From assembly GCA_028817405.1 (NCBI GenBank), contig JAPPPS010000121.1:9139-73138 (forward strand): 64,000 bases of DNA, written 5' to 3'. Both the position numbers and the translations under genes were made by a program. This stretch comes from Gammaproteobacteria bacterium (GTDB lineage: Bacteria > Pseudomonadota > Gammaproteobacteria > Arenicellales > Poriferihabitantaceae). Within the stretch, counting starts at the first letter, position 1. Every line of letters starts with the position of its first letter. The notes under the pieces are model-generated. The model was given only the letters and a program-made list of their open reading frames with translations, did no database searches and was not told where the DNA came from. This document shows positions 1 through 64,000 of the stretch, piece by piece.

Positions 1-148
1 CGACCGTCTGCCCGCGCACTCGGCGCTCCAAACCGGCCGGAATGCGCCACCGCAGTCGCCGCTCGCGCACCACCAAGCGGATGCGCGCGCCCTGCAACGC
101 GCCGCGAATGCCGCGCAGGGTGGTCTCGACTTCGGGCAGTTCCGGCAT
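1..148 (-). CDS. mutM: formamidopyrimidine-DNA glycosylase, N-terminal 49 codons (gene continues beyond left edge)
   Basis: Reverse-strand ATG at 146-148 is followed by [25 protein letters not shown] is the invariant Fpg/Nei N-terminus. The gene is missing from the ORF track only because the window edge cuts it. Confidence 0.85.
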
Positions 149-235
149 GGACAAAAGGCGGATGGCGGGGAAGACCGGCGGCGAAATGGATACAATCGGC
201 GACTGCAATTGGCGTGCCGCGCGCGCGAGCGCAAC

Positions 236-379
236 GACATCGAATCGACATCGAATCGACATCAAACCGCGCGTCGCCGCCTCGATGTTAACCGCAACCG
301 CGGTGCAATTCCCGCGCCAATTCCCGCGCCCATTTTCGCCGCGATGACTGCCGCCATGACCGCCGCGATGACCGCCGCC
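236..379. repeat. three adjacent short tandem duplications
   Basis: Read directly: (GACATCGAATC) x2.5 at 236-263, (CAATTCCCGCGC) x2 at 306-329, and (ATGACYGCCGCS) x3 at 344-379. Confidence 0.9.
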
Positions 380-1444
380 GCCGCCTTTGCCGCCATGACC
401 GACGCCGCCGCCACCGTCACCAACCGCCGCAACGCCGGCCAATTCACCGTGCGCGCCGGCGAGACCATCCTCGACGCCGCGCTGCGCGACAACCGCATCT
501 TTCCGTACGGCTGCCGCAGCGGCATGTGCGGCGCGTGCAAATCCACGCTGGTCGACGGCCGGGTGGACTACGGCGACTACGAAGACAGCGCGCTGACCGA
601 CGCCGAAATCGCGGCCGGCAAGTTGCTGCTGTGCCAGGCGACGCCGCGCGGCGATGTGGTCATCGATGTCGAGGAAATCCGCGCCGGCGAGAACATCCGC
701 ATCAAAAACATGCCGTGCCGGGTGGAGAAACTGACCCGCCTTGCCGACGATGTGATGCAGGTTTTTTTGCGCCTGCCGAAGACCCAGGAATTCAACTACA
801 TCCCGGGCCAGTATATCGACATTTTGTTGAAGGACGGCGCGCGCCGCAGTTTTTCCATCGCCAACCTGCCGCGGGATGCCGCCGATGAGGGGCTGGAGTT
901 GCATATCCGGCATGTGCCGGGCGGCCACTTCACGCCACAGGTTTTCGCCGCATTGCGGGCGCGCGATTTATTGCGGTTTGAGGGGCCTTTCGGGGTGTAT
1001 TTTCTGCAACCGGAAGCCGACCGGCCCATCATCATGGTCGCGGGCGGCACCGGTTTTGCGCCCATCAAGGCGTTGATTCAGCAGGCCTTGGGCGACCACC
1101 CGGAGCGCGCGATTCACCTGTTCTGGGGCGCGCGCGATGCGCCGGATTTGTATCTGCACGACCTCGCGCAAGCGTGGGCGCGCGCGCATCCGAACTTCCA
1201 ATACACGCCGGCGCTGTCGGAATCGAGCGCCGCCGACTGGCGCGGCGCGCGCGGCTGGGTGCACGAGACCGTGCTGGCGCGTTATGCCGATTTCGACGCC
1301 CACGATGTCTACGCCAGCGGGCCGCCGGTGATGGTCGATGCGGTGCGCGACGGGCTGCAAGCGCGCGGGATGCGCGCCGAGCGGTTCTTCTTCGATTCGT
1401 TTACCTACGCGCCGGTGGAGCAGAAGGCGGCCGGCGGGGAATAA
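344..1444 (+). CDS. 2Fe-2S ferredoxin / FAD / NAD(P)-binding oxidoreductase (Fre / CDP-6-deoxy-glucoseen-reductase-like)
   Basis: Part of ORF 209-1444. It has the plant-type ferredoxin motif [12 protein letters not shown]...LLCQA, the FAD motif RRSFSIAN and the NAD motif GGTGFAP. The start is ambiguous among in-frame ATGs at 344, 356, 368 and 395. Confidence 0.8.
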
Positions 1445-1450
1445 GTCGAC

Positions 1451-1490
1451 GGGGCGCGACCGGGAACCGTGGGGCGCGACCGGGAACCGT
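1451..1490. repeat. perfect 20-bp tandem duplication (GGGGCGCGACCGGGAACCGT x2)
   Basis: Read directly in the spacer after the oxidoreductase stop codon. Confidence 0.95.
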
Positions 1491-1535
1491 GCCGCCACCG
1501 TCAACCGTCGACTCGGGTCGACTCAGCAACCACCG

Positions 1536-2009
1536 TCAACCGCGCACACCGTCGCGCTCGGTAATGGTCATCAAAGTCGCGGTCATGTGGGCGATGAGTT
1601 TGGGCGCGCCGCCGTTGCCGTCCTGCGCATGCGCTTCGCCGTGGGCCACGGTCAGGGTCCGCCCGGGCTTGACCACGCGGCCGGTGAACGCGAACCGCGC
1701 GCCTTTGGCCGGCGCCAGGAGATTGACTTTGAACTCCACGGTCAGCACCGCAGCGTCGGCCGGCATCAGCGAAAACGCCGCGTAGCCGCAGGCGCTGTCC
1801 AGCGCCGCGGTCACCACGCCGGCGTGCAGAAAACCGTGCTGCTGGGTCAACGCCTCGTCATAACGCAGGCGCAACTCGACCGCGCCGGGCGCGACCCGCG
1901 CCAACGCCACGCCCAAGGTTTCCATCACCCGCTGGCGCGCGAAACTGGCCTCGACGCGGGCGCGGTAATCCGGGTCTGGCGGCTTAAATTGCGCCGGCGG
2001 CGGTGGCAT
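1536..2009 (-). CDS. PaaI-family hotdog-fold thioesterase
   Basis: Part of ORF 1536-2021; the track start is TTG and the first ATG is at 2007-2009. The core reads QQHGFLHAGVVTAALDSACGYAA, and the size of about 157 aa is typical of the family. Confidence 0.8.
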   Translation of the reverse strand: MPPPPAQFKPPDPDYRARVEASFARQRVMETLGVALARVAPGAVELRLRYDEALTQQHGFLHAGVVTAALDSACGYAAFSLMPADAAVLTVEFKVNLLAPAKGARFAFTGRVVKPGRTLTVAHGEAHAQDGNGGAPKLIAHMTATLMTITERDGVRG

Positions 2010-2050
2010 GAACGCGGGCAAAATGGGCGCGGACGCGGTTGCGCGGGCCG

Positions 2051-3949
2051 TTAGGCCACTTCAAACAAGTCCGCGCCGGCGTCGGCGATGAGCGGCGCGG
2101 CGCGGCCGATGACTTCGGCAAGCGCGCTCGCTTGCGGCATTTCCGCGGCGAAATAAAACTTGGCGGTGTGGATTTTGTGACGGTAGAAAGCGTCGCCGCC
2201 GTCGCCGCCATCGCCGCCATCGCGCGCCAACTCGGCGCGACTAACCGCCGCGGCTTTCAGCATCCGCCAGCCGCATGCGGTCACGCCCCACAACCGCAGA
2301 TACGGCTCGGCGACCGCGCCCGGCAACCGCGCATCGGCGGCGGCGGCGGCCACCAGCGACTCGGCCGCCGCCTGCAGCAAGTCCAGCGCGGCGCGCATGG
2401 CATCGGCCATGACGGTGATGTCTTGGTCGTCCGCGTCGCCCAGCGCCTCGCATTCGGCGCGAATGCGCGCAATCACCCGCGCCGTGGCCGCGCCGCCGTC
2501 GGCGGTCAACTTGCGCCCGACCAAGTCCATGGCCTGAATGCCGGTGGTGCCTTCGTAAATCGGCGTGATGCGCTGGTCGCGGTAGTGCTGCGCCGCGCCG
2601 GTCTCCTCGATGAAACCCATGCCGCCGTGCACCTGCAGCGCCAGCGACACATTCTCCACGCCGACTTCGGTGGCGTAGCCCTTGATGACCGGGGTCAGCA
2701 CTTCCAGCAGGTCGCGAGCGCGCGCCTTGGCCTCGGCGTCCGGCTGGCGGCGCGCGTGGTCGATGTTGGCGGCCACCGTCAGCGACAGCGCGCGCAGCGC
2801 TTCGATGCGGCATTTTTGTGCCAACAGCATGCGCTTGACATCGGGGTGGCGGATGATGGGGACGCGCTCGCCGCCGCCACCACCATTATCGTCCGCGCGC
2901 CCCTGAACGCGCTCGGCGGCGAACCCCGCCGCCTGCTGGTAGGCGCGCTCGGCCACGCCGTTGCCCTCCACGCCGACCGCGTGGCGCGCCAAGTTCATCA
3001 TCGTGAACATGTACATGAGGCCGCGGTTTTCCTCGCCGACCAGGTAGCCGATGGCGCCGCTGTTTTCGCTTTTTTCGCCACCGTCGTCGCCGCCATTTTC
3101 ACCGTCACCGCCACCGTCGCCGCCGGACTTGCCGCCGTACCCCAACACCGCGGTCGGGCTGGCGTGGATGCCGAGTTTGTGCTCCAGCGACAGCGTCTCG
3201 ATGGCGTTGCGCCGCGTCCATGCGCCGCGGTTGTCCGGGAGGAATTTCGGCACGATAAAAAGCGAGATGCCCTTGACTCCCGGCGGCGCGTCCGGGGTGC
3301 GCGCCAGCACCAAGTGGATGATGTTGTCGGTCAAGTCGTGGTCGCCGTAGGTGATGAAAATTTTCTGGCCGCTGATGCGGTGGTGGTCGCCGTCCGCCGA
3401 GGTCGTCGCGGGGACGGCGCGGGTGCGCACCGCGCTCAAGTCGGAGCCGGCCTGCGGCTCGGTCAGGTTCATGGTGCCGGACCATTCGCCGGACACCAAC
3501 TTCGGCAGGAAGGTGTCGCGCTGCCGCGGCGTGCCGTGCGCTTCGATGGCCGCAATCGCGCTCTGGGTCAGCAGCGGGCACAGCGAGAACGCCATGTTGG
3601 CGGCGTGCCAGATTTCCGCCACCGCGGTGGCCGCCAGCCACGGCAGGCCCTGGCCGCCGAACGCCGGGTCAAACGGCAGGCCGTTCCAGCCGCCGGCGAC
3701 GAACTGCCGGTACGCGTCCCGCCAGCCGTCCGCGGTCACCACCCGGCCGCCCTCCAGCCGCGCGCCGCGCCGGTCGCCGCTGTGGTTAAGCGGCGCGAGA
3801 ACTTCGGCCGCAAACTTGCCGGCCTCATCGAGAACACTGCGCAACAACTCCGGCGTGGCGTCCTCAAAACCCGGCAACCGGGCAACGCCGGCCAAATCAG
3901 CCAACTCACAAGCAAAAACCAAATCGCGGACAGGGGCGGTGTAGGGCAT
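2051..3949 (-). CDS. long acyl-CoA dehydrogenase with C-terminal extension domain
   Basis: Part of ORF 2051-4063. The best start is ATG 3947-3949 (MPYTAPVRDLVF). Acyl-CoA dehydrogenase blocks IFITYGDHD and GGMGFIEETGAAQHYRDQRITPIYEGTTGIQA are present. The gene contains a Gly/Asp-rich insert (GGKSGGDGGGDGENGGDDGGEKSENSG). Confidence 0.85.
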   Translation of the reverse strand: MPYTAPVRDLVFACELADLAGVARLPGFEDATPELLRSVLDEAGKFAAEVLAPLNHSGDRRGARLEGGRVVTADGWRDAYRQFVAGGWNGLPFDPAFGGQGLPWLAATAVAEIWHAANMAFSLCPLLTQSAIAAIEAHGTPRQRDTFLPKLVSGEWSGTMNLTEPQAGSDLSAVRTRAVPATTSADGDHHRISGQKIFITYGDHDLTDNIIHLVLARTPDAPPGVKGISLFIVPKFLPDNRGAWTRRNAIETLSLEHKLGIHASPTAVLGYGGKSGGDGGGDGENGGDDGGEKSENSGAIGYLVGEENRGLMYMFTMMNLARHAVGVEGNGVAERAYQQAAGFAAERVQGRADDNGGGGGERVPIIRHPDVKRMLLAQKCRIEALRALSLTVAANIDHARRQPDAEAKARARDLLEVLTPVIKGYATEVGVENVSLALQVHGGMGFIEETGAAQHYRDQRITPIYEGTTGIQAMDLVGRKLTADGGAATARVIARIRAECEALGDADDQDITVMADAMRAALDLLQAAAESLVAAAAADARLPGAVAEPYLRLWGVTACGWRMLKAAAVSRAELARDGGDGGDGGDAFYRHKIHTAKFYFAAEMPQASALAEVIGRAAPLIADAGADLFEVA

Positions 3950-4119
3950 GGTGGTGGCAGCAGGGAAACGAACCGCGATTATAAACGTACAATCCCGCGC
4001 GCGCCGCCACCCACGCCCTCGCCGCCACGCCCACAGTCTGTTAAGCGGACATTCGGCGCTCACTGGCCACTTCGGATGGTTGTGCTATTGTGCCGCCACA
4101 TTCACCAACGGAAAATATC

Positions 4120-4765
4120 ATGTACACCGACATCGACCGCCGAAAATTTCGATTTATTCGGTCATCCGCATCTCGACCGTCCGCGTTTGCCGCTGTGTTG
4201 TTGTCCGCCGCGTTGTTGTTTGGCGTGGCCGCGCCGGCGGCGGGCAAGACCCTGCACATGCACAACGGCGGCGACCCGGCGTCGCTGGACCCGCACAAGG
4301 TGTCCGGCGACTGGGAGAACCGCATCGTCGGCGATTTGTTCGAGGGGCTGGTCACCGAAGACCGCCAGGCATCGCCGATTCCCGGCATGGCGTTGCGGTG
4401 GGAGATTTCCGCCGACGGGCTGACTTATACTTTCCACTTGCGCGATGCCAAGTGGTCGGACGGAGAGGCCGTGACCGCGCATGATTTTGTGTTCGCGCTG
4501 CGGCGTTTAATGGACCCGCAAACCGCCGCCAACTACGCCTATTTGCAGTATCCGATTCGGGGCGCCGAGGCGGTCAACACGTTTAACCTTGCGATACAAC
4601 ACCAATGAGAACCACAAGCGCGTTGCCATCGCCGTGTCCGGCATGTGGAAAGCGTTGGGCGTGGCGACCGAACTGGTCAACACCGAAGTGAAAGTGCATT
4701 ACGATGACTTGCAGCGCAACACCGGTTTCGACATTGCGCGCGCCGGTTGGTGGAGCGGGGCATAA
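4120..4765 (+). pseudogene. decayed family-5 (OppA/DppA-like) peptide-binding protein gene
   Basis: A signal peptide and N-terminal ~160 aa (GGDPASLDPHK, TYTFHLRDAKWSDGEAVTAHDFVFALRRLMDP) end at a stop at 4606-4608. A fragment in another frame (4611-4765) encodes MWKALGVATELVNTEVKVHYDDLQRNTGFDIARAGW, which resembles the near-C-terminal part of the same family. The middle and the extreme C-terminus are missing, and no permease or ATPase genes follow. Confidence 0.7.
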
Positions 4766-4790
4766 AAAACCGCCCGGCGGGGCCGGGCGG
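4764..4790 (-). terminator. intrinsic terminator (9-bp GC stem, 3-nt loop, T6 on the minus strand)
   Basis: CCGCCCGGC (4770-4778) pairs with GCCGGGCGG (4782-4790). On the plus strand A6 lies at 4764-4769, so on the minus strand the hairpin is followed by TTTTTT. Confidence 0.6.
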
Positions 4791-4805
4791 TTGGGAGTTA
4801 TCGTG

Positions 4806-4816
4806 AGGCGGTTTCT
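4806..4816. repeat. left copy of the 11-bp direct repeat AGGCGGTTTCT flanking the low-GC island
   Basis: An identical 11-mer occurs at 8281-8291. Both copies sit where base composition changes. Confidence 0.55.
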
Positions 4817-5041
4817 TTCAAGTAAGTAAGAAAACGCTCGATCGCCGCTCATCGGCGCGGCTTGCTCGCAAAGCCGGGCCATGCGCCGGCGCAGCGCGGT
4901 TAGGTGGCGGTTGATGGAAACGCGGCTCAAGCGGGTCAGGGCGGCGATTTGCACGGCGTTCAAATCCAGCGCAAACAGGCGCAAGATGCGGCGGAATTTC
5001 GCATCCGAAATTCGAGAATGGTAAACATAGCGATTTGCCAT
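4817..5041 (-). pseudogene. N-terminal stub of an IS1595-family-like transposase (HTH part only)
   Basis: MANRYVYHSRISDAKFRRILRLFALDLNAVQIAALTRLSRVSINRHLTALRRRMARLCEQ matches my memory of the N-terminal HTH region of IS1595/ISXO2-like transposases. No DDE domain follows, and the reading frame runs out of the island into unrelated sequence. Confidence 0.5.
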
Positions 5042-5140
5042 TGATAATCAACAAGTTACGCATGTTTTGCATCATTTAAGTTATCATGACTCCTTAAAAA
5101 ACCCATACACCAAAAAAGCCGGATAAGAGTCATTTCATTA

Positions 5141-6067
5141 TTATTTCTGCAACCCAGCCGCTTTCGCCGCGGCCGAAGTCCAACATTTCACCCTCTTTAA
5201 TACATCCTCACTGATGTCGTCACAAACCTCAACGATTCGGCAACGGTCGAACAACAAACCGGCATCACTTATATCATTGTACCAATTGCTCCGTGACAAA
5301 GCCTCCGAAACAAAGAACGCACGTATGGGCGGAACAGCGGGGAAAGATTGAAGCCACTTTCTGCAGAACGAATCGGGTTGAAGTTGAGAAAGTGAATCTT
5401 TATAATTGGTTCCTGTTTTACACTGCCCAAAAATGATAAGTTGCCCCGCCGATTTATCCACAAAGGGTTTCCATGCGACAACATCGAGTTTGCCGTCTTT
5501 CTGATTCGATGAAGTGTTACTGCGACTCATGAAGCCGTTTCCTTCCTTAATCTTCCTGCAAAGATGATCGACTTTGTCAGAAAAACCGGCCGCCCCGGCA
5601 ACGGCACCAAAGACAACACTTTCGGCGCGGGGGCCAAGGTATTCTCGGGCTGATTCTGCGGCAAGTTCTTCGAAGAGAAGCGTACCGTCAATATCCGCAT
5701 AAATCTTGTTGCTTTGCATGTTCAAGCGGGTTGCCAAAAGCAGATACTTGTAAATTATGTGCTTTATATTACTGTCGGCAGTCTGATTGGCACGGAGTAT
5801 AGACCCCCTTCTGGTGATTTCGAACGGATACCCGTCTCCACATGCCTCCTTGCGCTGCTCAATCTCCATATATGTTTCTTCTACAATTTCATCCGCTACA
5901 TCTTCCTCCGGCACACCGCGAGAATAGTCGTTTTCTTCATTTCTGCCGAATAATTTGGACAGGGAAGCCATCGACAAGCCATTTCCCTGCCAACCGGTCA
6001 ACTCGGCAAAGTCGGCAATCTCGTGTTTGGGCGCACGAGCGGATGGAGACCCCGGCCACTTGAACAT
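5141..6067 (-). CDS. hypothetical protein with a possible PD-(D/E)xK-type nuclease core
   Basis: Part of ORF 5141-6070; the track start is TTG, and the ATG at 6065-6067 overlaps the upstream stop codon (TGATG). The candidate motif is GKLDVVAWKPF...IIFGQCKTG (D...QxK). I did not recognise the family. GC content is low. Confidence 0.6.
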   Translation of the reverse strand: MFKWPGSPSARAPKHEIADFAELTGWQGNGLSMASLSKLFGRNEENDYSRGVPEEDVADEIVEETYMEIEQRKEACGDGYPFEITRRGSILRANQTADSNIKHIIYKYLLLATRLNMQSNKIYADIDGTLLFEELAAESAREYLGPRAESVVFGAVAGAAGFSDKVDHLCRKIKEGNGFMSRSNTSSNQKDGKLDVVAWKPFVDKSAGQLIIFGQCKTGTNYKDSLSQLQPDSFCRKWLQSFPAVPPIRAFFVSEALSRSNWYNDISDAGLLFDRCRIVEVCDDISEDVLKRVKCWTSAAAKAAGLQK

Positions 6068-7176
6068 CAACCGCTGTTCCTCCGGCGTCTTTTATTATCG
6101 GATTTGCGCTTTCGCTTGCGATACATTTCACTGTGCAAATCCTCTGCAATCTCTGTTACTTCAGCGGCAATGCCAAGCAGTTTTTCAGAACCATCATAGC
6201 CGGTGGAGAGAGTGCTATGCGCTTTTTGAAGATGCCGCTTCGATGCGAGCAAGGATTCCTCAAAAACAGTGGATGATGGACGAGTTAACTCGTAGGCAGA
6301 ATCAAGGTCCACACCATCTCGCAGAGCGGCAAGCGCCTCTATATTATCTACGACAGCATCAAGTCGCCGAAGGTGGGGGTTCTGGGTCTTAACGACGGGA
6401 GGTATGTCATCCTTTTTGCTACCGTAAATCCAGAGGCAAATTTCACGGAGTTCCCCCTTTTTCCCGGGAGGTACCGGGTCCGAATATTCGTCTGCCACAG
6501 GCTGCAAATCGATAAAAGCGCTGATGCCGGGATATTCAAGTCCAGTATAAAGATGTGAAAATGCAAAATGATTCCGCCAGCGGTCTTCCCGGTCGAACAC
6601 TTTCAGTCGTTCAGCCTGCTCAACAACCATAAGGCCGCGGAACAATCTCTGAACTGTTTTATGTGTATCACCAATCTGTTTTGCTATGTCTTCGAGATTA
6701 ATCCCGAAATTTCTGTGCACATCCGCGATATATTGAGATTTGGCATAACTGCTCCATTTGGCCGGACCGTTTACATGCTTGAAGCCCAGATAACGCTAGG
6801 CCTTTTCCCGCGTACTGGATATTGCGGGGATTTCTTGCAGCGCTTTTTTGGCGTCCTTTCCAATGCCGGGAATGCTCTTTGCCAATCCCGGGACAAGATT
6901 AGGATTCAAAAGCAGTTTGACCGCCGCGAGACGGCGGTTTCCCTCAATAACAACATGTCGCCCGTTTTCTTCGGCGACAAGCACGGGTTCGTGACGAAAA
7001 AACCCGCTGGCGGCGATGGACATTGTCAACTCTTCCACATCCATCGCTTCCCACAGAATTTCCATCACTTCAGATTCTTTGGAATCATCAGTCAAATTGA
7101 ACTCGGCCAATCGAGGATTTTTGCGGTCAAAATGAAGATCCGATATCTTCATTAATCTGCTCGTTTCAGCGTTCAT
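6067..7176 (-). pseudogene. ParB/Srx-like N-terminal domain protein interrupted by a single in-frame TAG (6796-6798)
   Basis: ORFs 6796-7176 and 6067-6720 are in the same frame. The 75 nt between them are open and read RYLGFKHVNGPAKWSSYAKSQYIADV directly into the second ORF. The ParB-type motif VVIEGNRRLAAVKLL is present. Uninterrupted, the gene would encode about 369 aa. Confidence 0.8.
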
Positions 7177-8075
7177 CGGAACATCCTCTCTGGATTGATG
7201 TCGTCTCGCGCCCGGACATCTTCATTTTCCGGCGGCATGGGAATCTGTACATGCGAAGGAGAAATCAGCAATTCCCGCATCTGCTGTTTACGCTGCAGAC
7301 TGTATCGAATCGGGAGAGAATGGATGACGAAGGTTTCGTATAACCCCCTGATAAACCGTGCGTTGTCATATGACATAACCCACTTAAGTGTATTTTGGCG
7401 CCGCAGGTGACGGGCTAAATCATCATGTTCTTTGTGTGAATAGGAATTCAAGTAGAGGCGGCCACCTTTTGAATAATAGGGAGGGTCAAGATATACAAAC
7501 GCACGTTTCCGCCCATGCCCGCGAGGAAGGCGTTTTGCAAGGAACTCGCGCGCATCGGTGTTGGTAATGTGAATTTGCTCGCGTTTTTGCGCCACCTTGG
7601 TGACTCGTTCCGCGAGGCCCTCTCTGCCAAAACGGGCGTCGATTTTCCACTTCCCTGCCTGTGCATACCCCCCAATGGGGGCGGCCCCGGATAAAACGCC
7701 CGAACGGTTGCAACGATTCAGGTAGAAAGTGGCAAAACCGAGAGCAAAAGGATCCTTGGCATCCTTTCGCAAATACACTTGCCACTGTTTCTTCCACTCG
7801 GCAATGCTCACCGGAACGGACAAAATAGTATCAGCAAATCGCGCCGGTTCATTGAGAACGGCATGCCAGAAAGCGGTGATGCGGGGGTCCAGGTCGTTCA
7901 GGTAAATGTTAGAGACGGTGCCTTCCCGCAGAAGGCGCAATGCCGCCCCCGCGCCACCGGCAAACGGCTCAAAATACGGGCAGCCGGTAAGGTCGTTCAA
8001 CTCGATGGTCCGCCTCAGAAAGGCCGCAAGCGATGCCTTTCCCCCCGGATATCTAAGTGGACTATCGTGTTTCAT
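7173..8075 (-). CDS. Dam-class (D12, alpha-type) N6-adenine DNA methyltransferase
   Basis: Motifs LRYPGGK, EPFAGGAG (FxGxG) and YLDPPYY (DPPY) are present. The stop codon overlaps the ParB-like start (ATGA). Confidence 0.85.
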   Translation of the reverse strand: MKHDSPLRYPGGKASLAAFLRRTIELNDLTGCPYFEPFAGGAGAALRLLREGTVSNIYLNDLDPRITAFWHAVLNEPARFADTILSVPVSIAEWKKQWQVYLRKDAKDPFALGFATFYLNRCNRSGVLSGAAPIGGYAQAGKWKIDARFGREGLAERVTKVAQKREQIHITNTDAREFLAKRLPRGHGRKRAFVYLDPPYYSKGGRLYLNSYSHKEHDDLARHLRRQNTLKWVMSYDNARFIRGLYETFVIHSLPIRYSLQRKQQMRELLISPSHVQIPMPPENEDVRARDDINPERMFR

Positions 8076-8280
8076 GTTCCGCTAATCTCGTTCGGGTCGC
8101 CCCTGATCGCCCAAGGCTACACCGGAACCTCTGACTTCGGGTGACATTGTAACGCCCACAGGCGGCCTCGTTTCACGGGTTGGCCCGAAAAGCCATCATT
8201 CACCTTTGCGCGCACATCGACCTTACCGGTAACTATATCGGCAGTCAAGCGGGTGTACGGGCTCAAAAAGCATGAAATTA

Positions 8281-8291
8281 AGGCGGTTTCT
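8281..8291. repeat. right copy of the 11-bp direct repeat AGGCGGTTTCT
   Basis: Identical to 4806-4816. Confidence 0.55.
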
Positions 8292-8432
8292 GCGAGGGAT
8301 TGATAGTATGCCTATTGGGGTTTGGAAGTTTTGGCGTTTGCCGCCGTGTGGGCGGCGGCACATACAGGGCGATGCCGTGTTGTTGGCGGGCCAGTTCGAA
8401 GGCGGCGCGGAATGACGACCCCCGCCGCCGCG

Positions 8433-9650
8433 CTAATACGACCTCGGCAGGCGCAGCGCATGTTCGGCGATGTAACTCAAAATCATGTTGGTGGAAACCG
8501 GTGCGGTGCGGTATAGGCGGGCTTCGCGGTATTTGCGCTCGAGGTCGAATTCTTCGGCGAAACCGAATCCGCCGTGGGTTTCCATGCAGGCCTCGGCCGC
8601 GGCCCAGGAGGCATCCGCGGCCAGCAACTTGGCGAGATTGGATTCCTCGCCGGGGGCATGGTTGTAGCCCCGGCCGCTTTCGCGGTGCCGGCCGCCGCCG
8701 TTGTCGCGGCCGTCGCATTCGTCCATTTCATACCGCCGCGCCGCCTCGCGCAGCATCAACTCGGCCGCGCGCATGTCGGCGTAGGCGCGGGCGATGGGGA
8801 ACTGCACGCCTTGGTTCTGGCCGATGGGGCGGCCGAACACCCGCCGCCGGCCGGCGTAGTCGACCGCCTTGCCGATGAACCACTTGGCATCGCCGATGCA
8901 CTCGGCGGCGATGAGAATGCGCTCGGCGTTCAGGCCGGACAATATGTAACCGAAGCCGCGGCCTTCGTCGCCAATCAAATTCTCCGCCGGTACCGCGAGG
9001 TCGTCGAAGAACACTTCCGTGCTCGCATGATTCATCATCGTCCGCAGCGGTTTGATGGTCAGATTCTTTGCCGGCGCATCGCGCAAGTCGACCAACAGCA
9101 CCGACAACCCGTCGGTTTTCTTGGCGACTTTTTCGCGCGGCGTGGTGCGGCACAGCAGCAGCATTAAATCGGAATGTTCAGCGCGCGAAGTCCATACTTT
9201 TTGGCCGTTGACGAGGTATCGGCCGCCGTCGCGCCGCGCGGCGGTGCGCAGCGAAGTGGTGTCGCTGCCGCTGCCCGGCTCGGTCACGCCGAACGCTTGC
9301 AGGCGCAACCTACCGGCGGCGATGCCCGGCAGGTATTTTTGCTTCTGCGCCGCCGAGCCGTGCCGCAGCAGCGTGCCCATGGTGTACATCTGCGCGTGGC
9401 AGGCGGCGGCGTTGCACCCCGCGCGGTGGATTTCCTCGAGAATCGCCGCGGCCGCGGAAATCGGCAGGCCCGCGCCGCCGTAGCGGTCCGGAATCAGCGC
9501 GGCGAGGAAGCCGGCCGCGGTCAACGCGTCGACAAATTCCTGCGGGTAGGCGCGCGCGCGGTCGAGACGCCGCCAGTATTCGCCCGGAAAACCCGCGCAC
9601 AACCGCGCCACCGATTCGCGGATGTCGCGGTGGTTCGACTCAAGCGTCAT
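8433..9650 (-). CDS. acyl-CoA dehydrogenase
   Basis: The 405-aa ORF carries the blocks FGVTEPGSGSD, LVNGQKVWTS and ETHGGFGFAEEFDLERKYREARL. It contains a Gly/Arg/Asp-rich insert (DECDGRDNGGGRHRESGRG). Confidence 0.85.
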   Translation of the reverse strand: MTLESNHRDIRESVARLCAGFPGEYWRRLDRARAYPQEFVDALTAAGFLAALIPDRYGGAGLPISAAAAILEEIHRAGCNAAACHAQMYTMGTLLRHGSAAQKQKYLPGIAAGRLRLQAFGVTEPGSGSDTTSLRTAARRDGGRYLVNGQKVWTSRAEHSDLMLLLCRTTPREKVAKKTDGLSVLLVDLRDAPAKNLTIKPLRTMMNHASTEVFFDDLAVPAENLIGDEGRGFGYILSGLNAERILIAAECIGDAKWFIGKAVDYAGRRRVFGRPIGQNQGVQFPIARAYADMRAAELMLREAARRYEMDECDGRDNGGGRHRESGRGYNHAPGEESNLAKLLAADASWAAAEACMETHGGFGFAEEFDLERKYREARLYRTAPVSTNMILSYIAEHALRLPRSY

Positions 9651-9674
9651 CGCGCAACACGCATCGGGGGCGCG

Positions 9675-10433
9675 CTATTCCCGAGGTTCCCCGGCCGCCG
9701 CCAGGTCGCGGCAGTCGACTTCAATCACTACCGCGCCCGGCTCGGCCCACTGCCGCGCGCGCAGTTGTTCGCGGCGGCGCGCGGTCGCGACCGTCGCTTC
9801 GAACCAGTCGTGCGGCCCGATGTCGCGGTAGTCGCGGCGGGCGCGCGCGGCGATGTTGCGCGCGCGCAGGTGCGCGATGTATTTCTCCGCCAGCGCCGCT
9901 TGGGTGAAGTAGCCGAGCGAGATGACGGTTTTGCGGCCGGCCGAGTCGGCCTCGACAAAATGCTCCAAGTCGCTTTCCTGCAGCCACGCCAGCGTCGGCG
10001 CCGCGGCCGCGCGCGAGTCGAACGGGCCGAGATACACCCGCACCACTTGGGTGGCCCGGCGCGCGCTGCGAACCGCCCGGTAGTCGAAACCTTGCGCGCG
10101 CATCCAACGCTCGGCCGCGTCCCAAGCGTCGCCGCCTTTGAACGGGCCGATGCGGTGGCACGAGCGCGCGGCGGGTTGTGAATCGAGGCCGGACGGTTGG
10201 ATGTTGATGCCTTGGGCGACGCGCGCAGCGCCGGCCGAGTCGGCGCTCGCCACCGTCGCATCGGCCGCATCGGACTCGGCGGCCGGCGGAATTTCATGCA
10301 CCAGTCGCATCGCATCGGCGTTGACATCGGCCACCGCGACCGGCGCGGGCGCGCCCGGCGGCGCGCTACCGCCGGCCGCCCACAAATAAAGAACGACATT
10401 CGCCGCCACCAGCGCGCCCGCGAGCCACTTCAT
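9675..10433 (-). CDS. SPOR-domain membrane protein
   Basis: ATG at 10431-10433 (MKWLAGALVAANVVLYLW) opens an N-terminal TM segment. C-terminal SPOR-like segments include VRVYLGPFDSRAAA and VISLGYFTQAALAEKY. The gene sits in the usual position downstream of coaX. Confidence 0.65.
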   Translation of the reverse strand: MKWLAGALVAANVVLYLWAAGGSAPPGAPAPVAVADVNADAMRLVHEIPPAAESDAADATVASADSAGAARVAQGINIQPSGLDSQPAARSCHRIGPFKGGDAWDAAERWMRAQGFDYRAVRSARRATQVVRVYLGPFDSRAAAAPTLAWLQESDLEHFVEADSAGRKTVISLGYFTQAALAEKYIAHLRARNIAARARRDYRDIGPHDWFEATVATARRREQLRARQWAEPGAVVIEVDCRDLAAAGEPRE

Positions 10434-10443
10434 CACGGCGGCG

Positions 10444-11358
10444 TCACGATGATTGCGCGGCGATGACCGCCAGGCCGCGCAACACCAAGTCCGGCGCGCA
10501 CTCCGCGCCGGCGCTCAGCAACTGCGCGAGGCGGCCGGCGTCGCCGCCGGTGACGATGACGGTGCATTCGCTTTGCAACGCCGCCAGTTGCGCCGCGACC
10601 GCGCGCTCGACTCCGCCGGCGAGCGCCAACCACGCGCCGCCGGCCACCGCCGCTTGGGTGTCGGTGGCGAGGGCGGTGGCGAGGGTTGCGGCGACGGTGG
10701 GGGCGACTTCCGTGGCATCGGCGACATCAGCGGCAGCGGGGCCAGGCGCGGCGCAGTCGTTTTCGCCGGCACCGTCACCGGCACCGGCACCAGCACTGTC
10801 ACTGTCACCGTCGTCACCGGGGCCGCCGAGGTTTGCGGTTTGGCGGCGCAGTGCCTCGCGCATGGCGCGCGCGCCGGGCAGGATGATGCCGCCGCGGAAC
10901 ACGCCGCCGGCGTCCAGCGCGTCCACCGTCACCGCGCTGCCGGCGTCGACCACGATGACCGCGCGGCGCGGGAACATGCGGCGCGCGCCCACTAACGCGG
11001 CCCACCGATCGCCGCCCAAGCGCGCCGGTTGCGGGTAGGAATTGACCACGCCGGCTTGGCGCGCCGGCGATGCGATGAACGCCGGTTGCAAGTTCCAAAC
11101 GCGGCCGGCGACCGCGGCGATGATTTTCTCAACCGCCGGCCCGGCCACGCACGATGCCCACACCGCGGCCGGCTCCAGCCCGGCCCACGCCGCGGTCAAT
11201 GCGGCGTGCAATTCCGCCGGCGAGTTGCGCTCGATGGCGACCGCATCGCCGATGTCGAGGCCGGAGTCGGGGGCGGAGTCGCGGTTGGTGTCGCGGCCGG
11301 CGGCGCGGGTGACCGCCCATTTCAGTCGATGGTTGCCGGCGTCGATTAACAGTTTCAT
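10444..11358 (-). CDS. coaX: type III pantothenate kinase
   Basis: Part of ORF 10444-11547. The start ATG at 11356-11358 (MKLLIDAGNHRLKW) overlaps the birA stop (ATGA). The gene contains a Gly/Asp/Ala-rich insert of about 45 aa. Confidence 0.8.
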   Translation of the reverse strand: MKLLIDAGNHRLKWAVTRAAGRDTNRDSAPDSGLDIGDAVAIERNSPAELHAALTAAWAGLEPAAVWASCVAGPAVEKIIAAVAGRVWNLQPAFIASPARQAGVVNSYPQPARLGGDRWAALVGARRMFPRRAVIVVDAGSAVTVDALDAGGVFRGGIILPGARAMREALRRQTANLGGPGDDGDSDSAGAGAGDGAGENDCAAPGPAAADVADATEVAPTVAATLATALATDTQAAVAGGAWLALAGGVERAVAAQLAALQSECTVIVTGGDAGRLAQLLSAGAECAPDLVLRGLAVIAAQSS

Positions 11359-12167
11359 GGCGAGACCGCCTCCAGCGGTCGCACCCGCGCTTCGCCGGAC
11401 AGAATGCGCCGGCGCGCGCCGCCGGGTTCGCACGCGTCGATGAGCAGCGCGCCGTCCGCGTCGATGCCGCGCGCGATGCCGCGAAACGACTCCGCGCCCA
11501 ACCGCACCGCCACCGCCCGCCCGCGGTACGCATGCGCGGCGTTCCATTGGTCGACAAACGCCGTCAGGCCGGTCGCGCAGAACCGCCGCAGGTAATCGCA
11601 GTGCGCGAGGATTAATTCGGCCGCGAGGTGGTCGCGGTCGACACCAAAGCCGAGCGAATGCAGGTCGGTGCGCGGCGTTTCATCGGCCGCGGCCGGCGAC
11701 GACTCCGGCGACGACCCCGGCACCGCCGGCGCGACATTGACGCCCATGCCGATGACGCAACGCGCGTCGTTCAACTCGGTCAAAATGCCGCCGAGTTTGC
11801 GCCCGCCGGCCAGAATATCGTTCGGCCATTTCAAGCCGATGGCATCGACTCCCAAGCGGCGCAGCGCGTCGAGCGCCGCCAAGCCGGAGACCAGCGACAG
11901 ACCGGCCGCGCCGCCGGCCGCGCCATCGAGATTCCAGCCGATGGACAGCAGCACCGCGCCGCACCGCGGCGTCCGCCACGCGCGCCCGCGCCGCCCGCGC
12001 CCGGCCGACTGCCACTCGGCGATGCACACCCGCGCATGCGCGTCCGTTTGATTCATCAGCCAAGTATTGGTCGAATCGATTTGCGCGAAGTGGTGGACGC
12101 GCCCGGCCGCAACCGCGCCGCCGCGCTGCAGCAACGCGTTGATTCGTTCCACATCGTGGCGGCGCAT
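11355..12167 (-). CDS. birA: biotin--[acetyl-CoA-carboxylase] ligase (no N-terminal repressor domain)
   Basis: The GRGRRGRAW signature is present. At 270 aa the protein is the right size, and it lies immediately upstream of coaX. Confidence 0.85.
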   Translation of the reverse strand: MRRHDVERINALLQRGGAVAAGRVHHFAQIDSTNTWLMNQTDAHARVCIAEWQSAGRGRRGRAWRTPRCGAVLLSIGWNLDGAAGGAAGLSLVSGLAALDALRRLGVDAIGLKWPNDILAGGRKLGGILTELNDARCVIGMGVNVAPAVPGSSPESSPAAADETPRTDLHSLGFGVDRDHLAAELILAHCDYLRRFCATGLTAFVDQWNAAHAYRGRAVAVRLGAESFRGIARGIDADGALLIDACEPGGARRRILSGEARVRPLEAVSP

Positions 12168-12196
12168 TTGGTTGGGCGGCGGTTTTTTTATTCCGG

Positions 12197-15100
12197 TTAT
12201 GCAACCGCGTCGATTTTTTTCATGACTTTGGCGGTCTCAACCAGAGCGACGATGATTTTTTGGTAGCGGTTGATTTCATCCGGAGTCAGCGCGCGATTTT
12301 TGCGGTCTTTGAGATACTTTTGCGCCGGTTGATAGCCGCCGATGTAAAACTCCCAAGCGGATTTCGGCGCTTGGGCGAAGTGTTGGGTTTTGTTAATCCA
12401 CACTTTGCCGTTGTCGAACTTGACGGCGGTGACGGTGTTGTCGCCGGGTTCGGGGTAGGTGGTGATTAACCGGTTTAACTTTTCGCTTTCCATGAGATGC
12501 AACGCGCGCAACTCGGCGCCGAGTTTGGCGAGGGCGCGGAATTGTTTTTTGTCGCGCGGATAGGGGACGCGGGGGAAGTCGATTTTCAGGAATTCGCGGA
12601 ATTTCTCCCGGTAGGTTGGGCCGTGGAGGACGGCGTAGATGTAGTCGAGAATATCCACCGGCGCAAAAGCATTGCGGGCGGCGGTTTTTTCCGGGGTGAA
12701 TGTCATGTCGATGTTGCCGGCGATTTGTTGAACGATGTCGGCGTTGAGGTTGGGCTTGCGCGACGGTTGACCGTCGAGGCGGGTTTGTTCCTCATCGGGG
12801 TAGAGGTAGAGCGGAAAAACATATCCCCACTCTCCGGTTACGCAACCCTCGCAGATACTTTTGGTGATAAACGCATGCTGAAAGGCGGGCGCGCTCTGCA
12901 GTCGCACTTGGCGTACCGTGATGAGCGCGAGATTCTCACCGTCCAACATGTGGCGCATGGTTTTGTGCCGCGGATAAGCCAGAAAGCCCTTGGTTCTCCC
13001 GGTGTAAAGGGTTTTTCTGGCGTCAAACGGCCGGTACAGGATGGAAACCGTTCGCGGCCCGCCTTCCTGAACATCCTGTTTTGCCCATGCGACTCTCCAG
13101 TCGCGGCCGTCATCCGGCAGGAGATACTTCTCCCTGATTTCTTCCGCATCCAACCGTTCCAAGTCTTTTCTGACTTTGCCGATTTCCGCCGTGGACATGG
13201 CGACGGTCAGATGGTCCCGTTTGGTTTGTATGCCGGAATTGTATTCTTCAAACAGCGCGTTGACGGCGAAACCTTTTTGATATTCCGCCTGCGCGGAAAA
13301 ATCCTTCGGCACGAAGAAAAAATGCGGCGCGCGCGGTTTCAGTTTGCGAAACTTCACCTTGCTGAGCGCGTTGCTCCACAAGAATTCATACTTGCTCTGC
13401 CGCGCGCCGAACAGGTCACGGTAAAACACCTCGGCCAAAGCGCCATTTTTCTTTTTGTTGCTCTTGACAAAAATGTTGATGGAAACACCCTGCATAATGT
13501 CGAATACATTCTGGTCCTTTGAGCCGTCCGGCGCGCGTTCTTTCTTGCGCGTGTCACCGTGCAGATTAAGAACATAAATGCGGTCGAAGGTTTCCAACAA
13601 ACGCTCGCGCATGCGACGGTGGGTGATGCCATCGACAAAACTGTTGTTGGAGATATATGCGAGGATGCCTTCACCGGTTTTGTCGACCAAGTACTCACCG
13701 AAACGAATGAACTTGATATAGTCATCGTCCAGATTCAGTTTTTTCTCGTTGAGCCCTTCTTTGTAATCCGCAATTAAATCCTGAATCCACCGTCCACGGT
13801 TGCTGCTGCTAACCGCATACGGCGGATTACCCATCACCACCATCACCGGCGCATTGCGCTTGACTTCATCGGCGCCGCGCGCTTCCTGCACCAGCCAGTT
13901 GGCGAACGGAATATCGCGCATCTGGGTCTCGGCCTCGCGATTCTCCAGCGAGTTCGTGAGGAAAATCCGCAGCCGTTGCCCGCCCAAGTCGAAACCAGTC
14001 TCTTTCAAAATCATCTCCAACTTCACATGCGCCATCGCGTACGGCGCCATGAGAATTTCAAAACCATTCAAACGCGGCAGCAAATCATCCCGAACATAAT
14101 CGGGCCACACACCCCGCTGGCCGCGAAAACTTTCGTGGATAAACTGCACGATGTCGGCAAGAAAAGTCCCGGTGCCGGTGCCGGGGTCGAGAATCTGCAC
14201 CTTGTGCACCTCTTTTTCCGCGCCATCCACCGTCACCATCGTTTTTGCGGTATCCCCCAGTCCGCCGGACAGTTTGAATTCCTTCTTCAGAATCTCATCC
14301 ACCGCGCGCACGATAAAATTCACCGCCGGGGCCGGGGTGTAATACACGCCGCGACTCTTGCGCAACTTTCCATCGTACTGGCCGAGAAAGGTTTCGTAAA
14401 AATGAATGAACGGGTCGGTGCGCTGCGTCGACCGGCCGAAGTCTTTCATCAACGCGCCCACATCGGTGGCGCGGAAAATATCGGCCAAGTCGTCGACGAG
14501 CCAGCGAATGCGCGCATCCAAATCATAGTCGGCGATATAACCGAAGAACTTTTTCAAGAACGGATTGCTGCCGGGAATGAGTTTCGCCGCTTCATGACGG
14601 GTGAAAGTCATGGGCGTCGGGTCATGCAGGCGCGCGACGAACATGCCGTACGCGATGGTCTGCGCATAAATGCCGGCAAACCGCGGCGGCTTGATGCCAG
14701 CGTCCAGAATTTCCCGGAACGCTTTCAGTTGGTTTTGCAACTCGCCGTCACCGTCCGCGCCGCCGTTTTCCTCATCATCAGCCAACGCCCCGGCAATCAC
14801 TTGCCCAAGCAGCCGCGCTTTGTCGGCCATGCGTTTTGCCAAGTCATCCGCGGCGGTGATGGTCTGGCCCTGGTATGCGCTGAAGTCGGCGATGAGATTT
14901 TTGAGACGCGCAAAATTCTCCGGCAACGGTTTGATTTTTCCGCCGCGCAACTCGGCGATGGCGACGGTGTCCACCGGTTTGGTCTCAGCGTCCCGGTGGA
15001 AACGAAACTCCAAATAGTTGGTGAAGATTAAGTTGTCGAGCGATTGGAGATAGCGGTTGAACTGGTCGCCGAATGCTTTGTCGTCCAATGACTTGTCGAC

Positions 15101-15325
15101 ATCCTTGGCCTCGATATAGCCGAGCGGAATGGCGTTGCGCGCCAGCACATAATCCGGCGCGCCGCAGTCGGTGATGCGGCGCGGTTCGTTGGTGATGTCC
15201 ACGCCGGGCAGCATGGCGCGCAGCAAGATTTCCAAGTCGCCACGGTAAGTATGCTCGGTGGCGTTGCCGCGGCGGTGGCGCTCGGCGACGGCTTTAAGAT
15301 AGGCGCGGATGGCGGGCGGGGACAT
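12197..15325 (-). CDS. single-polypeptide Type IIG-like restriction-modification enzyme (N-terminal PD-ExK nuclease, gamma-type N6-adenine methyltransferase, C-terminal specificity region)
   Basis: Part of ORF 12197-15463. The start is ATG 15323-15325 (MSPPAIRAYLKAV). A nuclease-like motif reads GAPDYVL...GYIEAKD, the AdoMet motif is ILDPGTGTGTFL and the catalytic motif is VVMGNPPYAV. GC content is visibly lower than in the neighbours. Confidence 0.75.
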   Translation of the reverse strand: MSPPAIRAYLKAVAERHRRGNATEHTYRGDLEILLRAMLPGVDITNEPRRITDCGAPDYVLARNAIPLGYIEAKDVDKSLDDKAFGDQFNRYLQSLDNLIFTNYLEFRFHRDAETKPVDTVAIAELRGGKIKPLPENFARLKNLIADFSAYQGQTITAADDLAKRMADKARLLGQVIAGALADDEENGGADGDGELQNQLKAFREILDAGIKPPRFAGIYAQTIAYGMFVARLHDPTPMTFTRHEAAKLIPGSNPFLKKFFGYIADYDLDARIRWLVDDLADIFRATDVGALMKDFGRSTQRTDPFIHFYETFLGQYDGKLRKSRGVYYTPAPAVNFIVRAVDEILKKEFKLSGGLGDTAKTMVTVDGAEKEVHKVQILDPGTGTGTFLADIVQFIHESFRGQRGVWPDYVRDDLLPRLNGFEILMAPYAMAHVKLEMILKETGFDLGGQRLRIFLTNSLENREAETQMRDIPFANWLVQEARGADEVKRNAPVMVVMGNPPYAVSSSNRGRWIQDLIADYKEGLNEKKLNLDDDYIKFIRFGEYLVDKTGEGILAYISNNSFVDGITHRRMRERLLETFDRIYVLNLHGDTRKKERAPDGSKDQNVFDIMQGVSINIFVKSNKKKNGALAEVFYRDLFGARQSKYEFLWSNALSKVKFRKLKPRAPHFFFVPKDFSAQAEYQKGFAVNALFEEYNSGIQTKRDHLTVAMSTAEIGKVRKDLERLDAEEIREKYLLPDDGRDWRVAWAKQDVQEGGPRTVSILYRPFDARKTLYTGRTKGFLAYPRHKTMRHMLDGENLALITVRQVRLQSAPAFQHAFITKSICEGCVTGEWGYVFPLYLYPDEEQTRLDGQPSRKPNLNADIVQQIAGNIDMTFTPEKTAARNAFAPVDILDYIYAVLHGPTYREKFREFLKIDFPRVPYPRDKKQFRALAKLGAELRALHLMESEKLNRLITTYPEPGDNTVTAVKFDNGKVWINKTQHFAQAPKSAWEFYIGGYQPAQKYLKDRKNRALTPDEINRYQKIIVALVETAKVMKKIDAVA

Positions 15326-15461
15326 GGGGAAAGTATAGCGATATTCGGGCGGCGGCGCGGGGAAATTTGGCGGCGGCGCGGCGATTTGTGTTATGGTTGC
15401 GCGCTCACCGAGTGAGACCATCCCCGCCGCCGCAACGCGCGCATGGCGGCGGCACAGCGCC

Positions 15462-16607
15462 ATGATTCAACGCAATCCGACCCGCGCAATTCGCATCGGC
15501 GGCCTCGCCATTGGCGGCGGCGAGCGCATCGCCGTGCAGAGCATGTGCGCGACGCCGACCACCGACACCGCGGCCACGTTGGCGCAGTTAAAACAATTGC
15601 GCGCGGCCGGGGCCGACATCATTCGCGTCGCGGTGGACAACAACAAAGACGCCGATGCGTTGATTCACATGCGCCGCGAATCGGAAGACGCGGCGGCCGC
15701 GGTGGTCAGCGTCGACTTGCAGGAAAACTACCGCTTGGCGAAAGTGTTGGCGGCGCATGTCGATAAAATTCGATACAACCCCGGTCATTTATACCACCAC
15801 CAACGCGCGCTTTCATGGCGCGACAAAGTCGCGGACTTGGCGGAGTTGGCGGTCCGACATGACTGCGCGCTGCGCATCGGCGTCAACGCCGGCTCGGTGG
15901 ACCCGGCCTTGGCGGAAAGTCACGGCGATGATTCGGTGGGCGCGATGGTAACCAGCGCGCTGCAGCACAGCGCGCATCTCGACCGCTTGGGTTTCACGCG
16001 CTATTGCGTGTCGCTGAAAGATTCGGACCCCAACAAAGTCATCGACGCCTGCCGGCGTTTCGCCGAAGCGCGCCCGGAAGTGCCGCAGCATCTCGGCGTT
16101 ACCGAAGCCGGCATGCCGCCGGAGGGCGTGGAAAAAACCCGCATCGCTTTCGAGCAGTTGTTAAGCCGCGGCATCGGCGACACCGTGCGCGTGTCGTTGA
16201 CCGTGCGCAACGAAGAGAAATCCATGGAAATCGAAGCCGCGCGGCGCATCATCGATGACATTAACGCCGGGCGGGTGCGCAGCGTGGTTAAATTCAACCC
16301 CGACAAGTTGAACCTCATCAGTTGCCCGAGTTGCTCGCGGGTGGAAAATCAATCGTTCGTCGACTTGGCGCAGGCGGTCAAACAACGCACGCAACATGCG
16401 CGCGACCACGCCATCACCATCGCGGTCATGGGTTGCCGCGTCAACGGCCCCGGCGAGACCGACGACGCCGACTTAGGTTTATGGTGCGGGCCCAATTATG
16501 TGAACTTGAAACGGCGCGGCGAAAAAGTCGGCGCGTTCAAATACGACCGCATTCTCGACGCGCTCGACCGCGAACTGCATGCCATGATGGCGGAGTCGCC
16601 GTCATGA
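15462..16607 (+). CDS. ispG: 4-hydroxy-3-methylbut-2-enyl diphosphate synthase
   Basis: Starts [28 protein letters not shown] and carries ISCPSCSR and [12 protein letters not shown]. Confidence 0.9.
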
Positions 16608-18805
16608 CCGCCGCCAGCATCGCCACCACCGACACCGTCACCTGGCACAACAGCGTCTGCCCGCACGACTGCCCATCGGCGTGCGCGCTGGAGGTGGAAC
16701 GGTTGGCGGATGGCCGCATCGGCCGAGTGCGCGGCTCAAAGCACAACCCATACACCGACGGCATCATCTGCGCCAAGGTGTCGAAGTACGCCGAGCGCGC
16801 GAATCATCCGCAGCGACTGACCCGGCCGTTGTGCCGGCGCGCGCGCAAGTCCGCGGCCGGCGATGCCGCAGCGGCCGCGGATTTTGAACCGGTCACTTGG
16901 GACGCCGCGCTCGACTTGGTGTGCGAGAAATTCACCGCGGCCGCGCGCGCGTTCGGCTCCGAGTCGGTGTGGCCGTACTACTACGGCGGCACCATGGGCT
17001 TGGTGCAGCGCGACGGCATCATTCGCTTGGCGCGCGCGCTTAACTATTCCGGCATGAAAAAAACCATCTGCGTGCAAATCGCCTACGACGGCTGGGGCGC
17101 GGGCGCGGGCGCGCTCATCGGCGCCGACGGGCGCGAGATGGCGGACAGCGATTTAATCGTGGTGTGGGGTTGCAACGCCGCGGCCACGCAAATCAATGTG
17201 ATGCACCACATCAGCCGCGCGCGCAAACGCGGCGCCAAGTTGGTTGTCATCGACCCATACCGCAACGCCACCGCCAAAGTCGCGGACTGGCATCTCGCGC
17301 CGCGGCCCGGCAGCGACGGCGCATTGGCATGCGCGGTGATGCACTGCTTGTTCCGCGACGGCCACGCCGACCGCGACTATCTCGCCGCATACAGCGACCA
17401 CCCGGCGCGCTTGGAGCGTCACTTGCAATCGCGCGGGCCGGCCTGGGCCGCCGACATCACCGGCATCGCGGCCGCGGACATCGAAACTTTCGCGGCCGTT
17501 TACGGCGCCACGCAAAAGAGTTACATCCGACTCGGCATCGGTTTCTCGCGCAGTCGCAACGGCGCGGTCAATGTGCATGCGGTGTCGTGCCTGCCGGTGG
17601 TGACCGGCGCGTGGAAACACCGCGGCGGCGGCGCGCTGCTGGCGACTTCGGATTCGTTTCGCATGGATGAGTCGTTGATTCAGGGGCCGGCGGGCGGCGA
17701 CGGTAACGGTGACGGTAACAGTGACGGCGGCGCGCGCGAGTTGGACATGTCGCTCATCGGCCCGGCGTTGTGCGGCGACGCGGCCGCGCTGCATGGCGGG
17801 CCGCCGGTCAAAGCCATGCTGATTCAAAACACCAACCCGATGTTGGTCGCGCCGGACTTGGGCGCGGTGCGGCGCGGTTTTGCGCGCGAAGATTTATTCG
17901 TGTGCGTGCATGAGCAGTTTATGACCGAGACCGCGGCCGCGGCGGATGTAATTCTGCCGGCCACCATGTTCGTTGAGCACGATGATTTGTATCGAAGTTA
18001 TGGCCACACGTTTTTGCAAGTCGGCGAGAAAGTCGTCGATGCGCCGGGCGAATGCCGCTCCAACCATGAAGTGATTTGCGCGTTGGCGAAACGGTTGGGG
18101 GTCGGCGACGGTGATGGTGACGGTGATGGTGACGGTGACGGTGACGGTGCCGGCCGCGCTGCCGGCAACGGTGACAACCGTTTCGCCGGTTTCAACTTAA
18201 GCGCGTTGCAATTAGTCGACCAAACCTTGGCCCGTTCCGGTTACCCGCCGCGCGCGCAATTCACCCGCGGGCATTTCACCGACTGCGCGCCGGCGTTTGA
18301 AGCGGCGCATTTCCTCGACGGCTTCGGCTGGCCCGACAAAAAATTCCGCTTCGCCCCGGACTGGGCCGCCATCGGACCGTACGCGCACGGCATGCCCGCG
18401 CTGCCCGACCACTGGGATGTCATCGACAACCCGACCGATGAACATCCGCTGCGCTTGGTGGCGGCGCCGTCGCGCGGTTATCTCAACAGCACCTTCAACC
18501 AGTCGCCGTCGTCGGTGCGCCGCGAAAAACGCCCGCAACTGCAAATCCACCCGGCCGCAGCCCGCCGCTTCGGCGTCGTCAACGGCGGCCCGGCCATGGT
18601 CGGCAACCGCCGCGGCCGGGTCACCCTCGCCGCCCAATACGCCGCCAACATCCAGCCCGACACCGTGGTGGTCGAAGGCATCTGGCCGGCCCGCGCCTTC
18701 CCCGAAAACATCGGCATCAACCTCCTCATCGACGCGGCCCCCACCGCCCCCAACGGCGGCGCCGCCTTCCACGACACCGCGGTGTGGGTCAAACCGGCGG
18801 AATAA
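16604..18805 (+). CDS. molybdopterin-dependent oxidoreductase (BisC/YdeP-like family)
   Basis: The start ATG at 16604 overlaps the ispG stop (ATGA). An N-terminal Fe-S motif reads [13 protein letters not shown]...ICAK, and a C-terminal molybdopterin dinucleotide-binding-like part follows. There are two GDG-type inserts (17692-17730 and 18104-18150). Confidence 0.8.
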
Positions 18806-18823
18806 CCGCGGCGCAGCGACGCT

Positions 18824-21142
18824 TCAAATCTCGACATATTCGCGTTTGAACGGCGGGGCGTCGCGGTCGGGGGGTGCGCCGAATTCGCGGGCGTAGCGGT
18901 GGCCGTCGTAGACCGCGGCCGCGATGGTGGCGGGGGCCAGGCAGTCGCCGATGCGTATAAGCGAACTCACGCCGGCTGCGGATAAAGAGTCGCCGACTGT
19001 CGCTGTTGAATCGATGACCGTCGCCGTTGAATCGCGGGCCGCGGTTTCATCACTGACCGTCGCCGTTGAATCGCGGGCCGCGGCTCCGTTATCGCCCGGG
19101 CCGTCGCCGGCGTTCAGTTGCAAATATAATTCATCGCGCGGTTGGCGGGCGGTGACCATGAGCACGGTGTCGGCGGCGAGGGCGCGCGATTTTTCGCTGC
19201 TGACATGCTGCAACTCGACTTGGCTTTCCGCGATGCGCTGCAGGCGGTGTTTTTCGATGACGGTGATTCCCAAATCGTGCAACCGTTTTTCGATGCGCGG
19301 TTGCTCCAGCGTGTTGTGCGTCCACGCCGCGACATCGGCGGCCGGGGTGACCAACTCGACCGAGTCGACGCCCGGCGCGGCAACCAACTTTTCCGCGAGA
19401 ACATTCGCCATGTAGTAGTGGTCGTCATCGTAAATCACCACGCGGCCGCGCGCGGGGTTTTCATTTTCACCGTCGCCGCCGTCCATCACATCGTCCGGGC
19501 TGATGATGCGCGCGCCATCGTGCATTGGAATCGGCTCACGGTGCGCGCGGCCGGTGCCGTCGCGCGCCCAGGCCGCGCCGGTGGCGATGACCACATGCGC
19601 GGCGCCCAACTCGCGCGCGAACTCCGCGACTTGCGCGGCGTCCAAGCGACTCTCGGTGAACGCCTGCACCGCCGGCAGTTTGCCGAGTTGCGCGAGGCGG
19701 TAGTCGGCCACGCGCTTCCAGGTGGCGAGGCCCGGCAACCGCGACTCGCGCAACACCCGTCCGCCGAGTTGCGCGCCGGCTTCGGCCAGGGTTACCCGGC
19801 AACCGCGCTGACCCAACGCCATGGCCGCTTCCAAACCGGCCGGGCCGCCGCCGATGATTAACACCGCCGGCGCGGAGTCGGCCGCGGATTTGCCCGCGGC
19901 TGTTGTCACGGAGTTGCCAGTCGATTTACCCGCGGATTTACCCGCGACGCCGGTCGCCGATTCGGCCGCCGATTCAGCCGCAGCCAAAACCACCGGCGCG
20001 ATTTTTTCCGGGTGCCAGCCGCGCCGGTATTCCTCGCCCATAGTCGGGTTTTGCGTGCAGCGAATCGGGCGCACCGTCATGTCGCCGGACACGCAGATGT
20101 TGCAGCCGATGCATTCGCGGATGTCGTCCGCGCGCCCGGCGTCGATTTTGGCCGGCAAAAACGGGTCGGCAATCGACGGCCGCGCCGCGCCGATGAAGTC
20201 GAGAACGCCGCGTTTGATTTGCGACACCATCGCATCCGGCGAAGTGAACCGTCCGACGCCGACCACCGGCTTATTCGTCACGCGCTTGACGAACGCGGTA
20301 TACGGCTCCTGAAATCCTTCTTCGGCAAAACGCGCACTCATGGAATCGTTCGACCAGTCGCTGATATTCACATCCCACAAGTCCGGCGCCTCGGCCAACA
20401 TCTCCACCACCTCGCGCCCTTCATGCGCGGCTTGAATGCCGGCATCGCCGGCCAGTTCATCGACCGCAAAGCGCAACGCCACCGCGCACCGGTCGCCGAC
20501 CGCGTCCTTGGTGTCTTCCAGCAACTCGCGCACGAATCGTACGCGGTTTTCCAAACTGCCGCCGTATTCGTCGCCGCGACGGTTGCGCCGGCGGGTGATG
20601 AAATGAAACGCCAGCGCCAAGTCATGGCCCGCATACACATACACGATGTCGAAGCCGACGGCGCGCGCGCGCAACGCCGCTTGGCGATGCCACCTGCGGA
20701 CATCGGCGATGTCGCGCTTGGACATCGCAAACGCCTGCGCCGGCTCATGACTGTCCATCATCATTCTTGAGACGCCCATGGCCGGCAGGCGGCTGTAAAG
20801 GTTCGCCGAGGCGTGGCCGTTATGGGTGATTTCAATCGCGGCCAGCGAACCGTGCGCATGCACCGCATCGGCCATCAATCGCAAGCGACCGGCGTCGGCG
20901 TCGTCCCACAACCGTCCCTCGATATACGGCGACCATTCCGAACTGGGGTGGATTTCCACCTCCTGCGTCGACACCACGCCCCAGCCGCCCTCGGCCTTGA
21001 TGCCGCGCTGCGCCGCCTCGCCATGCGGATAAACATGCCCCATGCCGTTGCAATGCGGCACTTGATAAAACCGGTTGCGCGCGGTCACCGGCCCGATGGC
21101 CACCGGCTCAAACAAAATGTCATAACGCGGGTCGCGAGGCAT
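18824..21142 (-). CDS. trimethylamine/dimethylamine/histamine dehydrogenase-family flavoprotein (OYE-like FMN/4Fe-4S N-domain plus ADP-binding C-domain)
   Basis: MPRDPRYDILFEPVAIGPVTARNRFYQVPHC...GFDIVYVYAGHD...YGGSLENRVRF...CIGCNICVS...CTQNPTMGEEYRRGWHPE closely parallels the trimethylamine dehydrogenase sequence as I remember it. Confidence 0.8.
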   Translation of the reverse strand: MPRDPRYDILFEPVAIGPVTARNRFYQVPHCNGMGHVYPHGEAAQRGIKAEGGWGVVSTQEVEIHPSSEWSPYIEGRLWDDADAGRLRLMADAVHAHGSLAAIEITHNGHASANLYSRLPAMGVSRMMMDSHEPAQAFAMSKRDIADVRRWHRQAALRARAVGFDIVYVYAGHDLALAFHFITRRRNRRGDEYGGSLENRVRFVRELLEDTKDAVGDRCAVALRFAVDELAGDAGIQAAHEGREVVEMLAEAPDLWDVNISDWSNDSMSARFAEEGFQEPYTAFVKRVTNKPVVGVGRFTSPDAMVSQIKRGVLDFIGAARPSIADPFLPAKIDAGRADDIRECIGCNICVSGDMTVRPIRCTQNPTMGEEYRRGWHPEKIAPVVLAAAESAAESATGVAGKSAGKSTGNSVTTAAGKSAADSAPAVLIIGGGPAGLEAAMALGQRGCRVTLAEAGAQLGGRVLRESRLPGLATWKRVADYRLAQLGKLPAVQAFTESRLDAAQVAEFARELGAAHVVIATGAAWARDGTGRAHREPIPMHDGARIISPDDVMDGGDGENENPARGRVVIYDDDHYYMANVLAEKLVAAPGVDSVELVTPAADVAAWTHNTLEQPRIEKRLHDLGITVIEKHRLQRIAESQVELQHVSSEKSRALAADTVLMVTARQPRDELYLQLNAGDGPGDNGAAARDSTATVSDETAARDSTATVIDSTATVGDSLSAAGVSSLIRIGDCLAPATIAAAVYDGHRYAREFGAPPDRDAPPFKREYVEI
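19016..19093. repeat. 39-bp in-frame tandem repeat (2 copies plus a degenerate third upstream)
   Basis: GACCGTCGCCGTTGAATCGCGGGCCGCGG is repeated at 19016 and 19055. It encodes AARDSTATV repeats in the dehydrogenase. Confidence 0.9.
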
Positions 21143-21178
21143 GGGATTCTCCGGTTGCGGTTGATGATTGGCCGCCGA

Positions 21179-22687
21179 TTATAAATACCACGCGGCATCG
21201 GCAGCGCCGCTGTCGATGAGGGCGCGGTATTCTGCCAACTTGCAGGCGCAGTAGGCGTCGATGTATTGCGCGCCGAAATAGGCGCGCAGGATGCGGCCGC
21301 GCCGGCAGGCGTCCAGCGCAGATTCCAAGTCGCGCGGCAGGCCGGGGGCGACTTGCGCGCCGGCGTCGCCATGCGCCGGCCGGCCGGGGTCGATTTGATT
21401 CTGCAGGCCGTGGTGCATGCCGGCCAACGCCGCCGCCAACGCCAAGTATGGATTCGCATCGGCGCCGGCCACGCGGTGTTCGATGCGCAAGTCGCGGCCC
21501 GCGCGGTCTTTGCATTTCGGCACGCGCATCGCCACCGAGCGGTTGTCGAAACCCCAGTTGACGCGCACCGGCACATACTGGTCGGGCTTCAGGCGGGCGC
21601 GGGAATTGCGGTTGGGCGCGAACACCGCCATCGATTCCGCCTGCGCCGATTTCATCCCGCCGATGGCGTGGAGTAACGACGGGGAGGGGGTGGGGTGGTC
21701 AGCGGGAACGCGGCCGCGGTTACCGTCACCGTAGTCACCGTCACCGTCGGTTTTACCGTCGACATGGTTACCGTCGCGGCTACGGTTACCGTCACCGGCG
21801 TCATCACCGTCATGGTCGCCACCGCGGTTACCGTCGCCGGAGTCACCGTCGCCGCCCGCAAACACATTTTCCCCCTTGTCGTTCAGCAAACTGATGTGCA
21901 AGTGCAATCCGCTGCCGGCCCGGCCCGGATACGGCTTCGCCATAAAAGTCGCGCACAAGTTGTGCCGGCGCGCCACGCTTTGCACCGCGTGACGAAACAG
22001 CACGCACTGGTCAGCAACTCGCAACGGTTCGCCGTGGCTTAAGTTGATTTCAAACTGGCCCGGCGCGTATTCCGCCGACATCGGGCCGCAAGCGATGCCC
22101 TGCTGCGCGCAGGCGGCGGCGACTGCATGCAGGAATTCGCCGAAGTCCTCCACGCGCGCGAGGCTGTACACCTGGGTGGCGGCGTCGCGCGTACCGCTGA
22201 GCGGCCCGCGCGGCGGACGCAACCTTCGGCCGCGCAAGTGCAGCGGGTCAACCAAATAAAACTCCAACTCAAACGCCGCCACCGGGCGCAAGTGTTGCTC
22301 CTCAAACCGCGCCAGCGTCCGCGCCAACACATTGCGCGGTTCGTAGTAATACGGCGCGCCGCCGGCGTCGCGCAGCGTGAGCAGTACTTGCGCGGTCGGC
22401 TGCCCGGCCCATGGCGACGGCGCGAGGCTGCCGGGCAACGGTACGCCGGTGGCGTCCGGGTCGCCGTCCGAGAAGCCCAAGCCTTTGGGGTCGAGGCTGT
22501 CGCCGGTCACCGCCAACATGCAAGTCGAGCCGGGCAGATTCACACCGCCTTGGAAAATCTGCGCGGCCGCGCCGATGGGGTAACGCTTGCCGCGCATCAC
22601 GGCCGACAAATCGCACAGCAGCGCGTCGACATAACGCGTGTTCGGATGCCGCCGTAGGTAGGCGTCAAGGGGCGTTGGGGAGGTCAT
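21179..22687 (-). CDS. glutamine synthetase-family (type III / gamma-glutamyl-amine synthetase-like) enzyme
   Basis: Part of ORF 21179-22741; the start is ATG 22685-22687 (MTSPTPLDAYL). Glutamine synthetase blocks MAKPYPGRAGSGLHLHISL and NRSVAMRVP are present. The gene carries a Gly/Asp-rich insert of about 50 aa (21712-21858). Confidence 0.8.
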   Translation of the reverse strand: MTSPTPLDAYLRRHPNTRYVDALLCDLSAVMRGKRYPIGAAAQIFQGGVNLPGSTCMLAVTGDSLDPKGLGFSDGDPDATGVPLPGSLAPSPWAGQPTAQVLLTLRDAGGAPYYYEPRNVLARTLARFEEQHLRPVAAFELEFYLVDPLHLRGRRLRPPRGPLSGTRDAATQVYSLARVEDFGEFLHAVAAACAQQGIACGPMSAEYAPGQFEINLSHGEPLRVADQCVLFRHAVQSVARRHNLCATFMAKPYPGRAGSGLHLHISLLNDKGENVFAGGDGDSGDGNRGGDHDGDDAGDGNRSRDGNHVDGKTDGDGDYGDGNRGRVPADHPTPSPSLLHAIGGMKSAQAESMAVFAPNRNSRARLKPDQYVPVRVNWGFDNRSVAMRVPKCKDRAGRDLRIEHRVAGADANPYLALAAALAGMHHGLQNQIDPGRPAHGDAGAQVAPGLPRDLESALDACRRGRILRAYFGAQYIDAYCACKLAEYRALIDSGAADAAWYL

Positions 22688-22753
22688 AACGAAAACGCCG
22701 CGGCGGTGCGCGCGCATTGTGCCGGCGCATGGCCGCGGCAATGCGCGCGCCGG

Positions 22754-24256
22754 TTACGCATCCGACGGCAGTTCGCCCTGCAGCGCCTGGCCGGTGCGCG
22801 GATGCGCCATGGCCGGCAGTTTCGGGTGGAGGTTTTGGAAATATTCGTCCAGCGACCACATCACCAGACGGTCGAATTTGCTGTGGCCGATTTCCAGTTT
22901 GCCGGCCTTGCCGACCCATTGCTTCACCGTCGGCGTGTCAAACTTCTCCAGCGTGATAAAAATTCCCAACGCGAAGTTCCCGCCCTGCAGCGTGGAAACA
23001 AAAGCCTTCAATTGGTCCACCGTCGGCTTGCCGCCCTTCACCTGCGCAATCGCCAGCGCGTCTTCGAGCGCGAAGATTTTCGCCCGACCGTCGATGCCGG
23101 AATCGCCGCGCTGCACGGTGTTGGGCGCGAAGCCTTCCAGCCGCGTCACCGCCCACTTCTCAAAATCAAACGGATTGTTGGCGGCGAAGTGTTTGGCGGC
23201 GCGCAAGTCTTTCGGCACCCCCTCCAAACGAATGCGCAAGTCGCGCATCCGCTCGCGCCGAATCACTTCGATGGCGTAGGTGGAAATGTCGATGCCGAGC
23301 CACTTGCGCTTCAAGTTATGCGCGGCGTGAATGGTGGTGCCGCAGCCGCAGAACGGGTCCAGCACGACATCGCCTTGGTTGCTGCTCGCCTGAATAATTC
23401 GCTCCAGCAACGCCAGCGGTTTTTGCGTGGGGTAGCCGAGACGTTCTTGCGAGTAACGGCCAACCGCGTTCAAATCAACCCACCAGTCGCGCGCGTTCAC
23501 CAGCGTAAAATACGCGCCCGAATTATCATCCCGGTAAATTCGCATCTTGTCGCGGCCGCTCATGTATTCCCACCATTTAATTCCTTCTTCGAGGCCCGAT
23601 GCGAGCGCGTTTTTAATGTACGAACGCTCGATGTCTTCCGCCGGTTGGTCGATAGTCGAGCGCGTCTTCTCAACATTATGCCGGTACAGCCGCGCGTCTT
23701 TGGCGTACATCAAAAGAATGTCGTGCTTGGTCGCCCAGCGCTTTGTGCCGGCGCCGCCGGTGCGGTAACACCACACAACTTCATTGCGAAAGTTTTTCGC
23801 GCCGAACACTTCATCCATGATGAGTTTAAGATAATGACTGGCGGTCGGGTCGCAGTGCAAATAAATGCTGCCGGTGTTCCTCAACAATCGCGGCATCTCG
23901 GCGACGCGCTCAGCCATATACGAAAGATACGACAGCATGCCGCTGCCGTCCGGCCAGATGCGGCTTAACGCATCCATCGCGCGGTGCGCCGGATGCGCCA
24001 CCGCCCGCTTGATATTATCCACCCGCGCTTGCGCGTTTTCGTCCCAATACCAAGTGTCGGCGAAGGCCGTCATCTGCGCCAGGTCAGCATCTTCCGGGCC
24101 GCGCGCCTTGTTGCCGAAGATGATGTTGTAGTTCGCCTTGGAATTAAACGGCGGGTCGAGATAAATCAAATCCACGCTCTGCCCATCCCACTCCCGCATC
24201 ACCTCCAGGCAGTCGCCGTAGTACAGCGCGTTGGTGCGGAACGGTTGAGATTGCAT
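22754..24256 (-). CDS. beta-class N4/N6 DNA methyltransferase fused to a C-terminal Mrr-type restriction-endonuclease domain
   Basis: The methyltransferase motifs are IYLDPPFNS (motif IV) and VLDPFCGCGTT (motif I). The C-terminus reads FEKWAV...GDSGIDGRAKI...IAQVKGG...GIFITLEKFDTP, which is typical of the Mrr catalytic domain. Confidence 0.75.
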   Translation of the reverse strand: MQSQPFRTNALYYGDCLEVMREWDGQSVDLIYLDPPFNSKANYNIIFGNKARGPEDADLAQMTAFADTWYWDENAQARVDNIKRAVAHPAHRAMDALSRIWPDGSGMLSYLSYMAERVAEMPRLLRNTGSIYLHCDPTASHYLKLIMDEVFGAKNFRNEVVWCYRTGGAGTKRWATKHDILLMYAKDARLYRHNVEKTRSTIDQPAEDIERSYIKNALASGLEEGIKWWEYMSGRDKMRIYRDDNSGAYFTLVNARDWWVDLNAVGRYSQERLGYPTQKPLALLERIIQASSNQGDVVLDPFCGCGTTIHAAHNLKRKWLGIDISTYAIEVIRRERMRDLRIRLEGVPKDLRAAKHFAANNPFDFEKWAVTRLEGFAPNTVQRGDSGIDGRAKIFALEDALAIAQVKGGKPTVDQLKAFVSTLQGGNFALGIFITLEKFDTPTVKQWVGKAGKLEIGHSKFDRLVMWSLDEYFQNLHPKLPAMAHPRTGQALQGELPSDA

Positions 24257-24301
24257 GGTCTGAACTCCGGGAAATCGCCGCGCGTTGCCGGCGCGCCGCG
24301 A

Positions 24302-25357
24302 TTATAACCGCAACCACCAATTGTCGGCGCGCGCGCGGCGCATGAGTTGGTATTCGCGGCGGGCGATGAACACGCCGCTGCCGACCACGATGGCGGCGCC
24401 GAGCAGCGTGGCCGGCGACAGCACCTCGCCATACACCAAAAACGCGATGAGCGCCGCCCACACCAGCGTGAAGTAGTGAAACGGCTGCAGAATCACGGCC
24501 GGCGCCAGCGCCAGCGCTTTGATGAGAAGGAGGTGGCCGATAATCGAAGTGGCGCTGATGACTAACAGCCACGCGGCCTCGGTCGCGCCGACCGGCTGCC
24601 AGTAAAACGGCGCGAGAAGCGCGGCCCCGGCGAAGCCGACCACGCCGACATACAGCAGCGAAGTTTCGGCCGAATCCTGCGCCGCGGCCTTGCGCGTGAG
24701 CACATTATACAGCGCGAACATCAGCGCCGAAGTCAGCGCCACCGCCATAATCGGCTGGAACACCGCGCTGCCGGGGCGCAGAATAATCAGCGTGCCGATG
24801 AAGCCGAAACACACCGCCAGCCACCGCCGCCAGCCGACCGACTCGCGCAAGAGCGGCACCGACAACGCGGTGGCGATGAGCGGGAAGCAAGCCATGATGG
24901 CGTGCATTTCCGCCAGGCCCAAGAAGCGAATCGCGTACGCGAACACCATGATTTCGCCGCCGATGAGTAGACTTCGGAGAATCTGCAAGCCGGGCTGGCG
25001 GGTGGCGAAGGCGGATTTGAGTCGGAGGAGGGTGTTGGCGATTTTGCCGCGGGCGCGGGTTTTTTCATTGCCGCGGTCGCTGATTTCGTTACGGTCGCCG
25101 TCGCCGGTTTTTTCATCGATGCCACCGCCGCCGCGGTTTTTACGCTCAATCTGCCGCTGCGCGTAGATGAGCGCGAACAGCGCGAAGAAGAAAAACCGCA
25201 CCGCCACGATTTGCGGCACCGCCAGGGTCTGCACCAAGTGTTTGGTCAGCGCGTCTTGCGAGGCGAAGAACAGCGTCGAAATCACCAACATCGCCACCGC
25301 CGCGACCGGGCGGTCGGCACGGTCGGCGGCGGTGCCGCGGGCGGAGCGGGCGCGCAT
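24302..25357 (-). CDS. EamA/DMT-family transporter
   Basis: Part of ORF 24302-25621; the start is ATG 25355-25357. About 10 hydrophobic segments form two EamA-like halves, and one loop holds a Gly/Asp/Lys-rich insert. Confidence 0.7.
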   Translation of the reverse strand: MRARSARGTAADRADRPVAAVAMLVISTLFFASQDALTKHLVQTLAVPQIVAVRFFFFALFALIYAQRQIERKNRGGGGIDEKTGDGDRNEISDRGNEKTRARGKIANTLLRLKSAFATRQPGLQILRSLLIGGEIMVFAYAIRFLGLAEMHAIMACFPLIATALSVPLLRESVGWRRWLAVCFGFIGTLIILRPGSAVFQPIMAVALTSALMFALYNVLTRKAAAQDSAETSLLYVGVVGFAGAALLAPFYWQPVGATEAAWLLVISATSIIGHLLLIKALALAPAVILQPFHYFTLVWAALIAFLVYGEVLSPATLLGAAIVVGSGVFIARREYQLMRRARADNWWLRL

Positions 25358-25457
25358 GCGGGCGGGGAATTGCTGGCGGGGCGCGGGTGGACGGTGGGCG
25401 GGTTGGCGATTTGGCGGCGGGGAGCGACGGCAACGCAGCGGAAATAACACAGCGGAT

Positions 25458-26273
25458 TCAGCGCGCGCCGGCACCGTCGCTTTCACCGTCACCGTCACCG
25501 GCACCGTCGCCGCCGGCACCGTCGCTTTCACCGTTACCGTTACCATCGCCGGCACCGTTACCGTCACCGTCGCCGCCACCGCCCACCGCCACCGTCGCCA
25601 ACGCCGCGCGCATCGCCGCAATCACGCTGTCGTAGCGGTTCGGGTCCGCGCCCTTGCCCGCGCCGAAAATCGCGCTGCCCGCGACAAAAGTGTCGGCCCC
25701 CGCGCGCGCGATGGCGGCGATGTTGTCGAGATTCACGCCGCCGTCGATTTCCAGGCGAATCGCGCGCCCGCTGGCGTCGATGATTCGCCGCGCCGCCGCC
25801 AACTTGCCGAGCGTCGCGGGGATGAACCTTTGCCCGCCGAAGCCGGGGTTGACCGACATCAGCAGCACCATGTCCACTTTGTCGATGACATGTTCCAGCA
25901 GCGTGAGCGGCGTGGCCGGGTTGAACACCAGGCCGGCGCGGCAGTCGCAACCGAGAATCAATTCCAGCGAACGGTCGATATGCTCCGAGGCCTCCGGGTG
26001 GAAAGTGATGTAACTCGCGCCCGCGGCCGCGAAGTCGGGGATGATGCGGTCGACCGGCTTGACCATCAAATGCGCGTCGATGGGCGCGGTCACGCCGTAG
26101 TTGCGCAGCGCCTCGCACACCAGCGGCCCCAGCGTCAGGTTCGGCACATAATGGTTGTCCATCACATCAAAATGCACCATATCCGCCCCCGCCCGCAGCG
26201 CCCGGTCGACCTCCTCCCCCAGCCGCGCCAAATCGGCGGCCAGAATCGAAGGAGCAATCAAGTAATCAGCCAT
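25458..26273 (-). CDS. rpe: ribulose-phosphate 3-epimerase with a ~45-aa Gly/Asp C-terminal tail
   Basis: Start ATG 26271-26273 ([22 protein letters not shown]). The blocks [14 protein letters not shown] and [10 protein letters not shown] are present. The tail reads [41 protein letters not shown]. Confidence 0.9.
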
Positions 26274-26366
26274 ACAGATGCGGAAACCGGCGCCGACAAC
26301 AAAACCACGGAAGCGGTAGATTAACCGATTAACCCGCACAAGTCAGCGGTTCATCGTTGCCGGCGC

Positions 26367-28577
26367 TCACGCAATTCCCAGCGTGGATTTTCGGCGCGCG
26401 CTCCAGGCTTGGATGATGCGGTCGGCGATGATGGCGATGAGGGCGATGCCGAGGCCGGCGACCAGGCCGAGGCCGGGGTCAGCGTTGCTTAAGGCGATAT
26501 ACACCGACTGCCCCAAGCCGCGGCTGCCGACCAAGGCGGTGATGACCAACATCGCCAGCGCGAACAGCACGGTTTGGTTGACGCCCAACATGATTTCCGG
26601 CAGCGCCAGCGGCATTTTCACCTCCCATAATAATTGCCGGCGCGTGCATCCCATGGCGATGGCGGCCTCGACGCTGGCGGCCGGCACATGGCGCAGACCG
26701 TGTTCGGTGTATCTGATGGTGGGGACGATGGCGTACGCGATGATGGCGAGGAACGAGGTGAATTCGCCGATTTGGAAGAACATCAAAAACGGAATCAAAA
26801 TGACGAACAGCGGCATGCTCTGCAGCGTGTCGTTGATGGGGCGCAGGAAGTTGGAGACGCGGCGGTTGGCGCTCGCCCACACGCCCAACGCGCCGCCGCC
26901 GAGCGCGCACACCAGCACCGCGGCCGCGCACAAATACACCGACAGCATAGCCTGCGCCCACACGCCGGTGAGCAGCATGAAAGCCCAGCCGCCGGCCGAC
27001 AACAGCGCCACGCGCCGCCCGCCGACTTGCCACGCCAGCAGCGTACTCGCCAAAATGAACGGCGGCCACGGCAGGCCGGTGACGCCGAAATACAACACGC
27101 CGCCGCCGACCACCGCAGCCACGGCCGGCCGCCAGCCGCGCCACGCGAACAATCGCCAGGCGATGACGCCGACCGCGGCCGCATAGCCCCACACCAACCC
27201 CGGCGTCAACGCAACTCCCCATGAAAACGGCGTGACCGCTTGGCTCAAGCCGATTTTCAGCGGCAGGAGGTAGTAGAACAACGCCGCGTGTTTGACCGCG
27301 TCGGTGGCCGCGGAGTAGTTGGCGGTGACGAAACGCAGGGCCGCGTTGATGGCGTCGGCGGGGTAGAACACCCACGCCTCGGGGTAGACGCGCGCCGCGG
27401 GGATGAACGCGGTTGCGCCGGCAAAAATGGCGAGCGCGATGAGCGTGAGCAGCCATGGTTTCAGCCGGCCGTGGCGGCCGTGGCCGCGGCCACCACGGCC
27501 ACCACGGCCATGGTTGCGTGACCGGCCGGCCGCGGCTGCGCCGCGTCCGGCCCGGTCGGCGAATCCCCAACTAATGCGGTCCAACAGCATCGCAATCAGC
27601 GCGATGACGATGCCGGCAAGCAGACTCTGGCCGAACTGCGCCTTGCGCATGGTGCTCAGCACTTCCCAGCCGATGTCCGCGGAGCCGCCGATGATGGCGG
27701 CGATAATCACCATGCTGAGCGCGGCCATGGTGGTTTGGTTGACGCCGACCATGAGCGCCGGCAGCGCGCTCGGCGCCTGCACCCACCAGAATAATTGCGG
27801 CCCGGTCGCGCCGCAAATCAGGCCCGATTCCAGCGCCTCGCGCGGCACCCGGCGCAAGCCGAGCAGGGTGTTGCGCACCATCGGCGGGCAGGCGTAAATC
27901 GCGCTCGCCACCACGCCGACCACGGGGCCGAAGCCGAACAGCAACAAAATCGGAATGAGATACGCGAAGGTCGGCACCGTCTGCATTAAGTCCAGCAGCG
28001 GCTGCACCACGCGGTCGACGCGCTTTGAGCGGTGCGCGGCCACGCCGAGCGCGAAGCCGGCCGCTAACGCCAGCGGAATGGAGACCAGCACGCTGCCCAA
28101 GGTGTTCATGCTTGGCGACCAGTGGCCGGTGAGCGCCATGTAGAACAGCGCCGCGGCGGCGAACAGCGCCAGTTTCCAGCCGGAGGCGGCGAACGCCAGC
28201 GCGCAAAACGCGGCCATGGTGGCCGGCCACGGCAACCACTGCAGCAACGCCTGCGCGCCGGCCAGCGGCCACCCTAACAACCAGTTGGCGGCGCGGAACA
28301 GCCACTTGAACGCGCCGATGAACCAGACCATAAACGCGTTGAACCAGTCGGCGACCGGGACGACAAACGCCGGCGGCAGGTCCAGCAGCCACGGCGCGCG
28401 CCCGCGCAGCGCGATGCAAACCGCGGCGACGGTGATGACCGCGAGCCAAGCGGCGAGGCGGCGACGGTCGGCGGGTTTCATCAATCCGTCACCCCCGCAG
28501 TCTGTTGAGCGGGGGCGGCCAAGTCCACTGTCACCATCGATTTCACCGTCACCATCGCGCGCACCGTCACCGCGCAT
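26367..28577 (-). CDS. ABC transporter permease with two fused ProW-like transmembrane modules
   Basis: Part of ORF 26367-28580; the ATG at 28575-28577 overlaps the ATPase stop (TGATG), and an alternative ATG lies at 28481. Two similar permease modules are visible (MQTVPTFAYLIPILLLFG... and LQSMPLFVILIPFLMFFQ...). Confidence 0.8.
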   Translation of the reverse strand: MRGDGARDGDGEIDGDSGLGRPRSTDCGGDGLMKPADRRRLAAWLAVITVAAVCIALRGRAPWLLDLPPAFVVPVADWFNAFMVWFIGAFKWLFRAANWLLGWPLAGAQALLQWLPWPATMAAFCALAFAASGWKLALFAAAALFYMALTGHWSPSMNTLGSVLVSIPLALAAGFALGVAAHRSKRVDRVVQPLLDLMQTVPTFAYLIPILLLFGFGPVVGVVASAIYACPPMVRNTLLGLRRVPREALESGLICGATGPQLFWWVQAPSALPALMVGVNQTTMAALSMVIIAAIIGGSADIGWEVLSTMRKAQFGQSLLAGIVIALIAMLLDRISWGFADRAGRGAAAAGRSRNHGRGGRGGRGHGRHGRLKPWLLTLIALAIFAGATAFIPAARVYPEAWVFYPADAINAALRFVTANYSAATDAVKHAALFYYLLPLKIGLSQAVTPFSWGVALTPGLVWGYAAAVGVIAWRLFAWRGWRPAVAAVVGGGVLYFGVTGLPWPPFILASTLLAWQVGGRRVALLSAGGWAFMLLTGVWAQAMLSVYLCAAAVLVCALGGGALGVWASANRRVSNFLRPINDTLQSMPLFVILIPFLMFFQIGEFTSFLAIIAYAIVPTIRYTEHGLRHVPAASVEAAIAMGCTRRQLLWEVKMPLALPEIMLGVNQTVLFALAMLVITALVGSRGLGQSVYIALSNADPGLGLVAGLGIALIAIIADRIIQAWSARRKSTLGIA

Positions 28578-29719
28578 CAATCGCGCGCCGCCAACGCCTT
28601 AATTAATTGGACCGCGGTGACGCGGCCGACGGTCTCGCCGCCGCGCTGCACGGTGACGCCGCCCGGATGGTCGGCTAACCGCGCCATGAGTTGCTCCAGC
28701 GTGGCGGCGGCGTCGATGCGCGCATCGGTGACGGTGGAGTCACCGTCACCGGAGTCGCCAACACCGTCGAGCGTCGCCGCAGCATCGACCGTCGCCACCG
28801 TCGCAATGTCGCCGGCCGTGATAATCCGCGCGCGCGGCACTTCGCGGGTGAATTCCGCGACATATTCGTCGGCCGGATTCAAGACCAACTCCGCGGCCGC
28901 GCCGACTTGCGCGATTTCCCCGTCCTTCATAATCGCGATGCGGTCGGCCAAGCGCAGCGCTTCGAGAAAGTCGTGGGTGATGAATACGATGGTTTTGTGC
29001 AGGCGTTTTTGCAGGCGCAGGAATTCGTCCTGCATCTGGCGGCGAATCAGCGGGTCCAAGGCGCTGAACGGCTCGTCCAAAAACCACATGTCCGGCTCCA
29101 CCGCCAGACTGCGGGCGATGCCGACGCGCTGCTGCTGGCCGCCGGAGAGTTGGCGCGGGAAACTGTCTTCGCGGCCCTGCAAGCCGACCAATTCGATGAC
29201 TTCCCGCGCGCGCGCCTCGCGCTGCGGCCGGCCGATGTTCTGCACTTTCAGCGGGAACGCGATGTTGTCGAGAACGCTCAAATGCGGCAGGAGGCCGAAG
29301 TTCTGGAACACCATGCCCATCTTGTGGCGGCGGAATTCGATGAGTTCGCGCGCGCCGAGTCGCAGCAGGTCTTCGCCGTCGACCAACACCTGGCCCGCGG
29401 TCGGCTCGATGAGGCGCGATAGGCATCTGACCACCGTGGACTTGCCGGAGCCGGACAAGCCCATGATGACGAAAATCTCGCCGGTGAACACTTCGAAACT
29501 GACATTGCAAGCCGCGCCGATGTGGCCCGCGGCCTCAAATTCCTCCCACAACGCGCGGTTGTCGGGGACATCGCCGGCGTTGCGGCCGCGGTTGTCGCCG
29601 CCACCGTCGTCGCGGTTGTTGCCGCCGCCGCCACCGTCACCGTCACGGAAAAACCGCGACGGGTCATCGCCATACACCTTCCACACATGGCGGCAGGCGA
29701 TTTTGACCGGCGCGTTCAT
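28577..29719 (-). CDS. proV: glycine betaine/proline-type ABC transporter ATP-binding protein
   Basis: Start ATG 29717-29719 (MNAPVKIACRHVWKVYG). Walker A is GLSGSGKST, the signature is LSGGQQQRVGIARSL and Walker B is WFLDEPFSALD. A C-terminal CBS-like region follows, and a Gly/Asp/Asn insert sits near the N-terminus. Confidence 0.8.
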   Translation of the reverse strand: MNAPVKIACRHVWKVYGDDPSRFFRDGDGGGGGNNRDDGGGDNRGRNAGDVPDNRALWEEFEAAGHIGAACNVSFEVFTGEIFVIMGLSGSGKSTVVRCLSRLIEPTAGQVLVDGEDLLRLGARELIEFRRHKMGMVFQNFGLLPHLSVLDNIAFPLKVQNIGRPQREARAREVIELVGLQGREDSFPRQLSGGQQQRVGIARSLAVEPDMWFLDEPFSALDPLIRRQMQDEFLRLQKRLHKTIVFITHDFLEALRLADRIAIMKDGEIAQVGAAAELVLNPADEYVAEFTREVPRARIITAGDIATVATVDAAATLDGVGDSGDGDSTVTDARIDAAATLEQLMARLADHPGGVTVQRGGETVGRVTAVQLIKALAARD

Positions 29720-29763
29720 CGGCCCCAGCGGCGCGGCCCCGCCCCCGCCGCAACTCCGCATCC

Positions 29764-30717
29764 TCACCGCATCGCCGCGTCCACCCACGGTTGCCAAATC
29801 GCCCGGTTGGCGTCCAGCCACGCGTCCACCACCTCCTCCAACTTGCCGCCCTCTTGGTCGATGGCGTTCATCATCGGAATCTGGTCGGCGTTGCGCAACT
29901 GGTAAGCGGTCAACAACTTGGACGCCGCCGGCCACTGGCCGGCCAGCCCGGCCCACGCCATTTTCTTGATGTAGCCGCGCGCCCAGTCGCAATCCCAAGT
30001 CGCGTTCGGATTCACGCCGACGGCCGGGTCGTCGTGACAGCCGGCCTCAAACGGCGGCAAACTCACCGGCGTTAAATCCGCCACCGCATGCACCCAATGC
30101 GGCGACCAGAACATCACCAGCAGCGGCTCGCCTTTGGTCTCCGCGCCTTGAATCTCGGCAATCAGCGCGCCCTCGCTGCCGGCCGGCACCGAGGTGTAGT
30201 TCAAGTTGAACGCTTTCAATCGGTCGACATTGCTGGTGCCCCAGTCGGCCGGGTAGTCCACCAGCCGGCCCTTGGGAAAGGTCTCGGCGTTGGCGAAAAC
30301 CTGCGCGCAGTCGTTCAAGGCGCGGTAATCCGGCAGCCCCGGGCAGTCGCGCGCGGCGGCGCGGTTGTAGAGCCAGGTCTCCACCGGCTGCAGCCCTAAG
30401 TCGCCGAGTTCCACCACATTGCCGGACGCCAGCGCCTTGTCGTAGTGCTCGCCGATGTTGGAACTCCAAATCTCCAGCGTGGCCGAGATGGTGTTGTCCT
30501 CCAGCGCCTGCATCTGCGGGTAGTAGCCGGCGGTCACATATTCGACGGTGTATCCCATCCGCTTGAGAATTTCGCCGGCCACCCGGGTGGTGATGTGCTG
30601 GCCGGTCCATTCGTTGAGCGCTAATTTAATCGGCTCGTCGGATTCCGGTACCGCGCCCTGCGCGCCCGCGACAAGCCCTAACGCCAGCAGCGCCGGCAAC
30701 AGGTTTTTCGGTTTCAT
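29764..30717 (-). CDS. glycine betaine-type ABC transporter substrate-binding protein
   Basis: The signal peptide is MKPKNLLPALLALGLVAGAQG. An OpuAC-like body includes LNEWTGQHITT and LEIWSSN. Confidence 0.75.
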   Translation of the reverse strand: MKPKNLLPALLALGLVAGAQGAVPESDEPIKLALNEWTGQHITTRVAGEILKRMGYTVEYVTAGYYPQMQALEDNTISATLEIWSSNIGEHYDKALASGNVVELGDLGLQPVETWLYNRAAARDCPGLPDYRALNDCAQVFANAETFPKGRLVDYPADWGTSNVDRLKAFNLNYTSVPAGSEGALIAEIQGAETKGEPLLVMFWSPHWVHAVADLTPVSLPPFEAGCHDDPAVGVNPNATWDCDWARGYIKKMAWAGLAGQWPAASKLLTAYQLRNADQIPMMNAIDQEGGKLEEVVDAWLDANRAIWQPWVDAAMR

Positions 30718-30850
30718 GTGCTGTGTCCTCCGGTGGGAATTGGTCGCGGCGATGTTACCCTATTTGCGGGGTCAATCGCCCGGCCTTGGCCGTCATTCCG
30801 GACCATAGAATCGGCGATGCGCTTTCACATCATTGCGGCGCGGTTATGGT

Positions 30851-31525
30851 TTATGCATACCACCGCACAAACTGCGATGGTTGTTCGCGCAGGCGGGGTA
30901 CGGTTTTTTCACCGGGGTCGGGGTAGCCGAGCGACATGCCGCAAATCAAACGCCAGTCGTCTTCGATGCCGAGCGCGGCGCGGGCGAGGTGCGGGTAGTT
31001 TCCCCATGAGGCCTGCGAGCAAGTCGCCAAACCATGCGCGCCGGCCGCCAGCATGATGTTCTGCATGAACATGCCGATGTCCAGCAGCGAGCCGGCCGCC
31101 AAGTCGCGTTCGATGAAGAACAACAAACCGGTGTCGGCGCCGAAGAAGTAATAGTTTTGTTTCAACAAATCAATGACCGCGGGCCAGTCGATGCCGTCGC
31201 GGTCGAACTTAATGCCGCGCGCGCGGTAGATGCGCGTGCTCATGATGTGGCGGCGCAGGTTGTATTTGGCCGGCATCGGTTCCGGATAGTAGGGAATGTC
31301 CGGTTGCGGCGGCTGCATTTTTTCCGCGGCGTCGATGTAGGCCGCGGACAGTCTGCGCTTGGATTCGCCGCGCACCACCGCCACTTGCCACGGTTGCATG
31401 TTGCCGCCGGTCGGCGCGGCGGTGGCGATGCGGAGGATTTTTTCGGTCAGTTCAGGCGCGACTTTTTTGGCGGTGAACGCGCGCACCGATGCGCGCCCGG
31501 CAATCGCGTCAAGGGCGTTCATCAT
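30851..31525 (-). CDS. nitroreductase-family protein
   Basis: RASVRAFTAKKV...APTGGNMQPWQVAVV is typical of the FMN nitroreductase fold. Only 7 nt separate it from the upstream gene. Confidence 0.8.
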   Translation of the reverse strand: MMNALDAIAGRASVRAFTAKKVAPELTEKILRIATAAPTGGNMQPWQVAVVRGESKRRLSAAYIDAAEKMQPPQPDIPYYPEPMPAKYNLRRHIMSTRIYRARGIKFDRDGIDWPAVIDLLKQNYYFFGADTGLLFFIERDLAAGSLLDIGMFMQNIMLAAGAHGLATCSQASWGNYPHLARAALGIEDDWRLICGMSLGYPDPGEKTVPRLREQPSQFVRWYA

Positions 31526-31532
31526 TCAACAT

Positions 31533-32588
31533 TTATTGCGCGGCATCAACGCCCATGGACGCGCGCTCCAGCAGCGCGGTTTTATACGCCTGCTTCACCT
31601 CCGGGTCGAACAACGCGTTTTCGCTGAGCGCGATGATGTACCGTTGCGGCTCACGGTACGGCATGTCGGCCGGCGCATCGCCGCGGATGATGCCGAGCGC
31701 CATGCGGTATGCCAGCGCGCCTTGTTCATGCGGCGACACGCCGACCGACAGCAGCACGCCGTCTTCGGAGTTGAACACATTCATGCCGATGAGCGCGGCG
31801 CGGCTGTTGACTTGCGTCCAGTTGGCGACGCGCTCGGAGTCGACCCGCACGCCGCCGCGGTCCAGCAACTGACGGTAGCCGGACACCAAGATGTAATCGT
31901 AGTCGCCGGACTCGTCGATGATGAGTTGTTGCCAGGCGTCGAAGGTGTCGACATGCCGCGCGCCGCGGTAGTCGATATCGCCCCAGTCTTGTTTGGACAA
32001 GAACGCGGCGTTGTTGTGACTGGAGGTGGAGTCGTCGGCGAAGAACGCGATGGATGATGCGGACCGCGCGGATGTTTGCGCCGCGTCCGCCTCCTGAAAT
32101 TGGTCCAGTTGGTCGATGATTTTTTTCAACGCCGTGACCGGTTTATGCTCGAAGATGCCGGTGATGTTGTCGGCTTGCGCGTAGTCGTAGTCCTCCACCG
32201 AGTAGTTGACACCGGCGAACACGATGTCGATGTCCGGATGGTTCAAGTAATGGCGGGAGATGATGCGCTGCGCGGCGTCGTCCACGGCGATGATGACGCG
32301 CGGCTTGAAGGCGCGCACGGTGTCGACGAAGTTTTTCTCGATGGCCGGCGCGTTTTCGCGGTACTCCAAGTCGCGGGTGTTCATGTAGAAGTATCTAATC
32401 TGCACATCGAACTTGGATTTTTCGTACGCGCTTTTCAAACTCTGATTCACCAAGTTGGTCCACACATAACTGGTGGAATAACTGTGCAGCACCATGATGC
32501 GCGGCGTCTCGTTTGCCACGCTGATGACCAGCGAGCCGATTAACAAACAACTCACGGCCGCGGCCGCCAAGTGGGTTTTCTTGAACAT
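31533..32588 (-). CDS. exported periplasmic-binding-protein-like protein (ABC_sub_bind / sensor-type PBP fold)
   Basis: The start ATG at 32586-32588 lies after AGGAGA. The signal peptide is MFKKTHLAAAAVSCLLIGSLVISVA. PRIMVLHSYSTSYVWTNLVNQSL resembles the PBP modules found on many sensor proteins. Confidence 0.6.
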   Translation of the reverse strand: MFKKTHLAAAAVSCLLIGSLVISVANETPRIMVLHSYSTSYVWTNLVNQSLKSAYEKSKFDVQIRYFYMNTRDLEYRENAPAIEKNFVDTVRAFKPRVIIAVDDAAQRIISRHYLNHPDIDIVFAGVNYSVEDYDYAQADNITGIFEHKPVTALKKIIDQLDQFQEADAAQTSARSASSIAFFADDSTSSHNNAAFLSKQDWGDIDYRGARHVDTFDAWQQLIIDESGDYDYILVSGYRQLLDRGGVRVDSERVANWTQVNSRAALIGMNVFNSEDGVLLSVGVSPHEQGALAYRMALGIIRGDAPADMPYREPQRYIIALSENALFDPEVKQAYKTALLERASMGVDAAQ

Positions 32589-32602
32589 GATTCGCTCTCC
32601 TG

Positions 32603-35600
32603 TTAGTCGCCGTTCGGTCGATGTTGAGTCGCGTGGTCGCCGGCCGCGGCCGGCGCCGGCATGCGAAACGGATTCAGGTTTTCGCCGCGCGCCGCGCTCA
32701 GCAGCAGCAAGCCGATGTCGGCCTGGCCGTGAATCGCGCCGGGCAGAAAAGCATCGTCGGCCCATTGGTCCGGAAACCACCGACCGGATATGCGCCGGCG
32801 CGCGATGAGTTCGGCGAGATGGCGTTGGAATTGCGCGCGCGAGTCACCGTCGCGGCCGGCGGAGAGAAAATGATAGGCGCGGTCGAGCAGCGTCTCACAG
32901 CACAAATCGCGCAAGGGTTGCGGCGACGGTGTATCAACGGTCGATGCGGATTTTACCGCGCCGTGGTCGGCAATAAACCGTTGCAGTTTGCGGTAGCCGG
33001 CATGCGTTATTAACTTGGGCCAATGCGTACGCATCATGCGGTCGAGGTTTTTCATGTCATGCGCCGGCGACAACGCATCGGCGTATTTCCGATAAGCATC
33101 GGTTTGCGGCGGGCTGAGTTGCAACGCATTGGATTCAACCGCGTTCAAGATGCGCGCAAGCCATGCGGCCACGGTGTCGGCGGCGAACAACCGCGCCAAG
33201 TCGGGGAAGCGGCACAGCAAACCGCTGACACCGTGCCGCGCATCCGCGCACAAGGTTTTCGCCGCGGTTAAATTGTCGAGATGCTGGTTCATCATGCGCG
33301 CGATGGTTTGCGTTGCATCAAAATCAATTTCGGTCTGCGTTTGCGCCAAACAGCACAGCGCGGTTAATCGGCCGCCGAAGTTGCTGAGCGCGCCGCCGCC
33401 TTCCGCCATGCCGCGCGCATCGAAGGGAAGCATGCGCGGCGCGGCATCGTCGAGCAAGTACCGCCCGCATCGCGCCAACGCGGTGTCGATGGCGATGGCA
33501 TCGATTTCGGCGATGGCGGCGGCATCGGCGACATCAACTCCGCGATAGTGCCGCAGTTGGGCGAGGAAAACAACCGCGCCGGCCGCGCCGTGGTAATCGG
33601 CCGGCAGCGGTTGCAGCGCGCGGATGTTGTTCAGTTGCGCGCGGCCGATGGCGAGATAACCGCGCAGTGCGTCAACGCGGTTCAAATCGGCCGCCAGTTG
33701 CGCGCCGGTTTGTTGCGCCAATTCCAGCAGTTCTTGTTTCGCTACTTTCGCCGCCGCGGTCGCCGCCGAATCTTTCGCTACTTTCGCCGCCGCGGTCGCC
33801 GCCGAATCGCCGCCGGCCGGCCGCCAACGCCGGCGCGGGTGGTCCGGCCGGGTGGAAAACAACGCTTTGATGTGCCGCGCTTGGCGGTCGATTTCCTTGC
33901 GCAGATAAACCCGGTTGCGGGTGATTTTAGCCAGCGCGGTGTCGCTGAAAAAATCCGCTTGCGTGGCATCGCCCGCGGTGTTGAACAGTTTCAAACTGTC
34001 GCTTTGCATCTCGAACAGCGGCACATCGTTGCGCCACGCATCGCGGCGCAGGCCTTCGACCACGCGGTGCGGATAACGGCAAAACCGTACGCACACACCG
34101 TCCAGCAGAATCGCCGCGCGTACGCCGTCGGTGCGGCAGCCGCTGAACACCGCGCGCAACAACGCATAGCATGACCAAGTGTCGATGACGATGTGACGAA
34201 ACCGCGCGCGCTTAATGCGGCGGCGAAAGCGTTGCAGCGCGGCGCGCCCGGCGGTCGATTCGAGCAACGCCGCCATGCGCCGGTAGCCGGCGATAAAATG
34301 CTCCAGATAATCGTTCATGTCTTGAAACTGGCCGCGGTAAAACGGCGCATAATCGGATGCTTCAAAGTCATCATGAAATCCGCCGACGGTACCGTTGTCT
34401 TTTGGAAACGGAATCGACTGCTTGCCGGGTTTGGTGACGACGCTGATGTCGATGCCGTCGGCCAATGAGGCGTCGACTGCGCCGGGCATCAACAGCGGCA
34501 GAATGCCAATCAGTTGCATTTGGTAAAACATCTCGACATGTTCATCGTTCATCGCGTTGCGTTCATGCTTTTCATCGCCGAAAAAATGGCGCGCGACACT
34601 GTTGCCGACCACGGTCTCGTAATCGATGAAAGTCGGCATGTCGCCGCAGGCGATGAGGTTGTCATACCAAAAATCATTGCCGTTTAACAACTGCAACAAA
34701 AACAACCAGCCGCCGAGGCGACGGTAAAAAGTTTCGACTTCGGCCGTCGAGTCGCATTCGCGCGCGACCACGCGACGCTCCCAGCCGTAGCCGCGGCGGC
34801 GCAGAAACTCCGGGGCCAAGGGTACAAAGTTTCCGCGCGCCGGTTGCGCATCAAACAGTTCGCGCAATAACCGCCCGGCCGCGCGGGTGCCGGCCAAGTC
34901 TTTCGGTTTATAAACCACATCGCCGCAGTCGGTCTCGATAATCGCCACCGAACGGCCGCCGCGATGCGGGTCGCCGAGGCCGCAGCGCAAGCGCGACACG
35001 GTGATTGCGCCGCCACCGTCGCCGCCGGCCGCGCGCAAGAAACCCGCGTCGCGCAAGCGCGGCGCATCGGTTTTGAAACGCGTCAGCATCTCCGCGGTGG
35101 AAGTCCGCCACAAATGCGTCAAGTGACCGATGACATGCGCCAAAATCGGCTGGCGGTCAAACGCGTTTTCCCAGAACGCAAACGCGCGCAAAAAACGCCA
35201 ACGGTCACCGTCGCCGTCATCACCGTCGCCGGCGCGCGCGCCGGGCCACGCGCTCAACACCGCGAACACCGGCGTCGCCAAACGCAAGGTTAGATACTCC
35301 AACAAATCATCGACCGCGGCGTCGGTCAGTTGGATGCCGGCCGCCCGCAGTTCATCGCGCCGCGCCTGCGTCCACGCCCGGCTGCATTCGGCCCACACCG
35401 CGGTCAGCAGCAAATGCGGTTTGCCCGGCGGCGCGGTGGCGGCCGCGGGCGCGCACGGTGCGGCATGCCAACGGTGTTGCAACTCGATGAAAGTCGCGGC
35501 CCATGCCGGCAAATACTGCGGCGCGCGCACCACATAATCGCGCAAACCGTCGCGCCATTCGGCCTCGGTTAAACCGCGCGCGCGCAGCAGAGCGGTTTTT

Positions 35601-35791
35601 AACGCGGCTAATTCTTCGGCGGATGCCGCGGCCGAATCACCGGGCGCAAACACCGCTTCCCAACTGGCGCAACGGTCTTCCACCACCACCGCGTCTTGTT
35701 CATCGGCCGCGGCGAAAGCCCGGCAGCGCAACCGTTCCTCAGGGAAACTGGCGCGCGCAATCCAACTGTGCAGGCGTTCGGTGTCGGACAT
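32603..35791 (-). CDS. LanM-like (class II lanthipeptide synthetase-like) protein: DUF4135-type dehydratase region plus LanC-like C-terminal region
   Basis: Part of ORF 32603-35803; the track start is GTG 35803, with an ATG at 35789-35791. A kinase-like block reads NGNDFWYDNLIACGDMPTFIDYE. C-terminal G-rich toroid-like repeats include YHGAAGAVVF, ARHGVSGLL and AIHGQADIGLLLL. The size of about 1060 aa fits LanM. Confidence 0.65.
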   Translation of the reverse strand: MSDTERLHSWIARASFPEERLRCRAFAAADEQDAVVVEDRCASWEAVFAPGDSAAASAEELAALKTALLRARGLTEAEWRDGLRDYVVRAPQYLPAWAATFIELQHRWHAAPCAPAAATAPPGKPHLLLTAVWAECSRAWTQARRDELRAAGIQLTDAAVDDLLEYLTLRLATPVFAVLSAWPGARAGDGDDGDGDRWRFLRAFAFWENAFDRQPILAHVIGHLTHLWRTSTAEMLTRFKTDAPRLRDAGFLRAAGGDGGGAITVSRLRCGLGDPHRGGRSVAIIETDCGDVVYKPKDLAGTRAAGRLLRELFDAQPARGNFVPLAPEFLRRRGYGWERRVVARECDSTAEVETFYRRLGGWLFLLQLLNGNDFWYDNLIACGDMPTFIDYETVVGNSVARHFFGDEKHERNAMNDEHVEMFYQMQLIGILPLLMPGAVDASLADGIDISVVTKPGKQSIPFPKDNGTVGGFHDDFEASDYAPFYRGQFQDMNDYLEHFIAGYRRMAALLESTAGRAALQRFRRRIKRARFRHIVIDTWSCYALLRAVFSGCRTDGVRAAILLDGVCVRFCRYPHRVVEGLRRDAWRNDVPLFEMQSDSLKLFNTAGDATQADFFSDTALAKITRNRVYLRKEIDRQARHIKALFSTRPDHPRRRWRPAGGDSAATAAAKVAKDSAATAAAKVAKQELLELAQQTGAQLAADLNRVDALRGYLAIGRAQLNNIRALQPLPADYHGAAGAVVFLAQLRHYRGVDVADAAAIAEIDAIAIDTALARCGRYLLDDAAPRMLPFDARGMAEGGGALSNFGGRLTALCCLAQTQTEIDFDATQTIARMMNQHLDNLTAAKTLCADARHGVSGLLCRFPDLARLFAADTVAAWLARILNAVESNALQLSPPQTDAYRKYADALSPAHDMKNLDRMMRTHWPKLITHAGYRKLQRFIADHGAVKSASTVDTPSPQPLRDLCCETLLDRAYHFLSAGRDGDSRAQFQRHLAELIARRRISGRWFPDQWADDAFLPGAIHGQADIGLLLLSAARGENLNPFRMPAPAAAGDHATQHRPNGD
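33737..33808. repeat. perfect 36-bp in-frame tandem duplication
   Basis: TTTCGCTACTTTCGCCGCCGCGGTCGCCGCCGAATC occurs twice. It duplicates DSAATAAAKVAK in the LanM-like protein. Confidence 0.95.
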
Positions 35792-35858
35792 GAATCGCGG
35801 CACGGTGTTACCAACGGCGATACGTTAACGCGGCATCGACATGAAAACGCGCATCAAC

Positions 35859-35945
35859 ATCAACTCGCCGTCGACACAGCATCAAGTCACCGTCGATACT
35901 ATCAACTCGCCGTCGACACGCTATCAAGTCGCCGTTGGCGACAGT
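35859..35945. repeat. ~42-bp tandem repeat (A-B-A-B pattern of ~21-bp subunits) spanning the SagB-like stop codon and the intergenic gap
   Basis: The four subunits read ATCAACTCGCCGTCGACACAGC / ATCAAGTCACCGTCGATACT / ATCAACTCGCCGTCGACACGCT / ATCAAGTCGCCGTTGGCGACAGT. Confidence 0.85.
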
Positions 35946-37633
35946 CGCGCTTCATGCATCGCGGCGCAGGTTTCCAGGTCGATGGCGTTGTAGTCGAAGT
36001 CGGCCGGCAAACTGCCGAGCATAAACTCGCCGATGTTGCATTCGATGTGCGGTTGGTTGCCGGTCGCGCGGCAGAACAAATCGGTGTTGCCCGCGCCCAA
36101 GCCGCAGCCGGCCAAACCCATCGCGACCGCGTGCAGGTAGAAAGTTTGATACACCACGCCGGCGTTGCGCAGCATGGTGGCGTAGGCGATGTTGTGATAC
36201 TTCCAACTCACGCGCTGAAACCGCGCCGCGATATGCACCACCACTTGCGGGCGAACGATGCGCGCGCAACTGTCAAACGCGGTTTGAATCAAGCCTTCGG
36301 TGTATTGGTTGCGGCCGCTGAGTTTAACCAACGCATGCGCGGCCGGCGCGTAGTAGTAAATGCCGGGCGCGAGGTCTTGCGCGCGGTCGACGCTGAGATA
36401 AAACTCCAGTTCATAACTCGCGCCGCCGGTCGGATACGGCCGCCACGCCAAGCCCATGCCGGTTTGCTTGGCCGGTGCGCGCAGGTTGCTGACGCGCGTC
36501 TCAGTCTCGAACAACAGCCGCCCGGTGCGGAACAAAAACTCGCCGAGTTGTTTGAGCGACACCGGCGCGTCCTCGTTATACGCGCGCACGCTCATGCGCT
36601 GAATGACGACTGCGCTCAAGCGTTTGTCGGTCGCGGCCATTCGTTGCAAGTCGGGTTGGTATAACGCGATGCGTTCGCCGGCCGGCAATTCCTTGACCGC
36701 GGGACGCGGCGCGATGATGTCGACGAAAGGAAACGCGCCGCCGAAGTCGAAGCCGAAGTTGTAACCGAGGCGGCTGTGCGCGTGACTCAATGCATCGTGG
36801 AAGTCCCACTGCTGCATGGCGGCGTCGCCTTCTTCCAAGCGCGTCGGCAGGCGGGTGGAATCCGCCGCGGCGTCGATGATGAATTGTTCACGGTAAAGAA
36901 GGTTAAGCAGCGTGGCGATGCCGGCGAATAAATCATCACCGTTGTCGTCGCTGGCGTTGGCGCGGTCGCATTGGTCGCGAATGGCGCGCACCGTCATGCC
37001 GCGGCCCAAGTCAACCAACAGTTTACCCGCGGCCGAGTCGCGGATAACGAATCGCTTGTCTTTCAGCGGCCGCGACAAATACAATTCATCCTCTTCACGG
37101 TGCAGATAAGCGAAGCGCGACAGGGTGAGTTTGGTGGCGTCGCTCAAGCCCGGCGGCGCGGATACATCCGGCAATTCCCGGCCCGCGTGACTGAACTCGA
37201 TGTCCGCCAACGCCCGGCCGCGCGACGTGGCGATGCCCAGCGTGAGAATGTTGTTGAACAACAGCGCCGCGGTTTGCAACAACCCGAAATGACTGTCAAC
37301 GCCGGCCAATGCATCGCGGAAATCGCGCAACGGTACGGCCGAATCGCCGGAGTCGCCGCCACCGTCGCCCGCATCATCGCCGCCACCGTCGCCGCCTGCC
37401 TTATCGCCACCGCCGCCCATTTCATTCAACCAAACCAACGCGCGCTTCAACGACAAACTCACCGGAATGGTGTTGCGAAAACCGTCGCCGCCATTACCGT
37501 CGCCGCCGGCCGCACTTAAATCATGCGCGATGTCCACTTCGTTCGCGCCGTCGACCGGCGTCAAACTCACGCCGCGCCGCACGCGCACGGTGACCTGCGC
37601 CTGCTTCATCAAGTCGGTGATGAACACCGTCAT
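35924..37633 (-). CDS. SagB/ThcOx-type dehydrogenase with a ~300-aa N-terminal extension
   Basis: The C-terminal nitroreductase-like domain reads RAYNEDAPVSLKQLGEFLF...RPYPTGGASYELEFYL...GIYYYAP. The start ATG overlaps the stop of the upstream FAD oxidase (ATGA). Confidence 0.7.
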   Translation of the reverse strand: MTVFITDLMKQAQVTVRVRRGVSLTPVDGANEVDIAHDLSAAGGDGNGGDGFRNTIPVSLSLKRALVWLNEMGGGGDKAGGDGGGDDAGDGGGDSGDSAVPLRDFRDALAGVDSHFGLLQTAALLFNNILTLGIATSRGRALADIEFSHAGRELPDVSAPPGLSDATKLTLSRFAYLHREEDELYLSRPLKDKRFVIRDSAAGKLLVDLGRGMTVRAIRDQCDRANASDDNGDDLFAGIATLLNLLYREQFIIDAAADSTRLPTRLEEGDAAMQQWDFHDALSHAHSRLGYNFGFDFGGAFPFVDIIAPRPAVKELPAGERIALYQPDLQRMAATDKRLSAVVIQRMSVRAYNEDAPVSLKQLGEFLFRTGRLLFETETRVSNLRAPAKQTGMGLAWRPYPTGGASYELEFYLSVDRAQDLAPGIYYYAPAAHALVKLSGRNQYTEGLIQTAFDSCARIVRPQVVVHIAARFQRVSWKYHNIAYATMLRNAGVVYQTFYLHAVAMGLAGCGLGAGNTDLFCRATGNQPHIECNIGEFMLGSLPADFDYNAIDLETCAAMHEARLSPTAT

Positions 37634-39261
37634 AACGGCGGCAGCACCTTGCCGGGGTTCAACACTTCATGCGGGTCCAGCGCGCGTTTGATTCGCCGGT
37701 ATAAATCCAACTCCACCGCGTCTTTGTAGCGCGCCATCTCCTCCAACTTGGTGATGCCGATGCCGTGCTCGGCGCTGAACGAGCCGCCGAGTTGGTGCGC
37801 GATTTCATGCACGATGCGGTTCATCGGCCGCCATTGTTTGAGGAACTGTTGTTTGTCCATGTCCGGCGGCTGCGAGATGTTGAAGTGAATGTTGCCGTCG
37901 CCCATGTGACCGTACGGATACGCGCGCGCGCCTGGCATGGCGTCGCCAACCGCGGCATGCACGCGGCGGATAAACTCCGGCACTTGCGCGACCGGCACCG
38001 ACACATCGTGCTTGATGCTGCCGCCTTCAAAGTTCTGCGCTTCGACGATGTTCTCGCGCAACAAAATCAAACGCTGCGCCTGGCTCTCGCTGTCGGCGAT
38101 GACCGCGTCTTCCAGCACACCGTCTTCCAGCGCGCGCGCCAAGCCGGCCTCCATCTCGTGCCGCAGGTTGCCGCCGCCGCCACTGTCACCGTCACCGTCA
38201 CCGTTACTGTTACTGTTACCGTCGCCGTCATCGGCGCTACTGTCGGCGACGATGAGCGCATACCAATCATGTTCGCCGCCGAGCGGGTCGGTCTGGCCCG
38301 CGATGTGTTTGACCGCGGATTGCACCGCGATGTTCGCCATCAACTCGAAGGTGCTGAGGCGCGCGCTGCTGGCCTCGCGCAGGCGGCCGAGCAACTCCAA
38401 CGCCGCGTCCGGATTCGCCAAACCGGCCACCACCACCACCCGGCATTTCGGCGCGGGGAAGAGTTTCAGCGTGGCCGCGGTGATGATGCCGAGCGTGCCT
38501 TCGGAGCCGATGAGGAGGTTTTTCAGGTCGTAGCCGGTGTTGTTTTTGCGCAAGGAATTCAAGCCGTCCCAGATGCGGCCGTCAGCCAGCACCGCCTGCA
38601 CGCCGAGCACCAAGTCGCGGGTGTTGCCGTAGCGCAAGACGTTGATGCCGCCGGCGTTGGTCGCCAAGTTGCCGCCGATTTGGCAACTGCCTTGCGCGCC
38701 GAGGCTCAATGGAAAAAACCGCCCGACTGCGGCCGCCGCGGCCTGTACATTGGCGAGAATGCAGCCGGCTTCCACGCGCATGGTGTCGTTCACCGGGTCG
38801 ACTTGCGAGATGCGGTTCATGCGCGCGAGGTTGAGGATGACTTGCGAGGCGCGCGCCACCGCCCCGCCCATCGCGCCGGTGTTGCCGCCCTGCGGCACGA
38901 TGCTGACCCCGGCCGCGGCGCAGCACTTGACCACCTCCGCGACTTGCGCGGCATCGGCCGGCAACACCACCGCGCGGCAGGCGCTGCTGTACCGGCCGCG
39001 CAACTCCTCGGTGTACGGCCGCAGTTTGTCGCCGCCGGTGACCAAGTGTTTGCCGCCGACGATGCGCGCTAGGCGGTCGAGTAAATTGGACGCTGCGGAC
39101 GCTGCCGCGGCCGACGTTCCCACGGTCGACGCGGCCGACGCGTCCACGGCGGATGCTCCCACGGCGGCCGCGGTCGCCTCCGCGGCCGATGCGGCGGAAT
39201 CGGTGGCGGCGGAATTGGCGGCGGCCGGCGCGGTCACCCCCGACGGCGAATTGGTTTGCAC
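37630..39261 (-). CDS. FAD-linked oxidase (GlcD / D-2-hydroxyacid dehydrogenase-like)
   Basis: VPQGGNTGAMGGAV and LIGSEGTLGIITAATLKLFP are FAD_binding_4-type blocks. The track start is GTG 39261, followed by an Ala/Ser-rich ~55-aa leader, so the true start is uncertain. Confidence 0.8.
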   Translation of the reverse strand: MQTNSPSGVTAPAAANSAATDSAASAAEATAAAVGASAVDASAASTVGTSAAAASAASNLLDRLARIVGGKHLVTGGDKLRPYTEELRGRYSSACRAVVLPADAAQVAEVVKCCAAAGVSIVPQGGNTGAMGGAVARASQVILNLARMNRISQVDPVNDTMRVEAGCILANVQAAAAAVGRFFPLSLGAQGSCQIGGNLATNAGGINVLRYGNTRDLVLGVQAVLADGRIWDGLNSLRKNNTGYDLKNLLIGSEGTLGIITAATLKLFPAPKCRVVVVAGLANPDAALELLGRLREASSARLSTFELMANIAVQSAVKHIAGQTDPLGGEHDWYALIVADSSADDGDGNSNSNGDGDGDSGGGGNLRHEMEAGLARALEDGVLEDAVIADSESQAQRLILLRENIVEAQNFEGGSIKHDVSVPVAQVPEFIRRVHAAVGDAMPGARAYPYGHMGDGNIHFNISQPPDMDKQQFLKQWRPMNRIVHEIAHQLGGSFSAEHGIGITKLEEMARYKDAVELDLYRRIKRALDPHEVLNPGKVLPPL

Positions 39262-39328
39262 GGTCTGTCCCGGTTGCTGAAACGCGGTGAAGTGCTACAA
39301 TAGTAACCCGCCCGCCACCCAATTGCGA

Positions 39329-39904
39329 ATGACCATGACCGAAAATAAACACGCCGAAGAGGCCGCGCAATACTACCGCTCGCTGATTCAATCCATCGGC
39401 GAAGACCCCGAGCGCGCCGGCCTGCGCGGCACACCGCTGCGCGCCGCCAAAGCGCTGCGCGACCTGACCCGCGGCTACCGCGAAAACTTGGACGACATCG
39501 TGGGCAGCGCCATCTTCGAATCCGACAACGACCAGATGGTGCTCATCAAAGACATCGAAGTGTATTCACTGTGCGAGCACCACATCCTGCCGTTCATCGG
39601 CAAATGCCACATCGCGTACTTGCCGGCCGGCAAAGTCCTCGGCCTGTCGAAGTTGGCGCGCATCACCGACATGTATTCGCGGCGGCTGCAGATTCAAGAA
39701 AACCTGACCGACCAAATCGCGGCCGCCATCGAGTCCACCACCGGCGCGCGCGGCGTCGGCGTCATCATCGAAGCCAAGCACATGTGCATGATGATGCGCG
39801 GCGCGCACAAACAAAACTCGGTGATGAAAACCTCGACCATGTTGGGCGGCTTCCGCGCCGACCACCGCACCCGCGCCGAGTTTTTAACCCTGGTCGGCGA
39901 CTAA
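39329..39904 (+). CDS. folE: GTP cyclohydrolase I
   Basis: Carries [13 protein letters not shown] and [11 protein letters not shown]. The first ATG is at 39329; the track ORF starts at GTG 39287. Confidence 0.9.
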
Positions 39905-39913
39905 GCGGCGTTT

Positions 39914-40033
39914 GCGAACGCGCGCCCGGCGCCCGGCATTTGAATCGTTTCGACCGTTTGAACCGTTGAACCGTTTAGCGAACGCGCCCCGCGTTTGAAT
40001 CGTTTCAACCGTTCAACCGTTCAACCGTTTGAA
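39914..40033. repeat. imperfect ~60-bp tandem duplication containing arrays of the 8-mer NAACCGTT
   Basis: GCGAACGCGC...TTTGAATCGTTTC...(GAACCGTT)x2 is followed by GCGAACGCGC...TTTGAATCGTTTC(AACCGTTC)x3. Confidence 0.85.
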
Positions 40034-40062
40034 TTAATGCGGCGACTTTGCCGGAACGCGAC

Positions 40063-40242
40063 ATGGCGCTTTGGGAACAACTGTTAGTCGGCGGCCTCGC
40101 GCTGTTGGTGTTGCTGTGGGTCCTGCCGGGACTCAAACCCATGTTGGCGGCAAGCAAAAAAGCCCCCAAAGACTGGCCCGGCCTCCTCATCCCCATCGCC
40201 GCCGTAATCGCATTCGTAATCTTTTTAGCCGCGACGATGTAA
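40063..40242 (+). CDS. small hypothetical membrane protein (59 aa, two hydrophobic segments)
   Basis: The sequence is MALWEQLLVGGLALLVLLWVLPGLKPMLAASKKAPKDWPGLLIPIAAVIAFVIFLAATM. It has a clean two-TM pattern but I know of no homology. Confidence 0.4.
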   Translation: MALWEQLLVGGLALLVLLWVLPGLKPMLAASKKAPKDWPGLLIPIAAVIAFVIFLAATM

Positions 40243-40293
40243 CCACCGTCGGCGACGGTCGAAGCCGCGAAGAACTCCATAAACCCCCGCCGC

Positions 40294-43125
40294 TTAAAAC
40301 TTCTTCCCAAACCGCAGCCACACCAATCTTTGCGTGGGCGCGTCGGGGTTGTGGCCGGGGTGGCGGGTGAGTTGTACGCCGAGCGATAAGTCGCCGCCGG
40401 CGATGGTGGATGGGGGGGCGCGCCAGGCGATTTCGGCTTCCAGGGCGCGGGCGCGCGGTTGCAGGTCGACCGCGATGTCGTCGTAGCGCACCACGCCGTA
40501 GCGGCTGCGCGCGGTGGCGAGGCGCAGTTGCGCGCGGCCGGATTCGGCGCGCAGCGGCTGGCTCAACCGCAAGCCCAACCAGTCGCCGCGGCGCAGCGCC
40601 GAGGCGCGCGCCAGGCCTAAGCTGAACGCCGAACTGCGCAAGCCGGACACGCCGCGCAGGATGCCCGGCGCGCGGTCCGGCCCGGTGCGGGTTTGCCCGA
40701 CATAACCCGCGGCCTGCGCGCGCCAGTGGCGGCCGGCGCGCCACGCCAAGCCCGCGCCGGCGAACAGCGTCTCGCCGCGCGCCGCGCCGACCGCGCCGCG
40801 GCCGCGCGCGCCGAGGAAGCCCTCGGCCTCGCGCACCAGCCCGGCCTGCAGGCGCAACGCGCCGCGGCCGGAGGCGTAAGCGTGCGGAGCGAAGTTGAAC
40901 GCCACCGCGCTGCCGCGCCGCCAGTCGTCCGCGCCGCCGTCGGCAACCGCCGCGCCGCGCATCACCGCCAGGCCGAATCGCCCGCGGCCCGCGGCCGCGG
41001 AAAACCCGCCGCCGAAGCCGTGCCGCACCAGCGAAAAATACGGCGCGGCGAACGCATGCGGCGCGAGGAAGGCCGGCGCGGCAACGCCATCGCCATCGCC
41101 AAAACCGCCGCCGCCGAGCCCGTGCCGGCCGCCGCCGAATCCGCCGCCGGCAAAACCGGCGCGGCCCGCGCGCACCGTGCCATCGTCGCCAAATCCATCA
41201 CCGTCGCCGAAATCGCCGAAAACCCCGAATCCGCCGTCCAACCCCGCCCCGCTGTTGTATTTTGGCGCGAACCACCACCGCCGCCCCTGGCCGTCCCCCG
41301 CGCGCAGCAGCATCGCATCGGCGGTCGCGGCCGCCTCCGCCGCCGCCAATTCCGCGCCGGCCGCGGCCGGCGCGGGCGCGTGTACCAATTGGTCCGCGGT
41401 GAAGAAAAACGGCGAATCGAGCGCATCGAACAACACCAGCGGCGTATCGCGCAACGCGTGCGACACGGCGTCGCCAAACGCGCCGCGGGGAATCTCCAAC
41501 GCGGTCGATTCTGCCGCCACCCGCCGGCCGTCCGCGGTCGATGCCATCAGCATCCCCGCCGGCCGCGTGGCCGCGTCCAGGTCGAGCAGGCCGTGGCCGT
41601 AGGTGTCGGAGTCGGCGTAGATGCCGGTGCGGTCGGCGGTGGCCAAAAGCCGAGTTACCAATTCCGTGTTGCCGAGGGCCGGCTCGCCGGCCATCGGGGA
41701 GCCGGGCGGATTGCGGAAGAATTGACGCATCACGGCGAGCGCGCCGGTGACCATCGGCGCGGCGAAGGATGTGCCTCCTTGGACCTGGAAACGGCTTTCG
41801 CAGGATAAATCGCCGAGGGAACTGACGGAGCAATCGCCGCGCCGCGCCACCCACATAGTGCCGCCGGGCGCGGCCAAGCAGAATCCTTTGGCGGTGCCGC
41901 AACGGTTGGAAAAACTGGCGATGCTCCCTTGCTGGTCCACCGCGACCACGGCAAGCACATGACCTTGCAACTCCGGGAAATGCACGCCGAGGGCGGTTTC
42001 CAGGGTCGGCGAAGTGGCGTCAATCGCTCCGCCCGCTTCAAATTCGCCGGGGTCCAGTCGACCGTTGCCGTTTCGGTCGATGTCGTATCGGTCGCCATAT
42101 TCATTGCCGGCTGACCACACGATGATGGTGCGGTCAGCGGCGTCACGGTGGGCTTGTGCGAACAGCGCGGCGGTGCGGTCGCGGTTGGCGCGCACATCGG
42201 CGCGGGTGTAGGAGTCGACACCGTGGGGGCGGCCAAAACTGAAGTTGATGACGAATCCCCACGGGTTGTTGCGGTCGTAGCCGCTGCCGCCGGCGTTGGG
42301 GCGGTAGATGAGGCGTTCATAAAACTCGACGTTGTCGTCGTCGCCTTGGTCGGTGAGGTCGCGCGGGCCGGTGTTCGGCACAGTGCCGCCGCCGGCGCCC
42401 AAGCGCACGCGCAGGCCGATGATGTTGGCGTCAAAGGCGACGCCGCTGGTGGTGGTGTCGCCGTTGCCGCGGCGACCGGCGGCGATGGCCGCGGTGCCGG
42501 TACCGTGGTCGTCGCTGCAGGTGCGGCTGGCCAGTTCTTGCGGGGTGCATGGCGTGCCGAAAGTGGCGCCGAGGGTGAACTTGTCGGCGCGCCCGCCGAA
42601 CTCGCTATGCCCGATAAAAAAGCCGCTGTCGGCGAACACCACGGTCTCGCCGGCGCCGGTCGCACCGCGCGCCCAAGCGTGGGATGTGTGGACTAACGCG
42701 TGGCGACGGTCGCCGCCGACGATTCTCCGCATAGAATCACGGTAGTCCAAGTTGTATTCGGTCAACTCATACAACCGCCGGTTCGCCATGAACGCCGCGC
42801 TTTCCGTGGGGTGGGTGAAAGCGAACGGGTCGCCGGGGTCGGTGTCGACCGCGGTGCGGGGAAAGGGCGGCGGAGTAGGCGTCGGCGCGGGCGGGGGTGC
42901 CGGGGGAGGGGCCGGCGGCGGCATCGGTGCGGGCGGTGGTGCCGGTGGCGGCGCGGGCGGCGGTGTCGGGTCTGGCATGGTCCCCGGTACCGATGGCGTG
43001 GGCGGCGCGGGCGTGGCTGTCACTTCTTCATTATTCGTAGTCGCCGGCCCACCGCCCCCCCCGCCGCCGCCCCCGCCACAACCGGCGAGCAGCAAAACCG
43101 CGGCGATGGTCAGGAACAGCCTCAT
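40294..43125 (-). CDS. lipoprotein S8 (subtilisin-family) serine protease with C-terminal autotransporter-like beta-domain
   Basis: The start is ATG 43123-43125 and the lipobox is LLLAGC. A G10 run and a Pro/Ala linker follow. The catalytic triad blocks are VVFADSG, DDHGTGTA and GGTSFAAPMVTG. The C-terminus ends in LVWLRFGKKF, an OMP-type terminal Phe. Confidence 0.8.
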   Translation of the reverse strand: MRLFLTIAAVLLLAGCGGGGGGGGGGPATTNNEEVTATPAPPTPSVPGTMPDPTPPPAPPPAPPPAPMPPPAPPPAPPPAPTPTPPPFPRTAVDTDPGDPFAFTHPTESAAFMANRRLYELTEYNLDYRDSMRRIVGGDRRHALVHTSHAWARGATGAGETVVFADSGFFIGHSEFGGRADKFTLGATFGTPCTPQELASRTCSDDHGTGTAAIAAGRRGNGDTTTSGVAFDANIIGLRVRLGAGGGTVPNTGPRDLTDQGDDDNVEFYERLIYRPNAGGSGYDRNNPWGFVINFSFGRPHGVDSYTRADVRANRDRTAALFAQAHRDAADRTIIVWSAGNEYGDRYDIDRNGNGRLDPGEFEAGGAIDATSPTLETALGVHFPELQGHVLAVVAVDQQGSIASFSNRCGTAKGFCLAAPGGTMWVARRGDCSVSSLGDLSCESRFQVQGGTSFAAPMVTGALAVMRQFFRNPPGSPMAGEPALGNTELVTRLLATADRTGIYADSDTYGHGLLDLDAATRPAGMLMASTADGRRVAAESTALEIPRGAFGDAVSHALRDTPLVLFDALDSPFFFTADQLVHAPAPAAAGAELAAAEAAATADAMLLRAGDGQGRRWWFAPKYNSGAGLDGGFGVFGDFGDGDGFGDDGTVRAGRAGFAGGGFGGGRHGLGGGGFGDGDGVAAPAFLAPHAFAAPYFSLVRHGFGGGFSAAAGRGRFGLAVMRGAAVADGGADDWRRGSAVAFNFAPHAYASGRGALRLQAGLVREAEGFLGARGRGAVGAARGETLFAGAGLAWRAGRHWRAQAAGYVGQTRTGPDRAPGILRGVSGLRSSAFSLGLARASALRRGDWLGLRLSQPLRAESGRAQLRLATARSRYGVVRYDDIAVDLQPRARALEAEIAWRAPPSTIAGGDLSLGVQLTRHPGHNPDAPTQRLVWLRFGKKF
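43055..43062 (-). repeat. homopolymeric G8 (C8 on the top strand) inside the 5' coding region of the S8 autotransporter
   Basis: Read directly. It lies 16-23 nt downstream of the lipobox Cys codon (43078-43080). Confidence 0.9.
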
Positions 43126-43327
43126 CGCCGATAATTTACCCCACCGCCGCCGCCGTGTTAACCCTCCCGGCCCCAATTCGCCGCCGGCCTCGCCCGGCAA
43201 AAAACGCTACCATCGCGCGCCGCCGTTGCCGGGGAAACCGGGGAAACCGCGCCCCCGCCGCCGAATACCGGTTATCATCGCCGCATCTCGCACCGCAGAA
43301 AGAATCGAAATTTCCTGTTTTTTTTTC

Positions 43328-43356
43328 TTGCATTCCCGATTTTCTTCCCCTATAAT
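43328..43356 (+). promoter_or_regulatory. sigma-70-type promoter upstream of the intron-containing tRNA-Thr
   Basis: TTGCAT (43328-43333), a 17-nt spacer and TATAAT (43351-43356). A T9 run lies just upstream (43318-43326), and a GC-rich discriminator (CCGCCGCCC) lies downstream. Confidence 0.6.
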
Positions 43357-43467
43357 CCGCCGCCCTGTTTTCCGTTGGCGTTGGCGCGCTTGTTGTGGGC
43401 GCGGTGGCGGGGCGGGGATGGGGGGCGCAAACCTTTGTAATTCAAGGCGATTTCGAATGTCCGACAG

Positions 43468-43821
43468 GCCCGCATAGCTCAGATGGGGAGAGCAACTGAT
43501 TTGTGAGTGATTGCACCTTCGCGGGGAAACCCGCGGAGTGGAGGTGGCTAAAACGGGGAAACCTGACCTGCACGGCCCGCGGCGCGCCAAGCGCGAGCGG
43601 CGCGGCCGGCGGATGGCAATCCCGTGCTACCCCGCCCGGCAGCGGCGCGGGGGAGTGTAGAGACTTTACACCACCCGCCTAACCCGTGCCGCGCGCGACA
43701 CCGCCCGCGGCCGGCACGGCGAAGAGAAAGTCCGGACCCCAAACCCCGCGCGCGGGGGCCGTGAAAACGGTGGCGGGTGCGAATCAGTAGGTCGTGGGTT
43801 CGAGTCCCTCTGCGGGCTCCA
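43468..43821 (+). tRNA. thrU: tRNA-Thr(UGU) interrupted by a 277-nt intron after anticodon position 36 (exons 43468-43504 and 43782-43821, CCA encoded)
   Basis: The joined exons give GCCCGCA-TA-GCTC-AGATGGGGA-GAGC-A-ACTGA-TTTGTAA-TCAGT-AGGTC-GTGGG-TTCGAGT-CCCTC-TGCGGGC-T-CCA. The anticodon arm is identical to that of tRNA-Thr(CGU) at 58516-58591 except for the first anticodon base. The T stem has one U-U mismatch. Confidence 0.85.
43505..43781 (+). ncRNA. group I intron (IC3-like, no internal ORF)
   Basis: The insert follows U36 and ends in G (43781). GCA (43513-43515) pairs with exon UGU (P1, G-U at the splice site). GAUU (43509-43512) pairs with the 3' exon AAUC (P10). A GAAA-capped hairpin spans 43517-43538. 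The blocks AUGGCAA (43613-43619), GUGUAGAGACU (43655-43665) and CACCCGCCUAA (43672-43682) resemble the Azoarcus tRNA-Ile intron as I remember it. Confidence 0.8.
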
Positions 43822-44013
43822 TTTGCGGCGGCGACGGTTCCGGGCAGCCGGGCGGCGAATGATGCGGTGGCGGGCGCGGCGAAGGCGGCGCACGCTGGAA
43901 TCGCCGGGGTCGCCGGGGTCGCCGAAATCGCCGGCGCGCCGAAATCGACGGTGTCGCCGCGCGCCGAAATCGCCGGGTCGCCGGCGCTCCGAAGTCGAGT
44001 TCATGCCGAATGT

Positions 44014-44042
44014 TTGACAGCAAACTGAAATGATGCGAAAAT
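44014..44042 (+). promoter_or_regulatory. possible second sigma-70-type promoter ahead of tRNA-Tyr
   Basis: TTGACA (44014-44019), a 17-nt spacer and GAAAAT (44037-44042). Confidence 0.4.
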
Positions 44043-44086
44043 CCGCCGTTTACGCTGTTTCCACCGTCGCCGCCGCGATTTACGCC

Positions 44087-44171
44087 GGAGGGGTTCCCGA
44101 GCGGTCAAAGGGGGCAGACTGTAAATCTGCTGGCTCAGCCTTCGGAGGTTCGAATCCTCCCCCCTCCACCA
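44087..44171 (+). tRNA. tyrU: tRNA-Tyr(GUA), long variable arm, CCA encoded
   Basis: GGAGGGGTTCCCGAGCGGTCAAAGGGGGCAGACTGTAAATCTGC...GGAGGTTCGAATCCTCCCCCCTCCACCA. Confidence 0.9.
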
Positions 44172-44213
44172 GGGGCGCGCCGGCCGGTCGCGGTCGCGGT
44201 CGCGCTCGAATAG

Positions 44214-44285
44214 GCGGGTGTAGTTCAACGGTTAGAATCTCAGCCTTCCACGCTGATGATGTGGGTTCGACTCCCATCACCCGCT
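44214..44285 (+). tRNA. glyT: tRNA-Gly(UCC)
   Basis: GCGGGTGTAGTTCAACGGTTAGAATCTCAGCCTTCCACGCTGATGATGTGGGTTCGACTCCCATCACCCGCT is followed by CCG, so CCA is not fully encoded. Confidence 0.9.
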
Positions 44286-44326
44286 CCGCGGGCTTGGAAG
44301 GCCGGCGCAAGCGATACATGCCGCGC

Positions 44327-44402
<76 letters not shown>

Positions 44403-44496
44403 GCCGCGGTCTCGACGGCCGGCGGCGAGCGGTTTTCATGGGCGGCGCGCAAGCGGGCCGCCCGGTTCAGTAAATCTTTTTTACCGAGAGCAGACG

Positions 44497-45687
44497 ATGT
44501 CCAAAGCCAAATTTGAGCGAACCAAGCCGCATGTGAATGTGGGGACGATTGGTCATGTGGACCATGGCAAGACCACTTTGACGGCGGCCATGACGCGGGT
44601 GTTGTCGTCGAAGTTTGGCGGCGAGGTCAAGGCGTTTGACGAGATTGACAACGCCCCCGAGGAGCGCGAGCGCGGGATTACGATTGCGACGGCGCATGTC
44701 GAGTATGAGACCGCGGCGCGGCATTATGCGCATGTGGATTGTCCGGGCCACGCCGATTATGTGAAGAACATGATTACCGGCGCGGCGCAGATGGACGGCG
44801 CGATTTTGGTTGTCTCCGCGGCCGATGGTCCGATGCCGCAGACGCGCGAGCATATTTTGCTGGCGCGGCAGGTGGGGGTGCCGCACATGGTGGTGTATTT
44901 GAACAAAGCCGACATGGTGGACGACGCCGAGTTGCTGGAGTTGGTGGAGATGGAAGTGCGCGAGTTGCTGGACAAGTATGAGTTTCCCGGCGATGCGACG
45001 CCGATTATCACCGGCAGCGCGTTGAAGGCGTTGGAGGGCGATGCGTCCGACATGGGCGAGGGTTCCATCATCAAACTGGCCGAGGCGTTGGACAGTTATA
45101 TCCCCGAGCCGGAGCGCGCGGTGGACGGTGATTTCTTGATGCCGGTGGAGGATGTGTTTTCGATTTCCGGTCGCGGCACCGTGGTCACCGGCCGCATCGA
45201 GCGTGGCGTGGTGAAGGTGGGTGAGGAGTTGGCGGTGGTCGGCATTCGCCAGACCGACAACACGATTTGCACCGGCGTGGAGATGTTTCGCAAGTTGTTG
45301 GACGAGGGTCGGGCCGGCGACAATGTTGGGATTTTGTTGCGCGGCACCAAGCGCGACCAGGTGGAGCGCGGTCAGGTGTTGGCGAAGCCCGGCAGCATTA
45401 CGCCGCATACGAAGTTTGAGGCCGAGGTGTATATCCTCAACAAGGACGAGGGCGGTCGGCATACGCCGTTTTTCAATGGTTATCGGCCGCAGTTTTATTT
45501 TCGCACCACGGATGTCACCGGTGCGGTGGAGTTGCCGAAGTCGGTGGAGATGGTGATGCCCGGCGACAATGTGAGCATGTCGGCGGAGTTGATTGCGCCG
45601 ATTGCGATGGAGGACGGTTTGCGTTTTGCGATTCGCGAAGGCGGCCGCACCGTCGGCGCCGGCGTGGTTTCCAAAATCCTCGCGTGA
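44497..45687 (+). CDS. tuf: elongation factor Tu
   Basis: [31 protein letters not shown]...; full-length at 396 aa. Confidence 0.98.
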
Positions 45688-45766
45688 ACGGGAACGGCGG
45701 CGGCAAACCACAACCGGGCGCAACCGATACGCAACACGGCGACGCAACCAACGCGGGCTTAACTCC

Positions 45767-45842
<76 letters not shown>

Positions 45843-45930
45843 GCCTACACCGATAGCGCCAAGCCACAGAGATTTCGCAGCAATCGACAAACTCAAACTC
45901 ATCCTCGCCGGGCTCATCGTCGCGGCGGCC

Positions 45931-46230
45931 GTGGCGGCCTACTACCAGTTCAGCGACTGGTTGCAGGTCGCGCGCGTCGGCGCGGTGCTGGCCGGGGTGT
46001 TGGTCGCGGTCGGCATCGCCGTGACCACCGAGGCCGGGCGCGCGGCGCTGGTGTTCGCGCGCGGCGCCAACATCGAGCGCCAGAAAATGGTGTGGCCGGC
46101 GCGCCGCGAAGCGCTGCAGGTCACCGGCTTGGTGGTGGTGATGGTGATTTTGTTCGGCTTGTATTTGTGGCTGCTGGACTCGGTGTCGTTCTACGCCATC
46201 TACGACTTGGTGTTGGGGCTGGAGAGTTGA
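45931..46230 (+). CDS. secE: preprotein translocase subunit SecE (start uncertain)
   Basis: The C-terminal part reads [34 protein letters not shown]. The track start is GTG 45931, but the frame stays open and hydrophobic upstream of it (see findings). Confidence 0.8.
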
Positions 46231-46232
46231 GC

Positions 46233-46829
46233 ATGAACGAATCGAGCACAACCGCGGCCGCGCCGACCCCGACCGCCACCACCGCCGACGCCAAGCGGTG
46301 GTATGTGGTGCAGGCGTACGCCGGCTACGAGAAGCAGGTGCAGCGCTCGCTGCGCGAGCATATCGACCGCAGTCCGGAGGAGATGCGCGCGAGTTTCGGC
46401 GACATCCTGGTGCCGACCGAGGAAGTGGTGGAGATGCGCGGCGGCCAGAAGCACACCAGCGAGCGCAAGTTCTTCCCCGGTTATGTGCTGGTGCAGATGC
46501 TGATGAACGACGAGACCTGGCACTTGGTGCGCAGCGTGCCGAAAGTGTCCGGCTTCATCGGCGGTACCGAGAACACCCAGCCGATTCCGATTACCGACCG
46601 CGAGGCCGAGGACATCATCCGCCAGGTGTCGGACAGCACCGACCGGCCGCGCATGAAAGTCACCTTCGCGCCCGGCGAGTTGGTGCGCATCATCGACGGC
46701 CCGTTCGCCGAGTTCAACGGCACCGTCGAGGAAGTCAATTCCGAGAAGGCGAAACTGCGCGTCTCGGTGATGATCCTCGGGCGCTCGACGCCGGTCGAGT
46801 TGGACTTCATTCATGTGGCGAAAGGCTAA
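46233..46829 (+). CDS. nusG: transcription termination/antitermination factor NusG
   Basis: ATG at 46233. Carries [16 protein letters not shown] and the KOW region [21 protein letters not shown]. Confidence 0.95.
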
Positions 46830-46890
46830 CCGCCCGCCGCCACCGTCAACCGTCAACCGTCAACGCCAACCGCACTGACAGGAGCGAATC

Positions 46891-47388
46891 ATGGCCGCGA
46901 AAATCGACGCGTACATCAAACTGCAAATTCCCGCGGGCGAAGCCAAGCCCAGCCCGCCGGTCGGCCCCGCATTGGGCCAGCACGGCGTGAACATCATGGA
47001 ATTCTGCAAGGCCTTCAACGCCGAGACCGAAGACCTGGAAAAGGGCTTGCCGATTCCGGTGGTCATCACTGTGTACGCCGACAAGAATTTCACCTTCGTG
47101 CGCAAGACCCCGCCGGCCGCGGTGCTGCTGAAGAAAGCGGCCGGCATTGATAAAGGCAGTGGTGTGCCTAACCGCGACAAAAAGGGCGTGGTCACCCGCG
47201 CACAACTGGAGGACATCGCCCGCGTCAAGGAAGCCGACTTGAACGCCTACGACTTGGAGCAGGCGGTGCGCATCATCGCCGGCAGCGCGCGCAGCATGGG
47301 CATCGACATCGCCGACACCGTCGAGAACGCCGACACCGCCGAGCCCACCGCCACCGCCGACATCGCCACCGAGGAGGCCGCGGCATGA
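46891..47388 (+). CDS. rplK: 50S ribosomal protein L11 with a ~20-aa acidic C-terminal extension
   Basis: Starts [43 protein letters not shown]. The stop overlaps the rplA ATG (ATGA). Confidence 0.95.
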
Positions 47389-48083
47389 AACCGGGCAAAC
47401 GCATGCGCGCCGCGGCCGAGAAGGTCGAGCGCGACAAACGCTATCCGTTGGGCGAGGCGCTGGAGTTGGTGAAGCAACTGGCGTCGGCGAAGTTCGACGA
47501 GTCGGTCGAGGTGGCGGTCAACCTCGGCGTCAACGCGCGCAAGTCGGACCAGAATGTGCGCGGCGCGACGCTGCTGCCGAAAGGCACCGGCAAGACCGTG
47601 CGCGTGGCGGTGTTCGCCGAGGGCGAGGCCGCGCAGGCGGCGCAAGCGGCCGGCGCCGATGTGGTCGGTATGGACGATTTGGCGACGCGCATCAAGGGCG
47701 GCAGCATCGACTTCGACTTGTGCATCGCGCATCCGGATGCGATGAAAATCGTGGGGCCGTTGGGGCAAATCTTGGGCCCGCGCGGCCTGATGCCGAACCC
47801 CAAAGTCGGCACCGTCACCGCCGACACCGGCGGCGCGGTGCGCGACGCCAAGACCGGCCAGGTGCAATACCGCATCGACAAAGCCGGGTTGATTCACTGC
47901 GCTATCGGCAAGGTGTCGTTCGCGCCGCAGGACTTGGAGGAGAATCTGAACGCGCTGATTGCGGCGCTAATTAAATCCAAGCCGGCCGCGTCCAAGGGCC
48001 AGTATATCCGCCGCGTCGCGCTGTCCAGCACCATGGGCCCGGGGGTGCGCGTCGACCGCGCCACCATCGCCGCGATTCGTTGA
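47385..48083 (+). CDS. rplA: 50S ribosomal protein L1
   Basis: Carries [20 protein letters not shown] and [14 protein letters not shown]. Confidence 0.95.
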
Positions 48084-48110
48084 TTCAATTCCGGCAACGA
48101 GGAAACACCC

Positions 48111-48656
48111 ATGAGTCTCAGCATCGAGCAGAAGAAAACCGTGGTCAGCGATGTGTCCGCGGCATTGGCCTCGGCCCGGGCCGGCGTGTTGGCGGAGTAC
48201 CGCGGCTTGAATGTCGCGCAACTGACCGACTTGCGCGCGCGCGCCCGGCGGCGCGGGGTGTGGGTGCGGGTGGTCAAGAACAGTTTAGCCAAGCGCATCG
48301 TGGCCGGCTCCGACTTCGAGTGTTTGGACGCGCACTTCACCGGCCCGGTGATTTTCTCCGCGGCCGAGGACCCGGTCGCGGTGGCGAAAGTGGCCGCCGA
48401 CTTCGCGGCCGACAACGACGACTTCAAGATTACCGCGGGCGTGATGAACGGCGCGTTAATCGACTTATCGACCATCGGCAGTTTGGCCAAACTGCCGGGT
48501 CGCGACGAACTCATCGCCCAACTCATCGCCGCCATGCGCGCGCCGGTGCAAACCGTGGCCGCGACGCTGAACGAAATTCCGTCGCGCCTGGTTCGCACCC
48601 TGGCCGCGGTGGCGCAGGCGAAGGCGGCGGCGAGCGCGCAAGAGGAGGCGAGTTAG
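48111..48656 (+). CDS. rplJ: 50S ribosomal protein L10
   Basis: Starts [42 protein letters not shown]. Confidence 0.9.
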
Positions 48657-48739
48657 CCGGCGGCGGTTTGTTTGGTTTTGCTTCGGCGGCCGGCCGATTC
48701 GACGAGTGTTTAACTTTCAGCAGTTACCGGAGACCTATC

Positions 48740-49126
48740 ATGGCTTTGAACAAGCAGGAAATTTTGGACGGCATCGCCGAGATGTCGGTTCTCGACCTGT
48801 CCGAGTTAATTAAGGACATGGAGGAGAAGTTCGGCGTGACCGCGGCGGTCGCGGTGGCCGCGGCCCCGGCCGCGGCCGGCGGCGCCGGCGCGGCCGCGGC
48901 CGAGGCCGAAGAGCAGACCGCGTTTGATGTGATGCTGACCGGCTTCGGCGACAAAAAAGTCGCGGTCATCAAGGCGGTGCGCGCCATCACCGGGCTGGGC
49001 TTGAAAGAAGCCAAAGACCTGGTGGAAGCGTCGCCGTCCGCGGTCAAAGAAGGCGTCAACAAAGAGGACGCCGGCAACTTCAAGCAACAAATCGAAGAGG
49101 CGGGCGGCACGGTCGAACTCAAGTGA
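48740..49126 (+). CDS. rplL: 50S ribosomal protein L7/L12
   Basis: Starts [33 protein letters not shown] and carries [24 protein letters not shown]. Confidence 0.95.
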
Positions 49127-49290
49127 CCGCCGTCCATGCTGTCGCCGTCGTTGTCACCGTCACCGGTGGCGTACGCGCTGTCGCCGTTGCCGGCGGCGGC
49201 GCGTTGTCGACTGTCGGACTGCCGTCGACGGTCACCGTCGACCGTCACCGTCGACGGTCACCATCGACGGTGGCGCCGTCATTCGCCCCT
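49127..49290. repeat. GTCACC/GTCGAC-rich short-repeat tract in the rplL-rpoB spacer
   Basis: TTGTCACCGTCACCGG...GCCGTCGACGGTCACCGTCGACCGTCACCGTCGACGGTCACCATCGACGG. This is the same hexamer family as the coding inserts, but here it is non-coding. Confidence 0.8.
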
Positions 49291-49373
49291 CGCCATCGCT
49301 TATCACGCAACGCGCGTTCTCGCACGGCACGGTTGTACCGTGCGGCGCGCGCCCGACCTGACCTGAGAGCATC

Positions 49374-58420
<9,047 letters not shown>

Positions 58421-58515
58421 CCGTCGTTTACCACGCCGCCCGCGCCGTCCATCGCTCGCGCCCACGGCATTCGCCGCCCACCGCCCGCGCCCAACACCGT
58501 TCGCCGCCGCGCCGA

Positions 58516-58591
<76 letters not shown>

Positions 58592-58663
58592 GTATCCACA
58601 CTTCGGCGCCCGCGCGACAGCATTTCAGCCCCCGCGGCCGGCGATTATAACCCGTCGCGCGCG

Positions 58664-59596
58664 TTAAACTTTCAACTTCGACGGCAGGGAGAACGCGATG
58701 GTTTCGCGCGGGCCGGGCAGTTCGATGGCTTGGTCGAGGCGGCGGCCGAGGCGTTGGATGACTTCGGCGACCAATGATTCCGGGGCCGAGGCGCCGGCGG
58801 TTACGCCGGCGCATTGTTTGCCGCGCAGCCAGGCCGTTTGGATTTGCGCCGGGCCGTCGATGAGGTAGGCCGGCACGCCGCGCGCGGCGGCGATTTCGCG
58901 CAGGCGGTTGGAGTTGGAACTGTTCGGCGAGCCGACCACGAACACGATGTCGCATTCGGCCGCCAATCGCTTGACCGCGTCCTGGCGGTTTTGCGTGGCG
59001 TAGCAGATGTCGTCCTTGCGCGGGCCGCGAATCGCCGGGAAGCGCGCTTTCAACGCCGCGATGATGCGCGCGGTGTCGTCCATCGACAGCGTGGTTTGGC
59101 TGACGAACGCGAGTCGCTGCGGGTCGCGCACTTGCAGGCGCGCCACATCGTCGACGCTCTCGACCAAGTGCATGCCGCCGCCGGCCTGGCCCATGGTGCC
59201 TTCCACCTCGGGGTGGCCGGCGTGGCCGATGAGCACGACCTCGAGGCCGAGTTTGCGGCACTGGCGAACTTCGATGTGCACTTTGGTGACCAGCGGGCAG
59301 GTGGCGTCGAACACCGTCAGGCCGCGCCGCTCGGCTTCGCGCCGCACCGCCTTTGATACGCCGTGCGCGCTGAACACCACCGTCGCCGGCGCGGGGATTT
59401 CATCCAGTTCATCGACAAACACCGCGCCCTTTTTGCGCAGCGAGTCGACCACGAAACGGTTATGCACGACTTCGTGGCGGACATAAATCGGCGCGCCGAA
59501 TTTCTCCAGCGCGAGGTCGACGATGTCGATGGCGCGGTCGACCCCGGCGCAGAAACCGCGCGGGTTGGCGAGCATGACTTTCATTGCGGCTTGCAT
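58664..59596 (-). CDS. ispH: 4-hydroxy-3-methylbut-2-enyl diphosphate reductase
   Basis: Starts [22 protein letters not shown]. There are two candidate ATGs, with upper coordinates 59596 and 59584. Confidence 0.9.
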
Positions 59597-59626
59597 TTTC
59601 GTCTCACTTCGAAGTTCATCGCGCGA

Positions 59627-60157
59627 TTATACGCGCCGGTTTTGCCGCGCGCCGCCGCCGACAACATGGTCGAGAATGATGCACGCCGCGCCGATGGAAA
59701 TCGCGCTGTCCGCGAGGTTGAAGGCCGGGAATTGCCGGCCGCGGTGGTGCAGCACGATGAAGTCGATGACGAATTGATAAAGCGCGCGGTCGATGAGATT
59801 GCCGAGCGCGCCGCCGAGTAGCAGCGCCAAGCCGCAGCACAACAACGCGCCGTTTTGATGCGTCGCGCGCGTCGCGCGCCACAGCCACGCCAGCAAAACC
59901 AGCGACAGTACCGCCGCGAGAGCGCTTAAAAAAATCGTTTGCCAGCCGCCGGCGTCGGCGAGAAAACCGAACGCCGCGCCGCGGTTGAACACCAACTGGA
60001 AGCGCAGAACCGGCAGGAGGTCCACCGCCGCGCCGCCGGCCAGCATCGACCACGCGAGGTGTTTTGTTGCTTGGTCCGCGGCGACGATGGCAACGGTGAG
60101 CGCGATGTAGCCGGCGAACTTCCGCGCCGGTGATGCGTTTGATGCCGCGGCGTTCAT
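59627..60157 (-). CDS. lspA: lipoprotein signal peptidase II
   Basis: Four TM segments and the FNLADSAISIGAACIILD motif. The start overlaps the ribF stop. Confidence 0.85.
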   Translation of the reverse strand: MNAAASNASPARKFAGYIALTVAIVAADQATKHLAWSMLAGGAAVDLLPVLRFQLVFNRGAAFGFLADAGGWQTIFLSALAAVLSLVLLAWLWRATRATHQNGALLCCGLALLLGGALGNLIDRALYQFVIDFIVLHHRGRQFPAFNLADSAISIGAACIILDHVVGGGARQNRRV

Positions 60158-61164
60158 GCGCCGGCACCGTCACCGTCACCGGCACCGGCACCGGCACCGT
60201 CACCGCGGCCGGAATCACCGTCACCGACGCCCAACAGTCGCCGCGCCACCGCCGCGTCTTCGCCGATGCGCTCGATGAGTTCGGCGTAACTGCCGAACTT
60301 TTTCTCGTCGCGAATGCGCGCGACGAATTCCACGCACACGCGCCGGCCGTACGCGTCGCCATCGCAGGGGTAGTCGAACAAGTGAACTTCCAACACGATG
60401 TCGGAGTCGCGCAAGGTCGGGCGGTTGCCGAGGCTGGCGACGCCGGGCAGCGGCGCGCTACCTAAGCCGCGCACCGTCACCGCGAAGATGCCGCGCAGCG
60501 CCGGGCGGTGGCGGACCGCCAGATTGATGGTCGGGAAACCCCATGCGCGCCCGCGCTGTTTGCCGCGCCGCACCCGCCCGACATGCGCGTAGCGCCGGCC
60601 GAGCAACAACTCGGCCGCGGCCAAATCGCCGCCCGCCAACAACTCCCGGATGCGCGAACTGCTGACGCGCGCGCCGCCGTGTTCGATGGCGGGGACGCGC
60701 TCGAGCGTGTAGTCGCCGGCGCCGGCCATGGTCTCCAGCAGTTGAAAATCGCCGCCGCGGCGCGCGCCAAAACGGAAGTCATCGCCAATCAAGAGATGCC
60801 GCACTTTCAATCGCTCGACCAAGTGGCGGCGGACGAAATCTTCGGCGGAGGTTTGCGCCAAAGCGCGGTTGAAACGCAGACTCAGCATGATGTCCACGCC
60901 GCAGTCGCGCAGCGCGAAGAAGCGCGCGGCGGTGGTGGTCAAGCGCGGCGGCGGCGCGGCATCGGCCCGGGCGCGCGCGAAAAATTCCTGCGGATGCGGG
61001 TCGAAAGTCATGACCACGGCCGGCAAGTGGCGCTGCTTGGCGCGCGCGGTGAGGTCGCGCAAGATTCGCCGGTGGCCGATATGCACCGCATCGAAGTTGC
61101 CGATGGTGAGCGCGCAGCCGCGGGCCGGCAGGGCGGATGAGTCGATGGAGCGAATGAGTTGCAT
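60154..61164 (-). CDS. ribF: bifunctional riboflavin kinase / FMN adenylyltransferase with a Gly/Asp/Ala C-terminal tail
   Basis: Carries TIGNFDAVHIGHRRIL and GFPTINL. The tail reads GVGDGDSGRGDGAGAGAGDGDGAGA. Confidence 0.9.
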   Translation of the reverse strand: MQLIRSIDSSALPARGCALTIGNFDAVHIGHRRILRDLTARAKQRHLPAVVMTFDPHPQEFFARARADAAPPPRLTTTAARFFALRDCGVDIMLSLRFNRALAQTSAEDFVRRHLVERLKVRHLLIGDDFRFGARRGGDFQLLETMAGAGDYTLERVPAIEHGGARVSSSRIRELLAGGDLAAAELLLGRRYAHVGRVRRGKQRGRAWGFPTINLAVRHRPALRGIFAVTVRGLGSAPLPGVASLGNRPTLRDSDIVLEVHLFDYPCDGDAYGRRVCVEFVARIRDEKKFGSYAELIERIGEDAAVARRLLGVGDGDSGRGDGAGAGAGDGDGAGA

Positions 61165-62813
61165 TAGGCGTCCGGGGTGTGCGCGGTCGATGCTTGGTTG
61201 CGGTCACCGTCACCGTCGCCGGCACCGTCACTGTCACCGCCGCCACCGATATTCCGCGCCTGCCACAACGCGCGCAACCGTACGCCGAACACGAACAGCG
61301 CGGCGAAATACACCAGCGCGCCGGCCGCCACCCACGCCAACAACTGCATCGCCCGCGGCCCGGCCGGCATGGCAATCCACGCATCGCCGCCGGGCCCGCC
61401 GCCGCCCCACCACAGCAGCGCGCCCATCGCGCCCGCGGCCGCGCCGACCTTAAACAAAAACCCGCCCCAGCCCGGCGCCGGCCGGTAGATTCCGGCGCGC
61501 CGCAACGCGACCAACAACAAACCGGCGTTCAGATACGCGGCCAACGATGTCGCCAACGCTAAGCCGACATGCTGCAACGGCCACACCAGCAGCAAACTAA
61601 AAACGATATTCGCCGCCACCGCGAGCATGCCGATGCGCACCGGCGTGCGCGTGTTGTGGTGCGCGTAAAAACCGGGCGCGAGGATTTTCACCATGACGAT
61701 GGCGGTCAGGCCGAGCGCGTACGCGACCAAACTCGCGGCCGCCATGCGCACGCCGAGCGCGCTGAAATCGCCGTGGTGGTAAATCGCGGCGATGAGCGGC
61801 CCCGCCAGCACCGTCAAGCCGACCGTGGCCGGCGCGCAGACCAAAAATACCCATCGCGCGGCCCAATCGATGGTGGCGGAAAACGCCGCGGCCGAGCCGC
61901 CGGCGCGTTTGCGCGACAAGTCCGGCAGGATGGCGGTGCTGAGCGCGATGCCGAAAACGCCGACCGGGAACTCCATCAGACGGTCCGAATAGTACAGCCA
62001 GGCGATGCTGCCGGTGGCCAAAAACGACGCCAGCAAGGTGCCGACCAGGACGTTGATTTGCGCCACCGACACGCCGAGAATCGCCGGCACGGTCAGCGCG
62101 AATACGCGGCGCACACCGTCGGCCGCGGTCCGGTCTTGCGCGCCGGCGACCAAGCGCGGGCGGATGGGGAGTTTTTCGCGGCGCAGGAACGGAATCTGGA
62201 ACGCTAATTGCAACGCGCCCGCGGCCGCCACGCCGACCGCCAACGCGATGGGCGCATCGGCAAACCGCGGCGCCAACCACCACGCGGCCGCGATGAGGCA
62301 GAAGTTCAGCAGCACCGGCGTCGCGGCCGGCGCGGCGAACCGGCCGCAGGTGTTCAGCATGGCCGCGGCCATCGCCACCAACGAGATGAAAAACAAATAC
62401 GGGAAGGTGATGCGCGTGGCGTCGACCGCCAACTGAAACTTTTCCGGCTGCGCCAAAAATCCCGGCGCGACCACCGTCACCAGCGCCGGGGCCGCGGCCG
62501 CGCCGGCGACCGATGCGAGCAAAAGAATCAAACCGAAGCGGCCCAACATTAACTGCAGGAATCTCGCGTTGTCCGCGGCCGGGCGGTGCATGCGGAAGTC
62601 GGTGAACACCGGCACGAACGCGGCCGAGAACGCGCCCTCGGCGGAAATGCGGCGGAAGAAATTGGGAATGCGGAAGGCGACGAAGAACACATCCGCGGCC
62701 GCGCGGTCGCCCAACAGATGCGCGAACACCACATCGCGCAGCAGACCGGTCAAGCGCGACAGCAGCGTCATCGTACCGATAACCGCGGTCGAGCGAATGA
62801 GTTTGGCGGGCAT
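61164..62813 (-). CDS. murJ: lipid II flippase MurJ (MviN) with a Gly/Asp C-terminal tail
   Basis: Starts MPAKLIRSTAVIGTMTLLSRLTGLLRDVVFAHLLG...FFVAFRIPNFFRRI and has about 14 TM segments. The tail reads [17 protein letters not shown]. Confidence 0.9.
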   Translation of the reverse strand: MPAKLIRSTAVIGTMTLLSRLTGLLRDVVFAHLLGDRAAADVFFVAFRIPNFFRRISAEGAFSAAFVPVFTDFRMHRPAADNARFLQLMLGRFGLILLLASVAGAAAAPALVTVVAPGFLAQPEKFQLAVDATRITFPYLFFISLVAMAAAMLNTCGRFAAPAATPVLLNFCLIAAAWWLAPRFADAPIALAVGVAAAGALQLAFQIPFLRREKLPIRPRLVAGAQDRTAADGVRRVFALTVPAILGVSVAQINVLVGTLLASFLATGSIAWLYYSDRLMEFPVGVFGIALSTAILPDLSRKRAGGSAAAFSATIDWAARWVFLVCAPATVGLTVLAGPLIAAIYHHGDFSALGVRMAAASLVAYALGLTAIVMVKILAPGFYAHHNTRTPVRIGMLAVAANIVFSLLLVWPLQHVGLALATSLAAYLNAGLLLVALRRAGIYRPAPGWGGFLFKVGAAAGAMGALLWWGGGGPGGDAWIAMPAGPRAMQLLAWVAAGALVYFAALFVFGVRLRALWQARNIGGGGDSDGAGDGDGDRNQASTAHTPDA

Positions 62814-62836
62814 GGGATGGACGCGAATTAAAGCCC

Positions 62837-62859
62837 GCCCCCGCCTCCGAGCGGGGGGC
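62837..62859 (-). terminator. possible terminator hairpin downstream of the methyltransferase gene
   Basis: GCCCCCGC (62837-62844) pairs with GCGGGGG(G)C (62851-62859) with one bulge. On the minus strand it is followed by GGGCTTTAATT, only a weak U-tract. Confidence 0.3.
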
Positions 62860-62949
62860 TCTGGACTCCGGGTCGGGGCCCTTCGTTGCGGCTATGCAGC
62901 CTCATCGATTGGTTCCATGACTTTTGCGCGGAAAGGCGGTCGCCGACAA

Positions 62950-63906
62950 TTAAGCCCGGCGCCGCTTTCGGTACTCGCTCGAAGCGCCGGCGAACAAGTG
63001 CGCGTGGCGGCGCGGGGCGATTTTTACATAATCGATTTCGCGCATGTCGGCCGGGATGTCAAAGTGGCCGGCCAGCGCCGGCCAGTCATGGTCGCGCAAG
63101 GTGCGCACTTCGTTCAAATAAAAACTCACCCAAACATCGCCGATGCGCGAATCGGGCGCGGCGTTTTTTATGTTTTCCTCGCTGATTTTTTTGTACATCG
63201 AATCGACATCGAAGCCGATGAAGTGGCGCCCGAGTTTTTTCGCCGCAACCGCGGTCGTGCCGGCGCCGACAAACGGGTCCAGCACCACATCGCCCGCGTC
63301 GGTCGCCATCAAAATCAAACGCTCCAGCAACGACACCGGCAACTGGCACGGATGGTCGTCGCGGTATTTCTTGTGCTTTATGCGGTGAATGTCGGTCCAC
63401 ACATCGGACACCAGCGGGCCGAACGGATGCAGACCGGCCTTCTTTCCGCCGTAGTCCTTGCGCAAATAAGACGAGCGCCGCTCGCGCTCATGCGGCATGC
63501 GGATTTCGTAGATTTTCGCCCGTTTCAAATCCTTGACATAAAACAAAACGCCGTAGTGCGCCGGCTGCAAACTCTTGCCCATCGGCGAAGTCGGCGCATG
63601 CCATGCAATCCAGTGTTTGAAATGCGCGTGCCGATTCAAAATGGCGGCGTAATACGACAGCCACTTGGGAATGTTGTGCACGAATATCGAGCCGCTCGGC
63701 TTGGCGACTCGCGCCAACTCGGCGAGCCATTTCTCGCACCACTTGACATACTCCTCAAACGCCAGATTGTCGATGTAGCCGTTGTATTTTTTCTTCAAGT
63801 TGAACGGCGGGTCGGCGAACACCATGTCGATGCTGGCGTCCGGAATCGCGCGCAGCAGTTTCAGGCAGTCGCCGCGCGTTATGCGGTTCAGGTGTTGTTT
63901 AAGCAT
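62950..63906 (-). CDS. beta-class N4/N6 DNA methyltransferase
   Basis: Carries MVFADPPFNLKK (motif IV) and VLDPFVGAGTTAVAA (motif I). GC content is lower than in murJ. Confidence 0.8.
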   Translation of the reverse strand: MLKQHLNRITRGDCLKLLRAIPDASIDMVFADPPFNLKKKYNGYIDNLAFEEYVKWCEKWLAELARVAKPSGSIFVHNIPKWLSYYAAILNRHAHFKHWIAWHAPTSPMGKSLQPAHYGVLFYVKDLKRAKIYEIRMPHERERRSSYLRKDYGGKKAGLHPFGPLVSDVWTDIHRIKHKKYRDDHPCQLPVSLLERLILMATDAGDVVLDPFVGAGTTAVAAKKLGRHFIGFDVDSMYKKISEENIKNAAPDSRIGDVWVSFYLNEVRTLRDHDWPALAGHFDIPADMREIDYVKIAPRRHAHLFAGASSEYRKRRRA

Positions 63907-63916
63907 GACCGTCGCC

Positions 63917-64000
63917 TCATGTCATGGTTGCGGCAATGAACGCGTCGAACCGCGCCAGTTCATCCGGGTGAAAGGTGAAAACATCATGATACGCCCCGAC
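63917..64000 (-). CDS. 3' end of an unidentified gene immediately upstream of the methyltransferase (runs off the right edge)
   Basis: The reverse strand reads ...VGAYHDVFTFHPDELARFDAFIAATMT then TGA (63917-63919). GAGG and the methyltransferase ATG follow 10 nt later. Confidence 0.4.
   Translation of the reverse strand, partial: VGAYHDVFTFHPDELARFDAFIAATMT

Follow-up and report, generated by a model that had tools for sequence, protein, structure and literature searches.

The DNA described here carries short hexamer repeats of the GGTGAC type inside many genes, and the question arises how these repeats originate and why they are read as Gly-Asp. The analysis covered the window, which is the whole stretch of 64 kb, and about 10 kb of the same genome beyond it. 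The host is described as an uncultured marine gammaproteobacterium, probably sponge-associated, with relatives that have genomes of about 3 Mb.

Hexamer repeats in the window

The window was searched with the pattern GGYGAYGGYGAYGGYGAY allowing up to two mismatches, and 100 dinucleotide shuffles of the window served as control. Seventy matches of this (GGYGAY)3-like type were detected, compared to 0.64 +/- 0.92 in the shuffles (maximum 3), a non-random excess. Over the whole window they group into 26 clusters, or 4.1 per 10 kb, while 70 other gammaproteobacterial loci (GC 0.34-0.70) showed 0-2; nearly all of these loci contain 0-5 matches per about 20 kb, and a single one contains 11. TRF arrays reach 9.4 per 10 kb versus typical values of about 1-2, and 6.9 at most, in the control loci. 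Their periods are divisible by 3 in 39 cases and not in 8 in coding DNA, the corresponding numbers for intergenic DNA being 6 and 7. Gly-Asp tracts are the commonest class in this general excess of in-frame tandem repeats. None of the 60 arrays is located inside the four low-GC restriction-modification gene blocks; they are confined to resident genes.

Sixteen of the 26 clusters are in sense orientation and phase 0, which is read as Gly-Asp, and are found in 13 genes, two each in those for the molybdopterin oxidoreductase, the GlnA-like protein and the ThcOx-like protein, and the others in those for the long acyl-CoA dehydrogenase (ACAD), CoaX, EamA, Rpe, ProV, the LanM-like protein, the FAD oxidase, the S8 peptidase, RibF, and MurJ. 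The original prediction of about 20 genes was too high, since even a permissive protein criterion, which also catches native motifs, yielded only 17. The 13 tracts for which it gave positions are all present and oriented as predicted. The following features were considered:

2186-2227, minus: long ACAD (Pfam), tract c, (GAT GGC GGC)n giving DGGDGGDGGD, period 9
2867-2902, minus: long ACAD, tract b, ADDNGGGGGE
3071-3127, minus: long ACAD, tract a, SGGDGGGDGENGGDDGGEK, between middle and C-terminal domains
8688-8717, minus: second ACAD, weak G/D/R insert, CDGRDNGGGR
10756-10833, minus: CoaX (type III pantothenate kinase), insert in a loop, GGPGDDGDSDSAGAGAGDGAGEND, with an interruption of the PDB alignment after residue 178
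17684-17734, plus: molybdopterin oxidoreductase, tract a, plus-strand tract in a plus-strand gene
18095-18157, plus: molybdopterin oxidoreductase, tract b, (GAC/GAT GGT)x8, purest array in the window
19082-19114, minus: OYE/dienoyl-CoA-reductase-like protein, short tract, AGDGPGDNG
19457-19495, minus: OYE-like protein, second short tract, MDGGDGENEN
21713-21859, minus: GlnA-like glutamine synthetase family protein, about 46 aa inserted in the loop that follows the NVF strand
25085-25138, minus: EamA transporter, loop, NRGGGGIDEKTGDGDRN
25461-25586, minus: Rpe, C-terminal tail, about 40 aa; longest array, with about 22 copies at period 6
28524-28576, minus: junction of proV stop and permease start, read as GD only when TTG 28580 is the permease start
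28736-28768, minus: ProV, C-terminal domain, DGVGDSGDGDS
29579-29650, minus: ProV, N-terminal tract, RDGDGGGGGNNRDDGGGDNRGRN
35198-35236, minus: LanM-like (DUF4135) protein, AGDGDDGDGD
37340-37426, minus: ThcOx/nitroreductase-like protein, tract b, GGGGDKAGGDGGGDDAGDGGGDSGDS
37472-37513, minus: ThcOx-like protein, tract a, GGDGNGGDG
38164-38238, minus: FAD-linked oxidase (GlcD-like), loop, ADDGDGNSNSNGDGDGDSGGGGN
41083-41220, minus: S8 peptidase, segment rich in G/F/D that includes two GD runs (41083-41112, 41176-41220)
49141-49164, plus: non-coding GTCACC-type run directly past the rplL stop, orientation opposite to transcription
49222-49271, plus: palindromic 13-mer array in the rplL-rpoB spacer, CCGTCGACGGTCA x3.8
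52884-52946, plus: RpoB, 16-aa insert, decayed Gly-(Asp/His/Asn) hexamer tract
60157-60231, minus: RibF, C-terminal tail, GVGDGDSGRGDGAGAGAGDGDGAGA
61194-61256, minus: MurJ, C-terminal tract

For the junction tract at 28524-28576, gene callers disagree (736 versus 704 aa), and it may be non-coding. Naive ORF calls can mislead at other places as well, as seen from false N-terminal extensions of the EamA ORF and of the ORF 59616-60362. The RpoB tract had been predicted to read GGTGAC; instead, its DNA is GGC GCC GGC AAA GGC GGC AAA AGC GAC GGT CAC GGC AAC GGC CAC GCT CAC GGT. The rplL-rpoB spacer, thought to hold one non-coding tract of opposite orientation, does contain such an antisense run at 49141-49164, but the array at 49222-49271 is a separate element of a different repeat kind, which folds into a hairpin.

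Reading frame and DNA signature

All 16 multi-unit clusters inside genes are in sense orientation and phase 0 and encode Gly-Asp, and these include all nine long clusters, defined by at least three matches; Val-Thr, Ser-Pro or His-Arg readings were not found among the long ones. The expectation that no other reading is ever used holds for every long tract, but not for six antisense clusters of one or two matches (404, 10690, 14954, 16619, 46003, 47302) and two sense clusters that are off-phase (46131, 62470). Single hexamers outside tracts present a different picture. They are read as Val-Thr (164 + 92), His-Arg (29), Ser-Pro (8) or Gly-Asp (53), which amounts to 53 Gly-Asp seeds versus 298 others. 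By our own arithmetic from this tally, the chance that nine long tracts are all Gly-Asp is about 0.15^9 = 4e-8. The sense-strand Val-Thr phase has 92 seeds versus 53 for Gly-Asp, yet no tract; one reading frame of the hexamer repeat is a stop. The reading-frame filter that had been proposed is therefore borne out, since seeds outside tracts are mostly Val-Thr while expanded tracts are all Gly-Asp. In the 10 kb past the right edge of the window, a region outside the original sample, one long tract is present, at the C-terminus of Obg, again in sense and phase 0. Orientation follows the gene and not the neighbourhood, as illustrated by the plus-strand molybdopterin oxidoreductase gene amid minus-strand genes.

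Codon usage sets the tracts apart. GGT, a rare codon here, accounts for 43% of Gly codons in tracts versus 9% elsewhere, and AGT for 41% of Ser codons versus 11% outside. A single substitution in GAC or GGT suffices to give the residues other than Gly and Asp (Asn AAC, Ser AGT, Ala GCC). This pattern of codons and one-step derivatives is a microsatellite signature at the DNA level. The excess of Ala over Val among the derived residues could stem from GC-biased mutation rather than from selection.

Homologues and strain variation

Most tracts are internal, with sequence aligned to Pfam or PDB entries in the same frame on both sides, and PDB alignments are interrupted at the inserts of the GlnA-like protein, RpoB, CoaX, the molybdopterin oxidoreductase, and RibF. 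An AF2 model of the FAD oxidase, with a mean pLDDT of 83.7, shows the tract as a coil (pLDDT 55-76) between the well-predicted elements E333-341 and H366-379. Homologues had been supposed to be without inserts, and this was confirmed for Rpe, RpoB, RibF, the GlnA-like protein, and the FAD oxidase. Of 597 confirmed Rpe homologues from species-representative genomes, the best 80 lack the tail and terminate at about residue 228, and the RpoB insert is missing from E. coli RpoB and 12 gammaproteobacterial homologues. The stronger claim, that inserts occur where homologues have nothing, is valid in that the inserts are lineage-specific, but most of them are expansions of short loops already bearing Gly/Asp.

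In two families, stepwise growth with relatedness was observed. The FAD-oxidase loop has 7 aa in about 50 homologues, the ancestral length, 11-14 aa in relatives of 83-85% identity, 20 aa at 97% and 25 aa here. The corresponding segment of the GlnA-like protein increases from about 32 aa in homologues to 29-40 aa at 77-81% identity and 78 aa here, with 83 aa in a relative of 95% identity. FAD-oxidase relatives of 72% identity have a G/D insert at a different site, and in relatives the loop itself is filled with unrelated units, e.g. Thr-Asp or Gly-Glu-Gly-Val. Inserts also persist in RpoB, Obg, L11, and the glutamine-synthetase catalytic domain, and their survival there could hide a function.

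Length polymorphism, for which the tracts had been named as candidates, was detected as in-frame indels between strains of 95-99.9% identity, concentrated in the tracts and other repeats. Nine of 15 coding indel regions are located in TRF arrays, which make up 2.5% of the coding bases in the comparison (p = 1.5e-11). The net changes are divisible by 3 save for a change of -2 in S8, which was attributed to an alignment edge. In the sister strain, the junction tract at 28524-28576 is absent, the C-terminal-domain tract of ProV is rewritten, and its N-terminal tract is 6 nt shorter. Other strains have a ThcOx-like tract b that is shorter by 12 to 18 nt, and a contig of 99.86% identity has 6 extra nt in a rewritten RibF tail. 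No indel was found in the LanM-like tract relative to scaffold L100 or in the RpoB tract relative to a 97% strain. Eight contigs that share about 99.9% identity and come from six or more sequencing samples have identical tract sequences. Since most tracts, although not all, are invariant among such assemblies from several samples, they are not hypermutable on short timescales.

Origin of the tracts and known systems

From these analyses it is likely that the tracts are coding microsatellites which are expanded by slippage and filtered for reading frame by selection on the peptide. Codon bias, the frame rule, the homologue comparisons and the indels all support this inference of the original prediction, slippage itself being deduced. 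The GAC-GGT (Asp-Gly) hexamer, occasionally a 9- or 12-base relative, would expand by replication slippage in surface loops and chain termini already bearing a short Gly/Asp motif, and expansion and contraction would go on in unit steps. Point mutation would then blur the arrays, turning GAC into AAC, CAC or GCC and GGT into AGT or GGC. Expansions would be sorted by selection on the encoded peptide, so that flexible, hydrophilic Gly-Asp survives in a tolerant loop or tail and Val-Thr, Ser-Pro, and His-Arg readings of identical DNA are lost. The in-frame repeat excess would be specific to the lineage, and the inserts, taken as near-neutral, are probably passengers and not functional modules.

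Alternatively, the tracts could be positively selected modules for which slippage merely supplies variation, acting as acidic disordered 'entropic bristles' for solubility, as Ca2+/Mg2+-binding patches for the host environment, or as flexible linkers. Strict use of one hydrophilic acidic frame, persistence in the highly constrained RpoB, Obg, and GlnA-like catalytic domain, ongoing expansion in the FAD-oxidase and GlnA-like families, and the separate insert in the 72% relatives would fit, and acidic low-complexity regions of haloarchaea have been read as adaptive (PMC6821194). However, the sampled proteome has no overall acidic character (D+E 11.7% versus K+R 11.1%), the host genes have no common functional theme, and tract length and sequence vary freely between 95-97% strains, sometimes to the point of rewriting or absence. 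Other units in the same FAD-oxidase loop and the rare-codon signature, which indicates mutational supply rather than peptide optimisation, also make such a role unlikely.

A sequence-specific process at the DNA level, favouring (GGTGAC)n on the non-template strand with the Gly-Asp frame as a side effect, is distinctly improbable. Candidates would be G-run structures or expansion driven by R-loops, a signal for protein binding or recombination, and interaction with restriction-modification systems, of which the window carries at least four gene blocks. One hexamer family contributes 9 of 22 period-6 TRF rows, the coding strand is the G-rich strand in all genic tracts, and intergenic DNA contains the related repeats ACCGTCA and CCGTCGACGGTCA. 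Strand choice alone, however, leaves the frame unexplained given the tractless sense Val-Thr seeds, the sole run that is clearly non-coding is oriented the other way, point mutations erode the arrays and nothing suggests that their sequence is maintained, and relatives expand other units in the same FAD-oxidase loop.

Mobile mini-elements inserting in frame and being translated like Rickettsia palindromic elements could account for similar surface inserts across many unrelated genes, but there is very little to be expected from this explanation: comparison of tracts in the window revealed no common flanks, termini, palindromes or target duplications, lengths form a continuum between 24 and 147 nt with steps of one hexamer, and growth is gradual along the phylogeny. 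Assembly errors or wrong starts and stops are almost certainly not the cause, despite the run of Ns in scaffold L100 exactly at ThcOx-like tract a, the junction tract and the false extensions mentioned above, because independent ENA, Logan, and JGI assemblies of about 99.9% identity from different samples reproduce most tracts exactly, most tracts are flanked in frame by aligned sequence, and strain indels keep the frame.

Slippage with selection on the frame can be compared to several known systems. RTX repeats, nonapeptides of the form GGxGxDxUx, bind Ca2+ in secreted proteins and form a beta-roll with a 9-residue period and a conserved hydrophobic position. They are likewise Gly/Asp-rich tandem peptide repeats of Gram-negative bacteria, whereas the tracts here have a 2-residue period and are predicted coils in cytoplasmic or membrane housekeeping proteins. 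Rickettsia palindromic elements, conserved mobile palindromes of roughly 100-150 bp, were reportedly found by Ogata et al. in 2000 to insert in frame into genes. They too add function-compatible surface segments to many unrelated conserved proteins, but the tracts are without conserved core or ends and grow by hexamer steps. The 'GD' duplication in loop 3 of Klebsiella pneumoniae OmpK36 (PMC5655098) likewise adds 6 nt encoding Gly-Asp in frame to a surface loop and has emerged repeatedly; it is a single drug-selected event in one porin, in contrast to many arrays in many genes. Simple-sequence contingency loci, treated in reviews that PMC12699852 cites, are phase-variable genes of host-adapted bacteria. 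They share short tandem repeats, indel hot spots and strain variability with the tracts, but here units are multiples of 3 and the frame is never lost, the hosts are housekeeping enzymes and not surface or virulence genes, and the 99.9% population is nearly invariant.

Housekeeping proteins of Plasmodium falciparum carry Asn-rich low-complexity inserts (PMC3140889, PMC5762703), which are similarly genome-wide, occupy loops in conserved enzymes, arise by slippage and vary among isolates, with a composition reflecting genomic base bias and tolerance of hydrophilic disorder. Unlike these, the inserts described here are not from a eukaryote of extreme AT bias with far longer and more numerous Asn/Lys tracts, and their unit contains GGT against the GC3 bias of the genome. 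Short-repeat dynamics give rise to low-complexity regions in prokaryotes (Persi et al. 2023, PMC10120016; Ntountoumi et al. 2019, PMC6821194). Gly- and Asp-rich ones are known in myxobacteria, e.g. Enhygromyxa salina, and in the myxobacterial lineage Gly (25%) and Asp (15%) are the top residues (PMC10120016; PMC6821194). In both cases in-frame short repeats expand and contract and are transient, lineage-specific and present also in housekeeping functions, with Gly and Asp leading in a high-GC genome. Phylum and lifestyle differ, however, the host being a gammaproteobacterium that is uncultured and whose relatives have about 3 Mb, instead of a large myxobacterial genome; a single hexamer that includes a rare codon predominates; and the frame filter, stepwise loop growth and strain polymorphism are explicitly demonstrated here. 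The tracts are a clear yet not fundamentally new example of low-complexity protein inserts made by slippage and filtered by selection, the lineage being new while Gly/Asp-rich regions of this type were already known from myxobacteria.

Reading frame and codon composition of the Gly-Asp tracts

The window was searched for a degenerate trimer, (GGYGAY)3, with up to two mismatches allowed and dinucleotide shuffles as background. Seventy matches were obtained, compared with 0.64 +/- 0.92 in the shuffles (maximum 3), which confirms that the tracts are real, and the interpretation given in the original prediction is supported. A tract was present wherever the prediction had placed one. On the curated gene map, the matches form 26 clusters. 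Sixteen clusters, located in 13 genes, are in sense orientation with GGY at codon position 1, while the others comprise six weak antisense clusters of one or two hits, two sense clusters that are off-phase, and two intergenic ones. All nine clusters with at least three overlapping matches are in sense orientation and in the Gly-Asp phase. Seventy control loci (8-21 kb, GC 0.34-0.70), all taken from other Gammaproteobacteria, have 0-2 clusters per 10 kb, nearly all of them single hits; the window contains 4.1 per 10 kb.

Several details of the prediction needed revision. The number of genes, put at about 20, is 13 by the DNA criterion and rises to 17 when a permissive peptide rule is applied, and the RpoB tract, described as GGTGAC, is actually encoded by GGC/AAA/GAC GGT CAC GGC AAC and so on. 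That the repeat is never read in another frame is correct for all long tracts and incorrect for short clusters (six antisense, two off-phase). The tract at 28524-28576 is located in the interval from the proV stop to the permease start and is possibly non-coding.

The frame is not the one that the supply of hexamers would favor. Outside the tracts, single hexamers encode Val-Thr 164 times as GTC ACC and 92 times as GTG ACG, Gly-Asp 53 times, His-Arg 29 times, and Ser-Pro 8 times. If seed abundance ruled, the chance of all nine long tracts being Gly-Asp would be 0.15^9, about 4e-8 by our own arithmetic. Even in sense orientation alone, Val-Thr seeds outnumber Gly-Asp seeds (92 vs 53), and therefore strand-specific mutation cannot explain the frame. 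Replication orientation is ruled out as an explanation as well, since tract orientation goes with the gene and not with the region: the plus-strand Mo-oxidoreductase gene, situated among minus-strand genes, has plus-strand tracts. A further 10 kb to the right of the window (L105) contains one long tract, located at the Obg C-terminus and again in sense orientation and phase 0. The frame filter is measurable and allows the supply of mutations to be told apart from selection: a seed disadvantage of about 5:1 is defied by the tracts.

The tracts are also distinguished by their codons. GGT accounts for 43% of 185 Gly codons inside tracts and for 9% of 1339 outside, and AGT for 41% and 11% of the Ser codons, respectively. 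GAC GGT arrays are mixed with AAC, AGT, GCC, GAA, CAC, and GGC, each one substitution from the unit. Shared flanks around the tracts were not found. Codon homogeneity without common flanks is consistent with a single hexamer that expanded and later decayed; it fits neither convergence at the peptide level with normal codons nor a mobile insert. With no shared flanks or ends, a mobile element is ruled out; nor was an in-frame mobile palindromic element of the RPE type recognizable, as only the hexamer is common to the tracts, which range from 24 to 147 nt.

Tracts in related genomes and strains

As predicted, the inserts are specific to the lineage, being absent or much shorter in homologues of Rpe, RpoB, the FAD oxidase, the GlnA-like protein, RibF, and CoaX. 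In the best 80 of 597 confirmed Rpe homologues, the alignment ends near residue 228 of 271, which makes the 40-aa tail unique to this lineage. The scan of species-representative genomes, with no congeneric genome among the matches listed, served as negative control for this tail. The RpoB insert, located after E. coli residue 1156, is absent from 12 of 12 gammaproteobacterial homologues; a protein search with the C-terminal RpoB fragment returned mostly partial proteins of at most 77% identity and no close relative. RibF homology stops at residue 312 of 336, and alignments of CoaX, the GlnA-like protein, and the Mo-oxidoreductase to solved structures break at the tracts.

Two proteins revealed intermediate stages. 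The loop in the FAD-linked oxidase consists of 7 residues (e.g., SSEQDSH) in about 50 homologues, of 11-14 D/G residues at 83-85% identity, of 20 in a 97% strain, and of 25 in the window; in other relatives it is made up of Thr-Asp or Gly-Glu-Gly-Val units. The segment that follows the NVF strand of the GlnA-like protein comprises about 32 residues in most homologues (FDGGGEYGTP...), 29-40 at 77-81% identity, 78 in the window, and 83 in a 95% relative. The tracts had been thought to fall where homologues have nothing, but homologues of both proteins already bear a short Gly/Asp loop, and the inserts are therefore expansions of pre-existing loops. In an AlphaFold2 model of the FAD oxidase (mean pLDDT 83.7), the tract is coil with pLDDT 55-76 between a confident strand and helix, and the N-terminal Ala/Ser-rich extension is predicted to be disordered. 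In relatives at about 72% (P0012, P0014, and P0017 in our alignment), a G/D insert, GGGDGDGDE or GGGDGGGDD, is present at a different site near the N-terminus of this protein (columns 78-83), indicating that G/D expansion extends beyond the species of the window.

Eight contigs that share about 99.9% identity with the window, obtained from six or more sequencing samples, have zero indels in the tracts. An assembly artefact is thereby ruled out, and the arrays are not hypermutable. The single tract change at 99.86% identity is in the RibF tail, which is 6 nt longer and partly rewritten. Strains at 95-97% identity differ at tracts by in-frame indels, in agreement with the predicted length polymorphism.

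Changes at tracts and arrays in strains at 95-97% identity relative to the window
ProV, N-terminal tract: -6 nt
ProV, C-terminal tract: rewritten
ThcOx-like protein, tract: -12 to -18 nt
FAD oxidase, tract: -15 nt
FAD oxidase, N-terminal Ala/Ser region: -9 to -30 nt
L11, C-terminal 9-mer array: -27 nt (97% strain)
LanM-like protein, 9-mer array: -15 nt

No change between strains was observed for the RpoB, MurJ, and LanM-like tracts. Net changes of tracts were -6, -12, -15, -18, and +6 nt. In the 30.5 kb of coding sequence that were compared, nine of 15 indel regions lie within arrays defined by TRF, which account for 2.5% of the bases (binomial p = 1.5e-11), and three of the other six within weaker repeats. 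All net changes in coding sequence are multiples of 3 except for -2 in the S8 peptidase gene, which was attributed to an alignment edge.

The tracts also have practical consequences: they break assemblies, move the starts set by gene callers, and yield false overlapping VTVTV reading frames. In L100, an independent scaffold of a related strain, a run of N (about 2470-2575, corresponding to 37490-37516 of the window) is positioned exactly at the first ThcOx-like tract, which suggests that tracts break short-read assemblies or are heterogeneous within that sample. In near-identical contigs, the permease was called with 736 or 704 aa and the GlnA-like protein with 512 or 502 aa. Two reading frames in which a tail tract is read as VTVTV were rejected as a spurious extension or overlap: the N-terminal part of ORF 24302-25621 (Rpe tail), where the real gene is EamA from about 25357, and ORF 59616-60362 (RibF tail), where it is LspA at 59627-60157.

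Other repeats and gene content of the window

With TRF (score at least 40, non-overlapping), 60 arrays were detected in the window, or 9.4 per 10 kb. For control loci, drawn from the scan of species-representative genomes with the Rpe query, the typical value is about 1-2 and the maximum 6.9. The relatives at 78% and 72%, whose genomes measure about 3 Mb, have an intermediate density of 4.2 per 10 kb and short G/D runs only; in a 60% relative (50% GC), no G/D runs were found. Periods are divisible by 3 in 39 of 47 genic arrays. Intergenic DNA, 8.7% of the window, contains 13 arrays, in which periods of 7, 8, 13, 16, 20, and 22 are as frequent as multiples of 3.

Further in-frame low-complexity regions are tails on RpoC and NusG and a 21-mer array in an OYE-like protein. 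L11 carries a C-terminal acidic Asp-Thr-Ala tail of about 23 aa, encoded at the 3' end of rplK (47304-47367) by seven copies of the 9-mer CGACACCGC. In the LanM-like gene, a 36-bp tandem duplication (33737-33808, 2.0 copies, 100% match) encodes DSAATAAAKVAK twice and looks very recent.

Repeats in two spacers
49141-49164, rplL-rpoB spacer: short antisense GTCACC run
49222-49271, rplL-rpoB spacer: 13-mer array, 3.8 copies of CCGTCGACGGTCA, core palindrome ACCGTCGACGGT
39939-40030, folE/S8 peptidase spacer: arrays of TTTGAACCG and TTCAACCG, periods 9 and 8

The tract predicted for the rplL-rpoB spacer is correct as to the antisense run, and the rest is a separate palindromic array, which shows small indels in the 97% strain. 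The spacer (247 nt) folds with -126.8 kcal/mol (z = -3.6) and may form an attenuator or processing hairpin. The folE/S8 arrays are 16 bases longer in assemblies at about 99.85% identity, the only repeat-length difference in those contigs. L100 is 20 nt shorter at an intergenic minisatellite between the ThcOx-like and LanM-like genes (22-mer, 3.7 copies, 35858-35935), and the 97% strain shows variation at another one upstream of the tRNA genes (42-mer, two copies, 43899-43983).

The window is a segment of a bacterial chromosome with 63.5% GC and 91% coding sequence. It contains a canonical block of translation and transcription genes, metabolic and transport genes, and restriction-modification genes in blocks of lower GC content (0.52-0.57).

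Gene blocks of the window
44.1-58.4 kb: tRNA(Tyr-Gly-Thr)-tuf-tRNA(Trp)-secE-nusG-rplKAJL-rpoBC
4583-8144, lower GC: D12-class adenine methylase and three unannotated ORFs
12197-15463, lower GC: Type ISP enzyme, 1088 aa
22754-24256, lower GC: N4/N6 methylase fused with Mrr-like nuclease
62950-63906, lower GC: N4/N6 methylase, followed by a DpnII-like gene beyond the window

Four restriction-modification blocks in 64 kb are unusually dense. None of the 60 TRF arrays lies within them, which fits a slow build-up of arrays in resident genes. A 172-aa ORF (4090-4608) stops where the first block starts and matches only the first 76 of 368 positions of the SBP_bac_5 profile (family 5 solute-binding protein); it is probably a gene remnant cut by insertion of the island. 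A gene run at 30851-37633 specifies a nitroreductase (30851-31525), a LanM dehydratase-like DUF4135 protein of 1062 aa lacking a recognizable cyclase domain (32603-35791), and a ThcOx-like cyanobactin oxidase/nitroreductase (35924-37633), with an S8 peptidase nearby (40294-43125); this is a possible RiPP-type cluster. Two tRNA calls by ARAGORN, 11022-11113 (92 nt, in CoaX) and 42298-42393 (96 nt, in the S8 peptidase), were rejected as over-long, located within coding sequences, and unsupported by Rfam; they are probably false positives from GC-rich repeats.

By exact-protein look-ups, the window sequence was found in many metagenome assemblies. The best Rpe matches listed from species-representative genomes are gammaproteobacterial with at most 78% identity, pointing to an organism without close cultured relative. 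A homologue of 59-60% identity is annotated at NCBI as Candidatus Spongiihabitans, a name encountered in sponge papers only. No record was retrieved for the sample accessions. From this homologue, the contig name prefixes, and the density of restriction-modification genes, we infer that the organism is sponge-associated.

Origin of the tracts and known systems

The tracts have the properties of coding microsatellites. Head-to-tail units have a length that is a multiple of 3 (TRF periods 6, 9, or 12), codon usage is homogeneous and not that of the genome (GGT, AGT), strains differ by unit steps concentrated in the arrays, and orthologues of the six proteins from Rpe to CoaX have shorter versions or none. 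From this pattern, we infer replication slippage as the physical mechanism. The GAC-GGT unit would expand through slippage at tolerant loops and chain termini, purifying selection on the encoded peptide would act as a filter, and mutational decay of the arrays would follow. We regard this course of events as probable.

That the acidic disordered segments have an adaptive role appears unlikely: the tracts vary freely between strains, relatives use different units at the same loop, the host genes have no functional theme, and the proteome is not acidic (D+E 11.7%, K+R 11.1% in 35 window proteins). The last point also rules out halophile adaptation. Unlikely, too, is a lineage-specific mutational mechanism or selective regime that drives this one hexamer (GAC-GGT, G-rich strand non-template) and installs acidic Gly/Asp bristles proteome-wide, adaptive in a host-associated niche. 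Core proteins would then be remodelled, RNA polymerase, Obg, L11, and metabolic enzymes among them, with benefits such as divalent-cation buffering, solubility, or condensate control. A DNA-level function or dedicated mechanism is very improbable, as it is superfluous for explaining the data and cannot account for the reading frame.

Slippage-driven expansion under a peptide filter differs from several known systems. On/off frameshifts or altered promoter spacing, typical of phase-variable contingency loci, were not seen, the units being multiples of 3 and the indels frame-preserving, and within-population variability was not high in the eight contigs at about 99.9%. RTX calcium-binding nonapeptides (GGxGxDxUx) are not present in the tracts, which have a dipeptide period and no regular hydrophobic residue, and Pfam gave no RTX/HemolysinCabind match in tract-bearing proteins.

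Searches of the literature for Gly-Asp (GD) repeats and low-complexity inserts in sponge symbionts found no paper on this lineage; apart from the GD duplication in OmpK36, they returned just general papers about low-complexity regions or short tandem repeats. Wide occurrence, a transient nature, and possible effects on ancestral functions have been described for prokaryotic low-complexity regions that arise from short-repeat dynamics (PMC10120016). Among 1500 proteomes surveyed, those of myxobacteria carry the highest load, the most frequent residues being Gly (25%) and Asp (15%) (PMC6821194). Bacterial genomes are generally not enriched in short tandem repeats, yet these are indel hot spots (PMC12699852). 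The Gly-Asp tracts thus add another lineage to a known phenomenon and do not amount to a new kind of system, and the Asn-rich inserts of Plasmodium are their classical eukaryotic analogue. They represent an unusually clean natural case of birth, growth, and decay of low-complexity inserts in bacterial core proteins, with a single identifiable DNA unit, a rare codon flagging mutational origin, and graded relatives that document the lengthening of a loop (7 to 25 residues) and of a longer segment (about 32 to 78-83 residues). Models of low-complexity-region turnover could be tested in this lineage, as could the tolerance of loops in enzymes such as RpoB, RibF, and members of the glutamine synthetase family. 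The case is set apart by its single rare-codon hexamer, its explicit frame filter, and its well-resolved growth series.

Follow-up and report, generated by a model that had tools for sequence, protein, structure and literature searches.

Dehydrazole RiPPs made with a LanMbC enzyme were described by Pei, Zhu and Nair (Nat Commun 2023; PMC10676384). Carnazolamide, the product of the cca cluster of Chryseobacterium carnipullorum, is one example (PMC10676384). Dehydration of Ser by CcaM is azole-dependent and leader-independent, and enzymes of the CcaM type require an azole beside the target Ser (PMC10676384). The Dha/Dhb–azole units of carnazolamide (PMC10676384) and of nostatin A (PMC11583998) are produced by the same enzyme set. 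An uncultured Ca. Thioglobus has also been reported to carry a cluster in which two YcaO/dehydrogenase pairs accompany a single LanMbC and several precursors (PMC10676384).

We analysed a 64-kb stretch of DNA of a sponge-associated gammaproteobacterium, hereafter the window, in which the genes at 30851-37633 probably constitute a dehydrazole-type RiPP tailoring module of a pathway whose genes are scattered over several chromosomal loci. A preliminary description had found no described pathway of this composition; PMC10676384, however, describes this cluster type as the dehydrazole/LanMbC family and already notes the relative from Ca. Thioglobus. The locus is most likely a known pathway type with a dispersed layout, not a new pathway, its odd gene mix reflecting a scattered cluster. 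The sequence bears out the first description of five closely packed genes on the minus strand and of their spacings, and the locus comprises the following features.

37630-39261, minus strand: GlcD-like FAD-linked oxidase, 543 aa (PF01565 and PF02913)
35924-37633, minus strand: ThcOx/CyaGox-type SagB azoline dehydrogenase, 569 aa (TIGR03605, PF22767)
35858-35935, no strand assigned: 22-nt tandem repeat, 3.7 copies (TRF score 96)
32603-35791, minus strand (GTG start at 35803): LanMbC-type dehydratase, 1062 aa (PF13575)
31533-32588, minus strand: PBP-like protein, 351 aa (weak PF04392 match, below cutoff)
30851-31525, minus strand: small NfnB-like FMN nitroreductase, 224 aa (PF00881)

The genes of the FAD oxidase and the SagB-like oxidase overlap by ATGA at 37630-37633. 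The PBP-like gene is preceded, at its ATG at 32588, by the 14-nt spacer caggagagcgaatc, which contains AGGAGA, and is separated from the nitroreductase gene by 7 nt (31526-31532). The SagB-like and LanM-like genes lie 132 nt apart counted from ATG 35791, the start used by public gene calls, and 120 nt apart if the LanM-like protein starts at GTG 35803; the repeat-filled 120-bp gap of the preliminary description is correct for the latter start. The 22-nt tandem repeat fills this spacer (TRF; repeat families D1/D2), and the minus strand shows a weak sigma-70-like match at 35927-35898. The repeat is possibly an internal promoter or regulatory site. The corresponding spacer is 86 nt in L007 and L008, with degenerate TTGATG-type repeats, and 7-18 nt in L003-L006 according to gene calls.

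The LanM-like protein matched DUF4135 (PF13575) with an E-value of 5e-59. Its residues K295, D373, N378, D390, R532 and T538 align to the catalytic residues of CylM and are invariant across 22 clade members, and Trp375 occupies the position of CylM His349. An AF2 model (pLDDT 82.5) matched LicM2 and CylM over ~1050 columns, as well as MadC, and according to this model the C-terminal domain has a LanC-like fold. The DUF4135 and LanC-like parts of the original assignment are thus upheld, but not the cyclase: the protein has no match to Pfam LANC_like (PF05147), and in the alignment the zinc-ligand motifs WCxG and CHG are missing from it and from its whole clade. By comparison, 9 of 10 aligned LanMs bearing PF05147 carry the WCxG Cys and CHG. 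Without the two Cys ligands and the CHG motif, zinc-dependent cyclisation should be impossible, and a LanC-like domain without a zinc site would yield no lanthionine rings. A LanC-like domain without zinc ligands is the defining trait of CcaM/LanMbC (PMC10676384). The protein is therefore predicted to be a LanMbC, consisting of a kinase/lyase domain joined to a LanC-like domain that has no zinc, and to dehydrate Ser/Thr before an azole.

The assignment of the 569-aa protein as SagB-type was borne out by HMM search, as it scored 132 bits against TIGR03605 (cutoff 78.4). It also matched ThcOx PF22767 at 4e-18, with N-terminal ThcOx/RRE-like domains followed by an FMN nitroreductase-fold domain. 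The closest solved structures are those of CyaGox, 5lq4 and 8pz5 (E 1e-62). The Lys-Tyr motif of SagB/ThcOx azoline dehydrogenases is essential, and a WKY motif is present in the protein. Identity to the oxidases of gammaproteobacterial YcaO-linked relatives is 44-58%, and to that of L015 35%. The window accordingly holds a DUF4135 protein with intact residues, a LanC-like domain free of zinc ligands and an azoline dehydrogenase; it holds neither a YcaO gene co-localised with the LanMbC gene nor an NHLP precursor.

The small nitroreductase was also correctly recognised, matching PF00881 at 2e-29. Its closest solved structures are the classical nitroreductases 3gr3 (1e-38) and NfnB 2wzv. In L003-L006, L009-L013 and L035 the gene follows that of LanMbC (40-68% identity); in loci L014-L016 it was undetected. 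The enzyme is a candidate second flavoenzyme of the module, either a second azoline dehydrogenase or a reductase. The label of PBP-like protein was not confirmed as given: the score against PF04392 was 24.2 bits (E 2e-5), under the cutoff of 25.9, and the match was similarly weak in all four orthologues. The protein begins with a hydrophobic signal or anchor segment, and its single-sequence AF2 model had a low pLDDT of 44. Its gene is adjacent to the module in L003/L009 (61% identity), and in L006/L010 (36%) it adjoins exporter genes; no copy was detected at the loci of the remaining relatives examined. This pattern is consistent with a putative optional accessory within the cluster family.

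The assignment of the 543-aa protein as an FAD-linked oxidase stands, since FAD_binding_4 (PF01565) and FAD-oxidase_C (PF02913) both matched. Its identity as the glycolate oxidase GlcD was rejected: the score against the TIGR00387 equivalog was 268 bits, far under the cutoff of 568, which supports the generic FAD-linked oxidase fold alone. The gene accompanies the module in the window clade only (L001, L002, L007 and L008) and was absent from the loci of the YcaO-linked relatives examined. Its GC3 of 0.84 lies within the range of its neighbours (0.80-0.86), compared with 0.73-0.79 for the RiPP genes. The ATGA overlap with the SagB-like gene recurs in the L007 gene call, so a role in the pathway is conceivable; the absence from YcaO-linked relatives and the housekeeping-like codon composition make a co-transcribed neighbour likelier. 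Probably this is a gene of the 2-hydroxyacid dehydrogenase type, resident at the site, behind which the module lies, rather than one encoding a pathway enzyme.

Eleven distinct, more distant loci (L003=L009, L004=L011, L005, L006, L010, L012-L016 and L035) were compared, from sponge-symbiont and other uncultured-bacterium assemblies of 31-70% GC. In all eleven, the oxidase and LanM-like genes are adjacent to each other and lie beside one or two genes for ~800-aa YcaO cyclodehydratases and one to eight precursors that have NHLP leaders and Gly/Ala/Ser/Thr/Cys-rich cores. In 8 of the 11, the LanM-like gene is followed by that of the small nitroreductase, and C39-ABC exporters are present in most. 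The oxidase/LanM-like adjacency recurs across unrelated GC backgrounds and is more than chance. Co-occurrence of the full five-gene set, which had been put forward for checking, was borne out for these three genes to the extent given but, outside the window clade, not for the FAD oxidase. That relatives' orthologues sit in YcaO/NHLP precursor clusters agrees with the RiPP-like nature first suggested. The YcaO, precursor and exporter genes are missing nearby only in the window's own clade. In an NJ tree, this clade is nested in clades with YcaO-linked examined members (P0008-P0010, P0016, P0019-P0021 and P0024), so the dispersal appears to be derived. The relatives were also considered as srp sponge proteusins, which have an LCCCW core and a flavin halogenase. 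This was rejected, as the relatives' cores are long, Gly/Ala/Ser/Thr/Cys-rich and without Trp, and the gene calls of the relative loci looked up contain no halogenase.

As first described, the partners are not visible locally: tblastn detected neither YcaO nor a C39/LanT-type exporter in the entire 64-kb window, and sensitive profile searches detected no NHLP precursor in it at E ≤ 1e-3. An orthologous YcaO pair sits on another contig, very probably of the same MAG, an assignment based on accession proximity, composition and triangulation via contig L024 in an assembly that is not closed. More specifically, the window protein MDD9812041.1 and the YcaO MDD9811036.1 belong to the same accession series, and the latter has the expected divergence. 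A second MAG repeats this pairing (MDD9855946/7 and MDD9856111). The YcaO locus, L019, has the order MoaE-MoaD-MoCF-YcaO-YcaO-GST and a GC content of 0.644, matching the window lineage. Its two paralogues, both intact, are ~800-aa fusions of leader-binding and YcaO enzymes and are 65% and 54% identical to those of Ca. Spongiihabitans, compared with 48-65% for the module. On contig L024, a homologue of window positions 390-1414 (84.5% nt identity) is physically joined to one of the L019 flank (80%).

Precursors occur in stand-alone NHLP arrays, with seven genes in L024 and three in L027. The delimitable cores of these arrays are 39-61% Ser/Thr/Cys and contain 5-8 S-[S/T/C] dipeptides each. Precursors A1-A3 of PMC10676384 matched our precursor profile with E-values of 2e-24 to 5e-14. 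While L024, a ~84% nt-identical relative, retains its seven-precursor array as a stand-alone locus, the syntenic site in the window instead holds thioesterase and acyl-CoA dehydrogenase genes. No precursor genes of the window organism itself were found: none of 20 precursor clusters looked up was linkable to the MAG by accession or name. Nevertheless, the NHLP precursors in the relatives' complete clusters and the YcaO pair on another contig speak against the unconventional substrate originally envisaged.

We propose that the two fused E1-like/YcaO cyclodehydratases of L019 would convert Cys, Ser and Thr of Gly/Ala/Ser/Thr/Cys-rich cores of ~40 residues into azolines, which the ThcOx/CyaGox-type flavoprotein (35924-37633), judging by its family, would oxidise to azoles. 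LanMbC, whose residues and fold are evident and whose activity is deduced from that of CcaM, would form no lanthionine rings. The NfnB-like nitroreductase may be a second redox tailoring enzyme and the PBP-like protein a putative accessory. Since CcaM-type dehydratases need no leader peptide, the module could work in trans, on peptides whose genes lie at other loci. As for the FAD oxidase upstream, a housekeeping neighbour sharing the transcript is the likeliest reading.

It is unlikely that the module is an orphan remnant of a broken cluster that lost its precursors or exporter and whose peptide is no longer made. Consistent with such a remnant, precursor and exporter were not found for this exact lineage, and at the syntenic precursor site other genes are present, next to a low-GC mobile island. 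However, all module genes are intact, and the four remain so in both the window and L007 lineages at a dS of 0.37-0.68 with a dN/dS of 0.25-0.30 (window versus L007). Moreover, the catalytic residues are invariant, both YcaO paralogues have also been kept intact, and binned MAGs typically lose short precursor contigs.

We consider it improbable that the five genes form a new, self-contained pathway acting on an unconventional protein or small-molecule substrate without YcaO or a classical precursor. The orthologues of the oxidase, LanMbC and nitroreductase belong to classical YcaO/NHLP clusters, the tree places the window clade inside the clades of such clusters, and the lineage has kept its YcaO pair; furthermore, CcaM-type enzymes require an azole beside the target Ser. 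The conservation of the five-gene block in L007/L008, including the FAD oxidase and the start/stop overlap, and the tight linkage of the PBP-like gene would fit a self-contained pathway, but no locus examined outside the window clade pairs the FAD oxidase with the module, and the GC3 of the FAD oxidase gene is housekeeping-like. There is very little likelihood that this is a genuine class II lanthipeptide system with LanA and LanT elsewhere and the SagB-like and nitroreductase genes as unrelated neighbours. DUF4135, the partial TIGR03897 match and the LanM-like overall fold point in that direction. By contrast, the TIGR03897 score of 226 bits is below the cutoff of 304, PF05147 and the Cys-Cys-His zinc site are missing, and adjacency of the oxidase is conserved in all relatives and that of the nitroreductase in most. 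Assignment to the LanM class was rejected on these scores and this missing site, and the 64-kb window contains neither an adjacent LanA precursor nor a LanT exporter.

The window protein thus resembles CylM (5dzt) and LicM2 (6st5) in its two-domain fold and conserved kinase/lyase residues but, unlike them, lacks both the zinc ligands and a match to PF05147; thioether rings are not expected. The likeness to cyanobactin systems lies in the oxidase, which is nearest CyaGox, and in the fused ~800-aa YcaO proteins, which resemble PatD-like heterocyclases. However, the leaders in the window's relatives are of the NHLP type, and neither a PatA/PatG-type protease or macrocyclase nor a PatE-type precursor was found. 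In prochlorosin biosynthesis, ProcM acts on precursors scattered around the genome. The module would similarly be a tailoring enzyme system working in trans on precursors from other loci, although here the YcaO pair is also apart from the oxidase and dehydratase, and the chemistry would be azole/Dha rather than lanthionine.

By its published description, the nostatin A system (nst, Nostoc; PMC11583998) shares an NHLP proteusin, repeating Dha/Dhb-azole-X units and a cyclodehydratase combined with an oxidase and a LanM-like dehydratase. It differs in its rSAM enzymes, methyltransferase and sactionine bridge, and in forming a single cluster. The cca cluster, like the window, encodes a SagB-type azoline dehydrogenase and, judging by the published description of CcaM, a DUF4135 dehydratase of the LanMbC type, whose LanC-like domain is zinc-independent. 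The window's relatives further share with cca the YcaO genes and NHLP precursors with Ser/Thr/Cys-rich cores, and the predicted product of the window pathway, with azoles and dehydroalanines, is cca-like. Unlike cca, the window module is unlinked to YcaO and precursor genes and has no rSAM epimerase or methyltransferase; the window lineage or its relatives have two YcaO paralogues, an extra NfnB-like nitroreductase and a PBP-like protein, and the relatives have C39-ABC exporters where cca has a dedicated S8 leader peptidase.

Ca. Thioglobus 'cluster 39' (PMC10676384), for which the description is bioinformatic only, comprises two YcaO, two flavin dehydrogenase/nitroreductase and one LanMbC genes and several divergent NHLP precursors, of families homologous to those of the window's relatives. 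Its P0023 belongs to the same LanMbC clade (27% identity over 98% of the length). The window lineage differs in its 64% GC and in the low-complexity insertions in many of its proteins. While the Ca. Thioglobus genes form one cluster, those of the window lineage are distributed over two or more loci, probably at least three.

The preliminary description had placed five tightly packed minus-strand ORFs in this locus, and their positions and spacings were verified in the sequence:

37630–39261, minus strand: FAD oxidase gene, sharing an ATGA overlap with the SagB-like gene
35924–37633, minus strand: SagB-like (oxidase) gene; its upstream neighbour is the FAD oxidase gene, through the shared ATGA
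35858–35935: 22-nt tandem repeat, 3.7 copies, in the gap that separates the LanM-like gene from the SagB-like gene
32603–35791, minus strand: LanM-like gene, ending at 32603; public gene calls start it at ATG 35791, giving 1062 aa
31533–32588, minus strand: PBP-like gene, 351 aa, ATG at 32588, after a 14-nt spacer with AGGAGA that follows the LanM-like gene end
30851–31525, minus strand: nitroreductase gene, 7 nt after the PBP-like gene end

According to exact look-up, the 1062-aa, ATG-start form of the LanM-like protein is on public record; a 1066-aa, GTG-start form had no exact match. In-frame tandem repeats occur within coding genes at 33737–33808, 38177–38230 and 37352–37396: the disordered linker of the LanM-like protein contains a perfect 36-nt duplication (DSAATAAAKVAK twice), the FAD oxidase gene has nine copies of CCGTCA, yielding a GDGDGD insert, and the SagB-like gene carries a 12-nt repeat in frame. 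Similar Gly/Asp-rich inserts were present in an acyl-CoA dehydrogenase (2051–4063), and the window lineage appears prone to low-complexity insertions. The rest of the window is core chromosome, with tuf, nusG, rplKAJL and rpoBC at 44.5–58.4 kb (rpoB, 49374–53543).

HMM searches bore out most of the domains assigned at the outset. The LanM-like protein matched DUF4135 (5e-59); the SagB-like protein matched TIGR03605 (132 bits, cutoff 78) and a ThcOx N-terminal domain; the FAD oxidase matched both FAD_binding_4 and FAD-oxidase_C; and the small nitroreductase matched the Nitroreductase domain. CyaGox, a cyanobactin oxidase, was the closest relative of the SagB-like oxidase (E 1e-62). Classical NfnB-type nitroreductases, rather than SagB-type enzymes, came closest to the small nitroreductase, which is a candidate second azoline dehydrogenase or reductase. 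Pei et al. assumed that a flavin dehydrogenase/nitroreductase acts as a second azoline dehydrogenase (PMC10676384). The label 'PBP-like' held in part: the match to PF04392 was sub-threshold, yet it was common to all four orthologues. A profile search of this protein against the PDB returned no significant match, and a single-sequence model (pLDDT 44) was unusable.

The LanC-like cyclase proposed for the LanM-like protein stood as a fold but not as a cyclase. An AlphaFold model based on the clade alignment (pLDDT 82.5, pTM 0.86) matched LicM2 and CylM over ~1050 columns as well as the class I cyclase MadC, indicating that the C-terminal half is a LanC-like barrel. Nevertheless, Pfam LANC_like was not detected and TIGR03897 scored 226 against a cutoff of 304. 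Homology searching placed the protein in a small clade of ~1000-aa homologues (P0001–P0024; 27–96% identity), most of which matched over their full length and nearly all of which had DUF4135 as their sole Pfam match. True LanMs were matched in this search solely over the dehydratase half. The lipid-kinase-like catalytic set (K295 in YKPK, D373/N378 and D390) and the elimination residues R532/T538 were invariant in 22 clade members and aligned with residues of CylM and LicM2. When aligned with LanMs that bear PF05147, the clade lacked both the cysteine of WCxG and the whole CHG motif, and the protein is predicted to have no zinc site. A zinc-free LanC-like domain combined with a DUF4135 dehydratase characterises the 'LanMbC' enzymes, CcaM among them, that Pei, Zhu and Nair described for dehydrazole RiPPs in 2023 (PMC10676384). 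In that family, azoles are first formed on an NHLP precursor by YcaO and dehydrogenase enzymes, and CcaM-type dehydratases recognise the azole-bearing core, not the leader (PMC10676384). The window protein corresponds to MDD9812041.1 at NCBI, from a MAG labelled Gammaproteobacteria bacterium, and an exact copy is present on sponge-metagenome contigs.

To compare gene neighbourhoods, we fetched relatives' loci, 11 of which were distinct and more distant than the window clade (GC 31% to 70%). The titled loci came from Ca. Spongiihabitans, an Arenicellales MAG, several small gammaproteobacterial MAGs and Ca. Marinacidobacterium. In all 11, the oxidase and LanM-like genes lay beside one or two YcaO genes of ~800 aa and 1–8 peptide genes (95–138 aa), whose products possess an NHLP-type leader, a '..AAG'-like junction and a Gly/Ala/Ser/Thr/Cys-rich core. 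The small nitroreductase was present in 8 of the 11 loci and C39-peptidase ABC exporters in most; the PBP-like gene recurred in some: in Ca. Spongiihabitans it was adjacent, and the Arenicellales MAG has it alongside exporter genes. Conservation of the neighbourhood extended to the oxidase and LanM-like pair (11/11) but not to the FAD oxidase, found in none of the 11 distant loci. On the exporter side of two YcaO-linked loci (L006, 1285–7738; L003, 173–6766), two proteins without a Pfam match on record (443 and 373 aa), a PBP-like paralogue, a Na/sulfate-type symporter and a TolC-like OEP adjoin the C39-ABC genes. A JGI metagenome scan with the LanMbC alignment returned a single locus, the distant L035, and missed L007/L008.

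The window clade comprises the window (identical to L001/L002) and L007/L008, with 66% LanMbC identity and a GC content of 64–65%. Only this clade lacks YcaO, precursor and exporter genes beside the module, which is instead preceded by folE and the FAD oxidase. The initial observation that YcaO, a LanT-type exporter and a precursor are missing near the locus was upheld at larger scale: tblastn and a sensitive profile search detected no YcaO, C39 exporter or NHLP precursor in the whole 64-kb window. In a neighbour-joining tree, the window clade nested within clades whose examined members are YcaO-linked, indicating that the separation is derived.

Several neighbouring genes were considered as missing components and rejected. 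A conserved 59-aa ORF downstream of folE (40063–40242, plus strand; called also in L001, L002, L007 and L008) encodes a hydrophobic two-helix membrane protein rather than a hidden precursor; 8–9-nt tandem repeats (TTTGAACCG / TTCAACCG) lie upstream of it at 39939–40030. An S8 subtilase (40294–43200, minus strand; ~940 aa) was considered as a CcaF-like leader peptidase and rejected as part of the system: ComEC occupies its place in L007, and none of the relatives' loci yielded a copy. The protein carries the lipobox LLLAGC and a Pro-rich linker, and its C-terminal region, which ends in ...RFGKKF, resembles a NalP/SphB1-like autotransporter barrel by our reading. The downstream OpuAC/ProV/ProW transporter, considered as an exporter, is a betaine/choline-type importer and is not kept after the module in L007. 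Its ProW-like permease gene (26367–28580, minus strand), downstream of the ProV-like ATPase and OpuAC binding protein genes, is of double length (737 aa, two BPD_transp_1 domains).

A search with the closest YcaO identified a set of 822–844-aa YcaO proteins (65–69% identity) whose sources mirror those of the window-clade LanMbCs, apparently on separate contigs. One of these (P0185, MDD9811036.1) shares its accession series with the window protein, and a second MAG showed the matching pairing (MDD9855946/7 with MDD9856111). The locus of P0185 (L019, GC 0.644) reads MoaE-MoaD-MoCF-YcaO(843)-YcaO(873)-GST-MTTB-MsbA-LpxK-KdsB-rplM-rpsI, an isolated YcaO pair amid housekeeping genes. Both proteins fuse a leader-binding domain (TIGR03882) to a SagD-type cyclodehydratase (TIGR03604) and are orthologous to two Ca. 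Spongiihabitans paralogues (65% and 54% identity), a divergence that, as judged by identity, parallels that of the module genes (48–65%). Precursor homologues of high-GC-type composition were located on short contigs. In one (L024), MoaD-MoCF-HemX-HemY is followed by seven tandem precursors and a Fer2 reductase; in another (L027), three precursors lie beside an MFS transporter. L024 shares 80% identity with L019 in the left flank and 84.5% with window positions 390–1414 in the right flank, indicating that L019 and the window represent one lineage. In this lineage the module and the YcaO pair occupy separate loci, as does the precursor array in a close relative. No precursors of the window organism itself were located, and none of 20 precursor clusters looked up could be linked to the window's MAG.

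Pathway pieces in relatives occupy differing housekeeping contexts: L024 4114–7124 (HemY/Fer2 reductase flanks), L027 219–1457 (MFS transporter and YggT flanks) and L018 10001–14839 (aldehyde dehydrogenase). The precursor arrays and YcaO pair seem to have been repeatedly relocated in relatives of the window organism. Among the precursor cores, several gave weak matches to NF033482, a thiocillin-family RiPP model. At the window site corresponding to the L024 array are a thioesterase and an acyl-CoA dehydrogenase, then a low-GC mobile island (4090–8075; GC 0.51–0.54 versus 0.64 overall). The island adjoins the array site and encodes, in order, a 172-aa ORF, a putative small transposase- or HTH-like ORF, two function-unassigned ORFs, a possibly ParB-like ORF (6796–7176, by eye) and a D12-class adenine methyltransferase (7173–8075). 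A second lower-GC stretch (0.55) holds a 1088-aa Type ISP restriction-modification enzyme (12197–15463; Type_ISP_C 9e-81 and N6_Mtase), and a methylase with an Mrr_cat nuclease domain is encoded at 22754–24256.

We consider the best explanation, and a likely one, to be a dispersed dehydrazole-type NHLP RiPP pathway of which the window holds the tailoring module. The module would supply an azoline oxidase, a Ser/Thr dehydratase that depends on azoles, another flavoenzyme and an accessory PBP-like protein; the YcaO pair would be encoded at the other locus, and the precursor arrays and exporter are presumably elsewhere too. Action in trans is plausible because CcaM-type dehydratases read the core, and such leader independence is plausibly why dispersal is tolerated. 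A true lanthipeptide system, which would account for the DUF4135 dehydratase, is extremely improbable beside the missing zinc ligands and the conserved adjacency to the oxidase gene. An orphan remnant would fit the absence of located precursors and exporter for this lineage. Compared with L007, all module genes and the FAD oxidase were intact, with dN/dS values of 0.25 (nitroreductase), 0.30 (PBP-like), 0.27 (LanMbC), 0.26 (oxidase) and 0.26 (FAD oxidase; folE, for comparison, 0.15), and we regard a remnant as unlikely.

The FAD oxidase bears on two further readings. GC3 was 0.73–0.79 in the LanMbC, oxidase, nitroreductase and both YcaO genes, and 0.80–0.86 in the FAD oxidase, folE, the PBP-like gene and other neighbours, a split that fits a common origin of the RiPP genes and a resident FAD oxidase. 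A self-contained new pathway including the FAD oxidase, to which the ATGA overlap would be congenial, is very unlikely next to this split and the distant loci. It is improbable, too, that the module, once detached from the YcaO genes, has been rewired through co-translation with the FAD oxidase (GlcD-like) and the PBP-like protein (secreted), with a product or substrate unlike that of its clustered relatives. An N-terminal 2-oxoacyl/lactyl group derived from Dha might then be oxidised or reduced, for example, or the peptide might serve as a sensed or re-imported signal. In a broader form of this improbable reading, RiPP pathways of several enzymes would operate in sponge symbionts from genes that are fully dispersed, and genome mining based on clusters would systematically overlook them.

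The dispersed dehydrazole-type reading removes the apparent novelty of the locus: the gene mix, initially taken for an undescribed pathway, is explained as the tailoring half of an already published RiPP class. This reading also documents a predicted sponge-symbiont subfamily of dehydrazole-type pathways, which combines two YcaO proteins and a CyaGox-like oxidase with a zinc-free LanM-like dehydratase, an NfnB-like nitroreductase and arrays of NHLP precursors. Under rules of the antiSMASH type, the window locus would probably be annotated as an incomplete lanthipeptide cluster, and the link between loci would go unnoticed. The locus is of moderate interest for sponge-symbiont genome mining.

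Among known systems, the srp sponge proteusins, with their LCCCW core and halogenase, are a separate family. The isolated natural product nostatin A shares the Dha/Dhb-azole-X chemistry (PMC11583998). The published cluster of an uncultured Ca. Thioglobus has two YcaO/dehydrogenase pairs, one LanMbC and several precursors (PMC10676384); one LanM-like homologue of the clade (P0023) comes from this organism, and the published precursors A1–A3 match the precursor profile built here (E 2e-24 to 5e-14). The window locus is best read as a member of this known RiPP class with a scattered, unusual gene layout, not as a new type of system.

Follow-up and report, generated by a model that had tools for sequence, protein, structure and literature searches.

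The classical bacterial tRNA hosts of group I introns are tRNA-Leu, tRNA-fMet, tRNA-Arg and tRNA-Ile. This range was widened to 21 host settings in the work that presents tFind and the gpI_bact_tRNA model, and its seed alignment contains the threonine settings Thr.5Ug, Thr.3Ug and Thr.2Ug (Williams, 2020; 10.1101/2020.01.27.920355). The Thr.5Ug seed sequence compared here has a GGU anticodon, and a survey of 4,934 complete genomes reports introns between nucleotides 36 and 37 of tRNA-Thr(GGU) among its cases (Nakagawa, 2026; PMC13011429). A further close system is the intron in tRNA-Ile(CAU) of Azoarcus sp. BH72 (setting Ile2.5Ug). Introns of this type are 205 nt long; their P9 is one short hairpin, and P5 contains the canonical CCUAAG/UAUGG receptor.

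Positions 43468-43821 of the window (the whole 64-kb stretch of DNA that was analysed) very probably hold the tRNA-Thr(UGU) gene of the thrU slot, split between nucleotides 36 and 37 by a 277-nt group I intron of IC3 type without an open reading frame. The initial annotation had put forward the same central reading of a group I intron at 36/37 of tRNA-Thr(UGU) in the thrU slot, which is upheld by covariance-model and HMM matches, a P1-P9 fold, covariation and homologous loci. Its suggestion of novelty, which left Thr(UGU) out of the known hosts, is wrong, since Thr settings stand in both publications and at least 44 other public sequences have the Thr(UGU) 36/37 arrangement. Judged from the alignments, the window intron is rather divergent, and tRNA-Thr hosts for such introns are already catalogued.

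The interrupted tRNA-Thr(UGU) gene

The gene, its neighbours and a candidate promoter are arranged as follows.

43328-43356, plus strand: candidate sigma-70 promoter (TTGCAT, 17-nt spacer, TATAAT), about 110 nt upstream of the tRNA
43468-43504, plus strand: 5' exon of tRNA-Thr(UGU) with the acceptor 5' strand, the D arm and the anticodon-stem 5' strand; its part of the loop, nucleotides 32-36, reads UUUGU and ends in U36 (43504)
43505-43781, plus strand: group I (IC3-type) intron, 277 nt, without ORF, between anticodon-loop nucleotides 36 and 37
43782-43821, plus strand: 3' exon with loop bases A37 and A38, the anticodon-stem 3' strand, the variable loop and the T arm, ending in the acceptor 3' strand, the discriminator U and an encoded CCA
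44087, 3' of the split tRNA: tRNA-Tyr(gta)
44214, 3' of the split tRNA: tRNA-Gly(tcc)
44327, 3' of the split tRNA: tRNA-Thr(ggt)
44497-45687, 3' of the split tRNA: EF-Tu gene

The two halves and the 277-nt insert between them were found on the sequence at the coordinates first assigned to them (43468-43504 and 43782-43821). When the halves are joined, ARAGORN calls a 77-nt tRNA-Thr(tgt), as had been proposed; its cloverleaf is normal, the 7-nt loop reads UUUGUAA and CCA is encoded. The molecule has the pairs G1-C72 and C2-G71, and in E. coli the joined exons match best to genes annotated as tRNA-Thr. The anticodon arm differs from that of the tRNA-Thr(CGU) gene at 58516-58591 in nucleotide 34 alone, which agrees with the earlier comparison. 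The latter gene lies on the minus strand, a detail absent from the initial annotation. Across 14 related genomes the 5' exon is nearly identical.

The genes for tRNA-Tyr, tRNA-Gly, tRNA-Thr and EF-Tu follow downstream as claimed, and because of these neighbours (Tyr(GTA), Gly(TCC), Thr(GGT) and EF-Tu) the split gene is assigned to the thrU slot of the tuf cluster. In the uncut window the gene is seen neither by the default mode of ARAGORN nor by the Rfam tRNA model, and neither program finds a second tRNA-Thr(UGU) gene within the 64 kb. Transcription may start from a TTGCAT-17-TATAAT element read by eye at 43328-43356. A consensus promoter scan does not list this element, because its -35 hexamer fits the consensus at only three of six bases.

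Intron anatomy and proposed splicing pathway

Helices P1 to P9 can all be drawn with standard pairs.

43502-43504 with 43513-43515, plus strand: P1, exon U34-G35-U36 paired with the guide GCA, with a U36.G43513 wobble at the 5' splice site
43509-43512, plus strand: candidate P10 strand GAUU, which could pair with AAUC of the 3' exon (43782-43785)
43517-43538, plus strand: P2, 9 bp, with a GAAA tetraloop at 43526-43529
43543-43547 with 43671-43675, plus strand: P3, GGUGG paired with CCACC
43553-43558 with 43620-43625, plus strand: P4, enclosing J4/5, the P5 base and the P5 extension (span 43553-43625)
43562-43563 with 43615-43616, plus strand: P5 base, plus a long GC-rich extension hairpin
43626-43628 with 43654-43656, plus strand: P6, GCU paired with AGU, plus a P6a extension hairpin (span 43626-43656)
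43657-43675, plus strand: J6/7, P7 5' strand, J7/3 and P3 3' strand, forming the core string GUGUAGAGACUUUACACCACC
43660-43667, plus strand: P7 5' strand, made of G43660, the bulged A43661 and GACUUU (43662-43667)
43676-43679 with 43718-43721, plus strand: P8, CGCC paired with GGCG, with an extended inner hairpin (span 43676-43721)
43722-43733, plus strand: J8/7 (AAGAG) and P7 3' strand, AAAGUC at 43727-43732 plus C43733
43736-43739 with 43775-43778, plus strand: P9, within a 3' domain at 43734-43780
43744-43757, plus strand: P9a hairpin, from the computed fold
43758-43771, plus strand: P9b hairpin with a GAAA loop at 43763-43766, from the computed fold
43781, plus strand: omega G, the last intron nucleotide, a G in all relatives

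Several elements of this inventory had been pointed out before and hold up on inspection: the last base of the 5' exon is U (43504) and that of the intron G (43781), the internal guide GCA pairs with exon UGU and places a U.G wobble at the splice site, and the hairpin with the GAAA cap at 43517-43538 forms a clean P2 of 9 bp. The pair G43662-C43732 in P7 is, by homology to the Azoarcus intron, what we take to be the guanosine-binding pair. The core string GUGUAGAGACUUUACACCACC is identical or near-identical in more than 119 tRNA introns. The extensions of P5, P6, P8 and P9a are long, GC-rich and peripheral. The computed fold of the whole region is more stable than those of 200 out of 200 dinucleotide-preserving shuffles (z = -3.06).

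The pairing of GAUU with the first bases of the 3' exon, proposed earlier as P10, stood only in part. All four pairs are possible in the window, and just two or three of the four are kept in the 14 closest relatives among the matches listed. Within the 15-member clade to which the intron belongs, the UU/AA pairs occur in 15/15 members, the A-U pair in 13/15 and the G-C pair in 5/15. P10 was weighed as a part of the mechanism and set aside, its support being weak and its pairs poorly conserved.

The pathway proposed here is drawn by homology to the experimentally characterised tRNA introns of Azoarcus, Anabaena and Agrobacterium, and by the same analogy the RNA is expected to splice itself in a guanosine-dependent manner. 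The precursor would be transcribed with, or just upstream of, the other tRNAs, and the intron would fold into a P3-P8 core with the P3/P7 pseudoknot and the P4-P6 domain. The guide GCA (43513-43515) would form the 3-bp P1 with the anticodon UGU, with the U36.G wobble marking the 5' splice site. Free guanosine held at the G-C pair of P7 (43662/43732) would then attack after U43504. Next, the omega G43781 would occupy the guanosine site and the 3'-OH of U36 would attack the 43781/43782 bond. Ligation of the exons would yield the 77-nt tRNA with the anticodon loop UUUGUAA. The expected RNA junction joins ...ACUGAUUUGU to AAUCAGU..., and the sequence of the ligated product would read ...GAGCAACUGAUUUGU followed directly by AAUCAGUAGGUCG... 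The loops of P2 and P9b, both GAAA, probably act as tertiary clamps, as in Azoarcus.

Homology, covariation and the position of the splice sites

The search with RF00028 (Intron_gpI) suggested by the initial annotation was carried out and was negative, with no match at the gathering score and none at E<=10 on the 501-nt slice 43400-43900. Read to the letter, this outcome is one half of the refutation that the initial annotation had set. The search proved an unsound criterion here, as the model misses related Thr(UGU) introns. In a calibration with 12 related loci, two Azoarcus-type tRNA(CAU) introns scored 59.1 and 50.5 bits (gathering score 50) and one Leu(UAA) intron scored 63.2 bits; no match was obtained for any of the eight Thr(UGU) introns tested. 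Since RF00028 misses the whole Thr(UGU) clade, its silence is no refutation: the negative result is a sensitivity limit of the model, not an absence of the intron. The failure of the Rfam model is put down to the long GC-rich extensions of P5, P6, P8 and P9a. The seeds of RF00028 include no bacterial sequence (Williams, 2020), and 36/37 introns in Thr tRNAs of Patescibacteria are reported to escape this model (Nakagawa, 2026).

A covariance model, R1, was built from an alignment of 50 introns in tRNAs other than Thr, with the nested helices P2, P3, P4, P5, P6 and P8. Three of its training members that were checked (one Leu(UAA) and two CAU introns) pass RF00028. On the 64-kb window R1 gives a single match, at 43496-43789, which covers all 242 model positions and scores 68.5 bits (E=5.6e-18), a score that is partly circular because the training loci were retrieved via a 28-nt core pattern from the window. 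R1 likewise finds each of the 20 other Thr(UGU) introns, which are absent from its training set. As the core string is shared by the training loci and the window, the test was repeated without that string. The circularity is lessened by the outcome: HMMs lacking the core string still match the window, both in the 5' domain (43510-43629, E=2.2e-6) and in the 3' domain (43713-43778, E=3.4e-8), and so does an HMM made from five published seeds (Leu.3Ug, Arg.5Ug, Ile2.5Ug, Thr.5Ug and Thr.3Ug of Williams, 2020), whose sole match is 43510-43771 (E=1e-10). With one R1 match in 64 kb and independent HMM matches, the element is far beyond chance.

The helix inventory has the marks of the IC3 class, namely a P2, a simple P5 that lacks P5abc, the absence of P7.1/P7.2, and a J6/7-P7-J7/3-P3'-P8 string resembling those of Azoarcus and Anabaena. 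In end-to-end alignments the window intron is also 72-77% identical to seeds from Azoarcus and from Leu, Arg and Thr tRNAs. These seeds are classed as IC3 (Williams, 2020). From the seed alignment and the helix inventory, the intron is assigned to the IC3 type.

Pairing was counted in a model-based alignment of 71 introns for seven core helices, with P7 treated as a pseudoknot. Standard pairs fill 93.4% of the cells, compared to 30-50% when the 3' partners are slid by one to three columns, and in 13 of the 33 pairs both partners have changed. The covariation score of 0.278 was reached by none of 500 shuffles, and the slid controls stay at or below 0.065. P2 to P8 strongly covary across the 71 introns. 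Compensatory changes in P2 affect six of nine pairs within the clade and all five modelled pairs across the 71 introns. In P3 both sides of a pair have changed, which is G-C in the window clade and U.G in the other 56 introns; the sixth position of P3 is mismatched (C x A) in the window clade. The outer pair of P4 is A-U in this clade and U-A elsewhere, and a P5 pair occurs as CG, GC and UA. The third P6 pair is CG in 35, GC in 20 and UA in 16 introns, with a change from C-G to U-A in the window clade. The P7 pair 43666/43728 is UA in 49 and AU in 21 introns, and the second pair of P8 occurs as GC, GU and AU. Within the clade, pairs of P9b also covary (CG/UA and UA/CG).

These data bear on whether there is an intron at all. 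The tRNA-like halves could in principle lie on either side of a GC-rich insert of another nature, for instance a repeat element or the scar of a recombination event, as no Rfam family matches the insert and very GC-rich sequence folds stably on its own. The independent covariance-model and HMM matches, the covariation of the group I helices and the recurrence of the insert, at one and the same nucleotide, in over 40 further sequences speak against this, and we give it a negligible probability, considering it ruled out by homology and covariation.

A second question is where a real intron would be cut. The P1 guide tracks the exon in five host classes (CAU/GUG, CUU/GAG, UCU/GGA, UUU/GAA and UGU/GCA), and U-1.G is found in every aligned intron. 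Because of this covariation and the universal U-1.G, the 5' splice site is placed after U36 and the boundaries given by ARAGORN are excluded. If the boundaries were shifted, the mature tRNA would have another identity. ARAGORN -i does place the intron elsewhere and calls tRNA-His(gtg), several other U-1/omega-G combinations give foldable tRNAs with Ala, Arg or Asp loops, and an ambiguity of boundaries between Asn and Thr(UGU) is documented (Nakagawa, 2026). Only the combination 43504/43781, however, provides a GCA-paired P1 with U.G at the splice site, a rule that holds in every aligned intron and every host class. The Thr-like body and anticodon arm, the tRNA-Thr genes as best E. coli matches and the gene order thrU-tyrU-glyT-thrT-tuf point the same way, so that shifted boundaries are highly improbable. 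The intron mode of ARAGORN found the split gene and misplaced the intron, and its His(gtg) call was overruled by the boundary search and the P1 rule.

Relatives, described counterparts and possible meaning

Relatives were retrieved with a pattern of 28 nt from the window core, made degenerate at the positions where Azoarcus differs. It matched at least 119 stretches in species-representative genomes, nearly all inside split tRNA genes, whose boundaries were refined by an exhaustive U-1/omega-G search, a 7-nt loop and ARAGORN. Among the matches listed, the hosts are tRNA(CAU) (58), Thr(UGU) (20), Leu(UAA) (8), Leu(CAA) (7) and Lys (7). The Thr(UGU) 36/37 arrangement recurs in at least 20 other species-representative genomes and 24 metagenome contigs. 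One gammaproteobacterial group of at least 14 loci comes from Arenicellales, Ca. Poriferihabitaceae, Ca. Spongiihabitans, unclassified MAGs and one MAG labelled Parasphingorhabdus; another comprises at least six loci of Rhodobacterales. In the gammaproteobacterial group the exons are near-identical to those of the window and tRNA-Tyr is the next gene downstream. A P3-P4 string specific to the clade was found in the 24 metagenome contigs, in 24/24 directly after ...CTGATTTGT of the Thr tRNA 5' half. The members of the clade (at least 15 genomic and 24 metagenomic) all have the intron at the same Thr(UGU) site.

The nearest tuf regions among the matches listed, from Ca. Spongiihabitans and Arenicellales MAGs, are 73-83% identical to that of the window, and the tRNA with its intron is 73.6% identical to the best metagenome contig. 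On viral contigs the core occurs in introns of the CAU type and the Leu(UAA) type and in no Thr(UGU) case, which gives no hint that phages carry this clade. On the loci collected here, the intron clade appears restricted to Thr(UGU) genes of Arenicellales-like and sponge-associated Gammaproteobacteria.

Compared with the described introns, the five published seeds are 72-77% identical to the window intron and none stands out. The Thr.5Ug seed Rba53.Thr.5Ug has in common with it a Thr host, the 36/37 site (after loop nucleotide 5), U-1 and omega G, as well as an IC3-type core and the P9/P9a/P9b arrangement, with 75% identity over the aligned columns. It differs in its exon ...GGU/, which makes the host tRNA-Thr(GGU), and in its P3, CCGCUC/GGGCGG, whereas the window has tRNA-Thr(UGU), the guide GCA and the P3 GGUGG/CCACC.

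The likeness to the Azoarcus intron noticed at the outset holds for the catalytic core, with 76% identity, and fails for the 3' domain, where the window has a P9/P9a/P9b junction and not a single short P9. Both introns lie at 36/37 and have a 3-bp P1 with U.G. They have the same J6/7-P7 string GUGUAGAGACU and are almost alike in CACCCNCCUAA, AUGGCAA and the GAAA L2. The identity was counted over 191 aligned columns, with Azoarcus taken from the Williams seed alignment, and R1 matches both. Unlike the Azoarcus intron, that of the window is 277 nt long, forms a three-way junction from P9, P9a and P9b and extends P5, P6 and P8 by long GC-rich stretches; the two show compensatory differences in P3, P4, P6 and P7. 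RF00028 detects the Azoarcus type (50-59 bits) but not the window intron.

The cyanobacterial Leu(UAA) (Leu.3Ug) and Agrobacterium Arg(CCU) (Arg.5Ug) introns share with it the J8/7-P7 string GAAGAGAAAGUCC and a 3' domain composed of ACC.C AAA, a hairpin, GCNGCGAAAGCNGU and then GGU..G. Ncf2.Leu.3Ug, at 77% identity, gave the top alignment score of the five seeds compared. The Leu(UAA) and Arg(CCU) introns have other host tRNAs and other guides, the Leu site is 34/35, and the peripheral hairpins of the window intron are much longer. A P9/P9a/P9b domain with the GCNGNGAAANCNGU hairpin, as in the window, also occurs in Leu, Arg, Lys and other Thr introns.

The same host tRNA, anticodon, 36/37 site and type of 3' domain are present in the introns of Rhodobacterales.

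Rhodobacterales Thr(UGU) loci: Ruegeria, Paracoccus, Roseovarius and Salipiger (L019, L062, L085, L091, L092 and L114)

These introns have a long extended P1 loop, the common P3 (GGUGUC/GGCACC) and R1 scores of 157-173 bits, compared to 68.5 for the window. By their sequences they are placed as a separate lineage of the same intron family.

Within the 15-member clade, the core and exons are invariant or nearly so, and free variation in length and sequence is seen in the peripheral hairpins. Such invariance fits a working tRNA gene whose function requires splicing. The window intron could instead be a relic that no longer splices, with another copy supplying tRNA-Thr(UGU). Its splicing is inferred, the view is limited to 64 kb of the genome, P3 of the clade ends in the C x A mismatch, and the window holds the most divergent and most GC-rich member of the clade, with the second-lowest R1 score (68.5 bits). 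Against such a loss of function, every core helix and junction recurs unchanged in 14 relatives that belong to different genera, the exons show no damage and hardly differ between clade members, and U-1.G and omega G are kept. The variation is limited to compensatory changes and peripheral loops, as expected under selection for a working ribozyme, and the conserved thrU slot is occupied with no second Thr(UGU) gene in the 64 kb. A splicing-dead relic is therefore unlikely, if somewhat less so than shifted boundaries.

Beyond the active intron favoured here, a wider reading is offered tentatively and with slightly less than even confidence: the locus may belong to an IC3 clade undescribed as such, residing at 36/37 of the possibly sole tRNA-Thr(UGU) gene of Arenicellales-like, largely sponge-associated hosts, inherited vertically, without a homing endonuclease and invisible to annotation. 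As to this last part, RF00028 and the default mode of ARAGORN would miss the clade, and tRNAscan-based annotation probably does too. Were the wider reading true, these genomes would seem to be without an ACA decoder, and ACA decoding would rest on ribozyme activity. If the gene is the sole Thr(UGU) gene of its genome, splicing would be essential.

The value of these observations is mainly practical. Genomes of the lineage would be annotated without tRNA-Thr(UGU), because ARAGORN in default mode and the Rfam tRNA and group I models miss the locus, and such a gap would skew analyses of completeness and codon usage. The current picture of bacterial tRNA introns is unchanged by this intron. A well-populated and strongly conserved clade (at least 15 genomes and 24 metagenome contigs) joins the growing list of IC3 tRNA hosts, and it offers a natural series of ribozymes in which the core is invariant and the peripheral extensions are very different.

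Distribution of the core across tRNA hosts and viral-classed contigs

The IC3 core of the intron in the split tRNA-Thr(UGU) gene was seen in three further tRNA settings among the matches listed from species-representative genomes, and these settings correspond to categories in a previous survey (Williams, 2020; bioRxiv 10.1101/2020.01.27.920355).

Further tRNA hosts of the core (loci among the matches listed)
tRNA-Leu(UAA), insertion 34/35; Gammaproteobacteria; L003, L018, L039, L050, L084, L106, L109, L117
tRNA-Leu(CAA), insertion 33/34; Thalassobaculaceae and other Alphaproteobacteria; L009, L013, L016, L072, L081, L088, L112
tRNA-Lys(UUU/CUU), intron boundaries ambiguous by one nucleotide in some cases; Alphaproteobacteria and Chloroflexota; L030, L036, L038, L053, L058, L063, L082

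A tRNA-Cys gene adjoins four of the eight Leu(UAA) loci listed. The core pattern is also present on sixteen IMG/VR contigs classed as viral (L120-L135), where the introns that could be typed reside in tRNA(CAU) (n = 11) or tRNA-Leu(UAA) (n = 2). Such contigs may represent prophage ends integrated beside tRNA genes rather than phage-borne introns.

Insertions and repeats within the introns

The Azoarcus-type tRNA(CAU) intron of a Rhodocyclaceae MAG (L118, 5908-6163) has a P1 loop enlarged by roughly 36 inserted nt (TCGCAGGGCACGACGCAATCCATTGCAAATGCCC...), a feature confined to this locus among the 28 such introns in the matches listed. Within the Thr(UGU) clade to which the window belongs, Ca. 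Spongiihabitans (L002, NZ_OZ252047.1, 1094-1516) harbors a 407-nt intron whose P8 extension contains a tandem array of units of about 15 nt (CATGTTGATRACGRC), and the peripheral loops of the introns in this clade can evidently accommodate repeat expansions.

Additional tRNA calls and the Thr-Tyr spacer

Two further tRNA genes were called in the window by ARAGORN, both with the anticodon at position 37:
11022-11113, tRNA-Ala(ggc), 92 nt
42298-42393, tRNA-Asp(gtc), 96 nt

The Rfam tRNA model gave no match to either call, and the Asp(gtc) call falls within a minus-strand ORF encoding a 968-aa subtilase (Peptidase_S8). Both calls are probably false positives.

The 265-nt spacer that separates the split tRNA-Thr from tRNA-Tyr contains degenerate GC-rich tandem repeats, which are followed by a promoter-like site just upstream of tRNA-Tyr:
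43893-43998, tandem repeats (periods 9, 17, 25 and 42) whose units resemble TCGCCGGCGCGCCGAAATCGACGGG
44014-44042, TTGACA-17-GAAAAT with a TG extension

Because of this succession of repeats and putative promoter, the Thr gene may be transcribed separately from the Tyr-Gly-Thr-tuf genes.
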